From NCBI GenBank assembly GCA_937915565.1, contig CALDMH010000108.1, forward strand, positions 1-57,501: a stretch of 57,501 bases of DNA, in the 5' to 3' direction. The position numbers and the translations under genes are program-made. Positions within the stretch are counted from its first letter, which is position 1; each line of letters opens with the position of its first letter. The notes under the pieces were generated by a model. The model was not told the origin of the DNA and ran no database searches. It worked only from the letters and a program-made list of their open reading frames with translations. Below are positions 1 through 57,501 of this stretch, in pieces. Source of the DNA: an uncultured Clostridia bacterium (lineage in GTDB: Bacteria > Bacillota > Clostridia > Christensenellales > Borkfalkiaceae).

Positions 1-647
1 ACCTTGTAGAAGAAGCTTACAAATTCGTCGTGGACCAGGTTAAGCAGGATAAAACCGTCCTTTTCGTCGGAACTAAAAAGCAGGCTCAGGAAGCTATCCG
101 CGAAGAAGCGGAAAGATGCGGAATGTATTACGTTAATTCCAGATGGCTCGGCGGTACGTTGACTAACTTCAAAACCATCAAAACGAGAATCGAAAGGCTC
201 AACAAGCTCGACAATATGGAAAAAACGGGCGAATTCGACCTTCTTCCCAAAAAGGAAGTTCTCGGCTTAAAGGCTGAAAGAGATAAGCTTCTTTACAATC
301 TCGGCGGAATCAGAGAGATGAAGAGTCTTCCCGGAGTTATGTTCGTCGTTGACCCCAACTGCGAATTGAACGCCGTTAAGGAAGCGAGAAAACTCGGTAT
401 TCCCGTAGTCGCTATCACCGATACCAACTGCGACCCCGACCTCGTAGACTACGTTATCTCCGGTAACGACGACGCAATCAGAGCGGTTAAACTTATCGCT
501 TCCATAATTGCCGACGCCGTAATCGAAGCTAAACAGGGCGAAGACGCCGTAAGACGCAACGTCGTTGACGAAGAACCTGCCGCAACCGTAGCGGAAGAAG
601 CTCCCGCGGAAGAAGTTCCCGCCGAGGAAGCTCCCGTCGAGGCGTAA
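1..647 (+). CDS. rpsB: 30S ribosomal protein S2 (uS2), 5' end cut by window edge
   Basis: The reading frame stays open to the window edge (codons phase from nt 3, [12 protein letters not shown]...). uS2 core motifs are present ([27 protein letters not shown]). It has an Ala/Glu/Pro-rich acidic tail and is followed by tsf, as in the conserved cluster. Confidence 0.95.
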
Positions 648-793
648 TTCGCTTTGCGGAAAACCGTTAGATAAACACGGAAGCAAAAAGACTTTAAAAA
701 CCGTGACGCGCGGAAGCGAAACCGTGAAATACGGAAGCGAAACGCGGCTCACGGAAGCAAAAGCTTTAAAAATATAATTAAAGGAGAACCAAA

Positions 794-1456
794 ATGGCTA
801 ATTATACGGCAAACGACGTAAAGACGCTCCGCGAAAGAACGGGCGCAGGAATGATGGATTGCAAAAACGCTCTCGTTGAATGCGACGGCGATATGGATAA
901 GGCGATAGATTACCTCAGAGAAAAAGGAATTGCGAAGGCCGCGAAGAAAGCCGGCAGAATCGCAGCCGAAGGTATCGTAGACAGCTACATTCATATGGGC
1001 GGAAGAGTGGGCGTTCTTCTCGAAGTAAACTGCGAAACGGATTTCGTTGCCAACGGAGAAATGTTCAGAACTCTCGTTCACGACATAGCTCTTCAAATTG
1101 CCGCTGCAAATCCGCAGTACGTATGCAAGGAAGAAGTTCCCGAAGAGGTTATCGAAAAAGAGAAGAGCATTTTGAGAGCGCAGGCTCTTGAAGAAGGCAA
1201 ACCCGAAAAAATCGTCGATAAGATGGTTGAAGGAAGAATCAAGACTTTCTACGAAGACAACTGCCTTCTCAATCAGAAGTACGTTAAAGACCCTGCAAAG
1301 ACCATCGAGCAGGTAATTATCGAAGCAACCGCGCAAATCGGCGAAAAGATTTCCGTGAGAAGATTCGTTCGTTACGAAATGGGCGAAGGCCTTCAAAAGA
1401 AGGAGGAAAACCTTGCCGACGAAGTTCAGGCTCAGGTTGCCGCAATGAAAAAATAA
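794..1456 (+). CDS. tsf: translation elongation factor Ts (short form, 220 aa)
   Basis: The N-terminal UBA-like motif [19 protein letters not shown] and the [10 protein letters not shown] motif are present. An AAAGGAG RBS lies 7 nt upstream. Synteny with rpsB and pyrH supports the call. Confidence 0.95.
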
Positions 1457-1539
1457 GGGGTTTTCCCCAAACGGGGCGATTACCCCGGACACGTTTAAAC
1501 TCCGATTAAAAAACAATCGGTTTAACGAACGTAAGCAAA

Positions 1540-1572
1540 GGGGCGCGTTATTTTTTACGCGTCCCGTTTTTT
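1540..1572 (+). terminator. rho-independent terminator after tsf
   Basis: Stem GGGGCGCGT/ACGCGTCCC (one mismatch), 8-nt loop, then GTTTTTT. Confidence 0.7.
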
Positions 1573-1602
1573 AGCTCGGTGAGCCGGAAGGAGAAAGATT
1601 CG

Positions 1603-2307
1603 ATGCAGTCAAAATATAAAAGAATCCTGCTTAAAATAAGCGGCGAGGCGCTCTCGGGCGCGGCGGGGCACGGTTTCGATTCGGAATCGCTCAAAAGCGT
1701 TGCGAAACAAATTCTCGATGTTAAAAAGCTCGGGGTTGAAGTGGGCGTAGTCGTCGGCGGCGGAAATATCTGGCGCGGAAGACAAGGGCTCGATATGGAC
1801 AGAGTCACCGCCGACCAGATGGGAATGCTTGCGACGATAATAAACGCGCTTGCCGTTTCGGAAGCTCTGATTTCTGTCGGCGCGGACGCGCGCGTTCTCA
1901 CTTCCGTTTACGTTTCGGGCGTGGGCGAGAAGTTCAATCATAAGGTTGCCGACAGGTATCTTAAAGAAGGCAAAGTCGTCGTGTTCGGCGGCGGAACGGG
2001 CAATCCGTTCTTTTCAACCGATACGGGCGCGTCGCTTAAAGCGGCGGAAATAGGCGCGGACGCGCTTCTTCTCGCAAAAAATATCGACGGAATTTACGAC
2101 AGCGACCCGAAAATCAATCCCGACGCCAAAAAGTTCGATAAGCTTACTTACGACGAGTACGTTGAAAAAGGGCTCAAAGCGATGGACACTTCGGCCGTTA
2201 TTATGTGCAAAGAAAACGGGCTTAAAGTGCACGCGTTCGGGCTTTCCGGTGAAAATTCGATTGTAAAAGCCGTCGCAGGAGATAAAGAAGGCACGGTTAT
2301 TTACTGA
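1603..2307 (+). CDS. pyrH: UMP kinase
   Basis: KRILLKISGEAL and VVGGGNIWRG motifs. The ATG at 1603 is preceded by GGAAGGAGAAAG. The ORF-track start at 1579 (GTG) is probably an upstream extension. Confidence 0.95.
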   Translation: MQSKYKRILLKISGEALSGAAGHGFDSESLKSVAKQILDVKKLGVEVGVVVGGGNIWRGRQGLDMDRVTADQMGMLATIINALAVSEALISVGADARVLTSVYVSGVGEKFNHKVADRYLKEGKVVVFGGGTGNPFFSTDTGASLKAAEIGADALLLAKNIDGIYDSDPKINPDAKKFDKLTYDEYVEKGLKAMDTSAVIMCKENGLKVHAFGLSGENSIVKAVAGDKEGTVIY

Positions 2308-2321
2308 AATTGATGAAAAAA

Positions 2322-2344
2322 TCGCCAAATCGGCGACGTTTTTT
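2322..2344 (+). terminator. weak rho-independent terminator after pyrH
   Basis: Short stem TCGCC/GGCGA followed by CGTTTTTT. Confidence 0.5.
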
Positions 2345-2353
2345 CAAAAACCG

Positions 2354-2382
2354 TTGAAATTTAACGGTAATTGTCGTATAAT
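2354..2382 (+). promoter_or_regulatory. sigma-70-type promoter upstream of frr
   Basis: TTGAAA (2354-2359), a 17-nt spacer, then TATAAT (2377-2382). Confidence 0.6.
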
Positions 2383-2452
2383 ATTTATAGTGATACTATG
2401 CGTCGCGGCGAAAACGAACGCGAAAGCAATTTTGAAACAAGGGAGAATAACA

Positions 2453-3028
2453 ATGGCATTAGATATTGAAAAAGTTGAAATGATAATTATGGAAGCGGAC
2501 GAAAAACTCGAAAAGTCTACCGACGTTTTTATTTCCGACCTTACGCAGGTGAGAGCGGGAAGAGCAAATCCGCATATTCTCGACAAAATCAAGGTTGATT
2601 ATTACGGAACGCTGTCGCCGATAAATCAGGTCGGCAATATCGCCGTCACGGACGGACAGTGTCTCGTTATAACTCCGTGGGATAAAAGCCTTTTGAAAAC
2701 GATTGAAAAAGCTATTCAGGTTTCCGATATAGGCATCAACCCCACCAACGACGGTAACGTTATCAGGCTCGTTTTCCCCACTCTTACGGAAGAGAGGAGA
2801 AAGGAAATCGTAAAGCAGGTTAAGAAAATGACCGAAGACGCGAAGGTAGCCGTGAGAAACGTTCGCAGAGATACGCTCGATTCTCTTAAAAAGATGAATA
2901 AGGCGAAAGAAATGACGGACGACGAGTATGCGAATTACGAGGCGGACGTGGAGAAAAAGGTGACGAAGGCAATCGACAATATCGATAAAGCCGCCGCCGA
3001 AAAAGAAAAGGAGCTTCTCACCGTTTAA
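2453..3028 (+). CDS. frr: ribosome recycling factor
   Basis: The ATG at 2453 follows GGGAGA. Motifs RAGRANPHILD, LTEERRKE and VRNVRRD are present. The length of 191 aa is typical. The ORF-track start at 2354 lies in the promoter. Confidence 0.95.
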   Translation: MALDIEKVEMIIMEADEKLEKSTDVFISDLTQVRAGRANPHILDKIKVDYYGTLSPINQVGNIAVTDGQCLVITPWDKSLLKTIEKAIQVSDIGINPTNDGNVIRLVFPTLTEERRKEIVKQVKKMTEDAKVAVRNVRRDTLDSLKKMNKAKEMTDDEYANYEADVEKKVTKAIDNIDKAAAEKEKELLTV

Positions 3029-3720
3029 TGGAAGAGGTTAAATCCGTTCCGAGGCACGTCGGAATAATTATGGACGGCAACGGGCGATGGGCAACCAAAA
3101 GAGGAAAACCGAGAAGTTACGGGCATAAAAAAGGCGCGGACGTCATTGACGAAGTGGCAACGGCGTGTTTCAATAACGGAGTTGAAGTCGTAAGTCTTTA
3201 CGCATTTTCAACGGAAAACTGGGTAAGGCCGAAAGAGGAGATAGACGCCATTTTCGGTCTTTTGGGTGTTCTTATCGAAAAAAAGCTTGCAAAGCTTATC
3301 AAAAGGGAAGTGAAATTGATAATTTCGGGAGATATTTCTCCGCTTCCCGAAAATTTAAGAAAAAAATGTTTAAACGCAGTTAAAAAGTCCGAAAATTTTA
3401 AAGGCAGAGTTCTGAACGTTGCGCTTAATTACGGCTCGCGCGCCGAAATCGTCCGCGCGGTCAATAAGGCGATTAAAAACGGAAAAACCGAAATCAAGGA
3501 GCAGGACGTTTCCGACGGACTTTATACAAACGGTTTGCCCGACGTCGACCTCGTTATAAGGACGAGCGGAGAATCGAGGCTTAGCAATTTCTTTTTGTGG
3601 CAATGCGCTTACGCGGAATTGTATTTCACCGACGTGTTGTGGCCGGATTTCCACGCCGACGAGCTTGAAAAAGCTCTCGAATGGTATTCGGGAAGAAAAA
3701 GAAGGTTCGGGGGAGTCTGA
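3028..3720 (+). CDS. uppS: isoprenyl transferase (undecaprenyl-diphosphate synthase)
   Basis: Motifs HVGIIMDGNGRWA, AFSTENW and RTSGE.RLSNF. The start overlaps the frr stop (TAATG). Confidence 0.93.
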   Translation: MEEVKSVPRHVGIIMDGNGRWATKRGKPRSYGHKKGADVIDEVATACFNNGVEVVSLYAFSTENWVRPKEEIDAIFGLLGVLIEKKLAKLIKREVKLIISGDISPLPENLRKKCLNAVKKSENFKGRVLNVALNYGSRAEIVRAVNKAIKNGKTEIKEQDVSDGLYTNGLPDVDLVIRTSGESRLSNFFLWQCAYAELYFTDVLWPDFHADELEKALEWYSGRKRRFGGV

Positions 3721-3735
3721 AAGGGTAATTAAGGA

Positions 3736-4644
3736 ATGACTACTATGTTTAAAAGAATATTGACCGGAGCCGGAATAGTTATCGTAACCGTCGGGTTCTT
3801 CTTGCTTAAAAGCTTTTTGACGACGGAGGCTTTCGCAGGGGTTTTTCTTAAACCCGTCACCATAGGCGACCTTTTGTTCGACTTTTTCATTCTCGTTATG
3901 GCGGTTACGTCCACTTTCGAGTACGTTAGAGCGTTTTCGGATAGGCTTTTGCCGAATCAAAAAATCATTATTTTCGTCTATCCCTTCGCGGTGTATATCG
4001 CGTATTGCTTCAAGGGCTTGGGTTGGGCGTTCGGCTCGATGCTTTTCCTGTTTTTGCTTTTGCTTTCGCTGCTCGTTTTCGAGTATGAGAAGATTTCTCT
4101 CGAAAGCATAGGAATAAGCTTGTTCGTGATGATTTACCCTGCGACGATTCTTATCTCTCTTCTCGTAATAAACAGATACCCCACTCTCGAACCGCTTTTG
4201 CTTGCGTTTGCGATAACGCCTTGCGCGGATACGTTCGCGTATTTCGTCGGGAGCGCGGTTAAGGGCAAAAAACTATGCCCGAACATCAGCCCGAATAAAA
4301 CCGTCAGCGGTTTTTGCGGCGGGCTTTTCGGCGGAATGATTGCGAGTATTCTGGTTTACGTTTTGTTCTCCGAAAAAGGAGTAATCTTCGGGACGGACGG
4401 AATTTGGCTGGAAGTGATTATTTTCGCGCTTGCGGGAATCGCGGGGGCGGTGCTTACTGCTTTCGGCGACCTTGTGGAAAGCGTTATCAAAAGAAAACTC
4501 GGAATCAAGGATATGGGTAAAATTTTACCGGGGCACGGCGGAATGAGCGACCGCATCGACGGACTTACGTTCACCGCACCCGTCGTGGCGTTCGTTTTCA
4601 CGGTTTTGATACCGATGTTAAACGGCGGAATCTTCGGCGTGTAA
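3736..4644 (+). CDS. cdsA: phosphatidate cytidylyltransferase
   Basis: Polytopic membrane protein with a CTP-transferase signature (SPNKTVSGF...GDL.ES..KR..GIKD...LPGHGG..DR.D). It sits in the conserved position between uppS and dxr. Confidence 0.85.
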   Translation: MTTMFKRILTGAGIVIVTVGFFLLKSFLTTEAFAGVFLKPVTIGDLLFDFFILVMAVTSTFEYVRAFSDRLLPNQKIIIFVYPFAVYIAYCFKGLGWAFGSMLFLFLLLLSLLVFEYEKISLESIGISLFVMIYPATILISLLVINRYPTLEPLLLAFAITPCADTFAYFVGSAVKGKKLCPNISPNKTVSGFCGGLFGGMIASILVYVLFSEKGVIFGTDGIWLEVIIFALAGIAGAVLTAFGDLVESVIKRKLGIKDMGKILPGHGGMSDRIDGLTFTAPVVAFVFTVLIPMLNGGIFGV

Positions 4645-4762
4645 ACCGAGGGGTAAACGGATTTTTCGGCATATAAACCGAGGATTAAACGATATTTTCG
4701 GCGTATAAAACCGAGGATTAGATGAAATTTTCGGCGTATAAAACCGAGGTTTAAAGAATAAA
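4631..4762. repeat. four tandem copies of a 32-33-bp unit (TTTTCGGCRTATAAAACCGAGGATTAnAnnAnA)
   Basis: TTCGGC recurs at 4633, 4665, 4697 and 4730 (period 32, 32, 33). The first copy is the last 12 nt of cdsA plus its stop codon. A partial fifth copy lies at 4781-4790. Confidence 0.85.
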
Positions 4763-4896
4763 ATGTATAACGGGGATGCCGATTTTCGGCGAGAACGTCG
4801 GCCGGTTTGCCAGCCAGGGATAAAACGAATCGTGGCTTGGCGGCGTGTTTCGAGCCGGCATAATCGCGGAGGGCAAACCCGTTTTTTAGTTGAATT

Positions 4897-6036
4897 ATGA
4901 TAAATATTTCTTTGATAGGAAGCACGGGTTCTATCGGCAGACAGGTAGCGGAAGTCGTGCTTCGGCATAAAGACAAATTTCGCCTGATAAGCCTTGCCGC
5001 CGGCAGCAACGCAAAGCTTTTGGAGCAACAGGCGAACCTTTTCAAGCCCGAAATTATCGCTCTTGCCAATCCCGAAAGGGCGTCCGAAATAAGAGAACTG
5101 CCAAAGGGAACGACGCTTTACACCGGCGAACACGCCCTTTTGCACGCCGTGAGCGAAAAAGCGGATATAGTTTTCGTTGCGGTTTCGGGGTTTGCGGGGC
5201 TTGCGCCCGTTCTCGAAGCGATTTCAATGGGTAAAAACGTCGCGCTTGCAAACAAGGAAACTCTCGTTGCGGGCGGAGAAATCGTTATGCGGCTGGCAAA
5301 GGAAAAGGGCGTTAAAATTATCCCCGTGGACAGCGAACATTCGGCGATTTTCCAGTGCCTCGGGTTTAATCCCGAAGCGGAATTCAGAAAATTGATAATA
5401 ACGGCAAGCGGCGGAGCGTTCCGCGATTTGCCGAAGGATAAAATCGAAAAAATGAAGGCGGCGGACGCTCTTCGTCACCCGAATTGGAATATGGGCAAAA
5501 AGATAACGATAGATTGCGCCACGCTTTTGAACAAAGGGCTCGAAGTTATCGAAGCTTGCAGGCTTTATAACGCGCCGCTCGAAAAGGTGGAGGCTATCGT
5601 TCATCCGGAAAGCATAATACATTCTATGGTGGAATTTTGCGACGGCGCAATTATGGCGCAACTCGGTTATCCGTCGATGGAAATACCCATTCAGCTTGCG
5701 CTTACTTATCCGAAGAGATTGGAAACGGGCGTTCCGTTTTTGTCGCTTGCGGGGAAATCGCTTAATTTTGCCGAAATAGACGGCGACAGGTTTCCTTGCT
5801 TCTCGCTCGCGCTCGACGCGTTTAAAAAAGGCGGGTTATACCCTTGCGCTATGAATGCTGCCAACGAGGTGGCCGTGGAACTTTACCTTAAAGACAAAAT
5901 AAAATTTTATGATATACCGGAGCTTATTTCTCACTCAACCGAAAACGCGAAAAACGGCGACGTAACCTATAAATCGCTCGTTGAAACGGACGCGGAAGCG
6001 AGAAGAGCGGTGTATGAAAAAGCGGAGAGTTTATAA
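4897..6036 (+). CDS. dxr: 1-deoxy-D-xylulose-5-phosphate reductoisomerase
   Basis: Motifs LIGSTGSIG, LANKE, SEHSAIFQC and HPNWNMG. The full length is 379 aa. No obvious Shine-Dalgarno sequence precedes the ATG. Confidence 0.95.
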   Translation: MINISLIGSTGSIGRQVAEVVLRHKDKFRLISLAAGSNAKLLEQQANLFKPEIIALANPERASEIRELPKGTTLYTGEHALLHAVSEKADIVFVAVSGFAGLAPVLEAISMGKNVALANKETLVAGGEIVMRLAKEKGVKIIPVDSEHSAIFQCLGFNPEAEFRKLIITASGGAFRDLPKDKIEKMKAADALRHPNWNMGKKITIDCATLLNKGLEVIEACRLYNAPLEKVEAIVHPESIIHSMVEFCDGAIMAQLGYPSMEIPIQLALTYPKRLETGVPFLSLAGKSLNFAEIDGDRFPCFSLALDAFKKGGLYPCAMNAANEVAVELYLKDKIKFYDIPELISHSTENAKNGDVTYKSLVETDAEARRAVYEKAESL

Positions 6037-7455
6037 TTGTTAAATAATCTTCTGGGAAGCGGTTTTGCTTCCGCAATGCAAACGGCGTTATACGTTTTGC
6101 TCGCCATACTTATGCTTATGGTTATGATAACCGTGCACGAGCTGGGGCATTATATCGTCGGCAAGATATTCAAATTCAAAATAAACGAATTTTCCATAGG
6201 AATGGGCCCTGCCGTTTTCAAAAAGAAGCTCAAAAGCGGCGAATTTTTTTCCATAAGGCTTTTGCCGCTCGGCGGATTTTGCGCTTTTGAGGGCGAGGAC
6301 GACGATAAGGACGACCCGAACGCCTTCAACAACAAGAAGCCTTGGCAAAGAATTCTCGTTCTCGTTGCGGGGGCTACGATGAACTATATTCTCGCGCTTA
6401 TTATCATTTTCGTAATGATGTTCTCTTACGGGCAAACGACGATAGGCGTTAAGTATCCGCGCTATGACGCGGCAATTTACGGAGAGGAGATTGAAACGCA
6501 AATCCCAGCCGATAAGTCGATTAACGCGGGAGAATACGTTTTATCGATAACGAAAAACGGCAAAAAAACCGACGTCATTATGACGGTGGATTTGATAACC
6601 GCGCTCAATCACTCGAAGCGCGGCGAAAAGGTTGTCGTCGAACTTGTGAGCGGCGGCGAAAAAGTGAAAAGGGAAATTATTCTCCGTTCCGACGTGGAGT
6701 GTAAAAACCTCACGGAAGTCACCAAGGCTTACGACGCTCTCGGCGTCGGTTACGCTATGCAACTTAAAGTTAAGGAAGGCGCGAAAACTCCGTTTAAGGA
6801 CGGCGACTTCCTGATAAAAATCGGCGATTATAGTAATTCGAGTTATTCGCAAGCAACTTTCGTTTACACGCCCGAGGACGTTGCGAAGGTGCTTGAAAGT
6901 AAGCAATATGGCGATACGCTTTATTTTTGGACGTCCAAAGACGAGAAGTACGTTTATTATTTGCCGTACGATTGGAAATACGTTGAAAAAACGGGCGAAA
7001 GCGTGATGGATTTCCTCGGGATAGAGGAAAGCGGAAGAAGTTATTATCTTCAAACGGCGGATATACGGCTCGGATTTTTCACGACGATAGGTCATTCGTT
7101 TGAATATTCCTTCAAAATCGGCGGAACGGTTTTGAGAACGTTAGGTCAGCTTCTCACGGGCAAACTCGGGTTAAACGCCGTCGGCGGAACTATCACCACG
7201 ATAAAAACCACGTCCGAAGTCATCAGTTACGGGCTTAAATACGCATTGGAAATTATGGCGTTTATCGGCGTAAACCTTGCGGTGTTCAATTTGCTTCCCA
7301 TTCCCGCGCTCGACGGGGCGAGAGTGGTTTTCTGTATAATCGAATGGATAAGGAAAAAACCGGTGAGCAGAAAAGCGGAAGCGATAATTCACGGCGTGGG
7401 GCTTATCGTGATTTTAGGCTTTGCGATTCTCGTGGATATTCTTCAATTTATTTAA
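6037..7455 (+). CDS. rseP: site-2 (RIP) zinc metalloprotease, RseP/RasP family
   Basis: HELGHY zinc motif in TM1, a C-terminal NLLPIPALDG motif, and a long central PDZ-type insert. A TTG start at 6037 lies 7 nt after GGAGAG. An alternative ATG is at 6076. Confidence 0.85.
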   Translation: MLNNLLGSGFASAMQTALYVLLAILMLMVMITVHELGHYIVGKIFKFKINEFSIGMGPAVFKKKLKSGEFFSIRLLPLGGFCAFEGEDDDKDDPNAFNNKKPWQRILVLVAGATMNYILALIIIFVMMFSYGQTTIGVKYPRYDAAIYGEEIETQIPADKSINAGEYVLSITKNGKKTDVIMTVDLITALNHSKRGEKVVVELVSGGEKVKREIILRSDVECKNLTEVTKAYDALGVGYAMQLKVKEGAKTPFKDGDFLIKIGDYSNSSYSQATFVYTPEDVAKVLESKQYGDTLYFWTSKDEKYVYYLPYDWKYVEKTGESVMDFLGIEESGRSYYLQTADIRLGFFTTIGHSFEYSFKIGGTVLRTLGQLLTGKLGLNAVGGTITTIKTTSEVISYGLKYALEIMAFIGVNLAVFNLLPIPALDGARVVFCIIEWIRKKPVSRKAEAIIHGVGLIVILGFAILVDILQFI

Positions 7456-7504
7456 GTCGGGTTATAACGGCCGAGCGAAAAATCGGACGGAAATACGAAA
7501 AAAA

Positions 7505-7520
7505 CGAATGAAATCCCTAG
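7505..7520 (-). repeat. solo copy of the terminal inverted repeat of the 37402-37696 element
   Basis: The reverse complement CTAGGGATTTCATTCG matches 37401-37416 (CTAGGGATTTCATTTG) at 15 of 16 positions. Confidence 0.5.
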
Positions 7521-7542
7521 AAATACAATTCGATATTTTTTA

Positions 7543-7587
7543 GCGGCGGCGGGATTGCGGTTTTCCACAATCCCGCCGCCGCATTTT
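7543..7587 (+). terminator. rho-independent terminator after rseP
   Basis: 15-bp stem GCGGCGGCGGGATTG/CAATCCCGCCGCCGC followed by ATTTTG. Confidence 0.8.
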
Positions 7588-7622
7588 GCGCCAAGGTGTG
7601 CCGTGCCGAGAATAAAACGCAC

Positions 7623-7725
7623 CGTAAATAAAGCCACGCCGTAAAGCAGCGTCGTAAAGCCGAATCGTAAATAAAACCACGCCGTAAAGCAACTTTGTAA
7701 AGCCACGTCGTAAATAAAGCCGCGG
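7623..7725. repeat. 2.4 tandem copies of a 43-bp unit built from CGTAAA(TAA)AGCC sub-repeats
   Basis: CGTAAATAAA occurs at 7623, 7666 and 7709 (period 43). Confidence 0.8.
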
Positions 7726-7756
7726 TTCGTTTTATTTTCGGTCGACAATAATTCTA

Positions 7757-7785
7757 TTGACATAAAATCGGCGTAATGTTATAAT
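7757..7785 (+). promoter_or_regulatory. sigma-70-type promoter with extended -10, upstream of the aminotransferase gene
   Basis: TTGACA (7757-7762), a 17-nt spacer, then TGtTATAAT (-10 at 7780-7785). Confidence 0.65.
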
Positions 7786-7821
7786 TTATCATATAAATCC
7801 GAGTGGAATCGAGGACGAATT

Positions 7822-9033
7822 ATGGAAATAAAGCTTACGAAAAGGGTTGAAGGAATTGCCGAATCGGCAACGCTTGCAATCTCGGCAAAAGCAAAAAAAA
7901 TGATGGCCGAGGGGCGCGACGTCGTGAATTTCGGCGTGGGCGAGCCCGACTTCAACACGCCCGATTATATCGTCGAAGCCGCAATTAAGGCGATGCGTGA
8001 CGGAAAAACCAAATACACCCCCGCTTCGGGCATTCCGGAACTTAAAAAAGCCGTAGTCGAGGATAGATTCAGGGCGACGGGGATAGAATATTCTCCCGAG
8101 CAAGTGGTTGTCGGCACGGGCGCAAAACAGCCGCTTTATAACGCCGTGGCCTGCCTTGCGGAAGAGGGCGACGAGGTTATAGTTCCCTCGCCTTATTGGG
8201 TAACTTACCCCGAACTCGTTAAATATTGCGGCGCAAAATGCGTTTTTGCGGTGACGAAACCCGAAAACGGTTACAAAATGACCGCCGAGGAACTTGAAAA
8301 CGCAATTACGCCGAAAACCAGATTGCTTATTCTCAATTCTCCGAACAACCCCACCGGCGCGGTGTATTCCGAAAGCGAACTGTCTGCGCTCGTCAAGGTT
8401 CTCGAAAAGCATAAGAACGTTTTCGTTATCGCAGACGAAATTTATCGCAATCTCGTTTACGGCGAGCATAAACACGTTTCCATCGCGTCGTTTAGCGAAG
8501 AAATGAAATCGAGAACGATAATTATAGACGGAATGAGTAAATCGTATTCGATGACGGGTTGGCGGCTCGGTTGGGCAATCGCACCCGAAAAAATCGCCAA
8601 AGCGATGGGAAGAGCGCAAAGTCACGTCACTTCAAACGCCAATTCCATAGCGCAATACGCCTCTCTTGCGGCGTTGACGAACGTGGAAAAATCGGACGCT
8701 TTTATTTCGGATATGCGGAAAACCTTTGCGAAAAGAAGGCTCGCGGCGATTGAAAAGCTCGAAGAGGGCGGCGCAAAGTTCATTATGCCGGAGGGCGCGT
8801 TTTACGTTTTTATAGACGTTTCTTCGGCGTTCGGAAAAACTTCCGAGGGCGGTAAAATTATAGAAAATTCCACTGATTTTGCCACTGCGCTTTTAGAGGA
8901 AAGAGGCGTTGCGGTCGTTACCGGCTCGGCGTTCGGCGCGGACGATTACGTCAGAATTTCTTATGCGATAAGCGAAGAGGCGTTGAAAAAGGGAATTGAA
9001 ATACTTTGCGATTTTTTAAGGAGGGCGAAATGA
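7822..9033 (+). CDS. PLP-dependent aminotransferase class I, aspartate aminotransferase-like
   Basis: Motifs [13 protein letters not shown] and the PLP-lysine motif [12 protein letters not shown]. Length is 403 aa. Confidence 0.85.
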
Positions 9034-10697
9034 AAACGGACATCGAAATTGCTCGCGAGTGCGAGATGAAAAAAATATCCGTTATTGCGGACGAACTCGG
9101 AATCGACGAGAAATACGTTGAAAATTACGGAAAATATAAAGCAAAAATCGATTTATCCTATTTCGAGGGCAAGCCGAGAAAAGGCAAGCTCGTGCTCGTT
9201 ACGGCAATTACGCCCACGCCTGCGGGGGAGGGCAAAACCACCACGACGCTCGGGCTTGCGGACGGACTTAAAAGAATAGGCAAAAGCGTCGTTGCGGCTC
9301 TTCGCGAGCCGTCGCTCGGCCCCGTTTTCGGCGTGAAAGGCGGCGCGGCGGGCGGCGGATACGCACAAGTCGTGCCTATGGAGGATATAAACCTTCATTT
9401 CACGGGCGATTTCCACGCAATCGGCGCGGCGAATAACCTTCTTGCCGCAATGCTCGATAACCATATTCAGCAAGGCAACGAACTCGGGATAGACGTGAGA
9501 AAAATCACCTGGAAGAGATGCGTGGATATGAACGACCGCCAGCTCAGGTTCATCGTGGACGGCCTTGGCGGCAAGCCGAACGGCACTCCGCGCGAGGACG
9601 GTTTTAAGATTACCGTCGCTTCCGAAATTATGGCCGTTCTTTGCCTTTCCACGTCGTTGATGGACTTAAAGGCCAACTTATCGAAGATAATCGTCGGTTA
9701 CACTTATGACGATAAACCCGTTACGGCAGGCGATTTGAAGGCGGCGGGAGCTATGACGGCTCTTTTGAAAGACGCCTTAAAGCCCAACCTCGTTCAAACG
9801 CTCGAAGGCACGCCGGCGTTCGTTCACGGCGGACCGTTTGCAAACATAGCGCACGGTTGCAATTCCGTTATAGCAACGGACGCCGCGCTTAAAACCGCGG
9901 ATTATGCGGTGACGGAGGCGGGCTTCGGCGCGGACCTCGGCGCGGAGAAATTCTTTGATATAAAGTGCAGAAAAGCGGGGCTCGTTCCGTCTGCCGTGGT
10001 TATCGTGGCAACGGTGAGGGCGTTGAAAATGCACGGCGGAGTTGCGAAAACCGAGCTTGCGAGCGAAAATATCGCCGCGCTCGAAAAAGGCGTTCCCAAT
10101 CTTTTAAGACATATAAGCAATATCAAAAACGTTTACAAACTGCCGTGCGTCGTGGCCGTTAATCGCTTCCCGACGGATACGGACGGAGAGATAAATTTCA
10201 TCATCGAAAAGTGCCGCGAACTGAACGTAAACGTGGTTTTATCCACCGTTTGGGCGGAAGGCGGCAAAGGCGGCGAGGCTCTCGCGCGCGAAGTCGTTCG
10301 CTTAACGGAAGAGGAAAAAGGCGATTTCGCTTACGCTTACGAAAACGAGGCGTCAATCGAGGAGAAAATCGAAGCCGTAACGAAAAAAGTTTACGGCGGC
10401 GACGGGGTTGCGTTTACTTCGCAGGCGAAAAAGCAAATCGAAAGGCTCAACGCGCTCGGATTTTCAAAATTGCCCGTTTGCATTGCGAAAACGCAGTATA
10501 GCTTTTCGGACGACGCGGCTCTTCTCGGCGCGCCGAGCGGATTTAAAATAACGGTCAGGAACGTGGAAATTTCGGCGGGGGCAGGGTTTATCGTCGTTTT
10601 AACGGGCGATATTATGACTATGCCGGGGCTTCCGAAAAGGCCTGCCGCGGAGAATATCGACGTGAACGAAAAAGGTGAAATAACAGGATTGTTTTGA
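9030..10697 (+). CDS. fhs: formate--tetrahydrofolate ligase
   Basis: Motifs [21 protein letters not shown] and [11 protein letters not shown]. The ATG at 9030 overlaps the upstream stop codon (ATGA) and follows AGGAGG. The ORF-track start at 9006 is less likely. Confidence 0.95.
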
Positions 10698-10704
10698 TTT
10701 TTAT

Positions 10705-10748
10705 AACGCCGCGGGAAAATTTTTCAAGAAATTTTCCCGCGGCGTTTT
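10705..10748 (+). terminator. strong rho-independent terminator after fhs
   Basis: Perfect 18-bp stem AACGCCGCGGGAAAATTT/AAATTTTCCCGCGGCGTT with a 6-nt loop, running into TTTT. Confidence 0.85.
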
Positions 10749-10865
10749 GGCAAGACGAGCGAAAATTGCGGTGTTTTAACAAGACAAGCGGAAATTACGG
10801 CATTTTGGCAAATAGCGTTTCATTTTCGGCAGACATAATTTTATTTTCGGCAAGCATAGCTCACG
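10745..10865. repeat. degenerate tandem array (2 x 29 bp, then 3 x 20-21 bp) of TTTTSGCAAG-type units
   Basis: Units start at 10745, 10774, 10803, 10823 and 10844. Confidence 0.6.
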
Positions 10866-10948
10866 AGAGCAAAAAATGTCAGGATTTTTTATTTTCCGAG
10901 TAGTATAATGGCCACGCTGACGAACGGAGAGCAAAAGGACGGCAGGGT

Positions 10949-11815
10949 ATGGATTACGTTAAGAATTTTCAAAAGGCGATTGATTACGTCGAGGAAAACC
11001 TGAAAAACGAGATAGATTATTCCGAAGTTGCAAAAAGGGCTTATCTTTCGGAGTTTCATTTTCAAAAACTGTTTCTCGTTTTAACGGGTATGACCTTGGG
11101 CGACTATATTCGCAGCAGAAAACTTGCGGCTGCTGCGGCGGAGCTTCGCGGCGGGGATAAGAAAGTGATAGACGTCGCGCTCGATTACGGCTACGAATCT
11201 CCCGAAAGTTTTTCAAGAGCCTTTACGAAATTTCACGGCGTTACGCCCAACGCCGCAAAAAAGGGCGCAAAAACCGTTGCGTTTAACAAACTCACCGTAA
11301 AAATTACCGTCAGCGGAGGTAGTTTAATGGATTATAGAATAGAAAATTTGGGCAGTATGAAGCTCGTTTGCAGAAAGGAGCGTTTTTTAAAACGACACGA
11401 AACGACTTCGGTTGCAATATCGAAATTCTGGGCTAAATGCCAAAAAGAGGGTTACACCGAAAAAATTTGCAGGCACATTCCCAAAGACCCCGTGCTTAAA
11501 GGGCTTCTCGGCATAAGCTTTTCCGCCGAGGGAAAAGACAGCGATTCTTTCCCTTACGCCATAGCGAGTGAATATCGCGGAGAACTGGTTGAGGACGGAC
11601 TCGAAGTTATAGACCTTCCCGCCGCAAAGTACGCCGTTTTCACCGCAAAAGGTAAAATGCCCGAGGCGTTCGTAAACACTTATTCGAGAATAATAAAGGA
11701 ATTTTTCGTTCAAAGCGGTTACGAATACGCAAACGGAGCGGAAATCGAGGTCTATCCTTCCGACGACACGCAGAACCCCGATTACACTTGCGAAATATGG
11801 GTTGCCGTTAAATAA
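10949..11815 (+). CDS. AraC-family transcriptional regulator with C-terminal GyrI-like effector-binding domain
   Basis: The N-terminal double HTH carries the signature GYESPESFSRAFTKFHGVTP. The C-terminal ~160 aa resemble GyrI/Rob-type small-molecule-binding domains. Confidence 0.8.
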   Translation: MDYVKNFQKAIDYVEENLKNEIDYSEVAKRAYLSEFHFQKLFLVLTGMTLGDYIRSRKLAAAAAELRGGDKKVIDVALDYGYESPESFSRAFTKFHGVTPNAAKKGAKTVAFNKLTVKITVSGGSLMDYRIENLGSMKLVCRKERFLKRHETTSVAISKFWAKCQKEGYTEKICRHIPKDPVLKGLLGISFSAEGKDSDSFPYAIASEYRGELVEDGLEVIDLPAAKYAVFTAKGKMPEAFVNTYSRIIKEFFVQSGYEYANGAEIEVYPSDDTQNPDYTCEIWVAVK

Positions 11816-11845
11816 TTCGTTTTCGCAAAATAAACGCGGAATATA

Positions 11846-11950
11846 GTTAAATAACGAAGCGTTTTAAACCGCGAATTGTCGCTAAATAACGATGCGTTTT
11901 AAATTGCGGTTTATCGCTAAATAACGCGGTTTGCCGCATAATAAAACGGA
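11846..11950. repeat. three tandem copies of a 35-bp unit (GYTAAATAACGAWGCGTTTTAAAYYGCG...)
   Basis: TAAATAACG occurs at 11848, 11883 and 11918 (period 35). Confidence 0.75.
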
Positions 11951-12008
11951 CTGCCACAACGTGAACGCGGGTTTCCGCTTTATAATTTAAAAACTTAAAA
12001 AATTTCGC

Positions 12009-12038
12009 AACGCCGCAGGTTTTTGCCTGCGGCGTTTT
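12009..12038 (+). terminator. rho-independent terminator
   Basis: 11-bp stem AACGCCGCAGG/CCTGCGGCGTT with a TTTTTG loop, running into TTTTAAAA. Confidence 0.7.
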
Positions 12039-12050
12039 AAAACGTGGGGC

Positions 12051-12063
12051 TATAAGTCGATTA
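12051..12063 (-). repeat. copy of the 13-nt word TAATCGACTTATA
   Basis: The plus strand reads TATAAGTCGATTA. It is intergenic and flanked by CGTTTTT on the plus strand and an A-run/T-run frame on the minus strand. Confidence 0.9.
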
Positions 12064-12248
12064 ACGGGCGTTTTTCGGCTTCATCGGCAACAATCGGACG
12101 GCAAAAAGGCGTATTGAAATTTTCAAAATGGGAATAAAAAACTTGTCGCTTCTATTGCTTTTTATATAAAAATATAGTAAAATATACGTAATATATATAA
12201 ACTGCGGTAGTCTAACCGCGAGCGTTCGGGCGTTTCTCTCGTCGGCAG

Positions 12249-12303
12249 TTCGATAATGATTCGATAAAGATTCGATAAAGAATCGATACGGGTTCGATGA
12301 AGA
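12249..12303. repeat. five perfectly phased 11-bp tandem repeats (TTCGATAAAGA consensus)
   Basis: Units start at 12249, 12260, 12271, 12282 and 12293. The array ends 50 nt upstream of the ATG at 12353. Confidence 0.9.
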
Positions 12304-12352
12304 AAAGTTTACGACAAGCCCCCTCGTAAAAAACGTTTGAAGAAAAGGCATT

Positions 12353-13858
12353 ATGGAAGTGACTTTGTCGGAAATAAAAAATAAAATTGAAAAGTTTGCA
12401 ACGAAACCGTCGTTCGTATTCGTGGTTTGCGCCGTTGCGTTTATATTTCACGCCCTTGCTTTCGACGTTGCGGGTTTGCTTCTTTTCGGCATAGTCGGGG
12501 GGATTTTTCTCGTTGCGTTCGACGATTCTCGCCCCGCTCTTACCGTAATTCTTTTTACGATTTTTATCGTTTCCACGCAAAACAGCACGGGTTTCCCCAC
12601 GAGTAGTCACGAGGGCTGTTATTATTATAGAAAATCCACGTTGATTCCGCTTGCCGTTTGCGGCTGTTTTTTGGTCGGCTGTATGGCGGTGCGGTGCGTT
12701 AAACACAGGAAGAATTTCGCCTCCGCGAAGTTTACGTTGCCGCTCGTTGCGGTTTCCGTGTCGATGCTGCTTTCGGGCGTCGTCGGCGCGGCGGAAAACG
12801 ATTACGGAAAAAGCGTGTTGTTTTCTCTTATCGCGGTCGGCTCTTATCTGGGGCTATACGTCGCTTTGACGGGAATAATCGACGGAGCGGACGGGCTTTT
12901 GGATTATTCGATGACGCTTTTGTCGGGAATCGCGTTGATAATTTCCCTCGAAGTGCTGTACGTTTATTTTCTCAATCTTCTTCCGCCATTCGAGTTTCTT
13001 CCCGAAAATTGGAGAAAATGTATGCGCGCGGGAGAGAATTTCGGGTTTTCGATTACCTATTGGAAAATCTTTATCGTAACCGGTTGCGGGGTGAGCAATC
13101 AGTCCGGCGAAATGATTGCGTTTTTACTTCCCGCCGTGTTTTATAAAATTCTCAAAACCGAGAAATATTTGGGTTATCATATAATCGCGCTGATTGCCTC
13201 GGCTTCAATCGTTTTAACTTTTTCGAGAACGGGCATCGCCGTCGGGGGGACGCTTTTCGTCGTATTAACCGTCGTAACCGCCGTGAAACTTGAAAAAAAG
13301 AAGTTGTTTATCGGCGTTTCTTCGGCCGTTGCCGCAATCGGAATCGCGCTTTTCACCGCGTTGTGTTTAATTCCCGATTCGCCTCTTCTGAGATATATTC
13401 TTCCGAGCAAAGGCCCGGGGCTTAACGGCCGTTACGAACTTTGGAAAACGGCAATCGAATATTTCAAAGAGATGCCGCTTTTCGGCAGGGGGTACGCGTA
13501 TCCTTATCTGGATTCGCGGTTTGTCGAAAGGTTCGGACCGTCGGTAAGTGTATTTCGTTCGTTGTTCCACAATTTCGTGTTTCAGGAAATTGCTTCGGGC
13601 GGAATCGTAGGAGTCGCCGCGTTGGGTTATGCAACCGTAAGCGTTTTTTGGCGGCTGATAAAGGAAAAATACGAAGGAAAGTTTTACTTTTTGTGTTTTA
13701 TAATCGCTTTTGCGGTTGTTTCGTCGTTTGATATTTTGTATTTCATACCCTATTACGTTCTTTTTCTTATGTTCGTAATAGTATTGGCGGAGAAGGGAAT
13801 AGAAAAAACCAAAACGCACCCTTTGGAGGTACGCAAAGATGAGCGAAAAAAAGCTTAG
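12353..13858 (+). CDS. polytopic membrane protein, O-antigen ligase/polymerase (Wzy_C)-like
   Basis: It has about 11-12 predicted TM helices and a central FSRTGIAVGG loop region of the kind seen in the O-antigen ligase family. This is weak motif-level evidence only. Confidence 0.55.
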   Translation: MEVTLSEIKNKIEKFATKPSFVFVVCAVAFIFHALAFDVAGLLLFGIVGGIFLVAFDDSRPALTVILFTIFIVSTQNSTGFPTSSHEGCYYYRKSTLIPLAVCGCFLVGCMAVRCVKHRKNFASAKFTLPLVAVSVSMLLSGVVGAAENDYGKSVLFSLIAVGSYLGLYVALTGIIDGADGLLDYSMTLLSGIALIISLEVLYVYFLNLLPPFEFLPENWRKCMRAGENFGFSITYWKIFIVTGCGVSNQSGEMIAFLLPAVFYKILKTEKYLGYHIIALIASASIVLTFSRTGIAVGGTLFVVLTVVTAVKLEKKKLFIGVSSAVAAIGIALFTALCLIPDSPLLRYILPSKGPGLNGRYELWKTAIEYFKEMPLFGRGYAYPYLDSRFVERFGPSVSVFRSLFHNFVFQEIASGGIVGVAALGYATVSVFWRLIKEKYEGKFYFLCFIIAFAVVSSFDILYFIPYYVLFLMFVIVLAEKGIEKTKTHPLEVRKDERKKA

Positions 13859-15005
13859 AGTGGTTTTCCCGTTCGTGGAAGCCGGCTTCGGGCATATTAT
13901 GGCGGAGAAGTCCATTGCCGACGCATTTGAAAAAAAATACGGGCAATATTTTGAAATCGTGCGTTCCGATTTCTTTAAGGAAACGGGCAGCGAGGCTATG
14001 GCGAAGTTTGAAAAAAGGCTTTGCAACGAGGTTCGTTTATACAATAAATATAACGCGTACGGCTATCTTAACATTGCCTGTATGAATTTTTTCGGTGAAA
14101 AAATATCGAGTAAATTCGTTATGTCGGGGCTTTATAAGAACCTTTATAAGGATTCTATGGAGCATATGCGCGAGCTTAAACCGGATTGCGTGGTTTCAAC
14201 CCATTGGGCAACGAATTATTACGCCGAGCATCTTAATCCGAAGCCTTACACGGTTATGTACGGGCCGGACGCGCATCTCAACGCGATGTTCCGTTACCCG
14301 TGCGACCTCGATATGATTTCGATAAAAGAGGGCTACGACAGAGCTCTTAAAAATTTCCCGCGGAGGTTCAACGAGGATAACTTGAAACTCGTTCCCACGG
14401 CAATCAGAGAAGAGGCGTTTCACGTTGAACGCGATAAATCCGTTTTGCGCAAAAAGCTCGGAATGGACGACCGTTTCACCGTTATCGTGATGGAGGGCGG
14501 CTACGGAATCGGGTTGACCGAAAAGATTTGCAATCTCGTTATAGAAAAGGATTTGCCGATTAACCTCGTTGCCGTATGCGGCAAAAATCCCGAGCTGAAA
14601 ACAAGGCTCGATTTGCTTAAATCCAAGGGGAAAACAGCGTTTTATCCCTTCGAGTTCTGCGAGAATATTCTCGAATACATCTCCGCTTCCGACCTTTATC
14701 TCGGCAAGAGCGGCAGCGGGATTTTAGAGCCGGCGTTTTTCCACGTTCCGATTGTCGTAACGCATTCGGCAAACACGATTGAGAAGCTTATTGCCGAGCA
14801 TTACGTTTCTCACGTCGGCGACGCGATAAGGATTTTCGACGCCGTAAATTGCGTTGATTTTATCGAACGGGCTTATTCCGGAAGTTCGGAGGTTTTCCTT
14901 AAAATGCAGCGTTCCGTCGATAAACTTCAAGATTTCGGCGGCGAGGGAATAGCGGACGAAATATTTAAAAAACTTAGCGTAAAATTTAAACTTACCGCCG
15001 AATAA
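13839..15005 (+). CDS. glycosyltransferase, MGDG-synthase/UgtP-like (GT28-type)
   Basis: The N-terminal motif EAGFGHIMAEKSI matches the GxGH motif of MGDG_synth domains, and a C-terminal GT-B half is present. A GGAGG RBS precedes it. It overlaps the upstream gene by 20 nt. Confidence 0.7.
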   Translation: MSEKKLRVVFPFVEAGFGHIMAEKSIADAFEKKYGQYFEIVRSDFFKETGSEAMAKFEKRLCNEVRLYNKYNAYGYLNIACMNFFGEKISSKFVMSGLYKNLYKDSMEHMRELKPDCVVSTHWATNYYAEHLNPKPYTVMYGPDAHLNAMFRYPCDLDMISIKEGYDRALKNFPRRFNEDNLKLVPTAIREEAFHVERDKSVLRKKLGMDDRFTVIVMEGGYGIGLTEKICNLVIEKDLPINLVAVCGKNPELKTRLDLLKSKGKTAFYPFEFCENILEYISASDLYLGKSGSGILEPAFFHVPIVVTHSANTIEKLIAEHYVSHVGDAIRIFDAVNCVDFIERAYSGSSEVFLKMQRSVDKLQDFGGEGIADEIFKKLSVKFKLTAE

Positions 15006-15015
15006 TCGACTTATA
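15003..15015 (+). repeat. copy of the 13-nt word TAATCGACTTATA
   Basis: Exact match. Its first TAA is the stop codon of the glycosyltransferase gene. It is followed by GACGGCTTTTT and lies 46 nt upstream of the der ATG. Confidence 0.9.
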
Positions 15016-15060
15016 GACGGCTTTTTGCAGGTTGATTGAAAGGCGAATCGAGGTGATAAA

Positions 15061-16392
15061 ATGGCAAACAACAATAAACCGCTCGTCGCGATAGTCGGCA
15101 GGCCGAACGTCGGAAAGTCGACGTTTTTCAATAAGGTTACGGGGCAAAAACTGTCAATCGTAGAGGATACCCCCGGCGTCACGCGCGACAGACTTTATGC
15201 AGACGCGGAATGGTGCGGAAAAACTTTTACGCTCATCGATACGGGCGGAATAGAAATCAAATCGCAGGACGAAATGTGGACGCATATCAAAAAACAGGCG
15301 ACCATAGCCATCGAAACTGCGGACGTGGTTATTTTCTTTTGCGACGCGAAAACGGGGCTCACCGCTTCCGATTACGACGTTGCCGAAATTTTGCGCCGTT
15401 CGGGCAAGCCGATTGTTCTTGCCGTAAACAAACTCGATAATTATAAGGTTGAAGTTCTTTTCGATTTTTACGAACTCGGGCTCGGTCAGCCGATAGGTAT
15501 TTCGGCAGAGCAGTCGAAAGGAATAGGCGACCTTTTGGACGAGGTTTGCGCTCATTTCAAGCCCGTTGAAGAGGAAGAGGACGGCGAAAGGCTTAAAATC
15601 GCCATCGTCGGAAAGCCGAACGCGGGCAAATCGAGGCTCACCAACGCCCTTCTCGGTTACGACAGGACTATCGTTTCCGATATTGCGGGAACGACGAGGG
15701 ACGCTATCGACACGCCTTTGGAAGTTGACGGCAAGAAATATACGTTAATCGATACGGCGGGGGTAAGAAGGAAGCGTTCGGTCACCGAGGACCTCGAATA
15801 TTACAGCGTTTTGCGTTCGTTTGCGGCAATTCGCCGCGCGGACGTGTGCTTAATCGTTATCGACGCTTCGGAAGGACTTACCGAGCAGGACGTTAAAATA
15901 GCCGGCTACGTTCACGAGCAGGGCAAGCCGTCGGTTATCGTTATGAACAAGTGGGACAAGGTCGAAAAGGATACCCACACGATAAACGAATACGAAAACA
16001 AGCTTAAATGCGACCTTGCGTTTATGGATTATTTCAAGTCGGTTTACGTTTCCGCCAAAAGCGGCCAAAGGACGAATAAACTTTTCGGCCTTTGCGAAGA
16101 GGTTTACGCCAACGCGAACAAACGCATCACCACCGGCACGCTTAACGACGTAATTTCGGACGCGGTGCGCGCCAACGAACCGCCCACGAAGAACGGAAGA
16201 AGATTTAAAATTTACTATTGCGTTCAGGACGGAGTTTGCCCGCCGACGTTCATTTTGTTCGTAAATTCTGCCGACCTTATGCACTTCTCGTATAAGAGAT
16301 ATATTGAAAACACGATAAGAAAAACGTTTGGTTTCGAGGGGACGCCAATTCGTATTTTCGTGCACGAAAAACAGGAAGAAAGCCCTCAATAA
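15061..16392 (+). CDS. der: ribosome-associated GTPase Der (EngA)
   Basis: Two G domains (GRPNVGKST ... DTGG; GKPNAGKS ... DTAG ... NKWD) plus a KH-like C-terminus. Confidence 0.95.
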   Translation: MANNNKPLVAIVGRPNVGKSTFFNKVTGQKLSIVEDTPGVTRDRLYADAEWCGKTFTLIDTGGIEIKSQDEMWTHIKKQATIAIETADVVIFFCDAKTGLTASDYDVAEILRRSGKPIVLAVNKLDNYKVEVLFDFYELGLGQPIGISAEQSKGIGDLLDEVCAHFKPVEEEEDGERLKIAIVGKPNAGKSRLTNALLGYDRTIVSDIAGTTRDAIDTPLEVDGKKYTLIDTAGVRRKRSVTEDLEYYSVLRSFAAIRRADVCLIVIDASEGLTEQDVKIAGYVHEQGKPSVIVMNKWDKVEKDTHTINEYENKLKCDLAFMDYFKSVYVSAKSGQRTNKLFGLCEEVYANANKRITTGTLNDVISDAVRANEPPTKNGRRFKIYYCVQDGVCPPTFILFVNSADLMHFSYKRYIENTIRKTFGFEGTPIRIFVHEKQEESPQ

Positions 16393-16400
16393 GTCGATTA
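16389..16400 (-). repeat. 12/13 copy of the word TAATCGACTTATA
   Basis: The plus strand reads ATAAGTCGATTA. Its TAA (16390-16392) is the der stop codon. AGTCG/CGACT can form a 5-bp hairpin followed by TTTTT. Confidence 0.8.
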
Positions 16401-16434
16401 ACGCGACTTTTTGCCGCGAAATAAGGAGTTTGTT

Positions 16435-17823
16435 ATGAGTTATTTGAAGGACGATTTTTTGCTTGAAAACAAAACCGCGGTAAGGCTTTACGAAACCTAC
16501 GCGAAGAATATGCCTATCTTCGATTATCACTGCCACCTGCCCGAGAAGCAAATTCTCGAAAATAAAAAATTCAACGATATTTACGAGGTATGGCTCGGCG
16601 GCGACCATTATAAATGGCGTCTTATGCGCAATTATGGGGTGAGCGAGGAGCTTATCACGGGAAGCGCGAGCAATCACGATAAGTTCGTTGCGTATTGCAA
16701 AACGCTCGGCACGGCTTTCGGAAATCCGCTTTATCACTGGTCGCAACTCGAACTGAAAGAATTTTTTAACTGCGAACTTGAAATTAACGAAGAAAACGCC
16801 GAAACAATCTGGAATTGGTGCAACGATTTTATTTCGCTTAACGACGTAACGCCCCAAAAACTTATCGAAAACTCCGGCGTTTGCTGTGTGTTTACGACGA
16901 ACGAGGTTTTCGACGACCTCACGACTTTTGAAAAAATTGCCGAAAAAGGGTATAAATTTAAGGTTTATCCCGCGTTCCGCGCCGATAAAATTATGAACGT
17001 CGAGGCGGAGAAATATAACGATTTCGTAAAGCTTTTGGAGGAAAAAACGGAGAAAATCGACGATATGGCGTCGCTTGAACGCGCCCTCGAAGCGAGGTTG
17101 GACGCGTTTATAAAAGTCGGTTCGAGAGCTTGCGATATTGCGCTCGAAAAGGTTTTTCCCGTTGCAAAACGAGAGGACGCGGAAAAGGCGTTCAAAAAGC
17201 GCAGGAGCGGCGAAACGCTTGACGAAGCGGAAGTTGAAATTTTCAAAGGCTACCTCACTTATTTCCTTATGAAACTTTATGCAAAGCGCGGAATGGCAAC
17301 CGAAATTCATATCGGGGCGATGCGTAACAACAACGCCGAAATGCTTGCAAAGCTCGGTCTGGATACCGGTTACGACAGTATTTCGGAGGCCGACAGCACG
17401 AAGAATTTATCGAGGTTGTTTGATAGGTTAAACAGCGAAAAGTCCCTGCCGAAGTCGATTATCTTCAATTTGAACCCCAAGATGAACAACGAGCTTATAA
17501 CGCTTGCAAGCTGTTTCCAGTCCGACGAGGCGCGCGGAAAAATCCAGTACGGACCTGCCTGGTGGTTTTTGGATAACAAGGTGGGAATGTATCGTCACCT
17601 CGACGACCTCACTGCAACGGGGCATATAGGCGCATTTATTGGAATGCTTACGGACAGCCGTTCGTTCCTTTCTTATCCTCGTCATCATTATTTCCGCCGC
17701 ATACTTTGCAATTATCTCGGCACGCTTATGGAAAAGGGCGAAATGACGGCGGACGAGGAACTCGTCGGCGAAGTGATTAAGGACGTGTGCTACCGCAACG
17801 CCGCCGCATATTTCAAAATTTGA
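16435..17823 (+). CDS. uxaC: glucuronate isomerase
   Basis: N-terminus MSYLKDDFLL.N..A..LY and the motif PIFDYHCHL. The length is ~462 aa from the ATG at 16435, which follows AAGGAG. Confidence 0.9.
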   Translation: MSYLKDDFLLENKTAVRLYETYAKNMPIFDYHCHLPEKQILENKKFNDIYEVWLGGDHYKWRLMRNYGVSEELITGSASNHDKFVAYCKTLGTAFGNPLYHWSQLELKEFFNCELEINEENAETIWNWCNDFISLNDVTPQKLIENSGVCCVFTTNEVFDDLTTFEKIAEKGYKFKVYPAFRADKIMNVEAEKYNDFVKLLEEKTEKIDDMASLERALEARLDAFIKVGSRACDIALEKVFPVAKREDAEKAFKKRRSGETLDEAEVEIFKGYLTYFLMKLYAKRGMATEIHIGAMRNNNAEMLAKLGLDTGYDSISEADSTKNLSRLFDRLNSEKSLPKSIIFNLNPKMNNELITLASCFQSDEARGKIQYGPAWWFLDNKVGMYRHLDDLTATGHIGAFIGMLTDSRSFLSYPRHHYFRRILCNYLGTLMEKGEMTADEELVGEVIKDVCYRNAAAYFKI

Positions 17824-17885
17824 TTTAAAGCCGCGGAAAAGAGAGTTAAGCGGCGGATTACGTGCATAATTATTGTTAAAAACGC

Positions 17886-17914
17886 TTGACAATATTTTAC
17901 TCGGTTGTTATAAT
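17886..17914 (+). promoter_or_regulatory. sigma-70-type promoter with extended -10, upstream of rpsU
   Basis: TTGACA (17886-17891), a 17-nt spacer, then TGtTATAAT (-10 at 17909-17914). Confidence 0.7.
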
Positions 17915-17960
17915 ATATACGCTTTTAACGTTGAGCCACGGGCAAAGGAGGGTTGAGGAT

Positions 17961-18140
17961 ATGTCCACTATAAGAGTCGGAGAGAACGAGTCGCTCGATA
18001 ACGCGCTTCGTAGATTTAAGAGAAAGTGTTCCAGAGACGGTATTATCGGTGATTTGCGCCGTAAAGAGCATTATGAAAAACCTTCCGTCAGACGTAAAAA
18101 GAAGGCGGAAGCTGCAAGAAAGAGAAGCATTAAAGGCTAA
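17961..18140 (+). CDS. rpsU: 30S ribosomal protein S21 (bS21)
   Basis: The 59-aa product carries [14 protein letters not shown] and EHYEKPS motifs. The ATG at 17961 follows AAAGGAGGG. The ORF-track start at 17886 coincides with the promoter -35 box. Confidence 0.93.
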
Positions 18141-18174
18141 TCTTCATTAAAACTTAAAACTGAAAACGTTTTTT

Positions 18175-18207
18175 ACACCCGAAGAAATCGTTCGGGTGTA
18201 TTTTTTT
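18175..18207 (+). terminator. rho-independent terminator after rpsU
   Basis: Stem ACACCCGAA/TTCGGGTGT, 7-nt loop, then ATTTTTTT. Confidence 0.85.
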
Positions 18208-18242
18208 GCCCGAAACATTTTTAACAGGGAGGAATAAAATAT

Positions 18243-18650
18243 ATGGTTACTGCGAAAAGTATCAAATCGGCGGCAAAAGAGGCAAAACAACGTTTGAAAT
18301 CGAGATTTTGGGAAGATTATCGCAAAGAGGTGGAAAGCGGAGTTAAAAAAGCCGAGGCGGAAGGATTAACTGCTTCGGGAGTTGAAAACTATTTCAGGAA
18401 AATGGTGGTGAGAACGGTGAACAAACCCGCCGAGGACGACGAGCGGTTTTATAACGAAGTTAAAACTATGCTCGACGAAGAAGGCTCGAAGCCATCCGAC
18501 GCACTCGACAGGCTTATGGATAAAAAGGTTTTTTATTCGCTCGATTACGTTCAGCGCGAACGCTACCTGTTCGTTTTATCCGAGAAATACCTTTCGTGTC
18601 TTAATCGTTACGACGAGGAAAGAGGGATTGAAAAGCGGCTGGGAAAGTAA
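18243..18650 (+). CDS. hypothetical protein (135 aa, highly charged, helical)
   Basis: A good RBS (GGGAGG) lies 8 nt upstream. The gene has its own terminator-like hairpin downstream. No family motif was recognised. Confidence 0.6.
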   Translation: MVTAKSIKSAAKEAKQRLKSRFWEDYRKEVESGVKKAEAEGLTASGVENYFRKMVVRTVNKPAEDDERFYNEVKTMLDEEGSKPSDALDRLMDKKVFYSLDYVQRERYLFVLSEKYLSCLNRYDEERGIEKRLGK

Positions 18651-18680
18651 CGGAAAAGTTGTAAGATAAAAACGTAAAAA

Positions 18681-18712
18681 CTGCCCGATAATCGACTTAT
18701 ACGGGCAGTTTT
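18681..18712 (+). terminator. hairpin whose 14-nt loop is the TAATCGACTTATA word, followed by TTTT
   Basis: Perfect 7-bp stem CTGCCCG/CGGGCAG. The loop is ATAATCGACTTATA (word at 18689-18701). An A5 run lies upstream and a T4 run downstream. It sits between convergent genes. Confidence 0.7.
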
Positions 18713-18764
18713 ATAATGAGGTTTGTTTTCGAAACGAGCTTCGGCCGATGGTCGGTACGTATAT

Positions 18765-18800
18765 GCGGCTCGCGTTTTTCTTTCAAAAAACGCGAGCCGC
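18765..18800. terminator. bidirectional-type hairpin between convergent genes
   Basis: 15-bp stem GCGGCTCGCGTTTTT/AAAAACGCGAGCCGC, 17 nt beyond the stop of the minus-strand ABC gene. Confidence 0.65.
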
Positions 18801-18817
18801 ACCACTGCAAAATGAAA

Positions 18818-21325
18818 TTATTCGGAACGAAGAGCGATAACGGGGTCTTTTTTGCTGGCGAGCCTCGAAGGGATAAGACCGGCAATCAACGTAAGGCACA
18901 TCGAAATCGCAATGAGGATAAGCGCGCCTTTCCAGGGAAGAGCGGCGACGTTTGCGATACCCGCGAGCGAGTGAATCAAAATGCTTATCGGAATATCCAA
19001 AAGCGCGGTTATTCCGATGCCCATAACTCCCGCGACGAATCCGATAATTAGCGTTTCGGCGTTAAACACGCGCGATACGTCGCGTTTGGATGCGCCCAAA
19101 GCCCTTAAAACGCCTATCTCCTTGATACGTTCGAGAACGGAAATATAGGTGATGATTCCTATCATTATCGAAGAAACGATAAGTGAAACGGAAACGAAAC
19201 CTATCAAAACGTAAGAAACGGCGTTCACTATGTCGGTTACCGAGGAGAGGAGAATACCGACGTAATCGGTGTATCTGATTTGATTATCCTCGCCGACTTC
19301 CTCGTTAAATCTTTCGATAAGAGATTCCACGTAGTCCTTGTTTTCAAAAGTGGAAGCGTAAATACTTATCGTTGCGGGCTCGTTTTTGTCGGCAAAGCCC
19401 ACTTGTTCGAGAACCGTGTCGATATGGGAAGAAATGAACGGCGAGCCGTCGAGAACGCTTTTTTCGTCGTCGGCGCGTTGAGCTTTAACGACGTCCGCCG
19501 TTTCCATATCGTCCATCAAAGCTTCGGTAAGACCGTAACCGTAAACGAGGTTGCCTTGAATGGAGGTCGCCGAAACGCCCTCTTTCGGACGAATTATGCC
19601 TGCTATTCTCACTTTTCTGCCGTGATTTAAGGCGATTTGTTCAAGCTCGTCGGCGTCCTCGGCTTGCTTATAATACGGGCTTTCGGACGTCTTTCTATAA
19701 GTGAAAGGCGTGGTGAGAAGCGTGTATTCGAGGTTGATGAAATCTTTGGTCTGGTAAGATTGCGTTTCGGGTTCTTCGTTCATCGAAGACGCGTCGAACT
19801 GCTTTCTCAAACCCAAAACCGTCAGAACGTAATCGGGAATCTGGTTATACGAGTTGACTACGAGCATTATTTCGTTCTCGCTTGAAAAATCAATCCATTT
19901 TCCGTCGATAAGTTCATATTGACTTTTGATAAGCTTTTCGCTGTTAATCAATTCGTTCCACACGGGGAAATAGAGTTTTGCGACGTCCGCCGTGGCGAAA
20001 GGATTGGACGATTGGTTTCTGAACGCCTCCACCATTGATTCGATGGGGCTTTTGAGCCTTGTGAATTTATCGCCCGTGGTCACGTCTTCGCCGTAAACTA
20101 TGAAATTTAAGTTGTAAGTATATTTAATCGCGGTGATTTTGCTTCTGTCGTAATCCTCGGTTTCAAGGAAAATCTTGAAGTTTTTAACGTCGTTATCCTT
20201 GCTGCCCTTTTGAAAATCCTTGTAGAGGTCGGTAATCGAATTGTTTACCGTAATATCTTTCGTGTTCGGGTATCTCACTCCGCTTCCGGATTGAGCGACG
20301 TCGTTCATACCTTGCATAACCGTCGAGTAATCCGCAAATTTTTTGGTAATCGTAACGGGGTAGTTGGAAAGAGCGTCGCGCTGAACGGAATCGATGTAGT
20401 TCTGGAATCCGTTTGAAAGCGACAAGACGAGCGCGATGCCGATTATGCCTATGCTTCCCGCGAAGGAAACGAGAATCGTGCGCGCCTTTTTCGTGAGCAT
20501 ATTTTTGAAACTTAACGAAAGCGCGGTGAAGAAACTCATCGAAGTTTTCGGCGGTTTATTGCCTTTCGTCTTTTTTTTGCGTTTATCCGCGGTTTTTTCG
20601 TCCGAATTAACGTTTAAGGCTTTATATTCCGCATTCATTTCCTCGTCCGAAACGGGTTGACTGTCCGAAATGAGTTCGCCGTCCAAAAGCCTGATTATTC
20701 TCGAAGAATATTTTTCGGCAAGCTCGGGATTGTGCGTCACCATAACGATAAGGCGTTCGTGAGAGATTTCCTTTAAAAGCTCCATTATCTGCACGCTCGT
20801 TTTGGAATCGAGCGCGCCCGTCGGCTCGTCGGCAAGAATTATTTCGGGGTCGTTTACCAAAGCTCTCGCAATCGCAACTCTTTGCATCTGTCCGCCGGAA
20901 AGTTGGTTGGGTTTAACGTTAAGTTTGTTCCCGAGCCCCACTTTTTCCAGAGCTTTTTTAGCTTTTTCGCGGCGTTCGGCCGCACTCACGCCAGCAAGGG
21001 TGAGGGCGAGTTCCACGTTTTCGGCAACCGTCTGATGCGGGATAAGGTTATAACTTTGGAAGACGAAGCCTATCGAGTGGTTACGGTAAGAATCCCAATC
21101 TTTATCGGTGTAAAGCTTGGTGCTTTTACCGTCGATGGCAAGGTCGCCGGAAGTGTATTTGTCAAGTCCGCCGATAATATTCAAAAGAGTGGTTTTTCCG
21201 CAGCCGGAAGGGCCGAGCACGGATACGAATTCGCTTTTCCTGAATCTTAAACTGATTCCTTTCAAAGCCCTGACCGTTTCGTCCTGCGTGTAGTATTCCT
21301 TTACGATGTTACTGAGTTCCAACAT
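18818..21325 (-). CDS. fused ABC transporter: N-terminal ATPase + MacB/FtsX-type permease with large extracytoplasmic domain
   Basis: Walker [10 protein letters not shown], signature LSGGQMQR, and Walker B ILADEPT. TM1 is followed by a ~400-aa loop and a C-terminal FtsX 3-TM bundle ending [18 protein letters not shown] is present. Confidence 0.88.
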
Positions 21326-21454
21326 ATCGTTAACCTCCGTTCGGTTGACGTTAAAATTTTATCACTAAATTATATAATAGTAAACCAAAAACGAGCAAAA
21401 TAGTTCTTTTTTATGCGTATTTCATCATTTTAATTTTATTTTCACAAAAACCGT

Positions 21455-21482
21455 TTGCAAAAAACGGCTCGTGTGGTATAAT
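21455..21482 (+). promoter_or_regulatory. sigma-70-type promoter upstream of the two-component operon
   Basis: TTGCAA (21455-21460), a 16-nt spacer, then TGgTATAAT (-10 at 21477-21482). Confidence 0.6.
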
Positions 21483-21509
21483 AAAACCATAAAAAAAGGA
21501 GGCGGACGA

Positions 21510-22184
21510 ATGTTTTCCGTACTTGTCGTCGAGGACGATATACCAACGAACAAATTGATGACGATAGTCCTGAAAAACGGCGGATACAAACCGATACCCG
21601 CCTTTTCTTCGGCGGAGGCTTTGCGGCTTTTCGATTCGGAAAAGCCCGACCTCGTTCTTGCCGACGTTATGCTTCCGGACGTGAGCGGCTTCCGTCTTAC
21701 GGAAGCGATAAGGCGGGCGGACGCGGAAGTGCCGGTTATCATCGTAACGGCAAAGCAGTCGCCGTCGGACAAACATTACGGGTTTATGGTCGGCGCGGAC
21801 GACTATATGACGAAGCCCGTGGACGAGGAAGAATTGCTGCTGCGCATCAAAGCGTTGCTTCGCAGATGTAAGTCTCCGTCAGAGCAAAAGTTGCAGTTTA
21901 ACGACTTATCGCTGGACTTTTCAAAGATGATGGCAACCGTGAACGGCGTTCCCGTGGAGCTCACTCAAAAGGAATTTTTGCTTCTTTTCAAGCTTCTTTC
22001 CTCCGAGGGGAAAATCTTCACGAGGAACGAACTTATGGAGGCCGTTTGGGGCAGTTCCGAAAAGGACGACCACACTTTGAACGTGCATATAAACAGGGTA
22101 AGAGAAAAGCTTTCGGGCGTGAAGTCGATTGAGATAAAGTCGATAAGAGGGCTTGGATATAAGGCGGTAAAAACCGATGCGTAA
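21510..22184 (+). CDS. OmpR/PhoB-family response regulator
   Basis: The receiver domain shows VLVVEDD, a phospho-acceptor D in LVLADVMLPD, and VIIVTAK. A winged-helix C-terminus (LT.KEF.LL ... IRGLGYK) is present. The ATG at 21510 follows AAAGGAGG. Confidence 0.92.
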   Translation: MFSVLVVEDDIPTNKLMTIVLKNGGYKPIPAFSSAEALRLFDSEKPDLVLADVMLPDVSGFRLTEAIRRADAEVPVIIVTAKQSPSDKHYGFMVGADDYMTKPVDEEELLLRIKALLRRCKSPSEQKLQFNDLSLDFSKMMATVNGVPVELTQKEFLLLFKLLSSEGKIFTRNELMEAVWGSSEKDDHTLNVHINRVREKLSGVKSIEIKSIRGLGYKAVKTDA

Positions 22185-23205
22185 AGGGAAGAACGGCGAA
22201 TATTCGGAGCTCGTTTTTGCCGGAATCGCCTGCGGGGCGGCGAGCCTTTTCGGGTTTTTATTATTCGTTATTTTTGAAAAATCGGGCGCGATAACCGTCA
22301 ATATGCCGAGCGGAACGATTTTTGCGGCGTTTTTGTTCGTATGCGTGTTCGCGCTCGCGTTCTTTTTGTTTTATCTTCGGTTTAAAAAGCGTCGGGAATC
22401 GCTTAAAAGCATTTACGAAGCCGTGGAAAAAATTTCTTCGGGGGATTACGAGATAAATCTCGGCGACGTTTCGGCGGAATTCAAACGCGCCGCGCAGGCT
22501 CTCGAAGCGGTTGCGCTCGCGCTTAAACGGGCGGACGAAACCAAAAACGATTTCATCAACGATTTCTCGCACGAACTAAAAACTCCGATAGTTTCCATTC
22601 GAGGTTTTGCGAAGCTCATCGCAAAAGGCAAGCTCACGAAGGAAGAGGAGAAAGAATATCTCGACGTTATCGTTTCGGAATCGGACAGGCTTATCGATTT
22701 AACTGCAAGCACGCTTATGCTGGACAGGCTTTCAAACGGTCGGCTGGACGTAAGTTTTGCCGAATTCGACGTTTCCGAAACGTTGAGAAAGTGCATTTTG
22801 GTGCTTCAATCGGCGTGGGAAAAGAAGAATATCGAAATGGAAGCCGACGTGGGAGATTGCAGGATAATTTCCAACGAAGAACTTATAAGTCAGTTGTTTA
22901 TAAATATTCTCGATAACGCCGTTAAATTTACGCCCGAGGGCGGCAGAGTTGAAGTGAGTTTAACCGAAAGCGGCAAAGAAGTCGTTATTTCGATTAAGGA
23001 CAGCGGCGTGGGAATGGACGAAGAAACCTGCCGAAGAATGTTCGATAAATATTTCCGCGCGGAAAAATCCCGAACCACGCACGGAAACGGGCTCGGGCTT
23101 GCTACGGTTAAACGAATTGCGGAACTTCTCGATTTGAAAATCGAAGCGGAATCTTCTTTGGGAAAAGGCACGGAATTTACCGTAACTTACAAAAAAAGAA
23201 AATAA
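22177..23205 (+). CDS. sensor histidine kinase, intramembrane-sensing type (two TM, ~10-aa outer loop)
   Basis: H-box FSHELKTPI, N-box LDNAVKFTPEGG, and G-boxes DSGVGM and GNGLGLA. It overlaps the response-regulator stop codon. Confidence 0.9.
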   Translation: MRKGKNGEYSELVFAGIACGAASLFGFLLFVIFEKSGAITVNMPSGTIFAAFLFVCVFALAFFLFYLRFKKRRESLKSIYEAVEKISSGDYEINLGDVSAEFKRAAQALEAVALALKRADETKNDFINDFSHELKTPIVSIRGFAKLIAKGKLTKEEEKEYLDVIVSESDRLIDLTASTLMLDRLSNGRLDVSFAEFDVSETLRKCILVLQSAWEKKNIEMEADVGDCRIISNEELISQLFINILDNAVKFTPEGGRVEVSLTESGKEVVISIKDSGVGMDEETCRRMFDKYFRAEKSRTTHGNGLGLATVKRIAELLDLKIEAESSLGKGTEFTVTYKKRK

Positions 23206-23258
23206 CGGCGTTTCGGCAAGTTTTATATTATGGAAAACGTTGCGCAAAAGTAAAAGGT

Positions 23259-23300
23259 TGCGCCGCGAGGTTTTTTCAAAAAAACCTCGCGGCGCATTTT
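23259..23300. terminator. bidirectional rho-independent terminator between the kinase and amidase genes
   Basis: Stem TGCGCCGCGAGGTTTTT/AAAAACCTCGCGGCGCA followed by TTTT. The A/T arms serve both strands. Confidence 0.85.
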
Positions 23301-23392
23301 AAATTTTAATTGAATTCATATCGCGGCGAAACTTAAAAATATAAAAAATATCGTAGAATATCGGCAAATTTACTCGAAAAATTATTTTGGTT

Positions 23393-24103
23393 CTATTCGG
23401 CGTTTGTCAATCCGTAGCGATAGGCTTCCACTCCTGCGAAAATCTTTTCCGCGATTTTCTTCCTATAATCGTCGGTCAAAAGCAAATTTTCGTCCTCTTC
23501 GTTGGATAAAAACCCGCATTCGCAAAGAATAGCTCGGCTTTTCGATTCGTTTAAAACGTAATAATCTCCCACCAAAGGCGAATAATCCTTTCCGCAAAGT
23601 TCGTTGAGTTGTTTTTGAACGCTTTGCGCAAGTTTTTTGCTTTGTTCGTCGCCGATTTTATAAAACACCTGCGCTCCGCGGCGCGAGGACGATGAAAAAT
23701 AATTCAGATGCACCGAAACGAAAACGTCGGGAGAGGCTTTTTCGGCGATTTCCATTCGTTTTTTCATATCCCGCCTTTTAAAACCTTTTGAAAAAACCCC
23801 GTAAAGTCCCGCCTCCGTCTTTCTCGTCATAACGGTTTTCGCGCCCGAATCGTCGAATTCCGATTTGAGCTTTCTCGAAATATCGAGATTAAGTTCGCTT
23901 TCCTTAACGTTGCTTTTCTTTCCCGAAACGCCGCCGTCGATTCCGCCGTGCCCCGCGTCGATAACCACGGTGAATTCGGGTTTCGGCGAAGTCGCCGCTT
24001 TAACGCGCGCGCAAACGCAGCCTACGTACGTTGCGGAAAGCAAAACGAGAATTATAACCGCAATCACTCTGTCCGCGGAAAAAAAATCTTTGTCGTTTCT
24101 CAT
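23393..24103 (-). CDS. N-acetylmuramoyl-L-alanine amidase (Amidase_3), CwlD-like size and topology
   Basis: An N-terminal TM anchor is present. Motifs VIDAGHGGIDGG, E..LNL and SVHLN. The 236-aa length matches germination-specific CwlD-type amidases. Confidence 0.8.
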   Translation of the reverse strand: MRNDKDFFSADRVIAVIILVLLSATYVGCVCARVKAATSPKPEFTVVIDAGHGGIDGGVSGKKSNVKESELNLDISRKLKSEFDDSGAKTVMTRKTEAGLYGVFSKGFKRRDMKKRMEIAEKASPDVFVSVHLNYFSSSSRRGAQVFYKIGDEQSKKLAQSVQKQLNELCGKDYSPLVGDYYVLNESKSRAILCECGFLSNEEDENLLLTDDYRKKIAEKIFAGVEAYRYGLTNAE

Positions 24104-24190
24104 ATATAATAATGATATGCAAACTTCTTTTCCTTTTATTCTTTATCGCCGACGCGCCAAAAAAAATATTAAAAAACTTTAAAAAAACGC

Positions 24191-24223
24191 TTGACAGGCA
24201 ATACTATGCGTGATATAGTATTG
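24191..24223 (+). promoter_or_regulatory. promoter of the padR operon with overlapping 9-bp inverted repeat (candidate PadR operator)
   Basis: TTGACA (24191-24196), a 17-nt spacer, then TGaTATAGT. The inverted repeat is CAATACTAT (24199-24207), N7, ATAGTATTG (24215-24223). Confidence 0.6.
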
Positions 24224-24246
24224 TGTGTAAAGAGGTATTGAGAGAT

Positions 24247-24576
24247 ATGGACGTGCAATTAAAGAAAGGAGTGTTGGAAATATGCGTTTTATCCGCGATG
24301 TTATCGGAAGAAACTTACGGATACGAACTCATAAAGAAGATTTCTCCGTATATCGACGTTTCCGAATCGACCTTATATCCCATTTTGCGCAGGCTCGAAA
24401 CGGGCGGATTCGTTCGGGTGAGAAGCGCGGAGCATAACGGGAGATTGAGGAAGTACTATTCCATAACCGCCGACGGGCGGCAGAAAATAAAAGATTTTTT
24501 GGCGGATTGGTCGGATATTGTGAAGATATACGATTTTATCGAAGGAGAATGTAATGACGAAAAAGGAATTTCTTAA
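24247..24576 (+). CDS. PadR-family transcriptional regulator
   Basis: Motifs LKKGVLEICVLS, YGYELIK, STLYPILRRLE and YYSIT..G are typical of the PadR winged helix. Confidence 0.9.
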   Translation: MDVQLKKGVLEICVLSAMLSEETYGYELIKKISPYIDVSESTLYPILRRLETGGFVRVRSAEHNGRLRKYYSITADGRQKIKDFLADWSDIVKIYDFIEGECNDEKGIS

Positions 24577-25138
24577 AAAGTTGAAAAGGGGGCTTGCGCC
24601 GATGGGCGGTTACGAGCGTCAGCAGGCTCTCGATTATTACGACGAAATGATTGACGACAGAATCGAAAGCGGCAAAACCGAGGAGGAGGCCGTGGACGAA
24701 CTCGGTTCGCCGGAATCCGTCGTCGAAAAAACGTTGAGGGAAGCGGGAATCGACGCGGATAAAAGCGGCTCGTTTTTCAAAGACGACAAGGGCAACGTCA
24801 AAACGGGCTGGGTGGTTGTCTTAATCGTCGGCGCGCCGTTATGGTTTGGGCTTGCGTGCGGATTGTTCGGGCTTGCGCTGGGGCTTTTTTGCGGAGCGCT
24901 CGGGCTTATTGCCGGGATAGTCGGCGCGTGCGTCGGTATGGTTGCGGGCGGCGCGGCTTCGGTCGGCTTCGGAATTTACACGTTGTTTTTTGATTTCGGC
25001 TCGGGGCTTATGTGCATCGGCGGCGGACTTACGGTGTTTGCGCTCGGCGTGCTTTGCTCCGTCGGAGTTTGGTTGCTTTTAAAACGCGGATTCGGTTATA
25101 TCCGCTCGTTGACAAGAAAAAAGGAGAGTAAACGATGA
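24554..25138 (+). CDS. DUF1700-type membrane protein (PadR-associated)
   Basis: The N-terminus KKEFLKKLKRGL...YYDEMIDDRIESGKTEEEAV..LGSPE is followed by a Gly-rich TM region. It overlaps padR. Confidence 0.8.
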   Translation: MTKKEFLKKLKRGLAPMGGYERQQALDYYDEMIDDRIESGKTEEEAVDELGSPESVVEKTLREAGIDADKSGSFFKDDKGNVKTGWVVVLIVGAPLWFGLACGLFGLALGLFCGALGLIAGIVGACVGMVAGGAASVGFGIYTLFFDFGSGLMCIGGGLTVFALGVLCSVGVWLLLKRGFGYIRSLTRKKESKR

Positions 25139-26043
25139 AAAAATTTATTATAGTATTATGTATAATTTTAGCCGCGGGAATCACGCTCGGCATCACGGGC
25201 GCGATAATTTATGCGGCTAACGGGAGTAACGATATGAGTAAATACACGGAAACTGCAAACAAAACCGCGCTCGACGGCGTGAATTCAATCAAGATTAAAT
25301 GCACCGTAGAGAGCATCGAAGTGACGCCCGTAGACGGCGACGAAATCACTTTTTCTTATTACGAAGGCGATAAACTTCACCACAATCTGACGGTTGAAAA
25401 CGGAAAACTCGTTTTTGAAACCGAGAACAAAATGTGGGCGTTCTGGTTCTGGTGGGGCTTTAACAAGGAATCCTTAACGATAAAAGTCGGCGTTCCGCGC
25501 GCTTTTGCGGGCGACCTCGAACTCGACGCTTCCACGGGAGATATAAAAGTTTCGGATATAGCGGGCGTAAAGGAATTCGACGCGGAAATTTCCACGGGAG
25601 TTATAAACGTGGACGGCGTGAAAGCCGAAAGCATTTCGCTTAAATCGAGCACCGGCGCGATAAAGCTTAAAAATTCGGAAGCGAGCGGCGACGTAAAAGT
25701 TAAGGCAAGCACGGGCAAAGTCGTCGTGGACGAGGTTAAAGCAGGCGCAGAACTCGGCGTTGAGGTAAGCACGGGCAAAGTGGAATGTAATGCGGACGCC
25801 AAGGACGTAAAACTGAAAAGCTCCACGGGCGAAATCCGCTTCAACCTTAAAAACGCGTCCGTGATTTTCGTAAAATGCACGACGGGCTCGGTGAACGGTA
25901 AAATCAAAGGGATAAAAGAAGAATACGGCATAGATTGTTCAACCACCACGGGCGACAAAAACCTTGCAAACCAAACCGGCACGACCGACAAAAAGCTTAC
26001 CGTAAAAACGACGACGGGCTCGGTCAGCGTTTATTTCGAGTGA
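25135..26043 (+). CDS. DUF4097-like putative adhesin / beta-helix repeat protein
   Basis: It has a signal-anchor and a repeated STG.I.V/STGKV motif every ~20 aa. It is the third gene of the PadR-DUF1700-DUF4097 arrangement. Confidence 0.7.
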   Translation: MKKFIIVLCIILAAGITLGITGAIIYAANGSNDMSKYTETANKTALDGVNSIKIKCTVESIEVTPVDGDEITFSYYEGDKLHHNLTVENGKLVFETENKMWAFWFWWGFNKESLTIKVGVPRAFAGDLELDASTGDIKVSDIAGVKEFDAEISTGVINVDGVKAESISLKSSTGAIKLKNSEASGDVKVKASTGKVVVDEVKAGAELGVEVSTGKVECNADAKDVKLKSSTGEIRFNLKNASVIFVKCTTGSVNGKIKGIKEEYGIDCSTTTGDKNLANQTGTTDKKLTVKTTTGSVSVYFE

Positions 26044-26070
26044 TTGCCAATAGACGCTAAAAAGTTGAGT

Positions 26071-26083
26071 TAATCGACTTATA
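26071..26083 (+). repeat. copy of the 13-nt word TAATCGACTTATA
   Basis: Exact match framed as AAAAAGTTGAG-T-word-G-CCGCAC-TTTTT. It lies 32 nt upstream of the ATG at 26115. Confidence 0.9.
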
Positions 26084-26114
26084 GCCGCACTTTTTATAAA
26101 AGAAAGGAGAAAAA

Positions 26115-27152
26115 ATGAGCAAAAACGAGTTCAATTACGTTCAGGGAAAAGCGCATATCGCGCTCAAAGAGGACGGGTATTACGTCTGGGATTCCTCGGT
26201 TATCAAAGCGGAAGGGAAATATCATATGTTCGCTTCGCGCTGGAAGGAGGATATAGGCTTCGGCTGGAACTGGGTTTTCAACAGCGAAATATGCCATTTC
26301 GTCGCCGACGCGCCGGACGGCAGGTTCGAGTTTAAAAACGTCGTGTTGCCGCGAAGAGGCAGGCAGTATTTCGACGGTATGAACACGCACAACACCTGCA
26401 TAAAGTTCTGGAACGGCAAATATTATCTTTACTATATGGGCACGACCTACGGCGGCGACGTTCCCGGCGATTGTCGGCTTATAGACAACAATTACGCTTT
26501 GGAAACCTGGAACAGGAAAAGAATCGGCGTGGCAGTTGCGGACGATATAAACGGCGAGTTCGTGAGAAAAGACGAGCCGCTTTTAGAGCCGCGCGACTGT
26601 TCGCATTGGGATTGCACGATAACCACGAACCCTTCCGTGGTAATTCTTCCGAGCGGCAAAACGTATATGATTTACAAATCGAGAAGAGCGTTCGGCAAGC
26701 CATTGCAACTCGGCATTGCCGTGGCCGACGCGCCCGACGGAAAGTTCGAGCGGCTCACCGAAAACCCCATTCTCGAATTCGCGAACGACGATAAGCATAT
26801 GGAAGACCCGTTTTTGTGGTACGACGCAAAGCGCAAGAAGTTTTGTATGCTTGCAAAGGACGATTCCAAAAACGGCGATAGCGGCATAACGGGCGAATGG
26901 GGCGCGGGATTTTACGCCGAAAGCGACGATTGCGTCAACTTCGAGTTGCCCGAAAATCCGAAGGTTTATTCGAGAAATCTCGAATGGGCGGACGGAAGAA
27001 AAACCACGCAGTGCAATCTGGAACGCCCGTCGATTTTGTTCGACGAAAACGGCGAACCGATTTATCTCTATTGCGCTTCCGGCGACGGAGAATCGCCGTA
27101 TTCCTTCAAAGGGGCGACTTACGTCGTCGGCATAGAACTTAAAAAGAAATAA
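26115..27152 (+). CDS. five-bladed beta-propeller glycoside hydrolase, GH43-like, cytoplasmic
   Basis: Blade-type motifs WDSSVIKAEGKYHMF, GKYYLYYMG, RIGVAVADD..G.F, LGIAVADAPDG and MEDPFLWYD. No signal peptide. The family assignment is tentative. Confidence 0.6.
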   Translation: MSKNEFNYVQGKAHIALKEDGYYVWDSSVIKAEGKYHMFASRWKEDIGFGWNWVFNSEICHFVADAPDGRFEFKNVVLPRRGRQYFDGMNTHNTCIKFWNGKYYLYYMGTTYGGDVPGDCRLIDNNYALETWNRKRIGVAVADDINGEFVRKDEPLLEPRDCSHWDCTITTNPSVVILPSGKTYMIYKSRRAFGKPLQLGIAVADAPDGKFERLTENPILEFANDDKHMEDPFLWYDAKRKKFCMLAKDDSKNGDSGITGEWGAGFYAESDDCVNFELPENPKVYSRNLEWADGRKTTQCNLERPSILFDENGEPIYLYCASGDGESPYSFKGATYVVGIELKKK

Positions 27153-27159
27153 CGCCAAA

Positions 27160-27186
27160 CCGAGGAGTTTTCGTCCTCGGTTTTTT
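27160..27186 (+). terminator. rho-independent terminator
   Basis: Stem CCGAGGA/TCCTCGG, 7-nt loop, then TTTTTT. Confidence 0.85.
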
Positions 27187-27313
27187 GCCGTAAAAGCAAA
27201 ACCGAAGAAAATTCAGCGAAGAAAATTTAGTTTCGTTTTCGTTGCCGTAGAGTAAAATCGAATAGAATAGCCCCCGTTTTTTCGGTTTTTTTCGGGTAAG
27301 TTCGGTTTTCCTA

Positions 27314-27342
27314 TTGACGAGCCGTTAAAAACGTGCTAATAT
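27314..27342 (+). promoter_or_regulatory. sigma-70-type promoter upstream of rhaM
   Basis: TTGACG (27314-27319), a 17-nt spacer, then TGcTAATAT (-10 at 27337-27342). Confidence 0.6.
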
Positions 27343-27402
27343 GACGGTCGACGGCGCGCCTTTCAAGGTTTAAATATGAGCGGCCGGCATAGGAGGAAAA
27401 AA

Positions 27403-27699
27403 ATGGAGAAATTTACTTGGCGGGCAAAAATCAGGCAGGGAATGAAAGAGGAATATCTTCGCCGCCACGATGAAATCTGGCCGGAAATGGTTGAGGCGTT
27501 AAAGGCGGCGGGAATTTGCAATTATACGATTTGGCTGGACGGAGACGAGCTTTTCGGCTATTACGAATGTGAAAAGGGCGTGGAGTACGCTTTGAAATTT
27601 CAGGCGGAAAATCCCGTCGTAAGGCGTTGGGAGGAATCTATGAAGCCGTTGACCGAAAGAACCCCCCGCGAGCCGAAAAAAGTTTTCGAGTTTGACTGA
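27403..27699 (+). CDS. rhaM: L-rhamnose mutarotase
   Basis: The 98-aa product carries YLRRHDEIWPEM, NYTIW and LFGYYE motifs. The ATG at 27403 follows AGGAGG. Confidence 0.85.
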   Translation: MEKFTWRAKIRQGMKEEYLRRHDEIWPEMVEALKAAGICNYTIWLDGDELFGYYECEKGVEYALKFQAENPVVRRWEESMKPLTERTPREPKKVFEFD

Positions 27700-27784
27700 A
27701 AACGGAAAAAGATTTTCGAGTTTAGCCGAAAATCGAAAACCGACAAAAACGAAAAAATGACGAAAAATAAAAGGAGTAAAAAAA

Positions 27785-28996
27785 ATGAAAATAGCGGAAT
27801 ACAAGAAGTTTTACAACGATTTTCTTTTGAATAACGTAGTCCCGTTCTGGGAGAAATCCGACCTTATCGACAAGACCTACGGGGGATTTATCACGAGCGT
27901 GGATAAAGAGGGCAAGAGTTATAACGACGATAAAAGCGTGTGGTTTCAGGGAAGATGCCTTTGGACGTTTTCCAAACTTCTCAACGAATACGGCTATAAG
28001 GAAGAGTGGGCAAACGCGGCGAAAAGCGGCGCGGAGTTCATCAAAGAGCATTGCATAGACGAGGACGGAAGAATGTTTTTCGTCGTCACGCGCGACGGAA
28101 AGCCGCTCAGGAAGAGAAGATATTATTTTTCGGAAAGTTTCCTCGTTGCGGGATTTGCCGAATATTATTTCTTCACCAAAAACGTCGAGGATTTGCGTCT
28201 TGCCGAAAAATATTTCGATTTGATGTATTCGATTTATCGCAATCCCTCTTGCGACCCGTTCAAAATCACGCCCAAGGAAAACGCTGCGGTCAGAAATCTC
28301 CATTCCAACGCCAACCCTATGGTTCTCGTAAGCACGGCGCAGGAACTTTTGAGGGCCGACCCCGAAAAGAAAGAGTATTACGAGGGGATAATAAACGCGC
28401 TCGTCGCGGATATGATAGGCTTGCATTATAAGGAAGAATACAAATGCGTCCTCGAAAACGTGTTTACGGACGGAAGTATTCTCGATAACCCCACCGGAAG
28501 GACGATAAACCCGGGACATTCCATTGAAAACTCGTGGTTTTTGATGAATTACGCCGCGAAAACGGGAGATAAAGAGCTTTTGAAAAAGGCTTTGAACGTT
28601 CTCGATTGGTCGCTCGAACTCGGTTGGGATAAGGAATACGGCGGAGTTTATTATTTCAGAGATTTGTTCTCGCGCCCCTGCGAACAGCTCGAATACGATA
28701 TGAAACTCTGGTGGGTTCACAACGAGTGTTTAATCGCAACGCTCGCCGCTTATAAACTCACCGGCGACGAGAAGTATTTCAAAAAGTTCGAGGAAATTCA
28801 CGAGTACGCTTTTTCGCATTTTGCCGACAAGGAAAACGGCGAATGGTACGGATATTTGCACCGCGACGGAACTGTTTCGCACACGCAGAAAGGCTCGCTC
28901 TGGAAAGGACCTTATCACCTCCCGAGATGCCTTATTCTCGTTGAAAAACTTCTTACTTCGATTGAAAACGGCGGAAATTTCCCCGAGTTGCTTTAA
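27785..28996 (+). CDS. AGE-family epimerase/isomerase (N-acylglucosamine 2-epimerase / cellobiose 2-epimerase / YihS-like)
   Basis: (alpha/alpha)6-type sequence with FWEKS.D..YGGF, W.QGR.LW, HSIEN.WF and WKGPYH motifs. Length is 403 aa. Confidence 0.8.
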   Translation: MKIAEYKKFYNDFLLNNVVPFWEKSDLIDKTYGGFITSVDKEGKSYNDDKSVWFQGRCLWTFSKLLNEYGYKEEWANAAKSGAEFIKEHCIDEDGRMFFVVTRDGKPLRKRRYYFSESFLVAGFAEYYFFTKNVEDLRLAEKYFDLMYSIYRNPSCDPFKITPKENAAVRNLHSNANPMVLVSTAQELLRADPEKKEYYEGIINALVADMIGLHYKEEYKCVLENVFTDGSILDNPTGRTINPGHSIENSWFLMNYAAKTGDKELLKKALNVLDWSLELGWDKEYGGVYYFRDLFSRPCEQLEYDMKLWWVHNECLIATLAAYKLTGDEKYFKKFEEIHEYAFSHFADKENGEWYGYLHRDGTVSHTQKGSLWKGPYHLPRCLILVEKLLTSIENGGNFPELL

Positions 28997-29068
28997 TGCG
29001 GGGAAATCCGATTTTCGCGCTTAAAAACTGTTGTAAATCGCTTAAAAACTGCTATAATTTTTTAAAAA

Positions 29069-29107
29069 CCCCCGCGTTGCGCAAGGCAACGCGGGGGTTA
29101 TATTTTT
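29069..29107. terminator. bidirectional rho-independent terminator between convergent genes
   Basis: 12-bp stem CCCCCGCGTTGC/GCAACGCGGGGG. An A-run lies upstream and TTATATTTTT downstream. Confidence 0.85.
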
Positions 29108-29148
29108 ATTAGATTTTTATGAAACGCCGCGAAAATTTACGGCGAATT

Positions 29149-30039
29149 TTAAGTTTTTTCGGTTTTTTCGTTTTTCTTTTCCAAAGCGGCTTGCTTGAAA
29201 GCTCCCGGGGAAACGTGATATTTATCCTTGAAAGCCCTTGAAAAAACGTAAATCGAGGAATAGCGCAGTTTGTTTGCGGTTTCGGTTACGGTAACGTCGC
29301 CCTCGCTCAAAATTTCTTTGGCAATGGCAAGTTTTTTGTTGATTATGTAAGAGGAAATCGATTCGCCTATGGTCTTTTTGAAACATCTCGACAAATACGA
29401 GTAATTATATCCGAAAACGTCCGAAAGTTCCGCCATATTTTCAAGCGTGTAGATATGCGTGTCGACGTAGTTTATGATGTTGAAGCAAAGCAGTTGCGTG
29501 CTGTTCGTTTGCGGCGCGCGATAGTACGGAATTTTCTCCTGCTTTATGCGTTGCATAACCTTTAAAATGGCGAGTTTCAGTTCGTATTCGAAAATACTCC
29601 TGCCCATATCGGTGTCGGCCTTTATTTCGGAAAGAAGATGCGTGAAGTGGTCGCCGAGGTCGTCGGTGTGGAATTTTCGGTTGTTTTCGGGCTTGGTAAT
29701 CGCCGCGTATTCGTCCAGAATCGGCGTAAAAGGCGAATCGCTCGTGAAGTTGAACGCGCAGAAGAAGAACCGAAGAGGATTATCGGCGTCCGAAAAGATT
29801 CTGTGAATCTCCTTCGGGTGCGAAAAATACAAATCGTGTTTTTCGACGTGCGCGGGCTTGTTGTTCGTGAAAATCGTCCCCGAGCCGGAAAGAACGTAGG
29901 TGAATTCATACCAGTCGAGATGGATATGGCTCGTCATTTCGGTCTGGTCGTCGCACATCATTTCGCCTACCTGATAAAGAAGCAAATCGTTGAAAATTCT
30001 CGGATTGCACGCAAAATTATTGTCGTAATGGTACTTCAA
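29149..30039 (-). CDS. AraC-family transcriptional regulator (cupin sensor + HTH)
   Basis: The C-terminal signature is YSSIYVFSRAFKDKYHVSPGAFK, and an N-terminal cupin-like domain is present. A TTG start at 30039 lies 4 nt after GGGAGGG (296 aa). The ORF-track start at 30222 would add 61 AT-rich, Phe-rich residues and is judged upstream read-through. Confidence 0.8.
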   Translation of the reverse strand: MKYHYDNNFACNPRIFNDLLLYQVGEMMCDDQTEMTSHIHLDWYEFTYVLSGSGTIFTNNKPAHVEKHDLYFSHPKEIHRIFSDADNPLRFFFCAFNFTSDSPFTPILDEYAAITKPENNRKFHTDDLGDHFTHLLSEIKADTDMGRSIFEYELKLAILKVMQRIKQEKIPYYRAPQTNSTQLLCFNIINYVDTHIYTLENMAELSDVFGYNYSYLSRCFKKTIGESISSYIINKKLAIAKEILSEGDVTVTETANKLRYSSIYVFSRAFKDKYHVSPGAFKQAALEKKNEKTEKT

Positions 30040-30095
30040 TTTTCCCTCCCGAAGCGTGCCGAAACGGTTTGCTTCGGCTAAAACTTCTCGGAAAT

Positions 30096-30125
30096 ATTTT
30101 AATATCGTAAAAAAATAAAAGTCAA
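30096..30125 (-). promoter_or_regulatory. candidate promoter of the AraC regulator gene
   Basis: The minus strand reads TTGACT, an 18-nt spacer, then TAAAAT. Confidence 0.45.
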
Positions 30126-30253
30126 GCGATATTAAAAAAAATATTGCGAAAAATCGATTTGAAATGATTTTGCAAAACGTATGGTAAAAAAAAGATAAAG
30201 TCGAATTATGGAGAAAAGTCAAAAAAAGCTAAATATAAAGTAAAGCGGTGATA

Positions 30254-30283
30254 TTTACAAAGACGGGCGCGGAATGTTATATT
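30254..30283 (+). promoter_or_regulatory. candidate promoter of the rhamnosidase operon
   Basis: TTTACA, an 18-nt spacer, then TGtTATATT. It is divergent from the AraC regulator gene. Confidence 0.45.
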
Positions 30284-30369
30284 TTTTTTAGATATAAAAC
30301 CGCGTTGAAATTTAACGACGCGGCAAAAACGCCAAGCGGGATAAACCGCGCGGCGGCGGAGTTGAAATA

Positions 30370-31239
30370 ATGAAAAAAATAGGTTTTATTGATAACTTTT
30401 TGAGCGAATGGCACGCCAACAATTATCCCGATATGATAAGAAACGACGAAAGAGCCAAAAAACTCGGGCTGGACGTTTGTTACGCTTACGCGAAAACGGA
30501 AGTTTCGCCTTACGACGGGGTTACGACGGACGAGTGGTGCAAAATTCACAACGTCAAAAGGGTGAATTCCGTTGAAGAGCTCGTCGATTTGTCCGATTAT
30601 ATCGTGATTCTTTCCCCCGACAATCCCGAACTTCACAAAGAGCTTTCGGAGTACGCCTTAAAGAGCGGAAAGTTGACTTATATCGACAAAACCTTTGCGC
30701 CGGACAAAAAAACGGCGATTGAGATATTCGACCTTGCGCAAAAATACGGCACGCCCGTTTATTCCACGTCCGCCCTTCGTTTTGCGGACGAACTTGCGCC
30801 TTATAGAAAAGGCGATGAGCCGGCGAAGTCCTGTATGTGCGTGGGGTGCTACAAATTCGAGATTTACGCGATTCACGTTTTCGAGATGATGTGCACCGTT
30901 ATGAAGAGCGGGGCAAAGAGAATGATGGCGACGGAAGGCACGAGGAACCGCAATATCGTCGTGGATTACGGCAACGGCAGGCTCGCTTCCTTCATTCAGA
31001 TGGATACCGACGACCCTTACGGCGTTCCGTTTATCGTTTCCGCCGAAATGGAGGACGGATCGGCGCATTATTACGAGATAAAGGAAGGTTACCAGAAACG
31101 CTTCGTTGAGGCGATGATAGAGTTCTTCGCAACGGGCGTTCCGCAGGTGGATTACAGAGAAACGATTGACCTTATGGGTATGCTCGACGTTGCGAAAAAG
31201 GCAATGGCAAACCCGTTTAAATGGATAGATATTGAGTGA
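30370..31239 (+). CDS. Gfo/Idh/MocA-like protein with degenerate cofactor and EKP motifs
   Basis: The overall layout is Gfo/Idh/MocA-like (..VIL.SPDN..H.EL...AL..GK..YIDKTFA). However, the N-terminus reads IGFIDNFLSEWHANNYP instead of GxGxxG, and IDKT replaces EKP. Confidence 0.5.
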   Translation: MKKIGFIDNFLSEWHANNYPDMIRNDERAKKLGLDVCYAYAKTEVSPYDGVTTDEWCKIHNVKRVNSVEELVDLSDYIVILSPDNPELHKELSEYALKSGKLTYIDKTFAPDKKTAIEIFDLAQKYGTPVYSTSALRFADELAPYRKGDEPAKSCMCVGCYKFEIYAIHVFEMMCTVMKSGAKRMMATEGTRNRNIVVDYGNGRLASFIQMDTDDPYGVPFIVSAEMEDGSAHYYEIKEGYQKRFVEAMIEFFATGVPQVDYRETIDLMGMLDVAKKAMANPFKWIDIE

Positions 31240-31242
31240 GAT

Positions 31243-33675
31243 ATGATAAGCGAGCTTAGATGTCAGGGCGAGGTTTTCCCCGTCGTAACGGCGAATAAAG
31301 CGATTTTTGAATGGCGGTGCGATTCCTTGCACCGTCGTTTCGCGCTTACGATAGGAAACGAAGAGCAGGCTAAAACGTTTTATACCGACGGCGAAAGGTT
31401 TGTCGAGGTTGATTTATTCGGCTTTAAAAAAGGCAAATATTTTTATACGGTCGAGGGCGGAGCGCCCTACGAAACCGACGGCGAAAACGGCGGCGAAACG
31501 GACGAAACGAGCGGCGCAAAAGAAATTTCGGAAAAGGCGTATTTTATAATCGCGGAGGGCGGAGTTTCGGGCGCGAAGTGGATTTCAAACGGCAATCATT
31601 TCGTTGCGGAGGATAACGTAACGGGGCGGCCTTCAATCACGCTCCGAAGGAAATTTTCTTTCGGTAAAATAGAGCCGTCCGCCATTTTAACCGTTTGCGG
31701 GCTGGGCTTTTTCGAGGCGTATATCAACGGCGAGAGGGTTGGCGACGGCGTGTTCGAGCCGCCTTTCACCGATTACTGCAAACGAGTGATTTTAAGGAGT
31801 TTTCCCGTTGCGGATAAGCTTAAAACGGGCGAAAACGAACTGGAAATTATTCTCGGCGACGGCTGGTATTCGCACACCGACCTCGACACCTGGGGTTTTT
31901 TCCGCGCTCCTTGGCGCGACGACGTTAAGGCGATTTGCAAACTTACAAGCGGCGAAGAAACCGTTTGCTCCGACGAAAATTTCGAGTGGTCGTTCAACGA
32001 AACCGCGAAAAATTCACTGCGTTCGGGCGCGAGAATAGATTTCGGAACGGAAAAAGTTTATCGCAAAGCCGTTCTCACAACGCCGCCGGGCGGGGAACTT
32101 GCATATTCGACGATTCCGCCGATGCGCGAGTGCGAAAAAATCAAGCCGATTGCTTTGAGAACGACGGCGGATAATTCGATAATTTGCGATTTCGGCAAAA
32201 ATATGACGGGTTACGTTTCTTTTAACGCGAAGGGCGCGAGGGGAACGGAAGTTACCGTTGAATATTCCGACAGGATAAACGGCGACGACCTCGATAACGA
32301 GAGCAATTCGATGTACGTTTTCCGCAAGGATATGCCTTATCAGACGGACGAGCTTATTCTTTCGGGCGGGAACGATTTTTACAAGCCGAAATTTGCGTTC
32401 AACGGGTTCAGATACGTTAAGATTTCTCTTGCCGAAAAGGCGGAAATAGAGAATATTACGGCATATTTTACGCATACGGATTTAAGGAAGCAAACGGAAT
32501 TCGAGATTTCCGACGAACTTTTGAACGACCTTTACAAAATGTCGATGCAGGCGATACTTTCAAACTACGTCGGCATACAAACCGATTGTCCGCACCGCGA
32601 GAAAAACGGTTGGACGGGCGACGCGCAGCTTTCCGTAGAGCCCTGCGTTTATAACTTCGATATGCGCGGAGCTTACGAAAAGTTTATCGACGACGTAAAG
32701 GACGCGCAGCGTCCGTCGGGGCAGATTCCCTGCATAGTTCCGACGTGCGGCTGGGGATATAACTGGGGCAGCGGCCCTGCGTGGGACGTCGCTTTATTCC
32801 GCGCGGCAAAAGCGGAGAAGTTTTATTACGAAAATTCCGACGCGGTGAAAAAAGCTTTGCCGGTTATGAAAAAATATCTCGCTTATCTTTCGGCTTACGA
32901 GGATGCGGACGGGCTTGTAAGCGTGGGGCTCGGCGACTGGAATTTTCCGAAAAATATCAAGTTCGAGGTTTGTCCTCTCGCGCTCGTTTCGAGCGGATAT
33001 TATAAGTTGATGTGCGAAATTTACGTCGAACTTTCGGAAAACGCCGACGAGGCCGAGGAATATCGCGTTAAGGCGAAGAAACTCGGCGATGCGATTTACA
33101 AGCGTTTTTCGGGCGACAAAACGCTCACGGGGCTTTGCGCGCTTTGGTATTTCGGGATAAAGGACACCGAAAAAGAGGTGAAAGAATATCTTGAAAATAA
33201 CGGATATTCTCTTCACGCAGGCATTTTGGGCGTTAAATTCCTGTTTGCGTTGCTCGGCGAAAAGGGTTTGAGCGAGGCGGCTTATAAAATTCTTTCGAGA
33301 ACGGATTACCCCTCGTTCGGCTATTGGCGCGAGCACGGACAAACCGCGCTTTGCGAGGATTTCGAGCTTACGAATTCGCTCAATCACCATATGTTCAGCC
33401 CCATTGCGGAGTATATGCTCCGTTATATGGCGGGTTTGAGGCTCGGCGAGGGAAAAAGGAGCGTTACGTTAAAGCCGAACCTTCCCGAAAAGGTTAAAAA
33501 GGCGAAGTTTTGCGTGGAAACGGCTTTCGGCGATTTTAAAGCCGAAATTTTCCGAAGCGGCGACGAACTGGAAATAAAAACAGACGTTCCCTGCGGATTA
33601 ACCGCGATTTTGGAATATAAAACGACTAACGAACGGCTTAAAGCGGGGAAAACCGAAAGGATTTTGAAAGCCTGA
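31243..33675 (+). CDS. alpha-L-rhamnosidase (GH78)
   Basis: The architecture is typical of GH78 (N-terminal beta-sandwiches, then an (alpha/alpha)6 domain). The signature TDCPHREKNGWTGDAQ is present. Length is 810 aa. No signal peptide. Confidence 0.88.
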   Translation: MISELRCQGEVFPVVTANKAIFEWRCDSLHRRFALTIGNEEQAKTFYTDGERFVEVDLFGFKKGKYFYTVEGGAPYETDGENGGETDETSGAKEISEKAYFIIAEGGVSGAKWISNGNHFVAEDNVTGRPSITLRRKFSFGKIEPSAILTVCGLGFFEAYINGERVGDGVFEPPFTDYCKRVILRSFPVADKLKTGENELEIILGDGWYSHTDLDTWGFFRAPWRDDVKAICKLTSGEETVCSDENFEWSFNETAKNSLRSGARIDFGTEKVYRKAVLTTPPGGELAYSTIPPMRECEKIKPIALRTTADNSIICDFGKNMTGYVSFNAKGARGTEVTVEYSDRINGDDLDNESNSMYVFRKDMPYQTDELILSGGNDFYKPKFAFNGFRYVKISLAEKAEIENITAYFTHTDLRKQTEFEISDELLNDLYKMSMQAILSNYVGIQTDCPHREKNGWTGDAQLSVEPCVYNFDMRGAYEKFIDDVKDAQRPSGQIPCIVPTCGWGYNWGSGPAWDVALFRAAKAEKFYYENSDAVKKALPVMKKYLAYLSAYEDADGLVSVGLGDWNFPKNIKFEVCPLALVSSGYYKLMCEIYVELSENADEAEEYRVKAKKLGDAIYKRFSGDKTLTGLCALWYFGIKDTEKEVKEYLENNGYSLHAGILGVKFLFALLGEKGLSEAAYKILSRTDYPSFGYWREHGQTALCEDFELTNSLNHHMFSPIAEYMLRYMAGLRLGEGKRSVTLKPNLPEKVKKAKFCVETAFGDFKAEIFRSGDELEIKTDVPCGLTAILEYKTTNERLKAGKTERILKA

Positions 33676-33725
33676 CGGGGCGCAATAAAGTCAAAATTTA
33701 TTAAACGATTGTGCAAGAAACCGTG

Positions 33726-33754
33726 TAGACAGGGCGATTGCAATCGTATATAAT
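33726..33754 (+). promoter_or_regulatory. candidate promoter of the large surface-protein gene
   Basis: TAGACA, a 17-nt spacer, then TATAAT (33749-33754). Confidence 0.45.
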
Positions 33755-33860
33755 TTTAACGTCAATGAGCGATTTGCGCTTGTCGGAATGAAAGAATTTT
33801 CGGCGGGGGCGAAAAAACGGCTCGAAAATTTGTCGGGGAAAACCCGACGCAGGAGGAAAA

Positions 33861-36800
33861 ATGAGAAAAAAGAAACTTTGGATTGTTCTTCTTTGCATCG
33901 TTGCGGCAACGGCGCTTTGCTTTGCGTCCTTAACCGCTTATGCGGAAGAGCCTGCCGAAGGCGCGGAAACGGAAGAAACGTTGAATCTCGCGCTTGACCA
34001 GACTAAATGGAACACGACGACTTTTGAAGCGAAGGCGGACGGCCTTTATGCGAAAGGCACGAACGTAAGCGCGACGACGAAGGATAAAATCCCCGCAAGC
34101 GCAACCGTAACCACCGCAATCAGCGGAACTTTGGCTGAAAAGGATACCACTTGGTGTTACGCCTGGATTGTTTTAAAACAGTCCGACCCGAACGCCACGG
34201 TTACCTGCAACGGTAAAAACGCCACGCTTTCTTCCGGAAACGGATTGATTTTCAGTTGGGGAGCGTCGCACGGCTCGGAATCCGTCAACGAAGTAATAGA
34301 CGGACAAAGCGTTAAGATGACGGATACGAAGTTCGTCAGCGGATTTGACTCTTGGTCGCAATACGCCGTAAACAGTGAAATTACTATCACTATGACGGAC
34401 GGCCCGTTCGGAACTACGCTCGATTTGGTTTTCAAAGGCGGAGTGACGAACGAAACCAAAACTTATTCCTACACCTGCGAGAACGATTTCTCGGGAGAAG
34501 GTTATTACGGATTCGGTTATTTAGGTGGCGGAACCGTGGACGAAACTCACAATTACGTTATAACCAAAGCCACCGTTGAGGAAATCGCAGTCGATAACGA
34601 CCTTTCTCACAGCGCGGCCAACTGGACGACGTCCACCGGGTCGATTGTCGGCGGAGAAAACGGAATAACCGCAACGGCAAACGGAAACGCTTTGTTGAAG
34701 CATAAACTTCCCGCAAACTCCACCGTAACCGCTAAGATTACCGGAACTGCCGCGGGAACGTGGGGAAACGTTTGGTTTACCCTTAAAGATACGAGAGAAA
34801 CTCCCGACGCGTCCTCCTCGAACGCAACTGCGGGAAGCTATATTTTATATCGTCTCGGCGGAGATTTTAACGTCGGTCAGGGAACAATCGCCGAGGTAAA
34901 AGACGGCACTCTTTTGCCTTTGAATCACAGTATCGAAGGGGCGAGTAACGCGGATAGTTGGTACGTTCGTAAACAAGTAACCGAATTTACGTTCACCACC
35001 GAAGATACGGAAACGGGCGTTAAGGTTACCGTTCACGTCAAAGGCGAAAATTGCGAATACGAAGAGGTTATCGAATCCGATAACGAAGTTCTTAAAGGCG
35101 AATGGACGCTCGGTATAGGCTGTTTCGTCGATTTAGCCGGCGGAAACCTCGTAATCGATAACGTTACCGTTAAAAACAACGATAAGAGCGAGCCCGAAAA
35201 GCCCGAGCCGGAAGAACCCGAACCGCAGCCGGAAGAACCCGAAGAACTCGAACCCGAAATTGCAAACCTTGCCGTTTCGGCGGATAATTTCAACGGCGGC
35301 CTCGGCAACCACAGCGGAGTTTTCGGCGAAAACGGAATAACGATAAGCCAGACTACTTTCTCGGCTTCCCTCGTTAAAGACGTTAAGGCCGGCTCGAAAA
35401 TAGTTCTCGACCTCGAAGGAAAGGGCGAAACCACCGGTTGGGGCGAAGCCTGGATAATCCTCAAAGACGTTTCTTATCCGCAGGTTATCGACGCAAGACA
35501 GGACGAAAAGTCGTCTTTCAGAAGCCTCACGAGAGGAATGAATTACGTCGCTTTCCGTTTCGGCAACAGTTATCTTGCCGGAATAAACGAAGTTAAGGAC
35601 GGACAGTTCACCGAAACCATTATCACGGAGTGGGCTCAAAGCGATTTCACGGCTTTCTTCAAGCAGAGAGTACGCGTCGTCATCACCACCGAGGATTCGG
35701 ATTCGGGCGTTAAATTCAATATCGAATTCCAGAATCTTACCACCGGCCACACTCTCACGAAAGAGTACGTTTCCGATAACGTTAAATTGAAAGGCGATTA
35801 CGCCGTAAACGTCGGAACTTACGTCGGACTCAACGCAGGCGAATCGATTGTTATCCGTAAATTCGGCGTGACCGAAACCGTTGAAAAAACCGACAGAAGC
35901 GGCGCGAATATGGCAACCGACTTGAAGTATATGAGAAACGGCTTTAATTACAAAGCGTTCAGATATTACGACGGAAACGGTCTTGCTCTCGAACAGGTTA
36001 CGAAGGCCGGCTTCACGATGTATCACAAGGTTGCTTCCGCGCAGAGCGTCACGTTGAAATACAACAACACTTTAACGAGCGCGTCTTACGGCAACACCTA
36101 TCTTCTTTTGAAAGCCAACGACCGTTACGTTGAAGTTCCCAACCCGAACGACAGAGAAATAAACGAATATAACGCCAAGAGCGAAGCCGACCCTGCCGCA
36201 GCGAAGGGCGACAACTGGATTTTGGTTATGTTCGGCGCGGACGGACTTCAAAGATACGTTTGTATCGACGGTATCATTGAAAAAACCAATCTCGGCGACG
36301 GCGCGGATAACCTCGACGTCTGGTATTGGTATAAACAAGCTCCGAGCATTATGCTCACCGCCACGGATATTGCGGAAACCGAAGAGGACGACGCTCATAT
36401 CGAAGTAAACTTCACGCTTATGGGCAGCTCCGGCAAACTTACCGCAAAATCCTTCAACGTTTACGAAGAGGCTCTTATGGGCGCGAAATATCTTCAAGTT
36501 TCTTATTTCCTCTCCACGGGCGGAAATATGGAAAGCGATTTCGATTTCGTTTGCCTTGAAAAGCTTTCCTATATGGGACTTGACGACGTGGTTATTCCCG
36601 AAATAGACGTTGAGGCTCTCAACGCCTCAATCGCCTCCTATAAAGCGATTACCGCCGAAAACTACGAAGCGGCGAAGGCAACTTACGAGGCAGCTGCCGC
36701 AAAACGCGCGGAAATGAACGTTCTTCAAGTCGATAAGTTCAACGCCGCGGCTCTTGCCGAACTTAACAAAAAGCTCGAAGCGTATCTCACTGATAAAGAA

Positions 36801-37385
36801 GCCGCCGCAGACGTTACGGCGAAGATAGCGGCAATAAATATCGCCGAAGTAAACGACGAAAATTACGCCGCGGCAAAGGCTACCGTAGTTTCCGCAAGAC
36901 AGGATTACGAAGACCTTTCCGACGCCGGTAAAGCGATGGTTACCAACCTCGACGCGCTCAAAGCCGCCGAAGCGAAGGTTAAAGCTTACGAGGACGTTAA
37001 ATCTGCCGCCGACGAAGTTATCGCAAAAATCGCGGCTCTTGAAAAAATAACCGTCACCGACGATAATTACGAAACCGTGAAAGCCGACGTCGTCGCAGCC
37101 AAAGCCGCTTACGAAGCTCTTTCGGAAGCCTCCAAGGCAAGGGTTGATAACTATGAAATTATCGCCTCGGCGGAAAGCAAAATCAATGCTTACGAGGACG
37201 CAAAAGCGGAGGAATCCAATAAACCCACCTCCGAAAAGCCGAACGAATCGCAGAACGACTCCACCGATAGCGGAAGCTCGGGCGGCGGACTTGGTTGCGG
37301 CTCGGCCGTAGGCGCAAGCGGATTAGGCCTTATGGTTCTTCTTGCCGCAGGCGCGGTTGCGATTTTCAAAAAGAAAGAGAATTAA
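33861..37385 (+). CDS. large secreted cell-surface protein (1174 aa) with repeated beta-sandwich-type modules, helical repeats and Cys-containing C-terminal anchor
   Basis: It has a signal peptide ending AYAEE. Four ~200-220-aa modules share a W..W(I/F)(I/T)LK(D/Q) core. A PEPEEPEPQPEEPEELEPE linker is present. Three ~60-aa Ala/Lys/Glu helical repeats carry (E/D)NY..(A/V)KA. The tail reads GGGLGCGSAVGASGLGLMVLLAAGAVAIFKKKEN. Confidence 0.85.
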   Translation: MRKKKLWIVLLCIVAATALCFASLTAYAEEPAEGAETEETLNLALDQTKWNTTTFEAKADGLYAKGTNVSATTKDKIPASATVTTAISGTLAEKDTTWCYAWIVLKQSDPNATVTCNGKNATLSSGNGLIFSWGASHGSESVNEVIDGQSVKMTDTKFVSGFDSWSQYAVNSEITITMTDGPFGTTLDLVFKGGVTNETKTYSYTCENDFSGEGYYGFGYLGGGTVDETHNYVITKATVEEIAVDNDLSHSAANWTTSTGSIVGGENGITATANGNALLKHKLPANSTVTAKITGTAAGTWGNVWFTLKDTRETPDASSSNATAGSYILYRLGGDFNVGQGTIAEVKDGTLLPLNHSIEGASNADSWYVRKQVTEFTFTTEDTETGVKVTVHVKGENCEYEEVIESDNEVLKGEWTLGIGCFVDLAGGNLVIDNVTVKNNDKSEPEKPEPEEPEPQPEEPEELEPEIANLAVSADNFNGGLGNHSGVFGENGITISQTTFSASLVKDVKAGSKIVLDLEGKGETTGWGEAWIILKDVSYPQVIDARQDEKSSFRSLTRGMNYVAFRFGNSYLAGINEVKDGQFTETIITEWAQSDFTAFFKQRVRVVITTEDSDSGVKFNIEFQNLTTGHTLTKEYVSDNVKLKGDYAVNVGTYVGLNAGESIVIRKFGVTETVEKTDRSGANMATDLKYMRNGFNYKAFRYYDGNGLALEQVTKAGFTMYHKVASAQSVTLKYNNTLTSASYGNTYLLLKANDRYVEVPNPNDREINEYNAKSEADPAAAKGDNWILVMFGADGLQRYVCIDGIIEKTNLGDGADNLDVWYWYKQAPSIMLTATDIAETEEDDAHIEVNFTLMGSSGKLTAKSFNVYEEALMGAKYLQVSYFLSTGGNMESDFDFVCLEKLSYMGLDDVVIPEIDVEALNASIASYKAITAENYEAAKATYEAAAAKRAEMNVLQVDKFNAAALAELNKKLEAYLTDKEAAADVTAKIAAINIAEVNDENYAAAKATVVSARQDYEDLSDAGKAMVTNLDALKAAEAKVKAYEDVKSAADEVIAKIAALEKITVTDDNYETVKADVVAAKAAYEALSEASKARVDNYEIIASAESKINAYEDAKAEESNKPTSEKPNESQNDSTDSGSSGGGLGCGSAVGASGLGLMVLLAAGAVAIFKKKEN

Positions 37386-37401
37386 CGGGCGAAGGAAACC
37401 C

Positions 37402-37696
37402 TAGGGATTTCATTTGTCATCACTAACTATTTTTGCGGCGATAAACCGATTTATGCGGCGTTAAACGCCGCTCGTAGTACAGCAAGTACAACTTCGGGCG
37501 TTTGCCTTGCCTAAACGAGCCGCATTGCGGTCGGTTTCTCATCCGCAAAAATGCTTCGCACCGAAAAGAGCGCATTTTTTGATGATTTTTTGCGAACGTG
37601 AGGGTTGCTGTACCGGGCGTACTGCGCCCGAACGGTCGCGGGAAATGGCGAAAAAGACGCCTTTTCGGTAATTAGTGATGGCGAATGGAATCCCTA
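37402..37696. mobile_element. ~295-bp self-complementary element bounded by 28-bp imperfect inverted repeats (MITE-like; alternatively a structured RNA)
   Basis: Positions 37402-37429 pair with 37669-37696: 28 positions, of which 3 are G:U-type on the plus strand and 1 is a mismatch. Nested helices pair 37429-37438 with 37543-37552, 37443-37449 with 37531-37537, and 37453-37459 with 37519-37525. TA dinucleotides sit at both ends of the GGGATT... termini. There is no ORF with coding character. Confidence 0.5.
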
Positions 37697-37716
37697 ACTT
37701 AAATAAAAAATAAGGG

Positions 37717-37756
37717 GGTTGCCGCAAATAAACGGAATAGTTTATTTGCGGCAACC
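37717..37756 (+). terminator. 17-bp perfect hairpin ending 12 nt before the ATG of the SGNH gene
   Basis: Stem GGTTGCCGCAAATAAAC/GTTTATTTGCGGCAACC, loop GGAATA, and only TTT downstream. Confidence 0.55.
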
Positions 37757-37768
37757 TTTCATATCGTT

Positions 37769-39256
37769 ATGAAAAGATTTACATTTTCTGAAAACACGTC
37801 GAAAAGCGAGGCGATTATAAGCTTCGCTCTGCAAATAAATTCGCTTGCGGAAAATCGCGAAAAGGACGACGATTTTCTCGAAGAAAACGAGATTTTTATG
37901 CTTACCGTCGGCGAAAAAGGCAAATTTTCGGCGGAGAACTTTTATCAGAACAAACTCACGATAAGGGCTGTCGGCGAGGAATTATCTCTTCACGGTTACG
38001 CCCCCGATTTTAACAGAACGGGCAACGCCGTGGTTCTTCCGGGCGGGAAAAAGTTAAAAACGAGCGAAAAATACTCGTTTAAAGTCGTTTTAACTAAGCG
38101 CAGAGTTTATATTTACCTTAACGGCGCGCTCGTCGAATCTTACGGAAACGCAAGGGAAACCGTAGACGGTTACGCGTTTTTCGTTCGCAACGGCGAGAAT
38201 ATCGATATAAGCGACGTCGGTTTTACTTCGCGCGACGAAGAGGAGTATCCCACCTCCGAAAAGCTTACGTATTGCGTCGAAAAAGGTCTTTTCGGCGGTT
38301 ATTTGTCTTATGATAAAACCCGCGAAGGTCTTACTTTCAATCGGCTTGACGTGAAAAGTTGTTTCGAGTGTACCACGCGGAATTTTTACGCGTACGATTC
38401 GGGGCTTACGCTCGACGCCGAAACCGACGCGAGCGGGATTAAGCTCGATTTTAAGGTTGTGGATATTCCCGTCGGCAACTGGAATATGCAGTTCGGATTT
38501 GCCGCGGACGGCAGAAGAATCACGCAGCCTATAAAACTCGTAAACAGGGGAGAATACGCTTCCGTAACGATGAACAATCCTTTTAAGGATGGCAAAAGAC
38601 ATCGTTTAACGGTGTTTTTCCCCACGTCCTGCGGCCTTGCCTTAACGCGCGCCGAGTTTTTGAACGCAACCTTTGCCGAAAGAGTGAAAAAGGACGTCCG
38701 CGCTATTTTTATCGGCGACAGCATTACCGAGGGCAGCGAGTGTTTCGATGCTTCGAGGGCTTATCCCAACGCGCTCGCTTTGCATTACGGGCTTGACGCG
38801 CTCAACCAGTCGCTCGGCGGAATGTCTTTCGGCGATTATTGCGCTTCGGGGAATTATCCCGAGCCTTTCGACGTCGCCTTTATAGCCCTCGGAACGAACA
38901 GTTTTTGCGGCGGAACGGGCGATAAGGCGAAAACGCTGAAAACCGTGGCGGAGCAAGCCGAAAAACTTGTGAAAAGGATTAAGGAGAAATTTCCGGATTG
39001 TCGGATATACGGGCTTTTGCCTATTTGGCGTTCGGACGAGGACGGCGTTAATTTTTCGCTTAAAGACACGTCGCGCGCGTTGCGTTCGGTATATTCCCGT
39101 TTAAACGTGAGAATAATAAATTGTCACGATTTCGTTCCCAAGGACTACGGATATTTTTCCGACCCGATTTTTGCGATACACCCAACCTCCGAGGGACACG
39201 ATTTTTACGCCGAGAATCTCATTGCGGCAATAGACAAAAAATACAAAAAAATATAA
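37769..39256 (+). CDS. two-domain protein: N-terminal beta-sandwich-like region + C-terminal SGNH/GDSL hydrolase (carbohydrate esterase-like)
   Basis: SGNH blocks are IFIGDSITEG (block I), LGTNSF (block III) and HPTSEGH (block V) in the C-terminal ~200 aa. No signal peptide and no clear SD sequence, so the start is uncertain. Confidence 0.75.
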   Translation: MKRFTFSENTSKSEAIISFALQINSLAENREKDDDFLEENEIFMLTVGEKGKFSAENFYQNKLTIRAVGEELSLHGYAPDFNRTGNAVVLPGGKKLKTSEKYSFKVVLTKRRVYIYLNGALVESYGNARETVDGYAFFVRNGENIDISDVGFTSRDEEEYPTSEKLTYCVEKGLFGGYLSYDKTREGLTFNRLDVKSCFECTTRNFYAYDSGLTLDAETDASGIKLDFKVVDIPVGNWNMQFGFAADGRRITQPIKLVNRGEYASVTMNNPFKDGKRHRLTVFFPTSCGLALTRAEFLNATFAERVKKDVRAIFIGDSITEGSECFDASRAYPNALALHYGLDALNQSLGGMSFGDYCASGNYPEPFDVAFIALGTNSFCGGTGDKAKTLKTVAEQAEKLVKRIKEKFPDCRIYGLLPIWRSDEDGVNFSLKDTSRALRSVYSRLNVRIINCHDFVPKDYGYFSDPIFAIHPTSEGHDFYAENLIAAIDKKYKKI

Positions 39257-39364
39257 AAAACGGCGTTAAATAAACCGTAAAAGGGCAAAACAGGTCAAAT
39301 ATTGTTAAACACAAAGTCAGCGTATGGTATTTACCGAGCGGGTTTTATAATATAAAATATAGGT

Positions 39365-41221
39365 ATGATAAGAGCAAACGGACAAAAACTGAATATCAGG
39401 CGTGTTTTCGTTTCGGCGCTCGGCGTTTTGCTTATCGTCGGAATGCTGTTTCTCTTTTCCGGTTGTTATTCCGCGGACGTAAACGTCAAGAGCGACGGAA
39501 CGGGCGTAGCCACGATTACCGTAGCCAAATCCGAGGGAGTAACCGCCGATTCCGTTAAGGAAAAAATCGAAAAGGAGATTTATAACGGAGTCGAGCTGGT
39601 ATCGGGCGAGGAAAACAGAATAACGCTTGATAAAATAACCGAAACCGAAAACGCTTTGATAGTAACGGTTTCTTTCAAAAGAATCGGAACGGTGGGCGGC
39701 TTGGGAAAGTTTTATTATAAAAACGCTTCCGAGCTTAAAGCCGACCAGGAACTTCGCGGGTATATTAAAAAACTTTCCAACGGAAAATATCCGCAAATTC
39801 ACAATTACGACGATAGTTTTTACGATTTCGTCGGCAGAAGCACTCGCCCCAAAAAGGAGCTTGCCGTTTTGCCGAAAACGATTGACGGCAAAGAACTTAC
39901 CGTTGACGAATTTATCGGCGAGGACGGAAAGGACAACGCGTACACTCTTGAAAACGACGGAGTTTTCTTCTCGTTCTTTATAGCGGGTTTCGAGGGGCTT
40001 GAAAGCGTAACTTTTAAGCTTAACGGAAAAATCACCGTTATTGCCGGCGACGGCGCGGAAGTTCAGGGTGAGAATACCATAGTCGTAAAACCCTTGAAAA
40101 TCAAAACCGAAAACGTAACGAGAATGGAAAACGGCGAGCCGGTCGTCGTTCAAGGAGAGGAAACGACGTGCTTTTTCGGTTACGCTTATTTCATTCGTCA
40201 AAAGAACAATTTGCCGCTTATTCTCGGAATAATCTGCGGCGCGGTGCTTATAGGCGGAATTCTTGCCGGGATTTTCACGGGATATTTCAAAAAAGTCGTT
40301 AAAGGCCCGAAATTCAGGCAGTTTATAAGGAATTACGATTTATACCTTATGATGTTGCCCGCGTTTATCCTGCTTTTGGTTTTCGTTTACAAGCCGATGC
40401 TCGGCATAACCATAGCTTTTAAAAATTACAAGGCCGAGGACGGAATTTTCGGAAGCGAAACCGTGGGATTGAAAAATTTCATAGACGTGCTTACGCTCCC
40501 GGGTTCGTCGTTCTGGATGCTCGCCAAAAACACCGTTATTCTCGCGCTGTTGAAATTCGTGTTCGGCTTTATCTGCACGATAGGGCTTGCGCTTTTGTTC
40601 AGCTATCTCAAAAACGGCTGGTTCAAAAAAACCGTTCAGACGATAAGCTATTTCCCTTACTTCATAAGCTGGGTAGTCATCTCCGGTATCGCTTGGCTTT
40701 TCCTTGCAACCGATACGGGAATTTTGAATAAAATAGTGGGCTTTTTCGGCGGAAAACCGATAAAATGGTATGAAACGCCCGATTATTGGTACGCAATCTT
40801 AACGTTCACGGCTATGTGGAAAACCACGGGTTACGGAACTATCGTTTACCTTGCGGGAATAACCTCCATAGACCCTGCGCTTTACGAAGCCGCGGTTATC
40901 GACGGGGCGGGCAGATGGAAGCAGTTTTTGTACATAGTTCTCCCGGGGCTTACGCCTATCATCGGCGTTCAGATGATTTTCAGCTTGGGCAACCTCGTCA
41001 GGGACGATTTCGACCAGATTTACACGATGACGGGCGGAGGAAATTCCTATCTTCTCGAAACGACGGAAGTTATCGGCGCGGTCGTGTTCAAAGCAACCGG
41101 AAACGTTGCGAGTTATTCTTCGGCTATGGCTATGAACCTTATGCAAAGTCTGGCGTCGCTCGGGCTTGTTCTCGGCTCAAACGTAGTCATCAAAAAAATG
41201 GGAATGCAATCGTTGTTTTAA
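39365..41221 (+). CDS. ABC sugar-transport permease (LplB/CUT1-type) fused to a ~300-aa N-terminal extracytoplasmic domain
   Basis: The C-terminal ~310 aa look like an LplB-type permease (NYDLYLMMLPAFILLLVFVYKPMLGI..AFKNY; EAA-loop region AAVIDGAGRWKQF). The N-terminus is basic, followed by a TM with an FSGC lipobox-like motif, ~250 aa of soluble sequence, and an extra TM. There is no in-frame stop. Confidence 0.8.
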   Translation: MIRANGQKLNIRRVFVSALGVLLIVGMLFLFSGCYSADVNVKSDGTGVATITVAKSEGVTADSVKEKIEKEIYNGVELVSGEENRITLDKITETENALIVTVSFKRIGTVGGLGKFYYKNASELKADQELRGYIKKLSNGKYPQIHNYDDSFYDFVGRSTRPKKELAVLPKTIDGKELTVDEFIGEDGKDNAYTLENDGVFFSFFIAGFEGLESVTFKLNGKITVIAGDGAEVQGENTIVVKPLKIKTENVTRMENGEPVVVQGEETTCFFGYAYFIRQKNNLPLILGIICGAVLIGGILAGIFTGYFKKVVKGPKFRQFIRNYDLYLMMLPAFILLLVFVYKPMLGITIAFKNYKAEDGIFGSETVGLKNFIDVLTLPGSSFWMLAKNTVILALLKFVFGFICTIGLALLFSYLKNGWFKKTVQTISYFPYFISWVVISGIAWLFLATDTGILNKIVGFFGGKPIKWYETPDYWYAILTFTAMWKTTGYGTIVYLAGITSIDPALYEAAVIDGAGRWKQFLYIVLPGLTPIIGVQMIFSLGNLVRDDFDQIYTMTGGGNSYLLETTEVIGAVVFKATGNVASYSSAMAMNLMQSLASLGLVLGSNVVIKKMGMQSLF

Positions 41222-41234
41222 GGAGGCGTCGGAA

Positions 41235-42113
41235 ATGATAAGGTCAAAAGGCGAAAAAACGTTCGACGCTTTCAACGTCGTTTTTATGGTAATTCTCGCG
41301 GTGATATTCGTTTATCCCGCATTGCTCATAGTGTGCGCCTCGTTCACTTCGGCGGACGCGATAACGAAGTACGGTTATTCCGTTCTGATACGGGAGTTTT
41401 CGCTCTCGTCGTATCACTTCATTTTTCAAACGCAGGGGTTGTTTTTCACCTCGCTTAAAAACTCGGTAATCATCGCCGCAAGCGGAACGGCTTCCGTTGT
41501 GGTTACGGGCGCGCTGTTTGCTTACGCAATTTCGCGCAAGCAGCTTTTGTTCAAAAAATTCTTCGTGATGTATCTCGTTATAACGCTTCTTTTTTCTGGC
41601 GGAACGATTTCGCATTATATGAACATCGATTCGTTGGGGCTTATGAACACCCGCTTGGCGATAATCCTGCCTTCGGCGGTGAACGCCTGGTACATCATTC
41701 TTATGCGTAATTTCTTCGAGAACATTCCTGCGGGGCTTTGCGAATCGGCTCAACTCGAAGGCGCGGGCAACGTGACGATACTTTTTAAAATCATCATACC
41801 GTTGTCCTTCCCGATAATCGCCACGATAATCCTGTTTTCTTCGGTAGACCTCTGGAACAACTGGATAGGCGCGCAGCTTTTCATCGACAGAGCGCACGAG
41901 CATCTCTGGCCGATACAAGCTCTCGTAAGGCAGCTCGAAACCGACTTTAAGTCGATTGTCAGTTCCATCGGCGGCGGCACGAGCCTCGGCTTGAATTCCG
42001 AGGGAATAAAAGCGGCGGCGGTTGTGGTTTCCACACTTCCCATAGTTATCCTTTACCCCTTCCTGCAAAGATTTTTCATTTCGGGAATGTTGGTCGGCGG
42101 AGTTAAGGAATAA
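41235..42113 (+). CDS. ABC sugar-transport permease (LplC-type)
   Basis: Six-TM MalG-like layout with an EAA loop (ESAQLEGAGNVTILFKIIIP). Confidence 0.88.
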   Translation: MIRSKGEKTFDAFNVVFMVILAVIFVYPALLIVCASFTSADAITKYGYSVLIREFSLSSYHFIFQTQGLFFTSLKNSVIIAASGTASVVVTGALFAYAISRKQLLFKKFFVMYLVITLLFSGGTISHYMNIDSLGLMNTRLAIILPSAVNAWYIILMRNFFENIPAGLCESAQLEGAGNVTILFKIIIPLSFPIIATIILFSSVDLWNNWIGAQLFIDRAHEHLWPIQALVRQLETDFKSIVSSIGGGTSLGLNSEGIKAAAVVVSTLPIVILYPFLQRFFISGMLVGGVKE

Positions 42114-42224
42114 ATCGGTTTCAGCCTTTTCGGCGGACGAAACGCATAGCGATTCCGCACCGAAATACGGCAAAAAATAAAAAACGAAAATTAACAAACG
42201 GCAAATCGTTTGTAGGAGGAGAAT

Positions 42225-43913
42225 ATGAAAAAATTATTAAGCATTTTACTTTGCTTTGCAATGTGTTTCGGCCTTGCCGCGTGCGGAGCAGGCAACAACT
42301 CGCAAACTCCGGAATCGACCGGCGGTTCTACGGGCGGCGAAAGTTCGAGGGTTTCTTTTGAAGACGCGGATAAAACGAAAATTACCATTTACGTCGACGA
42401 ATCCAACGTTTACGGAAGTTACGTTGCGGGTTCGGACGAAGCCTTCGTTAAAAAGACGATAGAGAAGAAATTTTACGAAGATACCGGTTACGCCGTGGAC
42501 TTCAATATTCAGATTTGCACCCACGCCACGTTCAACACGCAGTTTTCGGGCGTTATGACGACGGGAAGATGGGACGCCGCCGTTTCTTACCTCGGTCAGG
42601 CAGGACTTGACGAAACCGCGCTCAATCAGGATATAGCTCTCGATTTGAGCGACCTTCTCGATTCCGACGGCGAGCATATTTACGAAGCGATTGACGAAGA
42701 GGCTATGTACGCCACGACGCTTCTCGACGGAACGGTCGTAGGCATTCCTTCCGTTTGTAACACGAAAACGAAAGGTATCCTTTTAAGAACCGATTTGATG
42801 GAAAAAGTGGGTTACACCGTTGAACCCGGCCATAACGACGACCTCGGTAAGACTACCGACAAAGCGGGCGACAAGAAAAAAACTCTCGTAACGCTCGACG
42901 ATTTCACGGATATGCTCGAACGCCTTAAAGTTCAAAACGTATGCGCCAATCCGCTTTCCGGCAACGCTTACGACATAGAGTACACCATAACCGCCGGCGC
43001 GCTTAATTGCCTCGGTTATCAGTGCAAAGACGTTATTTACAACACCGACGGTTCGGTTAAGGAAGTAGTTCCCGGCTGGCTTTCGGAAAATTACGGCGAC
43101 GTTCTGGAAACTCTTTATTACTGGCAGAGCAGAGGTCTTTGGGAAGCCAACAACACCGTAAAGACCACCGAGCAGAGAATAACCGACCTTACTAACGGTA
43201 AATCCTGCGTTTACTGCGTAGACCCCAACGTAATTTCTCTTATAGACGTTGCCCGCAGAGTTAGTTCCGCAAAGCCCGAGGCGAAATTCGCCGTTATCGG
43301 ACCTTTGGACGGCGTTGACGAAAACGGAAACCGCATCGAAGGAAGCGGCGCGTTTGCCGAAACGTCGAGAACGACCGACTGCCTTATCATAAACAAAAAA
43401 TCGCAAAACGCGAAAATAGTCGTGGCTTATCTTAACTGGATGTATTCTTCGGTTGAAAACTACGAACTTTGCGCTTACGGAATAAAAGGCACTCACTGGG
43501 TTGAAGCGGGCGATAAATTCTACGCTTATCCGGAAGGAAAAGCCGACAGATATTTGTCCAAACCGCCGTATTCGGGCGTATTTATGCTTCTTCACAACGA
43601 CGAATTCTCTTATAGAATTTACGACGATTACACCGCCGAAGAGAAAGGGTGGATTAACGTCGTTGAAAACGCAAAGACGATGAAGAACGAAACTGACGGA
43701 ATGTTGTTCTACAATATGTCCGCCGCAATGGCAAACGCTTTCCAGACGGCCGAAAACGATTTCTATCCCAACGTAGCGTTAAAGGCTTGGGACGGAAGCG
43801 TAGACCCCGCCACGTCTTATCCCGCGGGAGTTACGTCTTACAGAAACACCGCAAGCGAATATATCGATTGGCTCACCACGCAGTATAAACTTTACGTGGC
43901 GAAGAGAGTTTAA
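42225..43913 (+). CDS. extracellular solute-binding lipoprotein (LplA-type, 562 aa)
   Basis: Lipobox LAACG, a Ser/Gly linker, a size typical of family-1 oligosaccharide-binding proteins, and an AGGAGG RBS. Confidence 0.85.
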   Translation: MKKLLSILLCFAMCFGLAACGAGNNSQTPESTGGSTGGESSRVSFEDADKTKITIYVDESNVYGSYVAGSDEAFVKKTIEKKFYEDTGYAVDFNIQICTHATFNTQFSGVMTTGRWDAAVSYLGQAGLDETALNQDIALDLSDLLDSDGEHIYEAIDEEAMYATTLLDGTVVGIPSVCNTKTKGILLRTDLMEKVGYTVEPGHNDDLGKTTDKAGDKKKTLVTLDDFTDMLERLKVQNVCANPLSGNAYDIEYTITAGALNCLGYQCKDVIYNTDGSVKEVVPGWLSENYGDVLETLYYWQSRGLWEANNTVKTTEQRITDLTNGKSCVYCVDPNVISLIDVARRVSSAKPEAKFAVIGPLDGVDENGNRIEGSGAFAETSRTTDCLIINKKSQNAKIVVAYLNWMYSSVENYELCAYGIKGTHWVEAGDKFYAYPEGKADRYLSKPPYSGVFMLLHNDEFSYRIYDDYTAEEKGWINVVENAKTMKNETDGMLFYNMSAAMANAFQTAENDFYPNVALKAWDGSVDPATSYPAGVTSYRNTASEYIDWLTTQYKLYVAKRV

Positions 43914-43930
43914 AATAAAGGGGTAAAAAA

Positions 43931-45292
43931 ATGAAAAAAGGATTGAAATGGATATTTGCCGCAGCGGCTCTCACGGTTGCCGTTTCCTCGCTCGCAGTTC
44001 CCGCAAAGCAGGCCTTTGCGGAAGAGCAGGAGGGTTATTCGGTGGAGATGACCGAGGACGAAAACCTTGCGGAAAACAAGTGGGACTGGGCAACCGATAA
44101 GGTCGGCGCGGCGAACACTTATTTCACTGCCGGCAAAGGCTTCACCGTTCAGGATTTCAACCGCGGCGGCGGAGCGTTCGGCGTTTATAAAACCAATCGT
44201 TTAAACGAGTTTAAATACTCGATGTACGCAAATCTCAACCTCACCTATCCTTCGGCGAAAGGGTTTTCGGGGTACAACTTCGATTACTCCAACTTCTATC
44301 TTTCGTTTTTGATAGACGCCGACCCCGTCGTTCCCTCGAATTCCTGCCCGTGGAGCGGCAACGCCGCTTACGTTTGTCTTTCTTTTGAGGAAAGATACGA
44401 CGCGGCCACCGGAACCGAGAACGACATAACCTCGTTTTACGTCAACGAGTGCTGGAACAGGCACGGCGACGAGAGAGCTATCGTAAAAGACGTGAGAGAC
44501 GTCGATTTCAACGACGGAAAATTCCACTGGTACGAACTCGAAGTTAAAAACTTTAAAGATACGAAAACTATGCCGAACGGCTCTGCTACTACCGTTACGG
44601 GAAAGAGAATTAAATTCTTCTTCGACGGCGAAGAGAAGATGAGTTACGACCTCGTTGACGGCGAAAGGGCAACCGCATCCGCCGGCGGCGACAGAAGGTA
44701 CGTAAACTTCACCGCTTTGGACGGTTATCTCGGCTATTGGACGGATACGGATTTCCCCGTAGGCGCGCTTAAAGATAAAACCGATTGCTTCGTGGAAATT
44801 CAGAAGGTTAAAATCGTAGACCTCTCAACGGGCGTGTCTTTCAAAAAATGCGCCGCTCCCGAATTTGAAATCGAGGAGCTCGACTGGTCGCCCTCCGAAT
44901 GCGAAGTCGGCGACGAAATAGAGCTTAAACTTTCCAAGCTTTTCGCTTACGAAGGCGACGAAACGCTTGCTTACGAAATCACCTGCAACGGCGAGCCGAT
45001 AGGCGAAATCCGCAACGGATTCTGGGTTTACACCCCCGATAAGGCGGGCGAGTTCGATATTGACTTTAAGGCGATAGCCGGCTCGAAAACCAAAATCGCT
45101 TACAGAACGCTTCGCGTTTCGCAGGGCGAACAACCCCCTGCGCAGGAGAGCGGTAAGCCTGCGGACGGCAGTGGCAGCGATTCTCAGGCAGGTTTGACAG
45201 GCGGCGGCTGCAACGGTTCGCTTGCGTTGAATTTCGCGTTTTTGCCGCTTATCGTCGCGGCGGGCGCGGTTGCGAAAAAATTTAAGAAATAA
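43931..45292 (+). CDS. secreted surface protein (453 aa) with Cys-containing C-terminal anchor, function unknown
   Basis: It has a signal peptide ending AFAEE, a jelly-roll-like N-terminal region and an Ig-like C-terminal region. The tail reads GLTGGGCNGSLALNFAFLPLIVAAGAVAKKFKK. Confidence 0.8.
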   Translation: MKKGLKWIFAAAALTVAVSSLAVPAKQAFAEEQEGYSVEMTEDENLAENKWDWATDKVGAANTYFTAGKGFTVQDFNRGGGAFGVYKTNRLNEFKYSMYANLNLTYPSAKGFSGYNFDYSNFYLSFLIDADPVVPSNSCPWSGNAAYVCLSFEERYDAATGTENDITSFYVNECWNRHGDERAIVKDVRDVDFNDGKFHWYELEVKNFKDTKTMPNGSATTVTGKRIKFFFDGEEKMSYDLVDGERATASAGGDRRYVNFTALDGYLGYWTDTDFPVGALKDKTDCFVEIQKVKIVDLSTGVSFKKCAAPEFEIEELDWSPSECEVGDEIELKLSKLFAYEGDETLAYEITCNGEPIGEIRNGFWVYTPDKAGEFDIDFKAIAGSKTKIAYRTLRVSQGEQPPAQESGKPADGSGSDSQAGLTGGGCNGSLALNFAFLPLIVAAGAVAKKFKK

Positions 45293-45299
45293 CGTGTGA

Positions 45300-45335
45300 G
45301 AAGTTGCGTCCGTTTTGATGAACGAACGCAACTTC
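45300..45335 (+). other. intra-operon 10-bp stem-loop without T-run
   Basis: Stem GAAGTTGCGT/ACGCAACTTC with a 16-nt loop, 8 nt after the stop codon of the surface-protein gene. Confidence 0.5.
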
Positions 45336-45390
45336 CGTAGGGAGAACAATGAAAAATCAACGGTTTTTTCGTTGGTCTCGGGAGGAATAA

Positions 45391-46947
45391 ATGAAAAAGA
45401 AAATATTGTGCGCGGTGTTCGCCGCGTTTATGCTCGCGGCGGCGGGGTGCGGAACGGCCTCCGGCTCTGTGGAACAGGGAAGCAATTCCCTGCAAAGCGA
45501 ATCTTCTTCCAAAAGCGGGGAAGAATTGGAGAGCGTAGAAGTGAAAAAGGGATATAAAGCATACGAGGTTTCGGCCTCGAACGGTAAAAAAACCACGGGC
45601 TTCGGTGCGCAGTTCGACACGCTCATCGTCGAACCGCAAAACTCTCTTTCGGACGAGGACTGGGTGAAATATCAGGTAAACGTTATAAAAGAAACGAACC
45701 TTCAATGCGTAAGGGTAAGGTTTTTCCCCGAATGTTACGAGAGAGGAAACGATAACGACGACCCCGACGTTTTCGATTATTCGAGTCCGAACGTGGATTT
45801 TGAAAGCGCAGAGATGAAGCAGTATTACAAACTTTTCGACGCTTTCGAGGAGAACGACGTCGCGGTTGATTTAAGCTGGTACGGTTGCAGAACCACGTTC
45901 AAATCACAGGACGGCAAGATTAACGGCAGCTGGCTCGGCGGAGTTTACGGGCAGGACGGCGTGAACGCTTGGAGTGTTATGCCGAGGCTCGGCGCAAATC
46001 CGGAGGACGAATTTGCGGAATCCGTTTCGGCTTGCCTTAAATATCTTTTCGAGGTGAAGAAATACACCTGTATCAAGGAGTTCAGCATATTCCCCGAACC
46101 CGACGGAATGACCACCGAAGAAGGGCAGTTCGCAAGGATAGCTTCCAAGGTTTTGAAAAGGCTCGAAAAGGACGGCATACGCGATAAAATCGTGTTCTCC
46201 GGCCCTGCGGATTACGGCAACAACCCGTCGAGATTCGACGAGATGTATTTATCGAAAACCAAGTTCGATAAAGCCACTTCGTCCGTTTACAAATGGGATA
46301 TAGAAGGCTACAACGAGGATATGCTCGAATTTGCAAAGGGCTATTCCGCCGTTACGGATAAATACGGAATTCCTTGGAGCATAGCCGAAAGCGGAACGAA
46401 AAACTTCATAGACCCCGTTCACAACAAGGACAGCGAAACTTACGACAGAGCGCTTTATATGGCTCGTTTTATGATAAATATGATGAACGGCGGTTGCACG
46501 GGCATCAAATATTTCGTGTTCTCCGATTGTTATTACGACGGCGCGCTCAATAAACTCGGGTTGTTCTGTTTCAGCCACGAAAACTGGGCGGCAAAACCGG
46601 TGTTCTATTCCTGGTCGCTCATAATGAAGTACACGGAAAGAGAAAGCGAAATTTTCCCCGTCGAAACCGAAGGCGACGACGTGAATATGGTTGCGTTTAA
46701 GATGCCGGACGGAAGTTGGAGTTATATGATGGCCAACAACGGAGAGGAAAACGTTAAAATCGCCGTTGTGAACAAGCGTGCCGACAGGCCGGGCGATATG
46801 AACGTCTATAAACTCACCGAGGCGAGAATGCCGGAAAACAGAGAACTTAAAACCATTGCGAAGAGCGAAACCGTAAACGCCGAAAACGGAGTCGTTTACG
46901 TCACTCTTCCCGCAAGGTCGTTCGTGGTTATATCGGATAAGAAATGA
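45391..46947 (+). CDS. lipoprotein, putative clan GH-A-like (beta/alpha)8 glycoside hydrolase, family unresolved (paralog 1)
   Basis: Lipobox AAAGCG and a Ser-rich linker. Motifs GFGAQFDT, a candidate acid/base in FPEPDG and a candidate nucleophile in WSIAESG. A C-terminal beta-sandwich-like region is present. It is paralogous to the next gene. Confidence 0.45.
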   Translation: MKKKILCAVFAAFMLAAAGCGTASGSVEQGSNSLQSESSSKSGEELESVEVKKGYKAYEVSASNGKKTTGFGAQFDTLIVEPQNSLSDEDWVKYQVNVIKETNLQCVRVRFFPECYERGNDNDDPDVFDYSSPNVDFESAEMKQYYKLFDAFEENDVAVDLSWYGCRTTFKSQDGKINGSWLGGVYGQDGVNAWSVMPRLGANPEDEFAESVSACLKYLFEVKKYTCIKEFSIFPEPDGMTTEEGQFARIASKVLKRLEKDGIRDKIVFSGPADYGNNPSRFDEMYLSKTKFDKATSSVYKWDIEGYNEDMLEFAKGYSAVTDKYGIPWSIAESGTKNFIDPVHNKDSETYDRALYMARFMINMMNGGCTGIKYFVFSDCYYDGALNKLGLFCFSHENWAAKPVFYSWSLIMKYTERESEIFPVETEGDDVNMVAFKMPDGSWSYMMANNGEENVKIAVVNKRADRPGDMNVYKLTEARMPENRELKTIAKSETVNAENGVVYVTLPARSFVVISDKK

Positions 46948-48536
46948 TGAAAAAATTATTATGTATTTTAACGGCGGCGTTTATGCTCGTTCTGGCGTGC
47001 GCCTGCGGCAATAATCCGGCGGATAATTCAAACTCCGGCGGCGGAAGTTCGTCGGGTAACGGCGAATCGTCTTCCGAAATCACCGTAACCGGCGGTTACA
47101 CCGTTCACGAAATCAAAGAAGAAAGCGGTTACGAAGTGGGCGGCTACGGCGCGCAAATCGACACCGACCAGTTTATGCCGTTCAACAACCTTACGGACGA
47201 AGAGAGAACGATGCTCAAAACCCGTATAAGCGAAATGAACGTTCAGTACACCCGTATAAAGATGTTCGGCGAATATTTCGAGATGGCGAACGACAACGAC
47301 GACCCGAACGTGTTCGATTACGACGCCGCTGGCGTGTTCTTCGATTCCACCGAAATGAAGGCGTTATACGAAGTTCTCGATCTTTGCGAAGAAAACGGAA
47401 TAAAGGTCGATTTAAGCTGGTATAACTGCAATTCCACGTTCAAGGCGTACGACCAGACCGACGAGAACGGCAAGCTTTATCAGGGAACGTGGATGGGATA
47501 TTCGTTCGACGAAGTGAACACCTGGTGCACCGCGCCGAGAATGACCGACGATTTCGACGGTTACGCCGAGCAAGCCGAAAACATTGCGGTTTGCCTCGAT
47601 TATCTCATCAATAAGAAAAAATACACCTGCATTTACGGTTTCAGTTTTATTGCGGAGGGCTTTTATTCTCCCAAAGGAATCGTTTGGGACGAATACGTCA
47701 AATGCTGCGACGTGATAAACAAAAGGCTCATAAAGGACGGCCTGAAAGATAAAGTGATTTTTATCGGCACCTCCAACGAATCCAAAAATATGAAGATATT
47801 CGAGGAGTTGCAAACGCCGCTCAAAGATATTTTCGATATAGGCGGATTCGGGTTGTATCACTGGGACCTTTCGGATTTAAAGACGAATCGTTACACGCAA
47901 GCGGATTATTTTGAGAACCTCAAAGCCGTGTGCGACCGCCTCGGTTACGACGGTTTTGCCGTTCCGGAATTCTGCACGCACAACAGGCACGCGCTCAACG
48001 CCACCACTTGGGACGACGTTGAGGATTACGACGCCGCCTTGTGGCACGCGACGCTCGTTATCGACGCCGCGAAGTACGGTTTCACCACGCTCAATCACTA
48101 TATTATCGGCGACACGTTCTTCACGAATTCTTACGTTCACACGATGGGACTTTGGACGTATCGCGATAACGGCTGGAAGGCTCACCCCGCGTATTACGTC
48201 TGGGCTATGATTTGCAAATACACCGACGTCGGCGCAAAGGTTTACAACGTCGATTTCGACAGAGATGAAGACGTGATGACTGCGGCTTTCCTCTTGCCGG
48301 ACGGTGGCTGGACGTATCTTGCCGTTAATTTCGGCGACGAAACGGAAAAAGTCGCGTTTGTGAACAAAAACGGTAACAAGCCGGGCAAGGTTAATCTCTA
48401 TCGCTTAACCGAGAGCGCGATTCCCGAAAACAGAGTTTGCGAAACTCCCGATAAATACGGCGAAGAGGACGGCTCGGACGGAGTCGTTTACTTAAAAGCT
48501 TCGCCGATGAGTTTAACGGTCGTTTCGACGAGATAA
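46944..48536 (+). CDS. lipoprotein, putative glycoside hydrolase (paralog 2)
   Basis: Lipobox LACACG. It is collinear with paralog 1 (NDNDDPNVFDY, VDLSWYNC, KKYTCI, ... VNLYRLTE). The start overlaps the previous stop codon (ATGATG). Confidence 0.45.
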   Translation: MMKKLLCILTAAFMLVLACACGNNPADNSNSGGGSSSGNGESSSEITVTGGYTVHEIKEESGYEVGGYGAQIDTDQFMPFNNLTDEERTMLKTRISEMNVQYTRIKMFGEYFEMANDNDDPNVFDYDAAGVFFDSTEMKALYEVLDLCEENGIKVDLSWYNCNSTFKAYDQTDENGKLYQGTWMGYSFDEVNTWCTAPRMTDDFDGYAEQAENIAVCLDYLINKKKYTCIYGFSFIAEGFYSPKGIVWDEYVKCCDVINKRLIKDGLKDKVIFIGTSNESKNMKIFEELQTPLKDIFDIGGFGLYHWDLSDLKTNRYTQADYFENLKAVCDRLGYDGFAVPEFCTHNRHALNATTWDDVEDYDAALWHATLVIDAAKYGFTTLNHYIIGDTFFTNSYVHTMGLWTYRDNGWKAHPAYYVWAMICKYTDVGAKVYNVDFDRDEDVMTAAFLLPDGGWTYLAVNFGDETEKVAFVNKNGNKPGKVNLYRLTESAIPENRVCETPDKYGEEDGSDGVVYLKASPMSLTVVSTR

Positions 48537-48549
48537 AAAGGAGAACGTT

Positions 48550-50481
48550 ATGAAAAGAGGGAAAGTTATATTGACGGCGGCTTCGTTGGTCGCGGCGGCG
48601 GCTCTTGCCGTCGGCGCGCCGCTCGGGGCTTCCCGCGCAAATGCGGAACAAATCGCCAACACGCAAAAACACGCAAGCAATCTTTCAATATCGCCTGCGG
48701 TTATAACGGAAGTTAAAAACGCGGCGCATCTCGACGAAATGCTCGCCGCGCCCTTCGCTCCGTCCACGCTTATTTACAGGGTGAACGACGAACTGCAAAT
48801 CGTCGACGGCGAAAATTCTTACGCTTTTGCGGATATGTTTACGAAAATGCGCAAAAAAACGGTCGCCGTGGTAAACCTCACTTCCACGGTTCAGGCCGAC
48901 AAGCTTAAAGAGTTTATAACGACGAAGAAAATCGAAGATATTTCCGTTATGAGCAAGGATATTTCGGTGCTTACCTATGCGAGAAATCTTATGCCGAGAG
49001 TGAGAGGCGTTGCCGATTTTTCGGAAAGAGAACTCGGAAACAGCCTTGCGGACGAAGTTGAAGAATCGCACAAGGCGGGCGCGAACGTCATCGTTTTAAG
49101 CGCGGAGCAATCGACGAGGGAAACGGTTTCGTATTTCCAGTCGGTCGTGACCACGGTGTGGACTTACGGCGGCGAATTAAAAACCGCTTACGACGTTGCG
49201 AAGCTCGTTTCAACCGAAACTTACGGAATAATCGCCGATAATTACGGATTGTGTTATTCGGCTTATTCTCTTTACGAAAAAGGTTCGCTCGGCAGGTCGT
49301 TTTATAACATTGCGCACAGGGGCTTGCCCCACACCGAGGCGGAGAACTCTTTGGAGGGCTTCGTTGCCGCAGTGGAGGCGGGCGCTACGCACATAGAAAT
49401 CGACGTTAAGGTCACCGCGGATAACGAACTCGTCATAATGCACGACAACGAACTTTCCCGCACGACGAACGGAAGCGGAAATATCGAATCGATGACCACG
49501 GAGCAACTCCGCAATATAAAAATCACAAAAACTTATGACGGAAACGACGTCGCGCCCGTAAATATTCCTACTTTGGACGAGGTGTTCGATTTTCTTGAAA
49601 CCAACGACGCGCGTTTGTTCCTCGAAATAAAAACCGAAAAGGACAATTTCTGCGGACTTCTTAAAAGCAAACTTGAAAAACGCAATAAGCTTCGCGGAAG
49701 AATCGCCGTAATAACGTTCAGCACGAAGCAACTGAAAAATATGAGAGCGATTTTGCCCGAACTTCCGCTCGTTTCGCTCAACGCCGTGGCTTACGACGAT
49801 ATGGGCAACGGCGCGCTGGGCGACCTTGCGCAAAACAATATGGTTTTCTCAAATGCTTTCGATTACGACACTCTTGCCAACAGAAACCTTAAAAGTCGCG
49901 GATATATGGCGTTTTCCTGGACGTTCGACACGAAGGTTGCCGCCGCGGGAGTCGCCGTTAAGGGTTGCCTCGGCATAACCAACAACGCCGCGGACCAAGT
50001 GGGCAAATTCACCCGCAAAATAGAGGCGAGAAGCGGAGGAGAAATCGTCAGGAGCAACGATTATAAAGGCAAAAACGTTATCGTCGAAGCCGTTTCTTAC
50101 GACGGCGAACGCAATGCCGTAACGGGGAAAATCGCGTTTTACGAGGAAACGGCGGACGGCATAAACGCTATAATTTCTTATAACGACGGCAATTATACGG
50201 TTTATTCCTCGCCCGTTTATTTAAGTATCAGGGAAGAAGACGCCAACGAAAGCGACGTGGAAAGCGTTGAAAGCGGCGGAAAGGAATCCTCTTCCGGAAG
50301 CGGAAATCAATCCGACGCGGGCGAAAGTGTCGAAGGCGGCTCGAACGATTCGGGCTCGGCTTCCGGCGGCACGACTTCCGGCGGCGGATGCGGCGGCGGA
50401 GTGAACGGAGCGGGCTTCTTCGGCTTAATGGCGGCGTTGGCCGTTGCCGGAATAATTTGCGGAAAGAAAATTCGCAAATAA
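48550..50481 (+). CDS. secreted surface protein with glycerophosphodiester phosphodiesterase (GDPD) domain and Cys-containing C-terminal anchor
   Basis: It has a signal peptide. GDPD motifs are IAHRG.P..EAENS, E.GATHIEIDV and VIMHD. The tail reads TTSGGGCGGGVNGAGFFGLMAALAVAGIICGKKIRK. Confidence 0.8.
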   Translation: MKRGKVILTAASLVAAAALAVGAPLGASRANAEQIANTQKHASNLSISPAVITEVKNAAHLDEMLAAPFAPSTLIYRVNDELQIVDGENSYAFADMFTKMRKKTVAVVNLTSTVQADKLKEFITTKKIEDISVMSKDISVLTYARNLMPRVRGVADFSERELGNSLADEVEESHKAGANVIVLSAEQSTRETVSYFQSVVTTVWTYGGELKTAYDVAKLVSTETYGIIADNYGLCYSAYSLYEKGSLGRSFYNIAHRGLPHTEAENSLEGFVAAVEAGATHIEIDVKVTADNELVIMHDNELSRTTNGSGNIESMTTEQLRNIKITKTYDGNDVAPVNIPTLDEVFDFLETNDARLFLEIKTEKDNFCGLLKSKLEKRNKLRGRIAVITFSTKQLKNMRAILPELPLVSLNAVAYDDMGNGALGDLAQNNMVFSNAFDYDTLANRNLKSRGYMAFSWTFDTKVAAAGVAVKGCLGITNNAADQVGKFTRKIEARSGGEIVRSNDYKGKNVIVEAVSYDGERNAVTGKIAFYEETADGINAIISYNDGNYTVYSSPVYLSIREEDANESDVESVESGGKESSSGSGNQSDAGESVEGGSNDSGSASGGTTSGGGCGGGVNGAGFFGLMAALAVAGIICGKKIRK

Positions 50482-50497
50482 TTGCAAATAATAACTT

Positions 50498-51862
50498 ATG
50501 AACGGGTTAAACCAAAAGCCTCGGCTGCATTACGCGCCGCAAAGCGGAATGCTCAACGACCCTAACGGGTTATATTACGATTCCGCCTCGGGATTATATC
50601 ACGTTTTTTATCAATATCAACTCGGAATTTTCGGCGACGGCTTCGTAAAATGGGGACACGCCGCGGGGAAAACCTTGTTTTCGCTTAACGAATATCCTTA
50701 CGCCGTCGGGATAAAACCCGGCGTAGGCGCATTCTCCGGCGGCGCGATAATCGACGAGGGAAACGCCTCGGGGCTGTTTTCAAAGGTTTCAAAGCCTTGC
50801 TCGCGCGCGTTTTTCGCGTTCACCGAGTGTAATCTGGAAACTCGCGCGGAGAAACAGAATTGCGCTTATTCGGAGGACGGATTCAGGATAAAAAAGGGCG
50901 GAACAATCGTTGAAAACGACGCTCTGCGCTTTGCGCCGAACACGTTCAGAGACCCTTCCTTATTCAGGTTTGACGGCAGGTTTTTTATGATGACCGGCGG
51001 TTGCGAGTTAAGGTTGTTTTCTTCGGACGATTTAAAAAACTGGAAATTCGAGTCGTTTGTGGAAAACGTTGCGGCGAGCGATAATGCGATTATCGGCGAT
51101 ATGAACGAAATAAGGAAGTATCTTCCGCTTAACGACCCCGAAAGCGAGAAAATGGCAGGCGAATGTCCCGACGTTTTCCGCTTGAAAGGCGGCGAGGATA
51201 ACGAATTTTTCCTTTCGGCGGGCGGCGTGTTCTTCGTTTCCGGAATGATGACGAAAAAGGACGGCGTTTACCGATTCGAGCCGAAAGGCGAAAGAACGAA
51301 GTCGGTTTATTCGGCGGATTTCTTTTCGGGGAAAGGTGAAGCTTACGCGATGCAAACTTTCCGAGGTTTAAAAAGTCCCGTCGCCTTGTTTTGGTTGCGA
51401 GATTTGCCTCGGGAGCAAAACAAACCTTTCAACGGCTGTTTGTCGCTTCCTTATGAAGTTTATTCTCGTTGCGGCGAAATCAGGTTTAAAACCACGCGCG
51501 AATATTCGGAACTCATAAGAGAGGATTATCGCGGCGGAAATTTTCTTGAAATAACTTCAAAAGACGAAAATTTTTCTTTCGTCGTCGGTTACGGCGATAA
51601 AGAAATCCCTTTCGTTGCCGACGAAAACGGGCTTAAAATCGGGCTGAAAGGCAGTTTCGGGTTTACGGAGGATATTTTCATTCCGCGCGTAAACGAAACG
51701 CAGGATTTTTTCGTTTTATTCGACGGTTACGTCGTAGAAGGGCTTTATCAGGGCAGATTGTTTTCGTTTTTTAACGATAATTATTCGTTTTTGCCGTTTA
51801 AAACGGAAGTGCGACGCGGAAAACCGAATATAAGTCAAATAATGCTAAACAAAGAGCAATAA
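50498..51862 (+). CDS. GH32 family glycoside hydrolase (beta-fructofuranosidase / sucrose-6-phosphate hydrolase-like), cytoplasmic
   Basis: Motifs MLNDPNG (WMNDPNG block), FRDPS (RDP block) and GECPD (EC block). No signal peptide. Confidence 0.8.
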   Translation: MNGLNQKPRLHYAPQSGMLNDPNGLYYDSASGLYHVFYQYQLGIFGDGFVKWGHAAGKTLFSLNEYPYAVGIKPGVGAFSGGAIIDEGNASGLFSKVSKPCSRAFFAFTECNLETRAEKQNCAYSEDGFRIKKGGTIVENDALRFAPNTFRDPSLFRFDGRFFMMTGGCELRLFSSDDLKNWKFESFVENVAASDNAIIGDMNEIRKYLPLNDPESEKMAGECPDVFRLKGGEDNEFFLSAGGVFFVSGMMTKKDGVYRFEPKGERTKSVYSADFFSGKGEAYAMQTFRGLKSPVALFWLRDLPREQNKPFNGCLSLPYEVYSRCGEIRFKTTREYSELIREDYRGGNFLEITSKDENFSFVVGYGDKEIPFVADENGLKIGLKGSFGFTEDIFIPRVNETQDFFVLFDGYVVEGLYQGRLFSFFNDNYSFLPFKTEVRRGKPNISQIMLNKEQ

Positions 51863-51878
51863 ATCGTTAAAATTTGTA

Positions 51879-51906
51879 TTGTTAAAATAAAAAATAAATT
51901 TATAAT
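51879..51906 (+). promoter_or_regulatory. candidate internal promoter upstream of the oxidoreductase cassette
   Basis: TTGTTA, a 16-nt spacer, then TATAAT (51901-51906). Confidence 0.4.
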
Positions 51907-51924
51907 AGTAACGTGGAGAAAAAT

Positions 51925-52995
51925 ATGGATAAAAAATATTGCATAGCCGTGGTCGGATGCGGCAGAATAGCCAGCAACGCGCATTTTCCTGCTTTTAAAG
52001 CTCTCGGAAACGTAAGGGTTAAGTACGCCTGCGATATTATCGAAAGCAAGGCGCAGGCAAAAAAGAACGAGTACGATTTCGTTGAAAACGCGATAACCGA
52101 TTACAAAATCGCTCTTGCCGACCCTGAGGTGGAAGTTGTTTACGTTCTCACGCCCAATTTCGCTCATTACACGATAGCTATGGACGCGCTTAAAGCGGGC
52201 AAACACGTTTTTTGCGAAAAACCGATAACGGTAAATTACAAACTTTCCTGCGAAATGGCGGAGGAAGCCAAAAAACAGGGCAAAATTCTCAATATCGGCG
52301 TTTGCAACCGTTATAACAAGTCGGTTGAGCTTCTCGAAGAGATGAATAAAGCGGGAAGATTCGGAAAAATCTATCACGTTTATTGCTCGTTCAGGAGTTA
52401 TCGTTGTATCCCGGGGCTCGGCGGAGCTTTCACCACGAAGGAGCAGTCCGGCGGCGGAGTGCTTATCGATTGGGGCGTGCATTTCCTCGATTTGATTTTG
52501 TATATTCTCGGCGGGGCGAAACTTAAAACGGTCACTTGCGACGCTTATTCCGAAATGGCGAAGAATATGAAAGATTATAAGTATCTCGGAATGTGGGCGG
52601 AGGATACGAAGGACTTAAACGGAACGAACGACGTCGACGATTTCATAAGCGGACATATCCGCACGGACAAAGCTTCGATAAGTTTTAACGGCGCGTGGGC
52701 GCAGAACGTCGGCGAGGACGATATGTATATCGATTTTATGGGCGATAAAGGCGGAGCGCGTCTTTCTTACGGCGGTAATTTCCGCTTCTGGACGACCGAC
52801 GAAAACGGCGAGCTTTGCGAAATCAAATATAATTACAACATACCGAGCCAGATAGAGTGCGAGGACAGAGCGTTTTTAAGCGCGACGAGAACGGGCGAGC
52901 ATACCAAGACGTATATCGATAACGTTCTCGAATCGGCAAAACTTCTCGACGCGTTATACGAATCTGCCGAAAAGAAAAAGGAAATAAGTTTATAA
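51925..52995 (+). CDS. Gfo/Idh/MocA-family NAD(P)-dependent oxidoreductase
   Basis: Rossmann motif VVGCGRIASNAH and the EKP motif (VFCEKPIT). The ATG at 51925 follows GGAGA. Confidence 0.88.
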   Translation: MDKKYCIAVVGCGRIASNAHFPAFKALGNVRVKYACDIIESKAQAKKNEYDFVENAITDYKIALADPEVEVVYVLTPNFAHYTIAMDALKAGKHVFCEKPITVNYKLSCEMAEEAKKQGKILNIGVCNRYNKSVELLEEMNKAGRFGKIYHVYCSFRSYRCIPGLGGAFTTKEQSGGGVLIDWGVHFLDLILYILGGAKLKTVTCDAYSEMAKNMKDYKYLGMWAEDTKDLNGTNDVDDFISGHIRTDKASISFNGAWAQNVGEDDMYIDFMGDKGGARLSYGGNFRFWTTDENGELCEIKYNYNIPSQIECEDRAFLSATRTGEHTKTYIDNVLESAKLLDALYESAEKKKEISL

Positions 52996-53000
52996 ACGTT

Positions 53001-54053
53001 ATGAAAAACAAAATCAGAGTGGGAATTGTCGGTTGCGGCAGGATACTTCCTATGCACGCGGTTTCGGCGGTTACGCTCGAACAATCGGAACTCGTCGCAG
53101 TGTGCGATATAAAATGGGACAGGGCGCAGGCCGCCGCCGAAAAATACGGCGCAAAGCCTTACGCGGATTATAAAGAGATGATTGAAAAGGAAAATCTCGC
53201 CGCAATCCACGTTTGTTTGCCTCATTATCTTCATCCCGTCGTGTCGAAATACGCGTTATCTCACGGGGTAAACGTTCTTTCGGAAAAGCCTATGGCGATA
53301 AATTACGCCGACGGCGAAGAATGTTGCCGCGTTGCGGAGGAAAACGGAAAGCTTTACGGCGTTATTTTTCAGTGCCGGTATAACGACAGCTCGAAACTCG
53401 TTAAATCCGCGCTCGATAGCGGCAAACTCGGCAAGATAATCACCGCCCGCTCCACGCTCACCTGGACGCGTTCCGACGACTATTATTCGCAGTCCGATTG
53501 GAAAGGTACTTGGGATAAGGAAGGCGGTGGCGTTATCATCGACCAAGCAATCCACTCTATGGACCTCGTGAACTGGTTTATAAACAGCGAAATCGAGAGC
53601 GTCAGTTGTTCGATTGCCAACCGCGGACATAAAATCGTTCGCGTGGAGGACAGCGCCGAGGGTTTGATAACCTACAAAAACGGGGCTAAATACGGTTTTT
53701 ACTGTATGAACAACTACGGTTGTGACGAGCCGATAGAAATAAGATTATTCTGCGAAAAGGGCAAGGTCGTTATGACTTACGACGACGCGTATATCGATTA
53801 TAACGACGGAACTCACGAGGAAGCGCATCTCAAAAAGCCGAACGTGGAATACGAGGGCGGAAAGGATTACTGGGGATTTCAGCACATTCGCCAGATAAAT
53901 CAGTTTTACAACGCCGTTTTAGGCAAAGAGCCGCTTGAAATAAGCGGACGAGAAGCTCTCAAAATTCAAAAGCTTATTTGCGAAATTTATAAAAACGGCT
54001 TTGAAAACGCAAGCCGCGAATTTCTTGAAAAAAAGGAAGGTAAAAATTTATGA
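53001..54053 (+). CDS. Gfo/Idh/MocA-family NAD(P)-dependent oxidoreductase
   Basis: Motifs IVGCGRILPMH, LSEKPMA and GGGVIIDQAIH. Confidence 0.88.
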   Translation: MKNKIRVGIVGCGRILPMHAVSAVTLEQSELVAVCDIKWDRAQAAAEKYGAKPYADYKEMIEKENLAAIHVCLPHYLHPVVSKYALSHGVNVLSEKPMAINYADGEECCRVAEENGKLYGVIFQCRYNDSSKLVKSALDSGKLGKIITARSTLTWTRSDDYYSQSDWKGTWDKEGGGVIIDQAIHSMDLVNWFINSEIESVSCSIANRGHKIVRVEDSAEGLITYKNGAKYGFYCMNNYGCDEPIEIRLFCEKGKVVMTYDDAYIDYNDGTHEEAHLKKPNVEYEGGKDYWGFQHIRQINQFYNAVLGKEPLEISGREALKIQKLICEIYKNGFENASREFLEKKEGKNL

Positions 54054-54913
54054 AAATAGGCGCGATAACCGATTGTTTTAAAACCGATTTGGCAAACGCT
54101 CTGAAACTTTGCGGAAAGGTCGGGCTCGACGGCGTGCAGATTTACGCCACCACCGGCGAATTTTCCTGCGAAACGCTCACCGAAGAGAAAAAAGCGGAAT
54201 ATAAAAAGCTTTTGAAGGACAACGGGCTTGTGGTTTCCGCGCTTTGCGGAGATATGGGCGGTTACGGCTTTGAAATCGAAAAGGACAATGCCGAAAGAGT
54301 TGAAAAAACCAAGAGGATAATAGACCTTGCCGTGGAATTCGGCGCAAAGGCGGTCACCACGCATATCGGCGTTATTCCCGCGGATAAATCGAATCCGAGA
54401 TATAAGGTTATGCTTGATGCGCTTACCGAATGCGGCTTATACGCAAAGAGCAAAGGCGTTACGCTCGCAATCGAAACGGGCCCCGAAAAGGCGGTTACGC
54501 TCAAAGCCTTCATCGAGGACACGAAAGGCGGCGTGGGCGTTAATCTCGACCCTGCGAATTTCACAATGGTTACCGGTCAGGACGCCGTCGAAGCGGTTTA
54601 TATTTTGCGGGATTATATCGTTCACACGCATTTAAAGGACGGAAAGATGCTTGATAAAAACCAAAAACCCGAGGACGTATATCACGCGTTTGCAATCGGG
54701 GGAGTGGAGGCGTTGAACGCTTGCTCGGGTTTTGCGGAATTACCCGTGGGGCAAGGCGACGTCGACTGGGATAATTATCTTGCCGCGCTCAAAGAGATAG
54801 GTTACGACGGATTTTTGACTATCGAGCGCGAAGCGGGAGCAGATCCGACGGCGGATATTCTTTACGCGGTGAATTATATCAAGGAAAAATGCAAAAAACC
54901 GGGCATAAACTAA
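54050..54913 (+). CDS. sugar phosphate isomerase/epimerase (xylose-isomerase-like TIM barrel)
   Basis: Typical AP_endonuc_2/XylA-like TIM-barrel pattern (..H.G....; LAIE....; NLDPANF; H.KD). It overlaps the upstream stop codon (ATGA). Confidence 0.8.
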   Translation: MKIGAITDCFKTDLANALKLCGKVGLDGVQIYATTGEFSCETLTEEKKAEYKKLLKDNGLVVSALCGDMGGYGFEIEKDNAERVEKTKRIIDLAVEFGAKAVTTHIGVIPADKSNPRYKVMLDALTECGLYAKSKGVTLAIETGPEKAVTLKAFIEDTKGGVGVNLDPANFTMVTGQDAVEAVYILRDYIVHTHLKDGKMLDKNQKPEDVYHAFAIGGVEALNACSGFAELPVGQGDVDWDNYLAALKEIGYDGFLTIEREAGADPTADILYAVNYIKEKCKKPGIN

Positions 54914-54939
54914 ATATTGCCTTAAATTCAAATAAACGA

Positions 54940-54975
54940 ACGGGCGGCGAGCCGATGGCTCGCCGCCCGTATTTT
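54940..54975. terminator. strong bidirectional rho-independent terminator between convergent operons
   Basis: 14-bp stem ACGGGCGGCGAGCC/GGCTCGCCGCCCGT with a 3-nt loop, then ATTTTAATTTTT. Confidence 0.88.
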
Positions 54976-55052
54976 AATTTTTAAATGCGGTGATAAGAAA
55001 CGAAATTCCTTTTATAAATTTTTTGCCTTTATAAATAATAAATATTTCGCTT

Positions 55053-55955
55053 TTATAAATATTTCGCCACTTTTTGCCTTGTCGGGAGCGAATCCGTCGC
55101 GCCGCGTCCGAGCGTGTTCAGCGAGCCGCATACGTTCGCGAAAAGCAAGATTTTTTCAAGCTTTTCGGCAGAAAGGTCGACGGTTTTTTCTTTGTACAGT
55201 CCGAACAGCGCGCCGCCTAAAAAAGCGTCGCCCGCGCCCGTCGCGTCAACGGGTTTTATTTTTATCGTTCTCACCCTTTCCGTCCTGCCGTTATGCCGCC
55301 ATTCGCAACCCTTTGCGCCGCGCGTTATCAAAACGAGCGAATTTTTAAGCTTACGCTCGATATAGTCCTCTCCGAAAAGTTCCGTTTCGTCCTCGGAAAA
55401 CTTGATTATATCGCAAAGCGGAAGAAAGGAAAGATAAGCTTTCATCGCATTATTTTCGTCGCCGAAAACGTCGCTGCGGTGATTCACGTCAAAACTGACG
55501 AGTTTCCCCGCCTCTTTGGCGCGTTTGGCAAGTTTCATCGCATAATCGAGCCCCGATTTTTCGGAGAGCATAAGCGAACCGAAGTGAACGATATTCGCCT
55601 TGCTTAAAAGTTCGTCCGAAATTTGCGGCAAGTCGGAATCGGCGGTGTTTTTCCTGTAAAAGCCGAACGACCTTTCGCCGTCGTCCGATATTTCCACAAA
55701 CGCAAGCGTAGTGTTTTTATTTTTCCTGACGGAGATTAAAAGTTCGTCGAATTTTTGTTTTTCGGCGTAATTTTTTAAAAAGTCGCCTATGGAATCGTTC
55801 CCGACCGCCCCCGCGAATGCAACGCTCCCGCCGAGTTTTTTAACGGCGCAGGCAACGTTGAACGGAGCTCCGCCCGCTTTTCTTTCGTAAAAATAGCCGT
55901 TTCTTTTCTTCTCGCCGAGCATATCGGCGAGTATTTCTCCAACGCACAAAATCAT
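55053..55955 (-). CDS. PfkB-family carbohydrate kinase (fructokinase-like)
   Basis: N-terminus ILCVGEILADM, the GG motif (AGGAPFNVA) and the C-terminal motif DATGAGDAF. Confidence 0.8.
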   Translation of the reverse strand: MILCVGEILADMLGEKKRNGYFYERKAGGAPFNVACAVKKLGGSVAFAGAVGNDSIGDFLKNYAEKQKFDELLISVRKNKNTTLAFVEISDDGERSFGFYRKNTADSDLPQISDELLSKANIVHFGSLMLSEKSGLDYAMKLAKRAKEAGKLVSFDVNHRSDVFGDENNAMKAYLSFLPLCDIIKFSEDETELFGEDYIERKLKNSLVLITRGAKGCEWRHNGRTERVRTIKIKPVDATGAGDAFLGGALFGLYKEKTVDLSAEKLEKILLFANVCGSLNTLGRGATDSLPTRQKVAKYL

Positions 55956-55974
55956 ATTTTTGCCCTCTTTGAAG

Positions 55975-57207
55975 TCATAAATTCTGCAATTTTAAAGCCA
56001 TACAGGCGTAAAGCGTGTTAAAACTGAAAAAGTCGTTATTCAGGAATTTTTCTCCCGTATCGGGGTGATAAGATTCGCTTAAAGACCTCGTTTTTTCTAA
56101 ATCCTTGATAAGATAAGCTTCGGTTTGCTCTTTAATTCTGCGCGCATCCTCAATTCTTCCGTTAGAGAAAAACGCCTCGAAAACGAAATAATTGGCAATC
56201 GTCCACACCGCGCCGAGCCAGTTAGAGGGGTTGCCGGACGGCTCTAAATTGTAGGCTCTTTCGTATTTTGAAACCGTTCTCACGCCGTAAGGGCAGTTAA
56301 GTCCGCTTTCCGAAAAAGCGTCGAGCGCGGCAGCGGCTCTTTTTTCGTCCGCAACGCCGAAGCAAAGCGGCATATAGCAGGAAAACATCTTGATTTTCAG
56401 CGGCGTGGTTTTCCAGAACGCGGGCAAACCGTGGTTGAAATATTCGGTTATATGAGTTTTTACGTTCACGTCCTGCGAATAATAAAAACAGTCTTTTTCG
56501 TCCCACATAAGCTCGTTTATCGCATTTTTTAACGCGTTATGCCTGTTTTTCCAAAGTTTTTCGTCGCGGTTGAAGATTTTCGCAAGTTCCGTCATCGCTT
56601 CAAGTTCGGCAACCATAAGCGAATTCAAAAATACGTCCGCCGAGGAGTAAGGCAACCTTCCGAAAACGGTGGGGTTGTTGTCCGTGCCGAGAAACACGTC
56701 GTCCGCATAAACGAACAAACCGCTTTGCTCGTTAAATTGTTCTTTATAGTAATATTCAAGATATTTTTCGAGTTTTTCTATGGGGAAAACGTTCAAATAA
56801 TCCTTAAAGCCGCACTCGTCGTAAAGTTCGAAGGCTTTGAGGGCGTGTCTTGAAAGGACGGGTTTATGAGCGTTGTTTGCACGAGGGCGGGTTGCATAGT
56901 CGTCGTTTTCAACGTCGGAACGAATCATACACGGAATAAATCCGTCGTCCTCCTGCATATCCAGAAAGTTGAGAACGTTTCCCATTGCCGCCTTTGCAAG
57001 GCTTTTCTTTTTTTCGGCGTTCGGTTTAAGTTTTAAAACCGCACTCATTCCTTCAACGGTGAAAAAACTGTCCCAATCCCAAAGAGTGTTTTTATACGGA
57101 ATCCCCGGTTGTAAAAACGGGTAACGCAGTTTTCCGTTTTCCTTTGCGGTGAGTTTAAAGGATTGCTCGTCTAAAACGTCGATTATTCTTTGTTCGGTTT
57201 CGTTCAT
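55975..57207 (-). CDS. (alpha/alpha)6-barrel glycoside hydrolase, GH63/trehalase (MGH1)-like, cytoplasmic
   Basis: The LWDWDSFF motif is near the N-terminus, the sequence is helical-repeat in character, and it is 410 aa long. An AAAGGAG RBS is present. The family call is tentative. Confidence 0.5.
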   Translation of the reverse strand: MNETEQRIIDVLDEQSFKLTAKENGKLRYPFLQPGIPYKNTLWDWDSFFTVEGMSAVLKLKPNAEKKKSLAKAAMGNVLNFLDMQEDDGFIPCMIRSDVENDDYATRPRANNAHKPVLSRHALKAFELYDECGFKDYLNVFPIEKLEKYLEYYYKEQFNEQSGLFVYADDVFLGTDNNPTVFGRLPYSSADVFLNSLMVAELEAMTELAKIFNRDEKLWKNRHNALKNAINELMWDEKDCFYYSQDVNVKTHITEYFNHGLPAFWKTTPLKIKMFSCYMPLCFGVADEKRAAAALDAFSESGLNCPYGVRTVSKYERAYNLEPSGNPSNWLGAVWTIANYFVFEAFFSNGRIEDARRIKEQTEAYLIKDLEKTRSLSESYHPDTGEKFLNNDFFSFNTLYACMALKLQNL

Positions 57208-57250
57208 AAAACTCCTTTGCGTTTGCCGCGTCTTTTTTTAAAAAGCCGCC

Positions 57251-57263
57251 TATAAGTCGATTA
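57251..57263 (-). repeat. copy of the 13-nt word TAATCGACTTATA
   Basis: The plus strand reads TATAAGTCGATTA. On the minus strand the frame is AAAAATATGGCGA-word-G-GCGGC-TTTTT, 44 nt upstream of the ATG at 57207. Confidence 0.9.
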
Positions 57264-57357
57264 TCGCCATATTTTTATCGTAATCGCCTGCGTTTGGCGG
57301 AGTGAAAATCGAGCCGCGGCAACAGTTAATGGAATTCGTACGCATCATTCCGATGAA

Positions 57358-57386
57358 ATTTTAGCAAAGAATAGTCTAAAAGTCAA
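57358..57386 (-). promoter_or_regulatory. sigma-70-type promoter with extended -10 for the GH63-like/pfkB operon
   Basis: The minus strand reads TTGACT (57386-57381), a 17-nt spacer, then TGcTAAAAT (-10 at 57363-57358). Confidence 0.6.
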
Positions 57387-57459
57387 TACCCGCCGTTTAA
57401 CAAGTCAACATTTATCTATATTTATCTACGCAAAAGTCAAGAAACTTATTAAATAAGAA

Positions 57460-57495
57460 AAGAAGCCGTACCATTCAGGCTTGGCTTCTTTTTAT
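57460..57495. terminator. hairpin with flanking A/T runs near the window edge
   Basis: 8-bp stem AAGAAGCC/GGCTTCTT followed by TTTATT. It could terminate a minus-strand gene lying beyond the window. Confidence 0.45.
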
Positions 57496-57501
57496 TAGGT
57501 T

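Follow-up and report, generated by a model that had tools for sequence, protein, structure and literature searches.

A framed 13-bp word in uncultured gut Clostridia: a composite DNA signal and possible self-DNA tag

Among the closest described systems are the DUS of Neisseria (GCCGTCTGAA and dialects) and the USS of the Pasteurellaceae (AAGTGCGGT with AT-rich flanks). The DUS is a short exact word that is over-represented by orders of magnitude in both orientations, is common to related species with one-base variants, and favours convergent over co-directional over divergent spacers. Genes contain about one third of its copies, placed where they are tolerated, and some copies serve in terminators. 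These features are also seen in, or for the terminators proposed for, the word TAATCGACTTATA, which we analysed in a 57,501-nt stretch of DNA from an uncultured Clostridia bacterium (hereafter the window). With the USS, this word shares a core accompanied by AT-rich tracts at fixed spacing, in an element of about 30 bp.

The five exact copies of TAATCGACTTATA given in a preliminary description of the window are confirmed, and there are two more that match at 12 of 13 positions. The expected number, about 0.002, had been calculated correctly, and none of 100 dinucleotide-preserving shuffles of the window reached the observed count; AATCGACTTAT is the most repeated 11-mer of the window (n=7). 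Six recurrences had been reported, of which the five exact copies and the 12/13 copy at 16388-16400 stand, whereas a seventh copy, with 12/13 matches, at 6511-6523(-) had been missed. Window sites were scored with the sequence model R1, for which 145 copies of the word were used.

On the minus strand, the framed exact copy at 12039..12075 (core 12051-12063; 31.1 bits, E=1e-8) lies between the genes for an AraC/GyrI-like regulator (10949-11815) and a Wzy_C protein (12353-13858), and is directly preceded by a separate canonical hairpin (~12008-12040). The framed exact copy at 14998..15027 (+; core 15003-15015; 27.6 bits) provides with its TAA the stop codon of the ORF 13839-15005, and der starts 45 nt downstream. 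The der stop codon (16390-16392) is in turn located inside the reverse-complement framed copy at 16377..16413 (-; core 16388-16400, last base T; 23.3 bits), with the uxaC start 10 nt past the copy end. The overlap with stop codons noted earlier is therefore real at these two sites; a third site, described as a degenerate copy at 7453-7470, has three mismatches, is missed by R1 even at E<=10 and is unsupported as a copy. The framed exact copy at 18677..18713 (+; core 18689-18701; 26.8 bits) is flanked by the convergent genes 18243-18650 (+) and 18818-21325 (-). The framed exact copy at 26058..26095 (+; core 26071-26083; 34.4 bits) lies between a DUF4097 gene (25135-26043) and a GH43 gene (26115-27152), 31 nt before the next start, and that at 57239..57276 (-; core 57251-57263; 34.8 bits) lies 43 nt ahead of where an MGH1-like glycoside hydrolase gene begins (55975-57207, -). 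The spacing between three copies and the start codons that follow them, described earlier, is confirmed at 45, 31 and 43 nt.

The claim that the word never occurs inside a gene body does not hold. The 12/13 copy at 6500..6528 (-; core 6511-6523, last base C; 17.7 bits, E=2e-4) lies within the rseP (Peptidase_M50) CDS, antisense, at D-K-S-I-N, and has neither A-run nor T-run. Two candidate decayed copies were also detected. One, at 21885..21922 (+; 16.7 bits, E=4e-4) in an OmpR-type response regulator gene, reads AAAA-gttgcagt-TTAACGACTTATC-gctgg-ACTTTT, with three core mismatches and an intact frame, and may alternatively be a coincidence with a conserved peptide of the response regulator family. 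The other, at 17452..17471 (-; 13.3 bits, E=0.005) on the antisense strand of uxaC, reads AAA-ttgaaga-TAATCGACTT-cggcaggg-ACTTTT; here the mismatches are the last three bases of the core, and the frame retains its spacing. Separately, the stretch from 27 to 57 kb of the window, which is accessory glycan-use DNA, is free of the motif; the abstract of PMC2817400 describes the same behaviour for USS.

TAATCGACTTATA forms the core of a longer, composite signal in double-stranded DNA, about 35 bp in length. The A-run and T-run remarked on earlier form a real frame with fixed spacing, AAA-N6-G-W-TAATCGACTTATA-G-N5-Y-TTTT, with AAA at -11..-9 and TTTT at +20..+23 counted from the word's first base. 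The signal has partial (loose two-fold) dyad symmetry, and about three helical turns separate its A-run from its T-run. The constant part is limited to 13-16 bp, and the flanks vary among copies within one genome. The information content amounts to about 33-37 bits, whereas about 14 bits would be enough to specify a few hundred sites; this excess suggests drive rather than selection at each site.

In the preliminary description, the element was considered terminator-associated or protein-binding, and the word a loop at 18689. A perfect 7-bp stem (CTGCCCG/CGGGCAG, 18681-18687/18702-18708; -18.5 kcal/mol) does enclose the word at 18689, alone among the window copies, and perfect stems are present at a few other copies (L004, L036, L076). 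The framing by an A-run and a T-run, the location of copies at a median of 13-26 nt past stop codons and the preference for convergent spacers would also suit an RNA hairpin whose apical loop is conserved, such as a bidirectional intrinsic terminator. However, a true stem exists in only about 3% of copies, 18689 among them, and the word is not a loop in the others. Flank cells are paired in 45.0% of cases versus 44.2±0.9% in shuffles, slid registers are equally good, and neither complementarity nor covariation was found between the flanks of the copies, in line with the earlier observation that conservation lies in the core instead of a stem. Folding of the framed element yields a median of about -2 to -3 kcal/mol, several copies adjoin a separate canonical terminator, and the Rfam search gave no match to the element. 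Moreover, co-directional spacers hold both orientations equally (32 copies in the gene's orientation versus 33 opposite), and fully framed copies are contained in AddA, TsaD, SpoIIE and other genes, essential ones included. The terminator or hairpin reading is thus largely refuted and highly improbable. Flanks without excess pairing or covariation, orientation independent of transcription and framed in-gene copies rule out an RNA element: the signal acts as DNA, and its recogniser is a putative protein.

The number of copies per region is 0.46 in convergent, 0.21 in co-directional and 0.09 in divergent spacers, and 0.09 per gene (convergent versus divergent, p=3e-5). DUS of N. meningitidis show the same ranking, with 375/268 in convergent, 760/1413 in co-directional and 104/270 in divergent spacers and 635/2065 in genes (Kingsford 2007, PMC1852404). 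About 28% of the exact copies lie in real genes, and PMC2817400 gives 34.5% for DUS. In-gene copies are found within Pfam domains of AddA, TsaD, SpoIIE, a P-type ATPase and NFACT. Of these in-gene copies, 79% still have the T-run and 67% the A-run, compared with 21% and 16% for chance hits in other taxa. The TsaD copy aligns without gaps to solved TsaD structures. Of 16 NRLI peptides, 15 are encoded by AAT-CGA-CTT-ATA (0.04 expected); among Arg codons, the share of CGA is 4.8%. Judging from these sequences, the in-gene copies arose by substitution and not by insertion, and employ the rare codon CGA.

The word recurs in many uncultured gut Clostridia (Christensenellales) and is not species-specific, contrary to the earlier proposal. 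At least 119 8-kb tiles of the genome scan carry it, of which at least 89 belong to at least 42 species-level Christensenellales-type assemblies; among the matches listed, a single assembly accounts for up to 7 tiles. With about 0.02 hits expected per genome, the count in related genomes is well above k-mer expectation. All genomes are uncultured MAGs. Exact copies occur about once per 10-25 kb; with variants counted, the figure is about one per 6 kb, in tiles picked because they carry a copy. These absolute densities are rough, since most of the counting was done in 8-kb tiles that had been chosen for the word. In IMG/VR viral contigs, 107 single-copy hits are at or below chance, and at most 4-5, all in AT-rich DNA, have any frame. 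Searches of the literature, Rfam and viral contigs yielded no prior description, which agrees with the motif having been considered undescribed.

Between relatives, copies are both kept and lost. The 15003 copy is retained at the same place in relatives with Der 94% and 90% identical, and a copy downstream of der is kept in two lineages (L234 and L227) at distances from the stop codon that differ from that of the 16388 copy. At orthologous sites, the core and the T-run are conserved and the spacers have changed. The 26071 copy is missing from the orthologous spacer of L025 (coding DNA 80% identical), the L107:527 copy is missing in L117 despite 86% identical DNA, copies elsewhere are lost or replaced by the opposite orientation, and close lineages lack the motif altogether. 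One-mismatch variants such as ..CGGC.., ..CAAC.. and ..ACCT.. recur. Copies appear by point substitution at many unrelated places, in genes and between them.

Our tentative explanation is that the word is a DNA-level, putatively protein-recognised self tag sustained by biased DNA transfer, similar to DUS and USS; the protein-binding or uptake-sequence-like option raised earlier fits the evidence. DNA fragments bearing the tag would be transferred preferentially between relatives, most likely by sequence-biased uptake through the competence machinery. Under such a bias, the word would accumulate where harm is small: most densely in convergent spacers and just past stop codons, thinly where coding sequence tolerates it, and most sparsely in divergent spacers bearing promoters. 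Bidirectional terminators may have been recruited from the few copies whose flanks are complementary, as at 18689, or that have an inverted partner. Over-representation, fixed frame, orientation independence, DUS-like placement, in-gene copies, turnover, excess information and the motif-free accessory stretch all favour a self tag. Against it stand the density of about one exact copy per 10-25 kb, versus about once per kb for DUS and USS, and the rarity of inverted pairs, which are common for DUS. To our knowledge, sequence-specific DNA uptake is not known in Gram-positive bacteria. The symmetric A-tract/T-tract frame and 13-bp core suit a purely chromosomal, bending DNA-binding protein equally well.

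Such a protein provides the main rival explanation, a doubtful one, in which the word forms an array of sites for a clade-specific, sequence-specific chromosomal protein, kept by selection and not by transfer bias. The predicted bending dimer would read the 13-16 bp core and the A/T tracts, and could act in nucleoid organisation, in segregation or occlusion (Noc, SlmA, MatP) or in the topological insulation of transcription-unit ends. The orientation-independent, DNA-like behaviour, the dyad symmetry and helical spacing, the conservation of core and T-run at orthologous sites and the enrichment where convergent transcription ends are consistent with this, and the copy number, a few hundred per genome, falls within the range of REP-bound or nucleoid-protein site sets. 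However, the information is about twice that needed for a few hundred sites, turnover between relatives is fast, as at L107:527, and selection at each site would have to bear the cost of rare codons where the gene is essential; the complete lack of the motif in close lineages would be odd for an essential chromosome function.

Drive could also act through transduction instead of transformation, if the word were a pac-like packaging-initiation signal of a gene-transfer agent or generalised transducing phage and segments with it were packaged and transferred more often. The distribution signature would be the same as for a self tag, the spacing of about 10-25 kb would be on the order of headful sizes, and sites read by small terminase subunits typically combine an asymmetric core with bent A-tract flanks. 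The viral contigs nevertheless show only the chance-level hits given above, and no phage or GTA genes were seen in the inspected neighbourhoods of the copies, which makes this reading improbable. A REP/MITE-like mobile or transposase-dependent repeat spread by insertion is very unlikely: the copy number and 3' intergenic bias are REP-like and some lineages have palindromic versions (L014:2450, L070:713, L232:275 and 1330), but the constant part is short, no direct or inverted flanking repeats were found, in-gene copies are gap-free substitutions, and about 28% of copies lie within genes. Least credible, and essentially refuted by random orientation relative to genes, scarcity in divergent promoter-bearing spacers and in-gene copies, is the idea that the word serves as a promoter, read either by a phage-type single-subunit RNA polymerase or by an alternative sigma factor. 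By eye only, TAAT-CGACT-TATAG resembles the T7 promoter TAATACGACTCACTATAG and gCCGATAA the sigma-28 -10 box, and 93% of copies have a G right after the word, a G that the search pattern itself requires. The block spacing is unlike T7, no -35 partner was found at the sigma-28 distance, viral contigs show no enrichment, and ordinary TTGACA-17-TATAAT promoters occur in the genome.

Compared with the Neisseria DUS, this word is 10-20 times sparser and mostly occurs as single copies instead of inverted pairs, its core is longer (13 bp) with a symmetric A-run/T-run frame, and its host is a Gram-positive Clostridia lineage known here from sequence alone. In the Pasteurellaceae, USS copies in coding DNA likewise build up by substitution, shifting peptide and codon usage, and related lineages have other types or none. 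USS flanks are, however, one-sided, whereas the word has its A-run and T-run on both sides; ORFs contain 65% of USS versus about 28% of the copies of the word, which again is 10-20 times sparser and has a Gram-positive host. REP/BIME of enterobacteria also number a few hundred copies in either orientation, concentrated after genes, but they are imperfect palindromes conserved over their full length, strictly extragenic and tied to RAYT transposases, whereas the word has free flanks, no stem and in-gene copies. Being neither palindromic nor exclusively extragenic, it is not REP-like, contrary to the earlier suggestion. Chi, KOPS and SRS-type words are over-represented and read as DNA both in genes and between them; they measure 5-8 bp and are strongly co-oriented with replication, while this word has no strand bias relative to GC skew (44:59, p=0.17). 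Finally, HIP1 (GCGATCGC) of cyanobacteria is also a clade-wide, hyper-abundant word in coding and non-coding DNA, but it is an 8-bp perfect palindrome found about once per kb, in contrast to the much sparser 13-bp asymmetric core with its frame and strong preference for gene ends.

The word TAATCGACTTATA occurs exactly five times in the window, at 12051(-), 15003(+), 18689(+), 26071(+) and 57251(-), against an expectation of 0.002, and one-mismatch copies lie at 16388(-) and 6511(-). None of 100 dinucleotide-preserving shuffles reached this match count, and no 11-mer recurs in the window more often than the 11-mer core of the word. A sequence model built from 145 copies of the word, hereafter R1, recovers all seven window copies at E<=2e-4, and also picks 21885-21922 and 17452-17471, which are possible decayed in-gene copies. 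Our re-measurement agrees with the preliminary description on the overlaps with stop codons and on how far copies lie from the start codon that follows. Its statement that the word never lies in a gene body does not hold, as the copy at 6511, which it overlooked, sits within the reading frame of rseP (Peptidase_M50). The degenerate copy that it proposed at 7453 carries three mismatches and is unrecovered by R1 even at E<=10.

All copies except one are found in the core-gene half of the window (1-27 kb), and the first copy of the accessory glycan-utilisation half is found only at 57251. The intervening 30 kb (27000-57200) comprise rhamnosidase, GH32, GDSL, GDPD and ABC-transporter genes and encode six large proteins without any Pfam match, such as that at 33861-37385 (1174 aa). 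This region contains no motif copy, despite about ten intergenic gaps, two of which are convergent. Two tandem repeats of another kind are also present in the window. A 35-nt unit, TAAATAACGAAGCGTTTTAAACCGCGAATTATCGC, is repeated 2.3 times with 86% matches at 11848-11926, in the long spacer 3' of an AraC/GyrI-like regulator gene. An 11-nt unit, TTCGATAAAGA, is repeated five times at 12249-12303, about 50 nt upstream of a Wzy_C (O-antigen ligase-like) gene; with its period of one helical turn, it looks like an array of response-regulator direct-repeat sites.

When the copies of the clade are aligned on the word, a frame of fixed spacing appears. Relative to the first base of the word, it consists of AAA at -11 to -9, a weak GCC at -5 to -3, G at -2 and A or T at -1. 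Downstream, a G at +13, which was imposed in part by the search pattern and is also present in non-seed copies, is followed by five variable G+C-rich bases, C or T at +19, and TTTT at +20 to +23. The alignment holds approximately 33-37 bits of information. Its two-fold symmetry is loose, with ATAA and TTAT placed about TCGAC and the A-run opposite the T-run. A hairpin-forming relative of the word was observed in a lineage of 37% G+C, where a cluster of small HTH genes is bordered by two identical palindromic elements, GCGGTAATCGCGCTATAAGGCGATTACCGC, each set between an A-run and a T-run (L232:275-314 and L232:1330-1369; L-numbers designate DNA tiles of other assemblies, with the position after the colon). 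In these elements, TATAAGGCGATTA matches the word at 12 of 13 positions.

One of the two readings offered in the preliminary description was a terminator-associated element. This reading is not borne out, as the stem arms show no covariation, the orientation is random, and framed copies occur inside genes. The hairpin or terminator model was negative in five tests (pair complementarity, native versus chimeric flank folding, covariation, longest helix, and paired-cell count). The complementarity of left and right flanks is no greater within a copy than between copies, and covariation between position pairs, sought both as complement and as identity, was not found. The longest helix in any register is at the level of the chimeric controls, save in about 3% of copies, which have stems of 7-8 bp and to which the copy at 18689 (-18.5 kcal/mol) belongs. 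For the stem proposed earlier, 45.0% of the cells are paired across the 145 copies, against 44.2+-0.9% after shuffling, and slid registers perform equally. Of the features of an intrinsic terminator, namely a G+C-rich covarying stem followed by a T-run, oriented with the gene and extragenic, the word presents the T-run only. Several copies have a separate canonical terminator beside them, such as the one at 12008-12040 adjoining the 12051 copy. A model of a real terminator in this genome is provided by the perfect 17-bp palindrome TGCGCCGCGAGGTTTTTT/CAAAAAAACCTCGCGGCGCA at 23259-23296, which lies between convergent genes with T-runs on both sides and is a textbook bidirectional terminator. Elsewhere, inverted pairs of the word form long perfect hairpins (L014:2427-2473, L070:701-748 and L115:5660-5702), for example GGGCTATAAGTCG-TTTAAT-CGACTTATAGCCC and TAATCGACCTATAGGTCGATTA; these are rare counterparts of the pairs of the Neisseria uptake sequence (DUS) used as terminators.

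Placement was assessed on 715 kb of clade DNA with exact and one-mismatch copies, genes being called with a codon-usage model that gave a sensible map of the window. Convergent spacers carry 0.46 copies per region, co-directional spacers 0.21, and divergent spacers and genes 0.09 each (p=3e-5 for convergent versus divergent spacers). The median distance from the stop codon to the copy is 13-26 nt, and the stop is often supplied by the copy itself. In co-directional spacers, 32 copies follow the gene direction and 33 oppose it. With respect to GC skew, the orientations are split 44:59, so there is no bias; a replication-oriented word such as Chi or KOPS, which requires a strong strand bias, is thereby rejected.

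Copies lying at least 30 nt inside genes make up 33 of 116 exact and 21 of 49 one-mismatch copies. The proteins encoded by the host genes are genuine (AddA, TsaD, SpoIIE, a P-type ATPase, NFACT/RqcH, an amidohydrolase and HI0933-like proteins), and the word falls within their Pfam domains. The T-run is present in 79% and the A-run in 67% of the in-gene copies, compared with 21% and 16% in chance matches from other taxa and viruses. The copy in TsaD aligns without gaps to solved TsaD structures, and therefore arose by substitution rather than insertion, which rules out a mobile insertion into genes. The three stop-free frames of the word read (D/V)NRLI(D)GF, K-x-x-YKSII and AISRLS. In the gene set, AAT-CGA-CTT-ATA spells 15 of the 16 NRLI peptides, where 0.04 would be expected, CGA accounting for 4.8% of Arg codons; motif codons likewise encode 14 of 15 YKSI and five of nine ISRL peptides. 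As the tiles were chosen for carrying the word, these counts show the causal direction, from DNA word to peptide, and not an unbiased rate.

The copies flanking der are retained in relatives at 94% and 90% Der identity to the window; the core and T-run are conserved, and variation is confined to the spacers and to how far the copy lies from the stop codon. Copies are also retained in the orthologous spacers of L069/L087 and L029/L040. One has been lost in L025 (window 26071), and others occur in another orientation or position (window 18689 versus L111, L011 versus L063, and L069 versus L079). Next to the motif copy in L029, a unit of about 33 nt, AACGGGACGTCGGGGTCGCCGTCCCCTACGGCT, is present three times, about 80 nt apart (L029:2750-2960), and is missing from the orthologous spacer of L040. 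Among samples centred on der and taken without selection for the motif, the motif is found in six lineages, whose Der proteins share 74-94% identity with that of the window, and R1 gave no match at E<=0.05 in four other lineages (two at 57% and two at 36% G+C). Assemblies that carry the motif include CAKQMB01, CAAGAM01, DHMS01 and JAZSJZ01, and the genomes represented by L228/L229, L231 and L233 are relatives that lack it. Without selection for the motif, exact copies number about one per 10-25 kb; with variants the density is about one per 6 kb in tiles that were chosen because they contain a copy. L230 has another dispersed repeat, distinct from the word, GGCAACGTGACGTTGCATCC(A/G)(A/T)GTATTA, with six copies in 21 kb, four of them clustered (L230:3444-3740, 12875 and 13297).

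A scan for TAATCGACTTATAG over 8-kb tiles from one genome per species matched at least 119 tiles. Among the matches listed, 89 tiles belong to at least 42 assemblies labelled Christensenellaceae, Christensenella sp., Clostridia or Clostridiales, from human, goat, roe deer, reindeer and buffalo gut, with the word in up to seven tiles per assembly where about 0.02 matches per genome are expected. The other 30 or so listed matches come from unrelated taxa and are single, unframed and in line with chance. Framed copies were also seen in tiles labelled 'uncultured Acidiphilium sp.' (L002, L024 and L074; CAZPFZ01) and 'Parasutterella excrementihominis' (L007 and L079; CAVJMJ01). L079 aligns to Clostridia tiles at 69-76% identity, and both sets are probably mislabelled or mis-binned Christensenellales contigs. 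The window Der shares 72-95% identity with proteins encoded by Clostridia and "Borkfalkiaceae" metagenome-assembled genomes (Christensenellaceae at NCBI); judged from sequence, the window is a member of the word-carrying group. A cultured relative was sought through the Der clusters, which returned metagenome-assembled genomes only. A phage origin is rejected, since the 107 copies in IMG/VR viral contigs are all single, at or below chance, and almost never framed. Rfam gave no match over the whole window at the gathering threshold, and around four copies the matches at E<=1 were no better than chance. In the literature searched, the word, its reverse complement and its sub-strings were met only as incidental primer matches, and no papers on Christensenellaceae repeats were found; we found no earlier description of the motif.

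The pairing, placement and in-gene evidence excludes an RNA element and argues equally against a promoter, which we regard as improbable. A terminator would account for the T-run; the lack of flank pairing, the random orientation and the in-gene copies leave it little weight. Little is likewise left to an insertion of the REP/MITE type, given an in-gene copy made by substitution and no whole-length palindrome, and a pac-like signal is also given a small weight. By-eye likenesses to the T7 promoter, the yeast mitochondrial promoter, the sigma-28 -10 box, the IHF consensus, the Fur box, cre, the Spo0A box and P22 pac were dismissed, as the spacing, key bases or genomic placement are wrong. With RNA element, terminator, promoter, REP/MITE and replication word argued out, what remains is a double-stranded DNA signal, putatively read by a protein and written at many independent places by substitution.

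Two readings of such a signal deserve attention. By its DUS-type signature, the word may be a DNA uptake or transfer tag, which is a serious but tentative possibility. The information in the signal is about twice that needed to specify a few hundred sites, which would favour drive over per-site selection. Sequence-specific uptake is not known in Gram-positives; this lack of precedent and the low density hold our confidence below an even judgement. It is also possible, though somewhat less likely, that the sites belong to a clade-specific chromosome-binding protein. In its full form, the uptake reading appears rather unlikely: the word would be the first sequence-specific DNA uptake or transfer signal outside Proteobacteria, a Gram-positive 'USS' of gut Christensenellales, read by a competence pseudopilus component or DNA receptor, so that genes in human and animal guts would be exchanged preferentially with close relatives.

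Should the word serve in DNA uptake or transfer, exchange biased by sequence extends beyond two proteobacterial families, it can be studied in heritable, health-associated gut Firmicutes, and there is a practical handle for transforming organisms that have so far been genetically intractable. If the copies are the sites of a chromosome-binding protein, they point to a new nucleoid or segregation system in Clostridia. Either way, the word is a clean taxonomic signature for binning, and it cautions that elements framed by an A-run and a T-run after genes are not necessarily terminators.

The word shares many properties with DUS and with the Pasteurellaceae uptake signal (USS). It is over-represented far above chance, occurs about equally in both orientations without any tie to transcription or replication direction, and is found in both coding and intergenic DNA, with tail-to-tail spacers enriched and head-to-head spacers depleted. 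Coding copies arise in situ, and codon and peptide usage is distorted. In N. meningitidis, DUS number 375 in 268 tail-to-tail, 760 in 1413 tail-to-head and 104 in 270 head-to-head regions, and 635 in 2065 genes (PMC1852404, Table 4). Like DUS, the word has one-base variants and some terminator use, is patchy among relatives and scarce in accessory DNA, and has about one third of its copies in genes, at tolerant positions; PMC2817400 places 34.5% of N. meningitidis DUS in ORFs, where the positions that they occupy are poorly conserved, and finds none in genes that lack close homologues. Unlike DUS and USS, which occur about once per kb (roughly 1000 or more per genome), the word is 10-20 times sparser. 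It also differs from the transposase-linked REP/RAYT repeats, which are conserved throughout as imperfect palindromes and are confined to extragenic DNA, and target-site duplications or direct-repeat flanks were not found around its copies. In kind, the word joins DUS, USS, Chi and HIP1 among the genomic words that are over-represented. What is new about this instance is its host, a Gram-positive lineage of gut Clostridia, its 13-bp asymmetric core set in a symmetric A/T frame, its density and its near-absence of pairing.

Follow-up and report, generated by a model that had tools for sequence, protein, structure and literature searches.

Four Cys-containing tripartite C-terminal signals are known to pair with CPBP proteases (10.1101/2023.06.07.544157). 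MYXO-CTERM (TIGR03901), the tag associated with the myxosortase MrtX in Myxococcota, has a generic GCGC signature and a short spacer, and lipidation of its Cys followed by intramembrane cleavage has been proposed (PMC11980579; 10.1101/2023.06.07.544157); the cleavage by MrtX is Cys-dependent (PMC11980579). Synerg-CTERM (TIGR04564), associated with MrtS in Synergistales, opens with a Ser/Gly-rich cluster that has a single invariant Cys at its end; a helix follows, and basic residues form the tail (10.1101/2023.06.07.544157, section 15). Firmicu-CTERM (TIGR04145), a C-terminal sorting domain of Firmicutes, is the target of exosortase G and belongs to a dedicated cassette of XrtG and glycosyltransferases (PMC12854382). 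A signal peptide combined with a C-terminal helix is accepted as plain anchoring of glycosidases in Gram-positive gut bacteria, e.g. SiaBb2 of Bifidobacterium bifidum (PMC5626965). Here we compare with these systems the C-termini of three secreted proteins encoded in a 57,501-nucleotide stretch of DNA from an uncultured Clostridia bacterium (the window). We give roughly even odds (probability about 0.5) to the reading that all three tails represent one recurrent tag for anchoring or sorting in gut Clostridia, whose Cys is lipidated and whose helix is then removed.

All features described below lie on the + strand. A glycan-utilisation gene cluster (31243..54913) encloses the three tagged genes and is arranged in the order GH78 rhamnosidase, 1174-aa protein, GDSL esterase, two ABC permeases, 562-aa lipoprotein, 453-aa protein, two paralogous lipoproteins, GDPD protein and GH32, ending with two Gfo/Idh/MocA oxidoreductases and a sugar-isomerase-like TIM barrel. 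The first tagged gene (33861..37385) encodes a 1174-aa secreted surface protein with a signal peptide at aa 1-28, three β-rich modules and helical repeats, while the second (43931..45292) encodes a 453-aa secreted protein, for which a low-confidence model suggests a β-sandwich and an Ig-like domain after the signal peptide; the Pfam scan identified no domain in either of them. The third (48550..50481) encodes a 643-aa secreted protein of the glycerophosphodiester-phosphodiesterase family (Pfam GDPD at aa 256-472). The signal peptides were assigned by reading the sequence: all three N-termini display a basic n-region, a hydrophobic core and a putative AxA-type cleavage site typical of Sec-type signal peptides (predicted cleavage between TAYA and EE, QAFA and EE, and RANA and EQ in the 1174-, 453- and 643-aa proteins, respectively), and inspection revealed no lipobox at any of these N-termini.

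The three C-termini share one plan, namely a S/G-rich linker, the signature G-C-x-[SG]-[SGA]-[VLIA], a helix of ~20 residues and a K/R cluster. In the 1174-aa protein (…DSTDSGSSGGGLG-C1146-GSAVGASGLGLMVLLAAGAVAIF-KKKEN) a low-complexity E/S/K/N/D/G linker (aa 1112-1144; 37194..37292) precedes the tag (37293..37385), which comprises G1145-C1146-GSAV (Cys codon 37296-37298), the helix GASGLGLMVLLAAGAVAIF, KKKEN and the stop codon. The 453-aa protein (…SGSDSQAGLTGGG-C427-NGSLALNFAFLPLIVAAGAVA-KKFKK) has a low-complexity linker that is hypervariable among its homologues (aa 397-425; 45119..45205), and its tag (45206..45292) comprises G426-C427-NGSL (Cys codon 45209-45211), the helix ALNFAFLPLIVAAGAVA, KKFKK and the stop codon. 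In the GDPD protein (…SGSASGGTTSGGG-C614-GGGVNGAGFFGLMAALAVAGIICG-KKIRK) the low-complexity region starts at about aa 570, aa 595-612 (50332..50385) form the last part of a S/G/D-rich linker, and the tag (50386..50481) comprises G613-C614-GGGV (Cys codon 50389-50391), the helix NGAGFFGLMAALAVAGIICG, KKIRK and the stop codon. BLASTP comparison of the three proteins aligned essentially the tails alone, with an additional weak stretch of 22% identity in low-complexity or helical sequence of the 1174-aa and 643-aa proteins; the tail DNA of the three genes is not a recent copy. A six-frame scan of the window found no other single-pass secreted ORF with a hydrophobic C-terminal segment and a basic end. 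The earlier note had described three secreted proteins with shared Cys-containing tails, laid out like tripartite sorting signals and devoid of LPXTG; the ORFs, the signal peptides and all four elements of the layout are indeed present, LPXTG is absent from the three tails, and the occurrence of one tag on three unrelated proteins within the window is the many-to-one pattern characteristic of sorting signals.

The tails of the window are short, Gly-rich and only 23-45% identical to each other in pairwise comparisons, as would suit a mere coincidence, i.e. low-complexity Gly-rich linkers that happen to stand ahead of ordinary helices. Against this, the 41 window proteins (17,126 aa) contain the pattern G-C-x-[GSA]-[GSA] 4 times, whereas shuffling predicts 1.0; three of these copies are positioned 28-31 residues from the C-terminus, and the fourth is an N-terminal lipobox. 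Homologues were picked by full-length similarity to the 453-aa protein (P0001-P0008, n=8) and to the GDPD protein (P0010-P0030, n=21), and the Gly-Cys is kept in 28 of these 29 (8/8 and 20/21) at identities down to 30%, despite the freely varying neighboring linker; elsewhere in these proteins Cys accounts for just 1.1% of residues. Among the homologues of the 453-aa protein (44-89% identity) the Cys is the sole invariant column of the tail (C427 in 9/9 sequences) and the linker before it differs in length and composition, while in the GDPD-family homologues (30-89% identity) the G-C is located 25-40 residues from the end in 20/21. Finally, of the 36 ORFs in the examined loci that end in a helix followed by basic residues, 19 were flagged for the G-C motif, a count to which the GDPD homologue from locus L010 (…DGGCASAL…) adds one, as its motif is present though outside the scan window; the remaining ORFs are permeases or spurious. 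The invariance of the Cys among the homologues, the shuffling count and the ORF scan effectively refute the coincidence, which we consider extremely improbable.

The signature was derived from 36 tails. Relative to the Cys, G occupies position -1 in 33/36 and one of S, G or A occupies position +2 in 34/36; S predominates at +3, and V, L, I or A stands at +4. The first basic residue follows the Cys after a median of 21.5 residues, and the terminal basic cluster contains a median of 4 Lys/Arg (2-6 in the tag as defined here). The Gly-Cys of the motif GGGC-[GN]-G derived from the earlier note is conserved, but the remainder has to be reformulated: the run of Gly ahead of the Cys is peculiar to the genome of the window (homologues read …EEKGC, …NHGC or …STGC), and what is conserved after the Cys is x-[SG]-[SGA]-[VLIA] followed by 3-5 small residues. 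The Cys-side half of the helix contains 64% small or helix-breaking residues, compared to 42% in the inner half, and such a composition is typical of intramembrane-protease substrates.

The tag with the invariant Gly-Cys was found at the end of at least 8 unrelated protein families, in agreement with the proposal of a shared targeting signal rather than a shared domain. The syntenic counterparts of the 1174-aa protein in loci L002, L003, L004 and L007 possess it, L002-L004 encode two or three tagged proteins each, and the bearers identified by synteny have 880-1386 aa; further bearers include a 1835-aa protein, a 1300-aa Big_3 protein, a 347-aa protein and several small or fragmentary proteins. 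The tag-bearing contigs range from 34 to 57% GC (uncultured Clostridia, Christensenellaceae, human gut). In an exhaustive search with a tail profile, all 7 new matches reached to within 4 residues of their own C-terminus; among 1.84 billion proteins the profile, which is too short to gauge the frequency of the tag, reported 11 at E-value ≤0.001, one of them false. The tag is a conserved, transferable C-terminal module and not part of a shared domain.

None of the sorting-signal models in NCBIfam r20 describes the tag. The models of LPXTG, NPXTG, MYXO-CTERM and Synerg-CTERM matched weakly the helix and the basic tail alone, and the weak matches scatter across many models for C-terminal sorting signals, in keeping with a generic likeness in these two elements. 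The earlier note had named two findings that together would speak against its proposal, a lack of matching models and the confinement of the tails to these three proteins; the former was observed and the latter was not, as many other proteins carry the tag. The Firmicutes-specific model mentioned there is Firmicu-CTERM. This model did not match the three tails of the window at E-value ≤10 and is not among the matches listed for the other tails (25 of 42 families in one of the listings), and, unlike for Firmicu-CTERM, no XrtG-type cassette is evident around the tagged genes, nor did Pfam reveal any exosortase (PF09721) in the window.

In sequence style the nearest of the known signals is Synerg-CTERM, with which the tag shares the Ser/Gly-rich cluster closing in a single invariant Cys, the helix and the basic tail. 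However, TIGR04564 matched only 4/34 tails (best E-value 0.22), and its score in a separate comparison was 11.6 bits vs the cut-off of 22.5, over the helix only (profile positions 7-26). In Synerg-CTERM the helix follows the Cys without a spacer, where the tag has x-[SG]-[SGA]-[VLIA] and the small residues; moreover, it is confined to diderm Synergistales and associated with the type II secretion system. MYXO-CTERM likewise has three parts, its Gly-rich signature containing an invariant Cys and being followed by a short spacer, a helix and a basic tail; it also shares with the tag the disordered linker ahead of it and the presence on many unrelated surface proteins. However, TIGR03901 matched only 3/34 tails, with a best E-value of 0.05, which does not amount to a model match. 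The tag differs from it by the single Cys in G-C-x-[SG]-S, by a Lys-rich rather than Arg-rich tail and by the lack of a CPBP partner in the sequence examined here. It differs also in its hosts, which are Clostridia and which, from their lineage, we take to be monoderm, so that export would require neither an outer-membrane nor a type II secretion step.

With respect to the LPXTG-type signals, it is very unlikely that the tails are diverged cell-wall sorting signals of non-canonical sortase or exosortase substrates, by which the proteins would become attached to peptidoglycan or to a polymer of the wall. The models LPXTG_anchor (TIGR01167), Rumino_NPXTG, GVDTG, LAETG and LAVTG do give weak scores to the helix with its KKKED/KKKEN-type endings, and one of eight further tails scored 18.1 bits with TIGR01167, above the curated cut-off of 15.9 bits, via helix and tail alone. 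All other LPXTG-type scores are below the cut-off (TIGR01167: 11.6 bits for the 1174-aa tail; the 453- and 643-aa tails unmatched at E-value ≤10), and the alignments extend from about profile positions 5-14 (8-12 for TIGR01167) to the end, omitting the signature region and never including the pentapeptide, in whose place the tag has a Cys. Besides, in no tail is the helix preceded by LPXTG or by another xPxTG-type pentapeptide, NPXTG and xxxTG motifs being likewise absent, the XrtG target Firmicu-CTERM did not match the window tails, and neither sortase nor exosortase was seen in any locus.

The earlier note was right that the window encodes no processing enzyme of the expected kinds: Pfam analysis of 41 selected coding ORFs (≥180 aa) gave no hit to any of four families, namely sortases, exosortases, rhomboids and CPBP proteases, and the sole intramembrane protease is a housekeeping RseP-type M50 (6037-7455). 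The same four families were likewise not seen in L014 (Pfam) or among the called neighbor genes (precomputed Pfam), and a crude motif scan for CPBP and LPXTG in 337 kb of partly redundant sequence, the sole scan that covers the uncalled neighbor loci, gave no candidate. This absence from the examined sequence counts against a processed tag. So do the Lys-rich rather than Arg-rich tails, and the fact that the known Cys-type signals belong to diderm bacteria (with type II secretion) or archaea and not to monoderm Firmicutes.

A GlyGly-CTERM-like signal cut by a rhomboid protease of the rhombosortase type at the small-residue stretch after the Cys, instead of lipidation and a CPBP protease, is unlikely. 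Rhomboids are common in Firmicutes, an N-out, C-in topology and a helix that begins with G/A/S-rich sequence are in keeping with rhomboid substrates, and GG(G) precedes the Cys in the tails of the window itself. However, among the homologues Gly-Gly is not conserved whereas the Cys is, TIGR03501 (GlyGly-CTERM) is not among the matches listed, a GlyGly-CTERM protein-family model (SVAGG) matched just 1/34 tails, and weakly, and no rhomboid gene was found in the window or the called neighbor genes.

A serious rival is a plain, unprocessed type I membrane anchor, in which the helix is a permanent stop-transfer that is never removed, and the Gly-Cys serves for S-acylation without cleavage, for a thioether or disulfide bond to a partner, or for packing at the interface; we regard this as quite possible, at less than even odds. 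A signal peptide, a C-terminal helix and a positive-inside tail are enough for anchoring, as accepted for SiaBb2 (see above), no processing enzyme was found in any examined sequence, and P0030, the lone Cys-less GDPD homologue, has an ordinary I/V/L helix (26% small residues) and apparently works with it. Yet hydrophobicity alone would do for such an anchor, whereas Gly-Cys is almost completely conserved among the homologues and G-C-x-[SG]-S-[VLI] recurs on unrelated proteins. The Cys-side half of the helix is, besides, unusually rich in small or helix-breaking residues. Extracellular disulfides, in turn, are unlikely in strict anaerobes.

The tag is best read as belonging to the Cys-type tripartite class and as anchoring proteins to the membrane; its Cys is probably modified, and its helix may be removed by an enzyme encoded elsewhere. 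It may be a Gram-positive counterpart of the myxobacterial cysteine-type sorting signals. The proteins would be exported by Sec and their N-terminal signal peptides cleaved. By topology rules and gene context, the C-terminal helix would then act as a stop-transfer with the K/R tail in the cytoplasm, and a flexible tether would hold the enzyme or binding domain at the external side of the cytoplasmic membrane, beside the ABC importer of the locus. This would place the invariant Gly-Cys exactly at the membrane-water interface, where we propose that the thiol is lipidated. Relative to the N-terminal lipoproteins that this locus also encodes (…LAAC-GAGNNS…, …AAGC-GTASGS…), the tag would be arranged as a mirror image, with helix-L-A-[AG]-C-S/G-linker in the lipoproteins vs S/G-linker-G-C-x-G-S-L-helix in the tag. 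As in lipoproteins with the lipobox L-[AS]-[GA]-C (processed by Lgt/Lsp), the Cys would be located at the outer membrane interface, with small residues between it and the helix core and a S/G-rich tether to the mature domain, but here it is followed by a C-terminal helix of N-out, C-in orientation; the question of whether Lgt could act on such a geometry has likewise been raised for MYXO-CTERM (PMC11980579). In a last, speculative step modeled on the working model of MYXO-CTERM and myxosortase, an intramembrane protease encoded elsewhere would cut off the helix, yielding a C-terminally lipid-anchored protein. We tentatively suggest, with less than even confidence, that presumably monoderm gut Clostridia practise Cys-dependent C-terminal sorting, with G-C-x-G-S thiol-lipidated and the helix clipped by a dedicated protease, which may be CPBP/myxosortase-like or of another type. 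If true, such "C-terminal lipoproteins" would represent a route of surface display not described in Gram-positive bacteria, and one that tethers glycan-degrading enzymes next to their own importer. The gene order of the glycan cluster in the window is identical in loci L007-L009 from human-gut metagenomes.

The window is an entire metagenomic contig of 57,501 bp, the same length as the longest contig recorded for P0009, a protein identical to the 643-aa one. Housekeeping genes (rpsB, tsf, pyrH, frr, uppS, cdsA, dxr, an RseP-type M50 protease, formate-tetrahydrofolate ligase and engA) lie in its first part, and carbohydrate-utilisation genes extend from ~26 kb to 57 kb. One co-directional cluster contains all three ORFs with the Cys-bearing tail, in the order GH78 rhamnosidase, 1174-aa protein (33861-37385, + strand), GDSL esterase, two ABC permeases, 562-aa lipoprotein, 453-aa protein (43931-45292, +), two paralogous lipoproteins, 643-aa GDPD protein (48550-50481, +), GH32, two Gfo/Idh/MocA oxidoreductases and a sugar-isomerase-like TIM barrel. 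The earlier note had described the three proteins as secreted and ending in the same architecture, and this description holds: Sec/SPI-type signal peptides can be read from the sequence of each (…AYA/EE, …AFA/EE, …ANA/EQ), and each has all four C-terminal elements, namely a low-complexity S/G/D/E/N/P linker, Gly-Cys with small residues after it, an A/L/G-rich helix and a KK-rich end. The Cys is C1146 in the 1174-aa protein (codon 37296-37298), C427 in the 453-aa protein (codon 45209-45211) and C614 in the 643-aa protein (codon 50389-50391). No further single-pass secreted ORF with a C-terminal helix was found in the window. Among its 41 proteins the pattern G-C-x-[GSA]-[GSA] occurs 4 times (1.0 expected by shuffling), three times at 28-31 residues from a C-terminus and once as an N-terminal lipobox. 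BLASTP comparison of the three proteins gave alignments essentially confined to the tails; recent duplication of the tails at the DNA level was rejected.

The GDPD domain is the only Pfam match on the three tagged proteins. For the 453-aa protein, exact look-up found no identical record, the AlphaFold model is poor (mean pLDDT 62) and Foldseek reported only generic beta-sandwich/Ig matches, with TM-scores <=0.28 relative to the query; because of the poor model and the generic matches we assign no function to it. In the 1174-aa protein, three ~65-aa helical repeats (36600-37190, +; …ENYEAAKATYEAA…, …ENYAAAKATVVSA…, …DNYETVKADVVAA…) precede the linker and are themselves preceded by three beta-rich modules, neither modules nor repeats having a Pfam match.

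Homologues of the 453-aa protein and of the GDPD family were gathered by full-length similarity, so that both sets are free of selection for the tails. The Cys is kept in 8/8 homologues of the 453-aa protein (44-89% identity), in which it is the sole invariant column of the tail, the linker before it varying in length and composition. In the GDPD family (30-89% identity), 20 of 21 homologues terminate in a G-C-x-[SGA]-[SGA] motif, then a helix and then a K/R cluster, and their Cys is 25-40 residues from the end. P0030 alone departs from this, with an ordinary I/V/L helix and without the Cys. Outside the tail, Cys makes up 1.1% of residues in the homologues. A subgroup of the GDPD homologues (P0018-P0020) exhibits a variant tag, GLIIGC[AS]VGG, with the Cys within the hydrophobic stretch, and the Cys-less P0030 could act as a natural control.

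Syntenic loci from GTDB genomes, whose hosts are uncultured Clostridia or Clostridiales and one Christensenellaceae MAG, encode 2-3 tagged proteins each. Tag-bearing MAGs include UQHL01 (UMGS285), JAAWAB01, JAZNDO01, GCA_947630775.1 and GCA_054269895.1, alongside the source assembly ERZ27300221. In the syntenic loci and the window, 36 ORFs have a C-terminal helix plus a basic end, and the G-C motif was flagged in 19 of them; the GDPD homologue of one related locus (L010, …DGGCASAL…) adds one, its motif being present though missed by the scan. The ORFs with such an end that lack G-C are polytopic permeases or spurious. Further tagged proteins in other loci include an 1835-aa protein in the metagenomic locus L014 and a 1300-aa Big_3 protein, and the contigs that host the tag range from 34.5% to 57% GC, several of them from human-gut samples. 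The proposal of a shared targeting or anchoring signal is borne out, and we put at above 0.85 the probability that the anchoring tag is genuine, conserved and modular and that its Cys is functional. The gene for the 1835-aa protein (L014:4622-10129) is upstream, at a distance of ~6 kb, of a serine recombinase gene, after which comes a replication-initiator-like gene (L014:16195-19502); given these neighbours, this copy may be on or beside a mobile element.

The signature of the tag, computed over 36 distinct tails with positions relative to the Cys (36/36), comprises G at -1 (33/36), a variable residue (G, K, S, N) at +1, S, G or A at +2 (34/36), mostly S at +3, V, L, I or A at +4 and small residues at +5 to +8, after which comes the hydrophobic core. 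The first basic residue follows the Cys at a median of 21.5 residues, and the terminal cluster has 2-6 K/R. Small or helix-breaking residues constitute 64% of the helix half adjoining the Cys, compared to 42% of the inner half and 26% of the P0030 helix.

The HMM comparison that the earlier note had proposed revealed no NCBIfam model that describes the tails. In release 20, two of the window's three tails have no match and the third matches only the helix part of LPXTG_anchor (11.6 bits, cut-off 15.9). The Firmicutes-specific model mentioned there corresponds to Firmicu-CTERM, an exosortase G target (PMC12854382), which is absent from the matches to the window's tails. Weak matches from 34 tails are distributed among a wide range of C-terminal sorting models, those listed including LPXTG_anchor (8), Rumino_NPXTG (8), Synerg-CTERM (4, best E 0.22), MYXO-CTERM (3) and PGF-, Loki-, Heimdall- and GVDTG-type models; tabulated tail by tail, the alignments cover only the helix and basic end, and all but one are under cut-off. 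Full-text literature searches turned up no account of a C-terminal signal of the Cys type in Clostridia. Judged by its sequence, the tag is an instance of no catalogued signal. It does share its architecture with the Cys-type signals, of which four are known, each paired with a CPBP-family intramembrane protease (10.1101/2023.06.07.544157). Closest in style are Synerg-CTERM, with an S/G cluster ending in one Cys as in the tag, and MYXO-CTERM, with a Gly-Cys-rich signature; the tag differs in the residues after the Cys, in its Lys-rich tail and in the phylum of its hosts, and there would be no outer-membrane step in the presumably monoderm Clostridia. Cleavage of MYXO-CTERM by MrtX has been demonstrated and is Cys-dependent, and lipidation by an Lgt-like enzyme before this cleavage has been proposed (PMC11980579).

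The tagged proteins would in all probability be exported by Sec and halted by the C-terminal helix as a stop-transfer sequence, leaving the K/R cluster intracellular; a flexible linker would thus tether the catalytic or binding domains at the cell surface, beside the ABC importer of the same locus. The conservation of Gly-Cys suggests that it is functionally required at the interface. We speculate that the thiol could be lipidated and the helix removed, because the tag is the mirror image of the lipoproteins of the same locus (S/G-linker-GC-x-GS-L-helix versus helix-LAAC-S/G-linker), because the Cys-side half of the helix is rich in small and helix-breaking residues, and because processing is presumed for each of the four Cys-type signals known. 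Against such processing, no gene for a sortase, exosortase, CPBP protease or rhomboid is present in the window, where Pfam confirmed the earlier impression, in L014 or among the called genes of the neighbour loci; 337 kb of partly redundant sequence, scanned crudely for motifs, likewise revealed no candidate processing enzyme; and anchoring by a plain C-terminal helix is accepted for Gram-positive gut bacteria (PMC5626965). The odds between processing and a plain, unprocessed anchor are roughly even. Of the earlier interpretation, the shared anchoring signal stands, and the processed sorting signal is left as speculation. Hedgehog- or intein-like autoprocessing at Gly-Cys was rejected, as the Cys is followed only by a helix and no Hint-type domain. 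The window's own RseP (M50) is an unlikely protease for the tag, since it belongs to the uppS-cdsA-dxr-rseP operon, a housekeeping one, and the helix orientation that site-2 proteases prefer is opposite to that of the tag.

A word-indexed search with the three-tail alignment gave no match, and a metagenome scan with three near-identical tails returned two loci only (L014 and L015). An exhaustive search of 1.84 billion representative proteins with an 11-tail profile yielded only 11 matches at E<=0.001, the top one false, and hence shows the C-terminal placement of the tag but says nothing on its abundance. This false positive (P0032), unrelated to the tag, is 1533 aa long and carries 14 tandem repeats in which TSGCDSVVALNL occurs. 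The search added seven further proteins, each matched <=4 residues from its C-terminus, among them a 347-aa secreted protein and several fragments with a common …GGCKSSVAAGAA…AVALKKKED. One profile match of 85 aa (P0037, L019:25-282) combines a classical N-terminal lipobox (…GLVAC) with the C-terminal G-C tag; from these motifs both of its ends would be tethered, and a mere ~45 low-complexity residues separate them. The contigs of P0037 and of another match, P0039, are 1-1.6 kb long and uninformative as to context.

Sortase/LPXTG, N-terminal lipoproteins, wall-binding modules or plain helices are the usual explanations of surface display in Gram-positive bacteria. To these modes is added a C-terminal tag, conserved and Cys-bearing, that the large extracellular enzymes of glycan-utilisation loci carry in abundant yet uncultured Clostridia of the human gut, Christensenellaceae-related lineages among them. 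Should the tag be processed, the recently recognised sorting of the Cys type (myxosortase class) would reach hosts that have neither an outer membrane nor type II secretion, lipidation and cleavage would be separable from outer-membrane transport, and a missing enzyme would be implied; demonstration of a cognate enzyme or of C-terminal lipidation in these hosts would raise the importance of the finding. Even if unprocessed, the tag is a marker for surface-proteome prediction in these organisms and could seed a new HMM for genome annotation.

Upstream of the cluster, a 501-aa Wzy_C (O-antigen-ligase-like) membrane protein precedes a GT-B glycosyltransferase that matches Glyco_tran_28_C and MGDG_synth weakly (12353-15005, +), and it is conceivable that this pair acts in glycosylation of the Ser-rich linkers. 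Within the cluster, the 562-aa lipoprotein (42225-43913, +; no Pfam match at E<=0.01) occupies the solute-binding-protein position of the ABC operon. The two paralogous lipoproteins of 518 and 530 aa (45391-46947 and 46944-48536, +) are 36% identical, have no Pfam match and are kept as a pair, each of ~514 aa, in the syntenic human-gut loci L007-L009; probably they act on or bind glycans and belong to uncharacterised proteins of this kind. One of the ABC permeases (618 aa, 39365-41221, +; BPD_transp_1 at aa 406-546) has an N-terminal extension of ~300 aa that starts with a lipobox-like LFSGC (aa 30-34), so that the permease appears to have a fused domain that is extracytoplasmic and possibly lipidated; this fusion is kept in five related loci (L002-L005 and L007, 602-637 aa).

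What the first reader, a model, noticed from the sequence alone, without database searches (positions are those of the whole stretch)
37402..37696. A ~295-bp self-complementary element with 28-bp imperfect terminal inverted repeats, inserted between the surface-protein gene and the SGNH/ABC genes
**Outer helix.** 37402-37429 (TAGGGATTTCATTTGTCATCACTAACTA) is the inverted complement of 37669-37696 (TAATTAGTGATGGCGAATGGAATCCCTA). There are 24 Watson-Crick positions, three T/G positions and one C/A position.

**Nested helices.** The complementarity continues inward:
- 37429-37438 pairs with 37543-37552;
- 37443-37449 pairs with 37531-37537;
- 37453-37459 pairs with 37519-37525.

A ~115-nt branch lies at 37553-37668. 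If the repeats are taken to start at GGGATT..., both ends are flanked by TA.

**Other observations.** The only ORF here (71 aa, minus strand) is low-complexity in character. A related fragment elsewhere in the window (7505-7520) shows the terminus is repeated in this genome.

**Two readings.**
1. A non-autonomous MITE-type mobile element. A TA target duplication would be compatible with an IS630/mariner-like origin, but that is inference only.
2. A highly structured RNA sitting in the leader of the SGNH-ABC genes.

The 3:1 split of G:U-compatible mismatches is too small a sample to decide the strand or an RNA role.
Basis: seen in the sequence. Interest (0 to 1): 0.62.

Follow-up and report, generated by a model that had tools for sequence, protein, structure and literature searches.

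The report
Small mobile repeat (MITE) in gut Clostridia
The 295-bp self-complementary stretch is one copy of a previously undescribed family of small non-coding mobile repeats (a MITE that duplicates a TA on insertion), present in tens of copies in uncultured human-gut Clostridia; it is an ordinary kind of element, and it is not a regulatory leader of the neighbouring genes.

Summary
Window 37402-37696 has 28-nt imperfect terminal inverted repeats and nested helices, and folds far better than shuffles (z -9.3).

It is a non-autonomous MITE, not a locus-specific RNA.
- **Copies.** At least 12 copies or fragments plus about 10 solo termini lie in the window's own 1.85-Mb draft genome. Related human-gut Clostridia/Christensenellaceae MAGs hold 24 to more than 60 matches each.
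- **TA flanks.** 206 of 223 distinct termini are preceded by TA.
- **Empty sites.** A clean empty site elsewhere shows that TA is duplicated on insertion. An orthologous locus with about 90% identical flanks lacks the element between the same two genes.
- **Placement.** Copies are intergenic, in A+T-rich DNA, in either orientation.
- **Subfamilies.** Four subfamilies differ in their outer inverted-repeat sequence. They keep a Y-shaped fold (terminal stem plus two long hairpins) through compensatory changes: 30 of 81 pairs, against 15.5 in shuffles.
- **Rfam.** No family matches.

No transposase with matching ends was found in about 50 genomes, 110 metagenome contigs or IMG/VR. The mobilising enzyme is therefore only inferred, as IS630/Tc1-mariner-like from the TA duplication.

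Here the element sits between the stop codon of the surface-protein gene and a conserved hairpin. It probably rides in that transcript.

Verdict: a new member of a known kind; modest interest.

The parts
37402..37403 (.). TA, left copy of the duplicated target dinucleotide
   Evidence: TA precedes 206 of 223 distinct termini. The empty site in L085 has one TA where SUG310 has TA on each side of the element.
37404..37429 (+). Left terminal inverted repeat, GGGATTTCATTTGTCATCACTAACTA (core of 23 nt, 37404-37426)
   Evidence: The same terminus is present on 141 termini in GTDB genome loci.
37429..37552 (+). Left long hairpin (ATTTTTGCGG...CCGCAAAAAT). Its tip is GTAC(37477-37480)-AGCAA-GTAC(37486-37489).
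   Evidence: Fold. Helices 3 and 4 keep pairing through double changes. The tip loop is the most variable stretch within subfamily A.
37560..37669 (+). Right long hairpin (ACCGAAAAG...CTTTTCGGT). Its tip is GTAC(37610-37613)-CGGGC-GTAC(37619-37622). It contains the near-invariant block CCGAAAAGAGCG.ATTTTTTGATGATTTT.
   Evidence: Fold. Helices 7-9 covary. Block conservation across all four subfamilies.
37669..37694 (-). Right terminal inverted repeat (read on the - strand: GGGATTCCATTCGCCATCACTAATTA)
37695..37696 (.). TA, right copy of the duplicated target dinucleotide
37388..37401 (+). GGCGAAGGAAACCC, a terminus-like relic just outside the left end. It resembles the element's own right end, GGCGAATGGAATCC.
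   Evidence: Direct repeat D3, 79%. GGAAACCC+TA is absent from the empty allele L276, so the window's extra DNA is 303 nt rather than 293. Abutting copies (..GGAATCCC TA GGGATT..) exist in other genomes.
37717..37756 (.). 17-bp perfect hairpin between the element and the SGNH start codon. It belongs to the host locus, not to the element.
   Evidence: (I2). It is conserved in the element-free ortholog L276.
7505..7520 (+). CGAATGAAATCCCTAG, a short terminus-like fragment (possible decayed solo end)
   Evidence: It is below the 23-nt pattern threshold.

Best explanation
Window 37404-37694 is one copy of a 291-bp non-autonomous DNA transposon (MITE).

**Shown.**
- It inserts at TA and duplicates it.
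- It encodes no protein.
- It is repeated tens of times per genome in a group of uncultured human-gut Clostridia.
- It is absent from this very site in a close relative.
- Its terminal stem and two internal long hairpins are maintained by compensatory substitutions across four subfamilies.

**Inferred.**
- It is cut and pasted in trans by a DDE transposase of the IS630/Tc1-mariner type. This rests on the TA duplication and the 23-28-bp inverted repeats, by analogy with RUP and IS630-Spn1. That enzyme is not encoded in the assemblies examined.
- The structure is kept because only copies that keep both matching ends and the hairpins go on to be copied.
- The element has spread between species recently. 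Copies are 93-97% identical, while flanking genes are 72-91% identical.
- At this locus the copy landed between the stop codon of the 1174-aa surface-protein gene and a pre-existing hairpin, next to a relic of an older end. It is probably transcribed as part of that 3' or intercistronic region. There its very stable RNA fold could alter processing or stability. It has no dedicated role for the SGNH-ABC genes.
For: **Repetition.**
- 31 matches in the window's own genome, many at contig ends.
- Matches in 22 of 61 relatives.
- 95 GTDB genome stretches, named as uncultured Clostridia or Christensenellaceae gut MAGs.
- 110 metagenome contigs.
- 24 to more than 60 matches per genome in nine genomes.

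**TA duplication.**
- L085 reads ..ctgaatatttat TA cgcgcaaatcg.. where SUG310 has the left flank + TA + left end, and the right end + TA + the right flank.
- A second, weaker case is L147 against G000 C30.
- TA is present at 206 of 223 termini, and the flanks are 80-85% A+T.

**This site.** L276 has the same genes, flanks 89-91% identical, an 80-bp spacer and no element.

**Non-coding and position-independent.** All copies are intergenic, and orientations are balanced: 10 same/same, 9 opposite/opposite, 13 mixed.

**Structure.**
- 96.8% of cells are paired.
- 30 of 81 pairs show double changes, against 15.5 +/- 2.2 in shuffles (0 of 500) and 2-8 when the partners are slid.

**Derivatives typical of MITE families**:
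- 46-bp forms made of the two terminal repeats only.
- Deletion forms of 204-248 bp.
- Nested and abutting copies.

**Other.**
- Rfam gives no match.
- Known bacterial MITEs share TA termini, a target duplication and long stem-loop transcripts (PMC2229807).
Against: **No autonomous partner was found.**
- No DDE_3 match in the window's own genome.
- Only 1 of 40 genus genomes and 2 of 8 further MITE-rich genomes carry an IS630-type gene. Its ends show no likeness to this terminal repeat.
- No inverted pair of termini lies 0.6-4 kb apart in four whole genomes, or in the fetched loci apart from pairs that enclose ordinary genes.
- No match in IMG/VR.
- No large repeats in the window's own genome.

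**Other points.**
- Conserved internal hairpins, and internal blocks more invariant than the terminal repeats, are not needed by a classical IS630-type MITE.
- The junction at the window's own site is not exact relative to L276: there are 10 extra nt.
- Transcription could not be tested.
Confidence: 0.85

Rival explanations
1. A structured cis-regulatory RNA (leader, riboswitch or attenuator) that controls the downstream SGNH hydrolase and ABC permease genes.
For: - The fold is very stable.
- The copy lies upstream of the SGNH-ABC genes and on the same strand.
- The + strand folds better than the - strand.
Against: - The orthologous locus L276 keeps the genes and the hairpin but lacks the element.
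- The same sequence lies beside dozens of unrelated genes in both orientations.
- No Rfam family matches.
Confidence: 0.02
2. A MITE that the hosts have put to use. The conserved, covarying hairpins and invariant internal blocks would be kept by host-level selection. Possible roles are RNase III or processing sites, mRNA stabilisers or insulators between genes, or a binding site for a nucleoid protein. This does not exclude the main explanation.
For: - Compensatory changes occur in the internal helices, not only in the terminal repeats.
- Internal blocks are invariant across subfamilies whose terminal repeats differ.
- The + orientation is more stable in 36 of 41 copies, by 9.3 kcal/mol on average.
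- Exact solo termini persist at orthologous loci in many samples.
- Precedent: Correia/NEMIS elements are RNase III substrates and carry an IHF site (PMC2229807).
Against: - Orientation relative to the neighbouring genes is random.
- G:U against A:C support is 19 against 15 columns. The excess in cells comes from three inherited columns.
- The strand asymmetry is absent in subfamily C.
- No promoter-like site lies in or beside the copy.
- Selection on the ability to transpose explains the same pattern.
Confidence: 0.15
3. A hairpin-dependent element that moves as single-stranded DNA (like the palindrome-associated elements of IS200/IS605) or by another structure-specific enzyme, not by a DDE transposase.
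For: - The long hairpins are conserved by covariation.
- No DDE partner was found.
- Other small repeat families of the same genomes share the hairpin-tip motif GTAC-N5-GTAC and nest in these tips.
Against: - The element has symmetric 23-28-bp terminal inverted repeats and a symmetric 2-bp duplication. IS200/IS605-type elements have neither; that is established knowledge of the family.
- Y1 transposase genes were not searched for.
Confidence: 0.05

Closest known systems
RUP (repeat unit of pneumococcus), a MITE thought to be mobilised by IS630-Spn1
   Same: - Non-coding and intergenic.
- Multi-copy, with terminal inverted repeats.
- Inserts at TA, and copies are highly similar to one another (PMC2229807).
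   Different: - RUP is 107 bp, with 9-bp contiguous terminal repeats that resemble a resident IS630 member.
- This element is 291 bp and branched: a terminal stem plus two hairpins of about 110-125 nt.
- No resident IS has like ends.
Correia / NEMIS elements of Neisseria
   Same: - Terminal repeats of about 24-26 bp, TA termini and a TA duplication.
- Size variants that arise by internal insertion or deletion.
- Stable stem-loop transcripts.
- For Correia too, the review reports no IS with matching ends (PMC2229807).
   Different: - Correia elements are 107-155 bp, are unrelated in sequence, and occur in Proteobacteria.
- Promoter, IHF and RNase III roles are shown for Correia and untested here.
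- The subfamily D terminus GGATTAACA... recalls the Correia repeat only from my memory. I did not test this.
ERIC/IRU and other enterobacterial small palindromic repeats
   Same: Intergenic, imperfect palindromes, TA at the termini, transcribed with neighbouring genes (PMC2229807).
   Different: They are shorter (about 127 bp), form a single hairpin and have very short terminal repeats.
IS630 / Tc1-mariner superfamily transposons
   Same: A TA target with TA duplication, and terminal inverted repeats of this length. This is established knowledge of the family.
   Different: No transposase gene lies inside the element, and none with these ends was found. The IS630-like genes present in G063/G070 and G067 have unrelated flanks.

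Membership tests
Bacterial MITE (non-autonomous DNA transposon bounded by terminal inverted repeats) | Terminal inverted repeats | tested here: met
   28 nt at 86% in this copy. A 23-nt core is conserved on more than 200 termini.
Bacterial MITE (non-autonomous DNA transposon bounded by terminal inverted repeats) | Target-site duplication, shown by comparing a filled site with an empty one | tested here: met
   TA duplication at the L085 / L076+L125 site. At the window's own site the element is absent from L276, but the junction differs by 10 extra nt.
Bacterial MITE (non-autonomous DNA transposon bounded by terminal inverted repeats) | Many dispersed copies at non-orthologous sites | tested here: met
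   Distinct flanks.
Bacterial MITE (non-autonomous DNA transposon bounded by terminal inverted repeats) | Small, with no transposase gene | tested here: met
   The element is 291 bp. It holds only ORFs of 50-71 aa, whose frames are not kept across copies that differ by single-base indels.
Bacterial MITE (non-autonomous DNA transposon bounded by terminal inverted repeats) | A related autonomous IS with the same ends | tested here: not met
   None was found in the window's own genome, four whole genomes, about 200 loci or IMG/VR. Many accepted bacterial MITEs also lack a known partner (PMC2229807), so this does not exclude membership.
IS630-derived MITE | TA target and duplication | tested here: met
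IS630-derived MITE | Terminal repeats like those of an IS630-family member that carries a DDE_3 transposase | tested here: not met
   DDE_3 was found in 0 of 1 (own genome), 1 of 40 (genus) and 2 of 8 (further genomes). The ends of those IS copies share no terminal-repeat-like 23-mer, allowing up to 7 mismatches.
Known structured RNA family (Rfam riboswitch, leader or sRNA) | A covariance-model match | tested here: not met
   cmscan at E <= 1 over 37000-38100 found nothing within 37402-37681. The only hits are weak ones centred on the host hairpin 37717-37756; the best, rli56 (37682-37783), overlaps the last 15 nt of the right terminal repeat.
IS200/IS605-type palindrome-associated element | No terminal inverted repeats, no target duplication, asymmetric subterminal hairpins | tested here: not met
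   Symmetric terminal repeats and a TA duplication are present.

The most novel reading that the evidence does not exclude
The conserved unit may be the covarying two-hairpin core rather than the terminal repeats.
- The core has GTAC-N5-GTAC tips and invariant internal blocks.
- It is carried by at least four subfamilies with different terminal repeats, and in diverged form by other small repeat families of the same genomes.
- No cognate transposase was found in about 50 genomes.

This would point to one of two things:
- a structure-specific way of mobilisation that does not depend on a classical IS630-type enzyme;
- a host-selected RNA or DNA module that spreads between gut Clostridia species on interchangeable ends.
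Probability: 0.12. Interest if true: 0.65.

Novelty: new member of a known kind. Interest (0 to 1): 0.3.

Why it matters
- **Annotation.** The result explains a conspicuous structure as a mobile repeat. Nobody should annotate it as a riboswitch or leader of the SGNH-ABC genes.
- **Assembly.** It documents an undescribed, abundant MITE family in uncultured human-gut Clostridia; one two-term full-text search for MITEs in Christensenellaceae found no paper. The family fragments their metagenome assemblies, because many contigs end inside copies.
- **Strain typing.** The copies give ready markers for presence or absence between strains.
- **Gene flow.** The family appears to have moved between species recently.
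- **Evolution of structure.** The family is large and diverse enough to study why internal hairpins of a MITE are kept by compensatory evolution.
- **Open question.** The enzyme that moves TA-duplicating MITEs with no resident partner is unknown. The same question is open for Correia elements.

Tried and rejected
- **Rfam scan:** no family within 37402-37681; the weak rli56 hit on the host hairpin reaches only the last 15 nt of the right terminal repeat.
- **Empty site for the window's copy in 40 genus genomes:** the locus is not conserved at DNA level.
- **Exact look-up of the SGNH protein:** not on record. It was solved through a 90% homologue.
- **Search for the parent IS:**
  - DDE_3 in the window's own genome, the genus and 8 further genomes.
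  - Terminal-repeat pattern in IMG/VR, with 0 hits.
  - Metagenome contigs.
  - Whole-genome maps of termini.
  - Self-BLAST for large repeats.
  - ORFs next to 13 solo termini, all ordinary genes by eye and not scanned against Pfam.
  - Inverted pairs 3.8 and 5.3 kb apart, which enclose ordinary genes.
- **Strand-specific RNA selection:** G:U against A:C columns are 19 against 15, which is not decisive. The fold asymmetry is real, but it depends on the subfamily.
- **Kissing-loop complementarity between the two tip loops:** inspected by eye and inconsistent.
- **A 4-bp CTAG-type target:** rejected. Position -3 is not C-biased, and the 4-mers before the terminus vary.
- **Literature:** no paper on MITEs in Christensenellaceae.

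Full report
**1.

The two arms 37402-37429 and 37669-37696 are 28 nt long and 86% complementary. Read directly, this is 24 Watson-Crick, three T/G and one C/A position.

All belong to the minimum-free-energy fold.

That fold is a terminal stem carrying two long hairpins, 37429-37552 and 37560-37669.
- The + strand folds at -141.9 kcal/mol against -91.3 +/- 5.4 for dinucleotide shuffles (z -9.3).
- The - strand folds at -120.5 kcal/mol (z -7.2).

The 23-nt terminus occurs twice in the window; none is expected by chance. The "related fragment" at 7505-7520 is a 16-nt terminus-like piece. It is real but minimal.

**2. It is a repeat family, not a single-copy feature**

The 295 bp gives 31 matches in the window's own 1.85-Mb, 188-contig draft genome.
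- One is a 97% identical full copy, at C183:19927-20222.
- Many contigs begin or end inside a copy, the signature of an assembly-breaking repeat.

Twenty-two of 61 relatives have matches, nearly all within the same genus. An exact-pattern scan of GTDB genomes found 95 stretches. All are in uncultured human-gut Clostridia, Clostridiales or Christensenellaceae MAGs such as UMGS1072, HGM11419, SUG310, SUG2499 and the Hadza MAGs. A metagenome scan found 110 contigs. Nine further genomes hold 24 to more than 60 matches each, apart from two with 2 and 6.

**3. Ends and target**

Termini start at GGGATT. Of 223 distinct outer flanks, 206 end in TA. The 12 nt outside are 80-85% A+T, in a genome that is 54% A+T. 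Position -3 shows no C bias, so the target is not CTAG-type.

A clean empty site shows the duplication.
- UMGS1072 (L085) reads ..ctgaatatttat-TA-cgcgcaaatcg..
- SUG310 has the same left flank + TA + left end (L076), and right end + TA + the same right flank (L125).
- The flanks are 91-96% identical.

A second, more diverged case (L147 against own-genome C30) also fits a single TA at the empty site. There the element sits between a promoter-like TTGACA/TATAAT pair and a gene start.

**4. The window's own site**

A 90% identical homologue of the downstream SGNH protein lies on a Logan contig, L276. That contig carries the same four genes in the same order. Its flanking DNA is 89-91% identical to the window.

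In L276 the spacer between the surface-protein stop codon and the SGNH start is 80 bp. It reads TAA-CCGACGCA-ACTTAAATAAAAAATAAGGGGG-hairpin-ATG. The window has 303 extra nucleotides at that point: GGAAACCC + TA + the 291-bp element + TA.

The extra GGAAACCC, together with the preceding GGCGAA, resembles the element's own right end, GGCGAATGGAATCC (D3). I read it as the relic of an older end, beside which the present copy inserted. Abutting copies that share a TA occur elsewhere.

The 17-bp hairpin 37717-37756 is ancestral to the locus and is not part of the element.

Pfam confirms a GDSL/SGNH hydrolase and two ABC permeases downstream. The upstream 1174-aa protein has no Pfam match.

**5. Not a leader or riboswitch**

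- The element-free ortholog (section 4) argues against a role specific to this locus.
- 38 non-redundant copies are all intergenic.
- Their orientations relative to the neighbouring genes are balanced: 10 co-directional with both, 9 opposite to both, 13 mixed.
- Rfam gives no match within 37402-37681; the weak rli56 hit on the host hairpin reaches only the last 15 nt of the right terminal repeat.

**6. Family structure**

Four subfamilies can be aligned (41 sequences, alignment A1).
- A is the window's type.
- B differs inside the hairpins.
- C has the terminus TAGGCTTAGCATTCGCCATCACTAA.
- D has the terminus TAGGATTAACATACCCTATCAATAG, is about 316 bp long, and holds an internal third terminus-like copy.

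The consensus fold keeps the Y shape.
- 96.8% of cells are paired.
- 30 of 81 pairs show changes on both sides, against 15.5 +/- 2.2 in shuffles (0 of 500) and 2-8 in the slid controls.
- The double changes occur in the terminal stem and in both internal hairpins.

Within subfamily A (20 copies, median identity 94.6%) variation is concentrated in three places:
- the two hairpin-tip loops, GTAC-N5-GTAC;
- two small loops;
- a few terminal-repeat positions.

The tip stems themselves change in a compensated way, GTAC/GTAC to GTAT/ATAC or ATAC/GTAT. Several internal blocks are more invariant than the terminal repeats. Examples are CCGAAAAGAGCG.ATTTTTTGATGATTTT and CGTTTGCCTTG.

**7. RNA or DNA?**

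G:U-compatible columns number 19 and A:C columns 15. The excess in cells (120 against 37) comes from three inherited columns. The + orientation is more stable in 36 of 41 copies, by 9.3 kcal/mol on average, but not in subfamily C. Together with the random orientation, this is only a weak hint of RNA-level selection.

**8. Derivatives**

- 46-bp forms made of the two terminal repeats only occur at 6 or more loci.
- Deletion forms are 204-248 bp long.
- There are composites of 560-660 bp, and an 838-bp copy (L128).
- In L128 two other small repeats of about 278 bp have nested in the two hairpin tips.
- One of these families (TIR TGCCAGCCCGGAATAAAACG) has 10 or more copies in the window's own genome.
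- The other is a distant homologue of this element, 66% over 117 nt, and it shares the invariant blocks.

**9. The mobilising enzyme was not found**

- No DDE_3 gene in the window's own genome.
- One of 40 genus genomes, and 2 of 8 other MITE-rich genomes, carry one and the same GC-rich IS630-like gene. Its surroundings hold no terminal-repeat-like 23-mer, allowing up to 7 mismatches.
- Whole-genome maps of termini in four genomes (45, 32, 31 and 7 termini) show no inverted pair 0.6-4 kb apart.
- Pairs 3.8 and 5.3 kb apart enclose ordinary genes.
- IMG/VR has no match.
- The window's own genome has no large repeats.
- ORFs beside 13 solo termini look ordinary by eye. I did not scan them against Pfam.

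The IS630/Tc1-mariner assignment therefore rests only on the TA duplication and the geometry of the terminal repeats. RUP/IS630-Spn1 and Correia elements are the precedents (PMC2229807).

**10. Recent spread**

Copies in different species are 93-97% identical. The genes flanking them are 72-88% identical between the same genomes. The close relative L276 lacks this insertion. This fits recent movement between species, or strong selection on every copy. I favour the former.

**11. Verdict**

This is a new family of a well-known kind of element. Its branched, covarying structure and its missing partner are the only features that go beyond the ordinary.

Transcription and presence or absence within populations therefore remain untested.

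Noticed in passing
L128:2073-2349; own genome C98:2170-2446, C125:2696-2972, C44:1043-1319, C28:14321-14576, C24:18283-18538: A second MITE-like family of about 277 bp, with terminal repeat TGCCAGCCCGGAATAAAACG and TA flanks in L128. It has 10 or more copies or fragments in the window's own genome. In L128 it is nested in the right hairpin tip of the element studied.
   Followed up: partly
L128:1651-1929; own genome C44:5240-5475; ends of contigs C31, C65 and C75: A third repeat of about 279 bp (ends TGCCGAGCAAGAATCGAATCCC...). It is nested in the left hairpin of several copies. It is a distant homologue of the studied element (66% over 117 nt) and shares the blocks CGTTTGCCTTG and CGGCGTTAAAC.
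   Followed up: partly
L120:7382-7427; also L172, L187, L190, L204, L240; G001:C33:15382-15427: 46-bp mini-elements made of the two terminal repeats only, TA-flanked, at several different loci. They equal the 291-bp form minus its interior. That interior is itself bounded by TA/TAA direct repeats, which fits either internal deletion or excision of an inner unit.
   Followed up: partly
e.g. L065:6318, L113:6233, and 12 or more metagenome contigs (L163, L173, L194, L199 ...): Solo termini with an exact 23-nt match sit at the same (orthologous) locus in many samples and species. Some lie directly upstream of promoter-like TTGAC.-17-TATTAT pairs. Whether they are relics or used sites is open.
   Followed up: no
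window 37481-37485 and 37614-37618, and the same columns of alignment A1: The 4-6-nt loops at the two hairpin tips (GTAC-N5-GTAC) are by far the most variable positions among copies that are otherwise about 95% identical. Both tips draw on the same pool of loop sequences, read as reverse complements.
   Followed up: partly
window 37717-37756: A perfect 17-bp hairpin lies 12 nt before the annotated ATG of the SGNH gene and is conserved in the ortholog L276. The T-run is on the minus-strand side. The SGNH start has no obvious ribosome-binding site, so the true start, or read-through from the upstream gene, deserves a look.
   Followed up: no
L095:2006-5801: Two inverted solo termini 3.8 kb apart enclose three ordinary membrane-protein genes. 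I judged these by eye to be a cation-efflux-like gene, a CBS-domain/CNNM-like gene and a 247-aa membrane protein. It is a composite-like arrangement without a transposase.
   Followed up: partly
L159 (G063:C36), L270, L271-L275 (G067): One and the same GC-rich IS630-like transposase (DDE_3), nearly identical in protein sequence, occurs in different MAGs. In G067 it is present in several fragmentary copies. It is unrelated to the MITE termini.
   Followed up: partly
own genome C120:7307-7385, compared with L120: Where UMGS1072 has a 46-bp mini-element, the window's genome has an unrelated 77-nt segment that contains GGTTCGATTCTC, a tRNA T-arm-like string. I did not examine it.
   Followed up: no
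alignment A1, subfamily D (L035, L037, L040, L055), columns about 118-135: Subfamily D carries an internal third copy of its own terminus (..GGGTATGTTATTCC..) after the left hairpin. This suggests that the two-hairpin element arose by fusion or nesting of two single-hairpin units.
   Followed up: no
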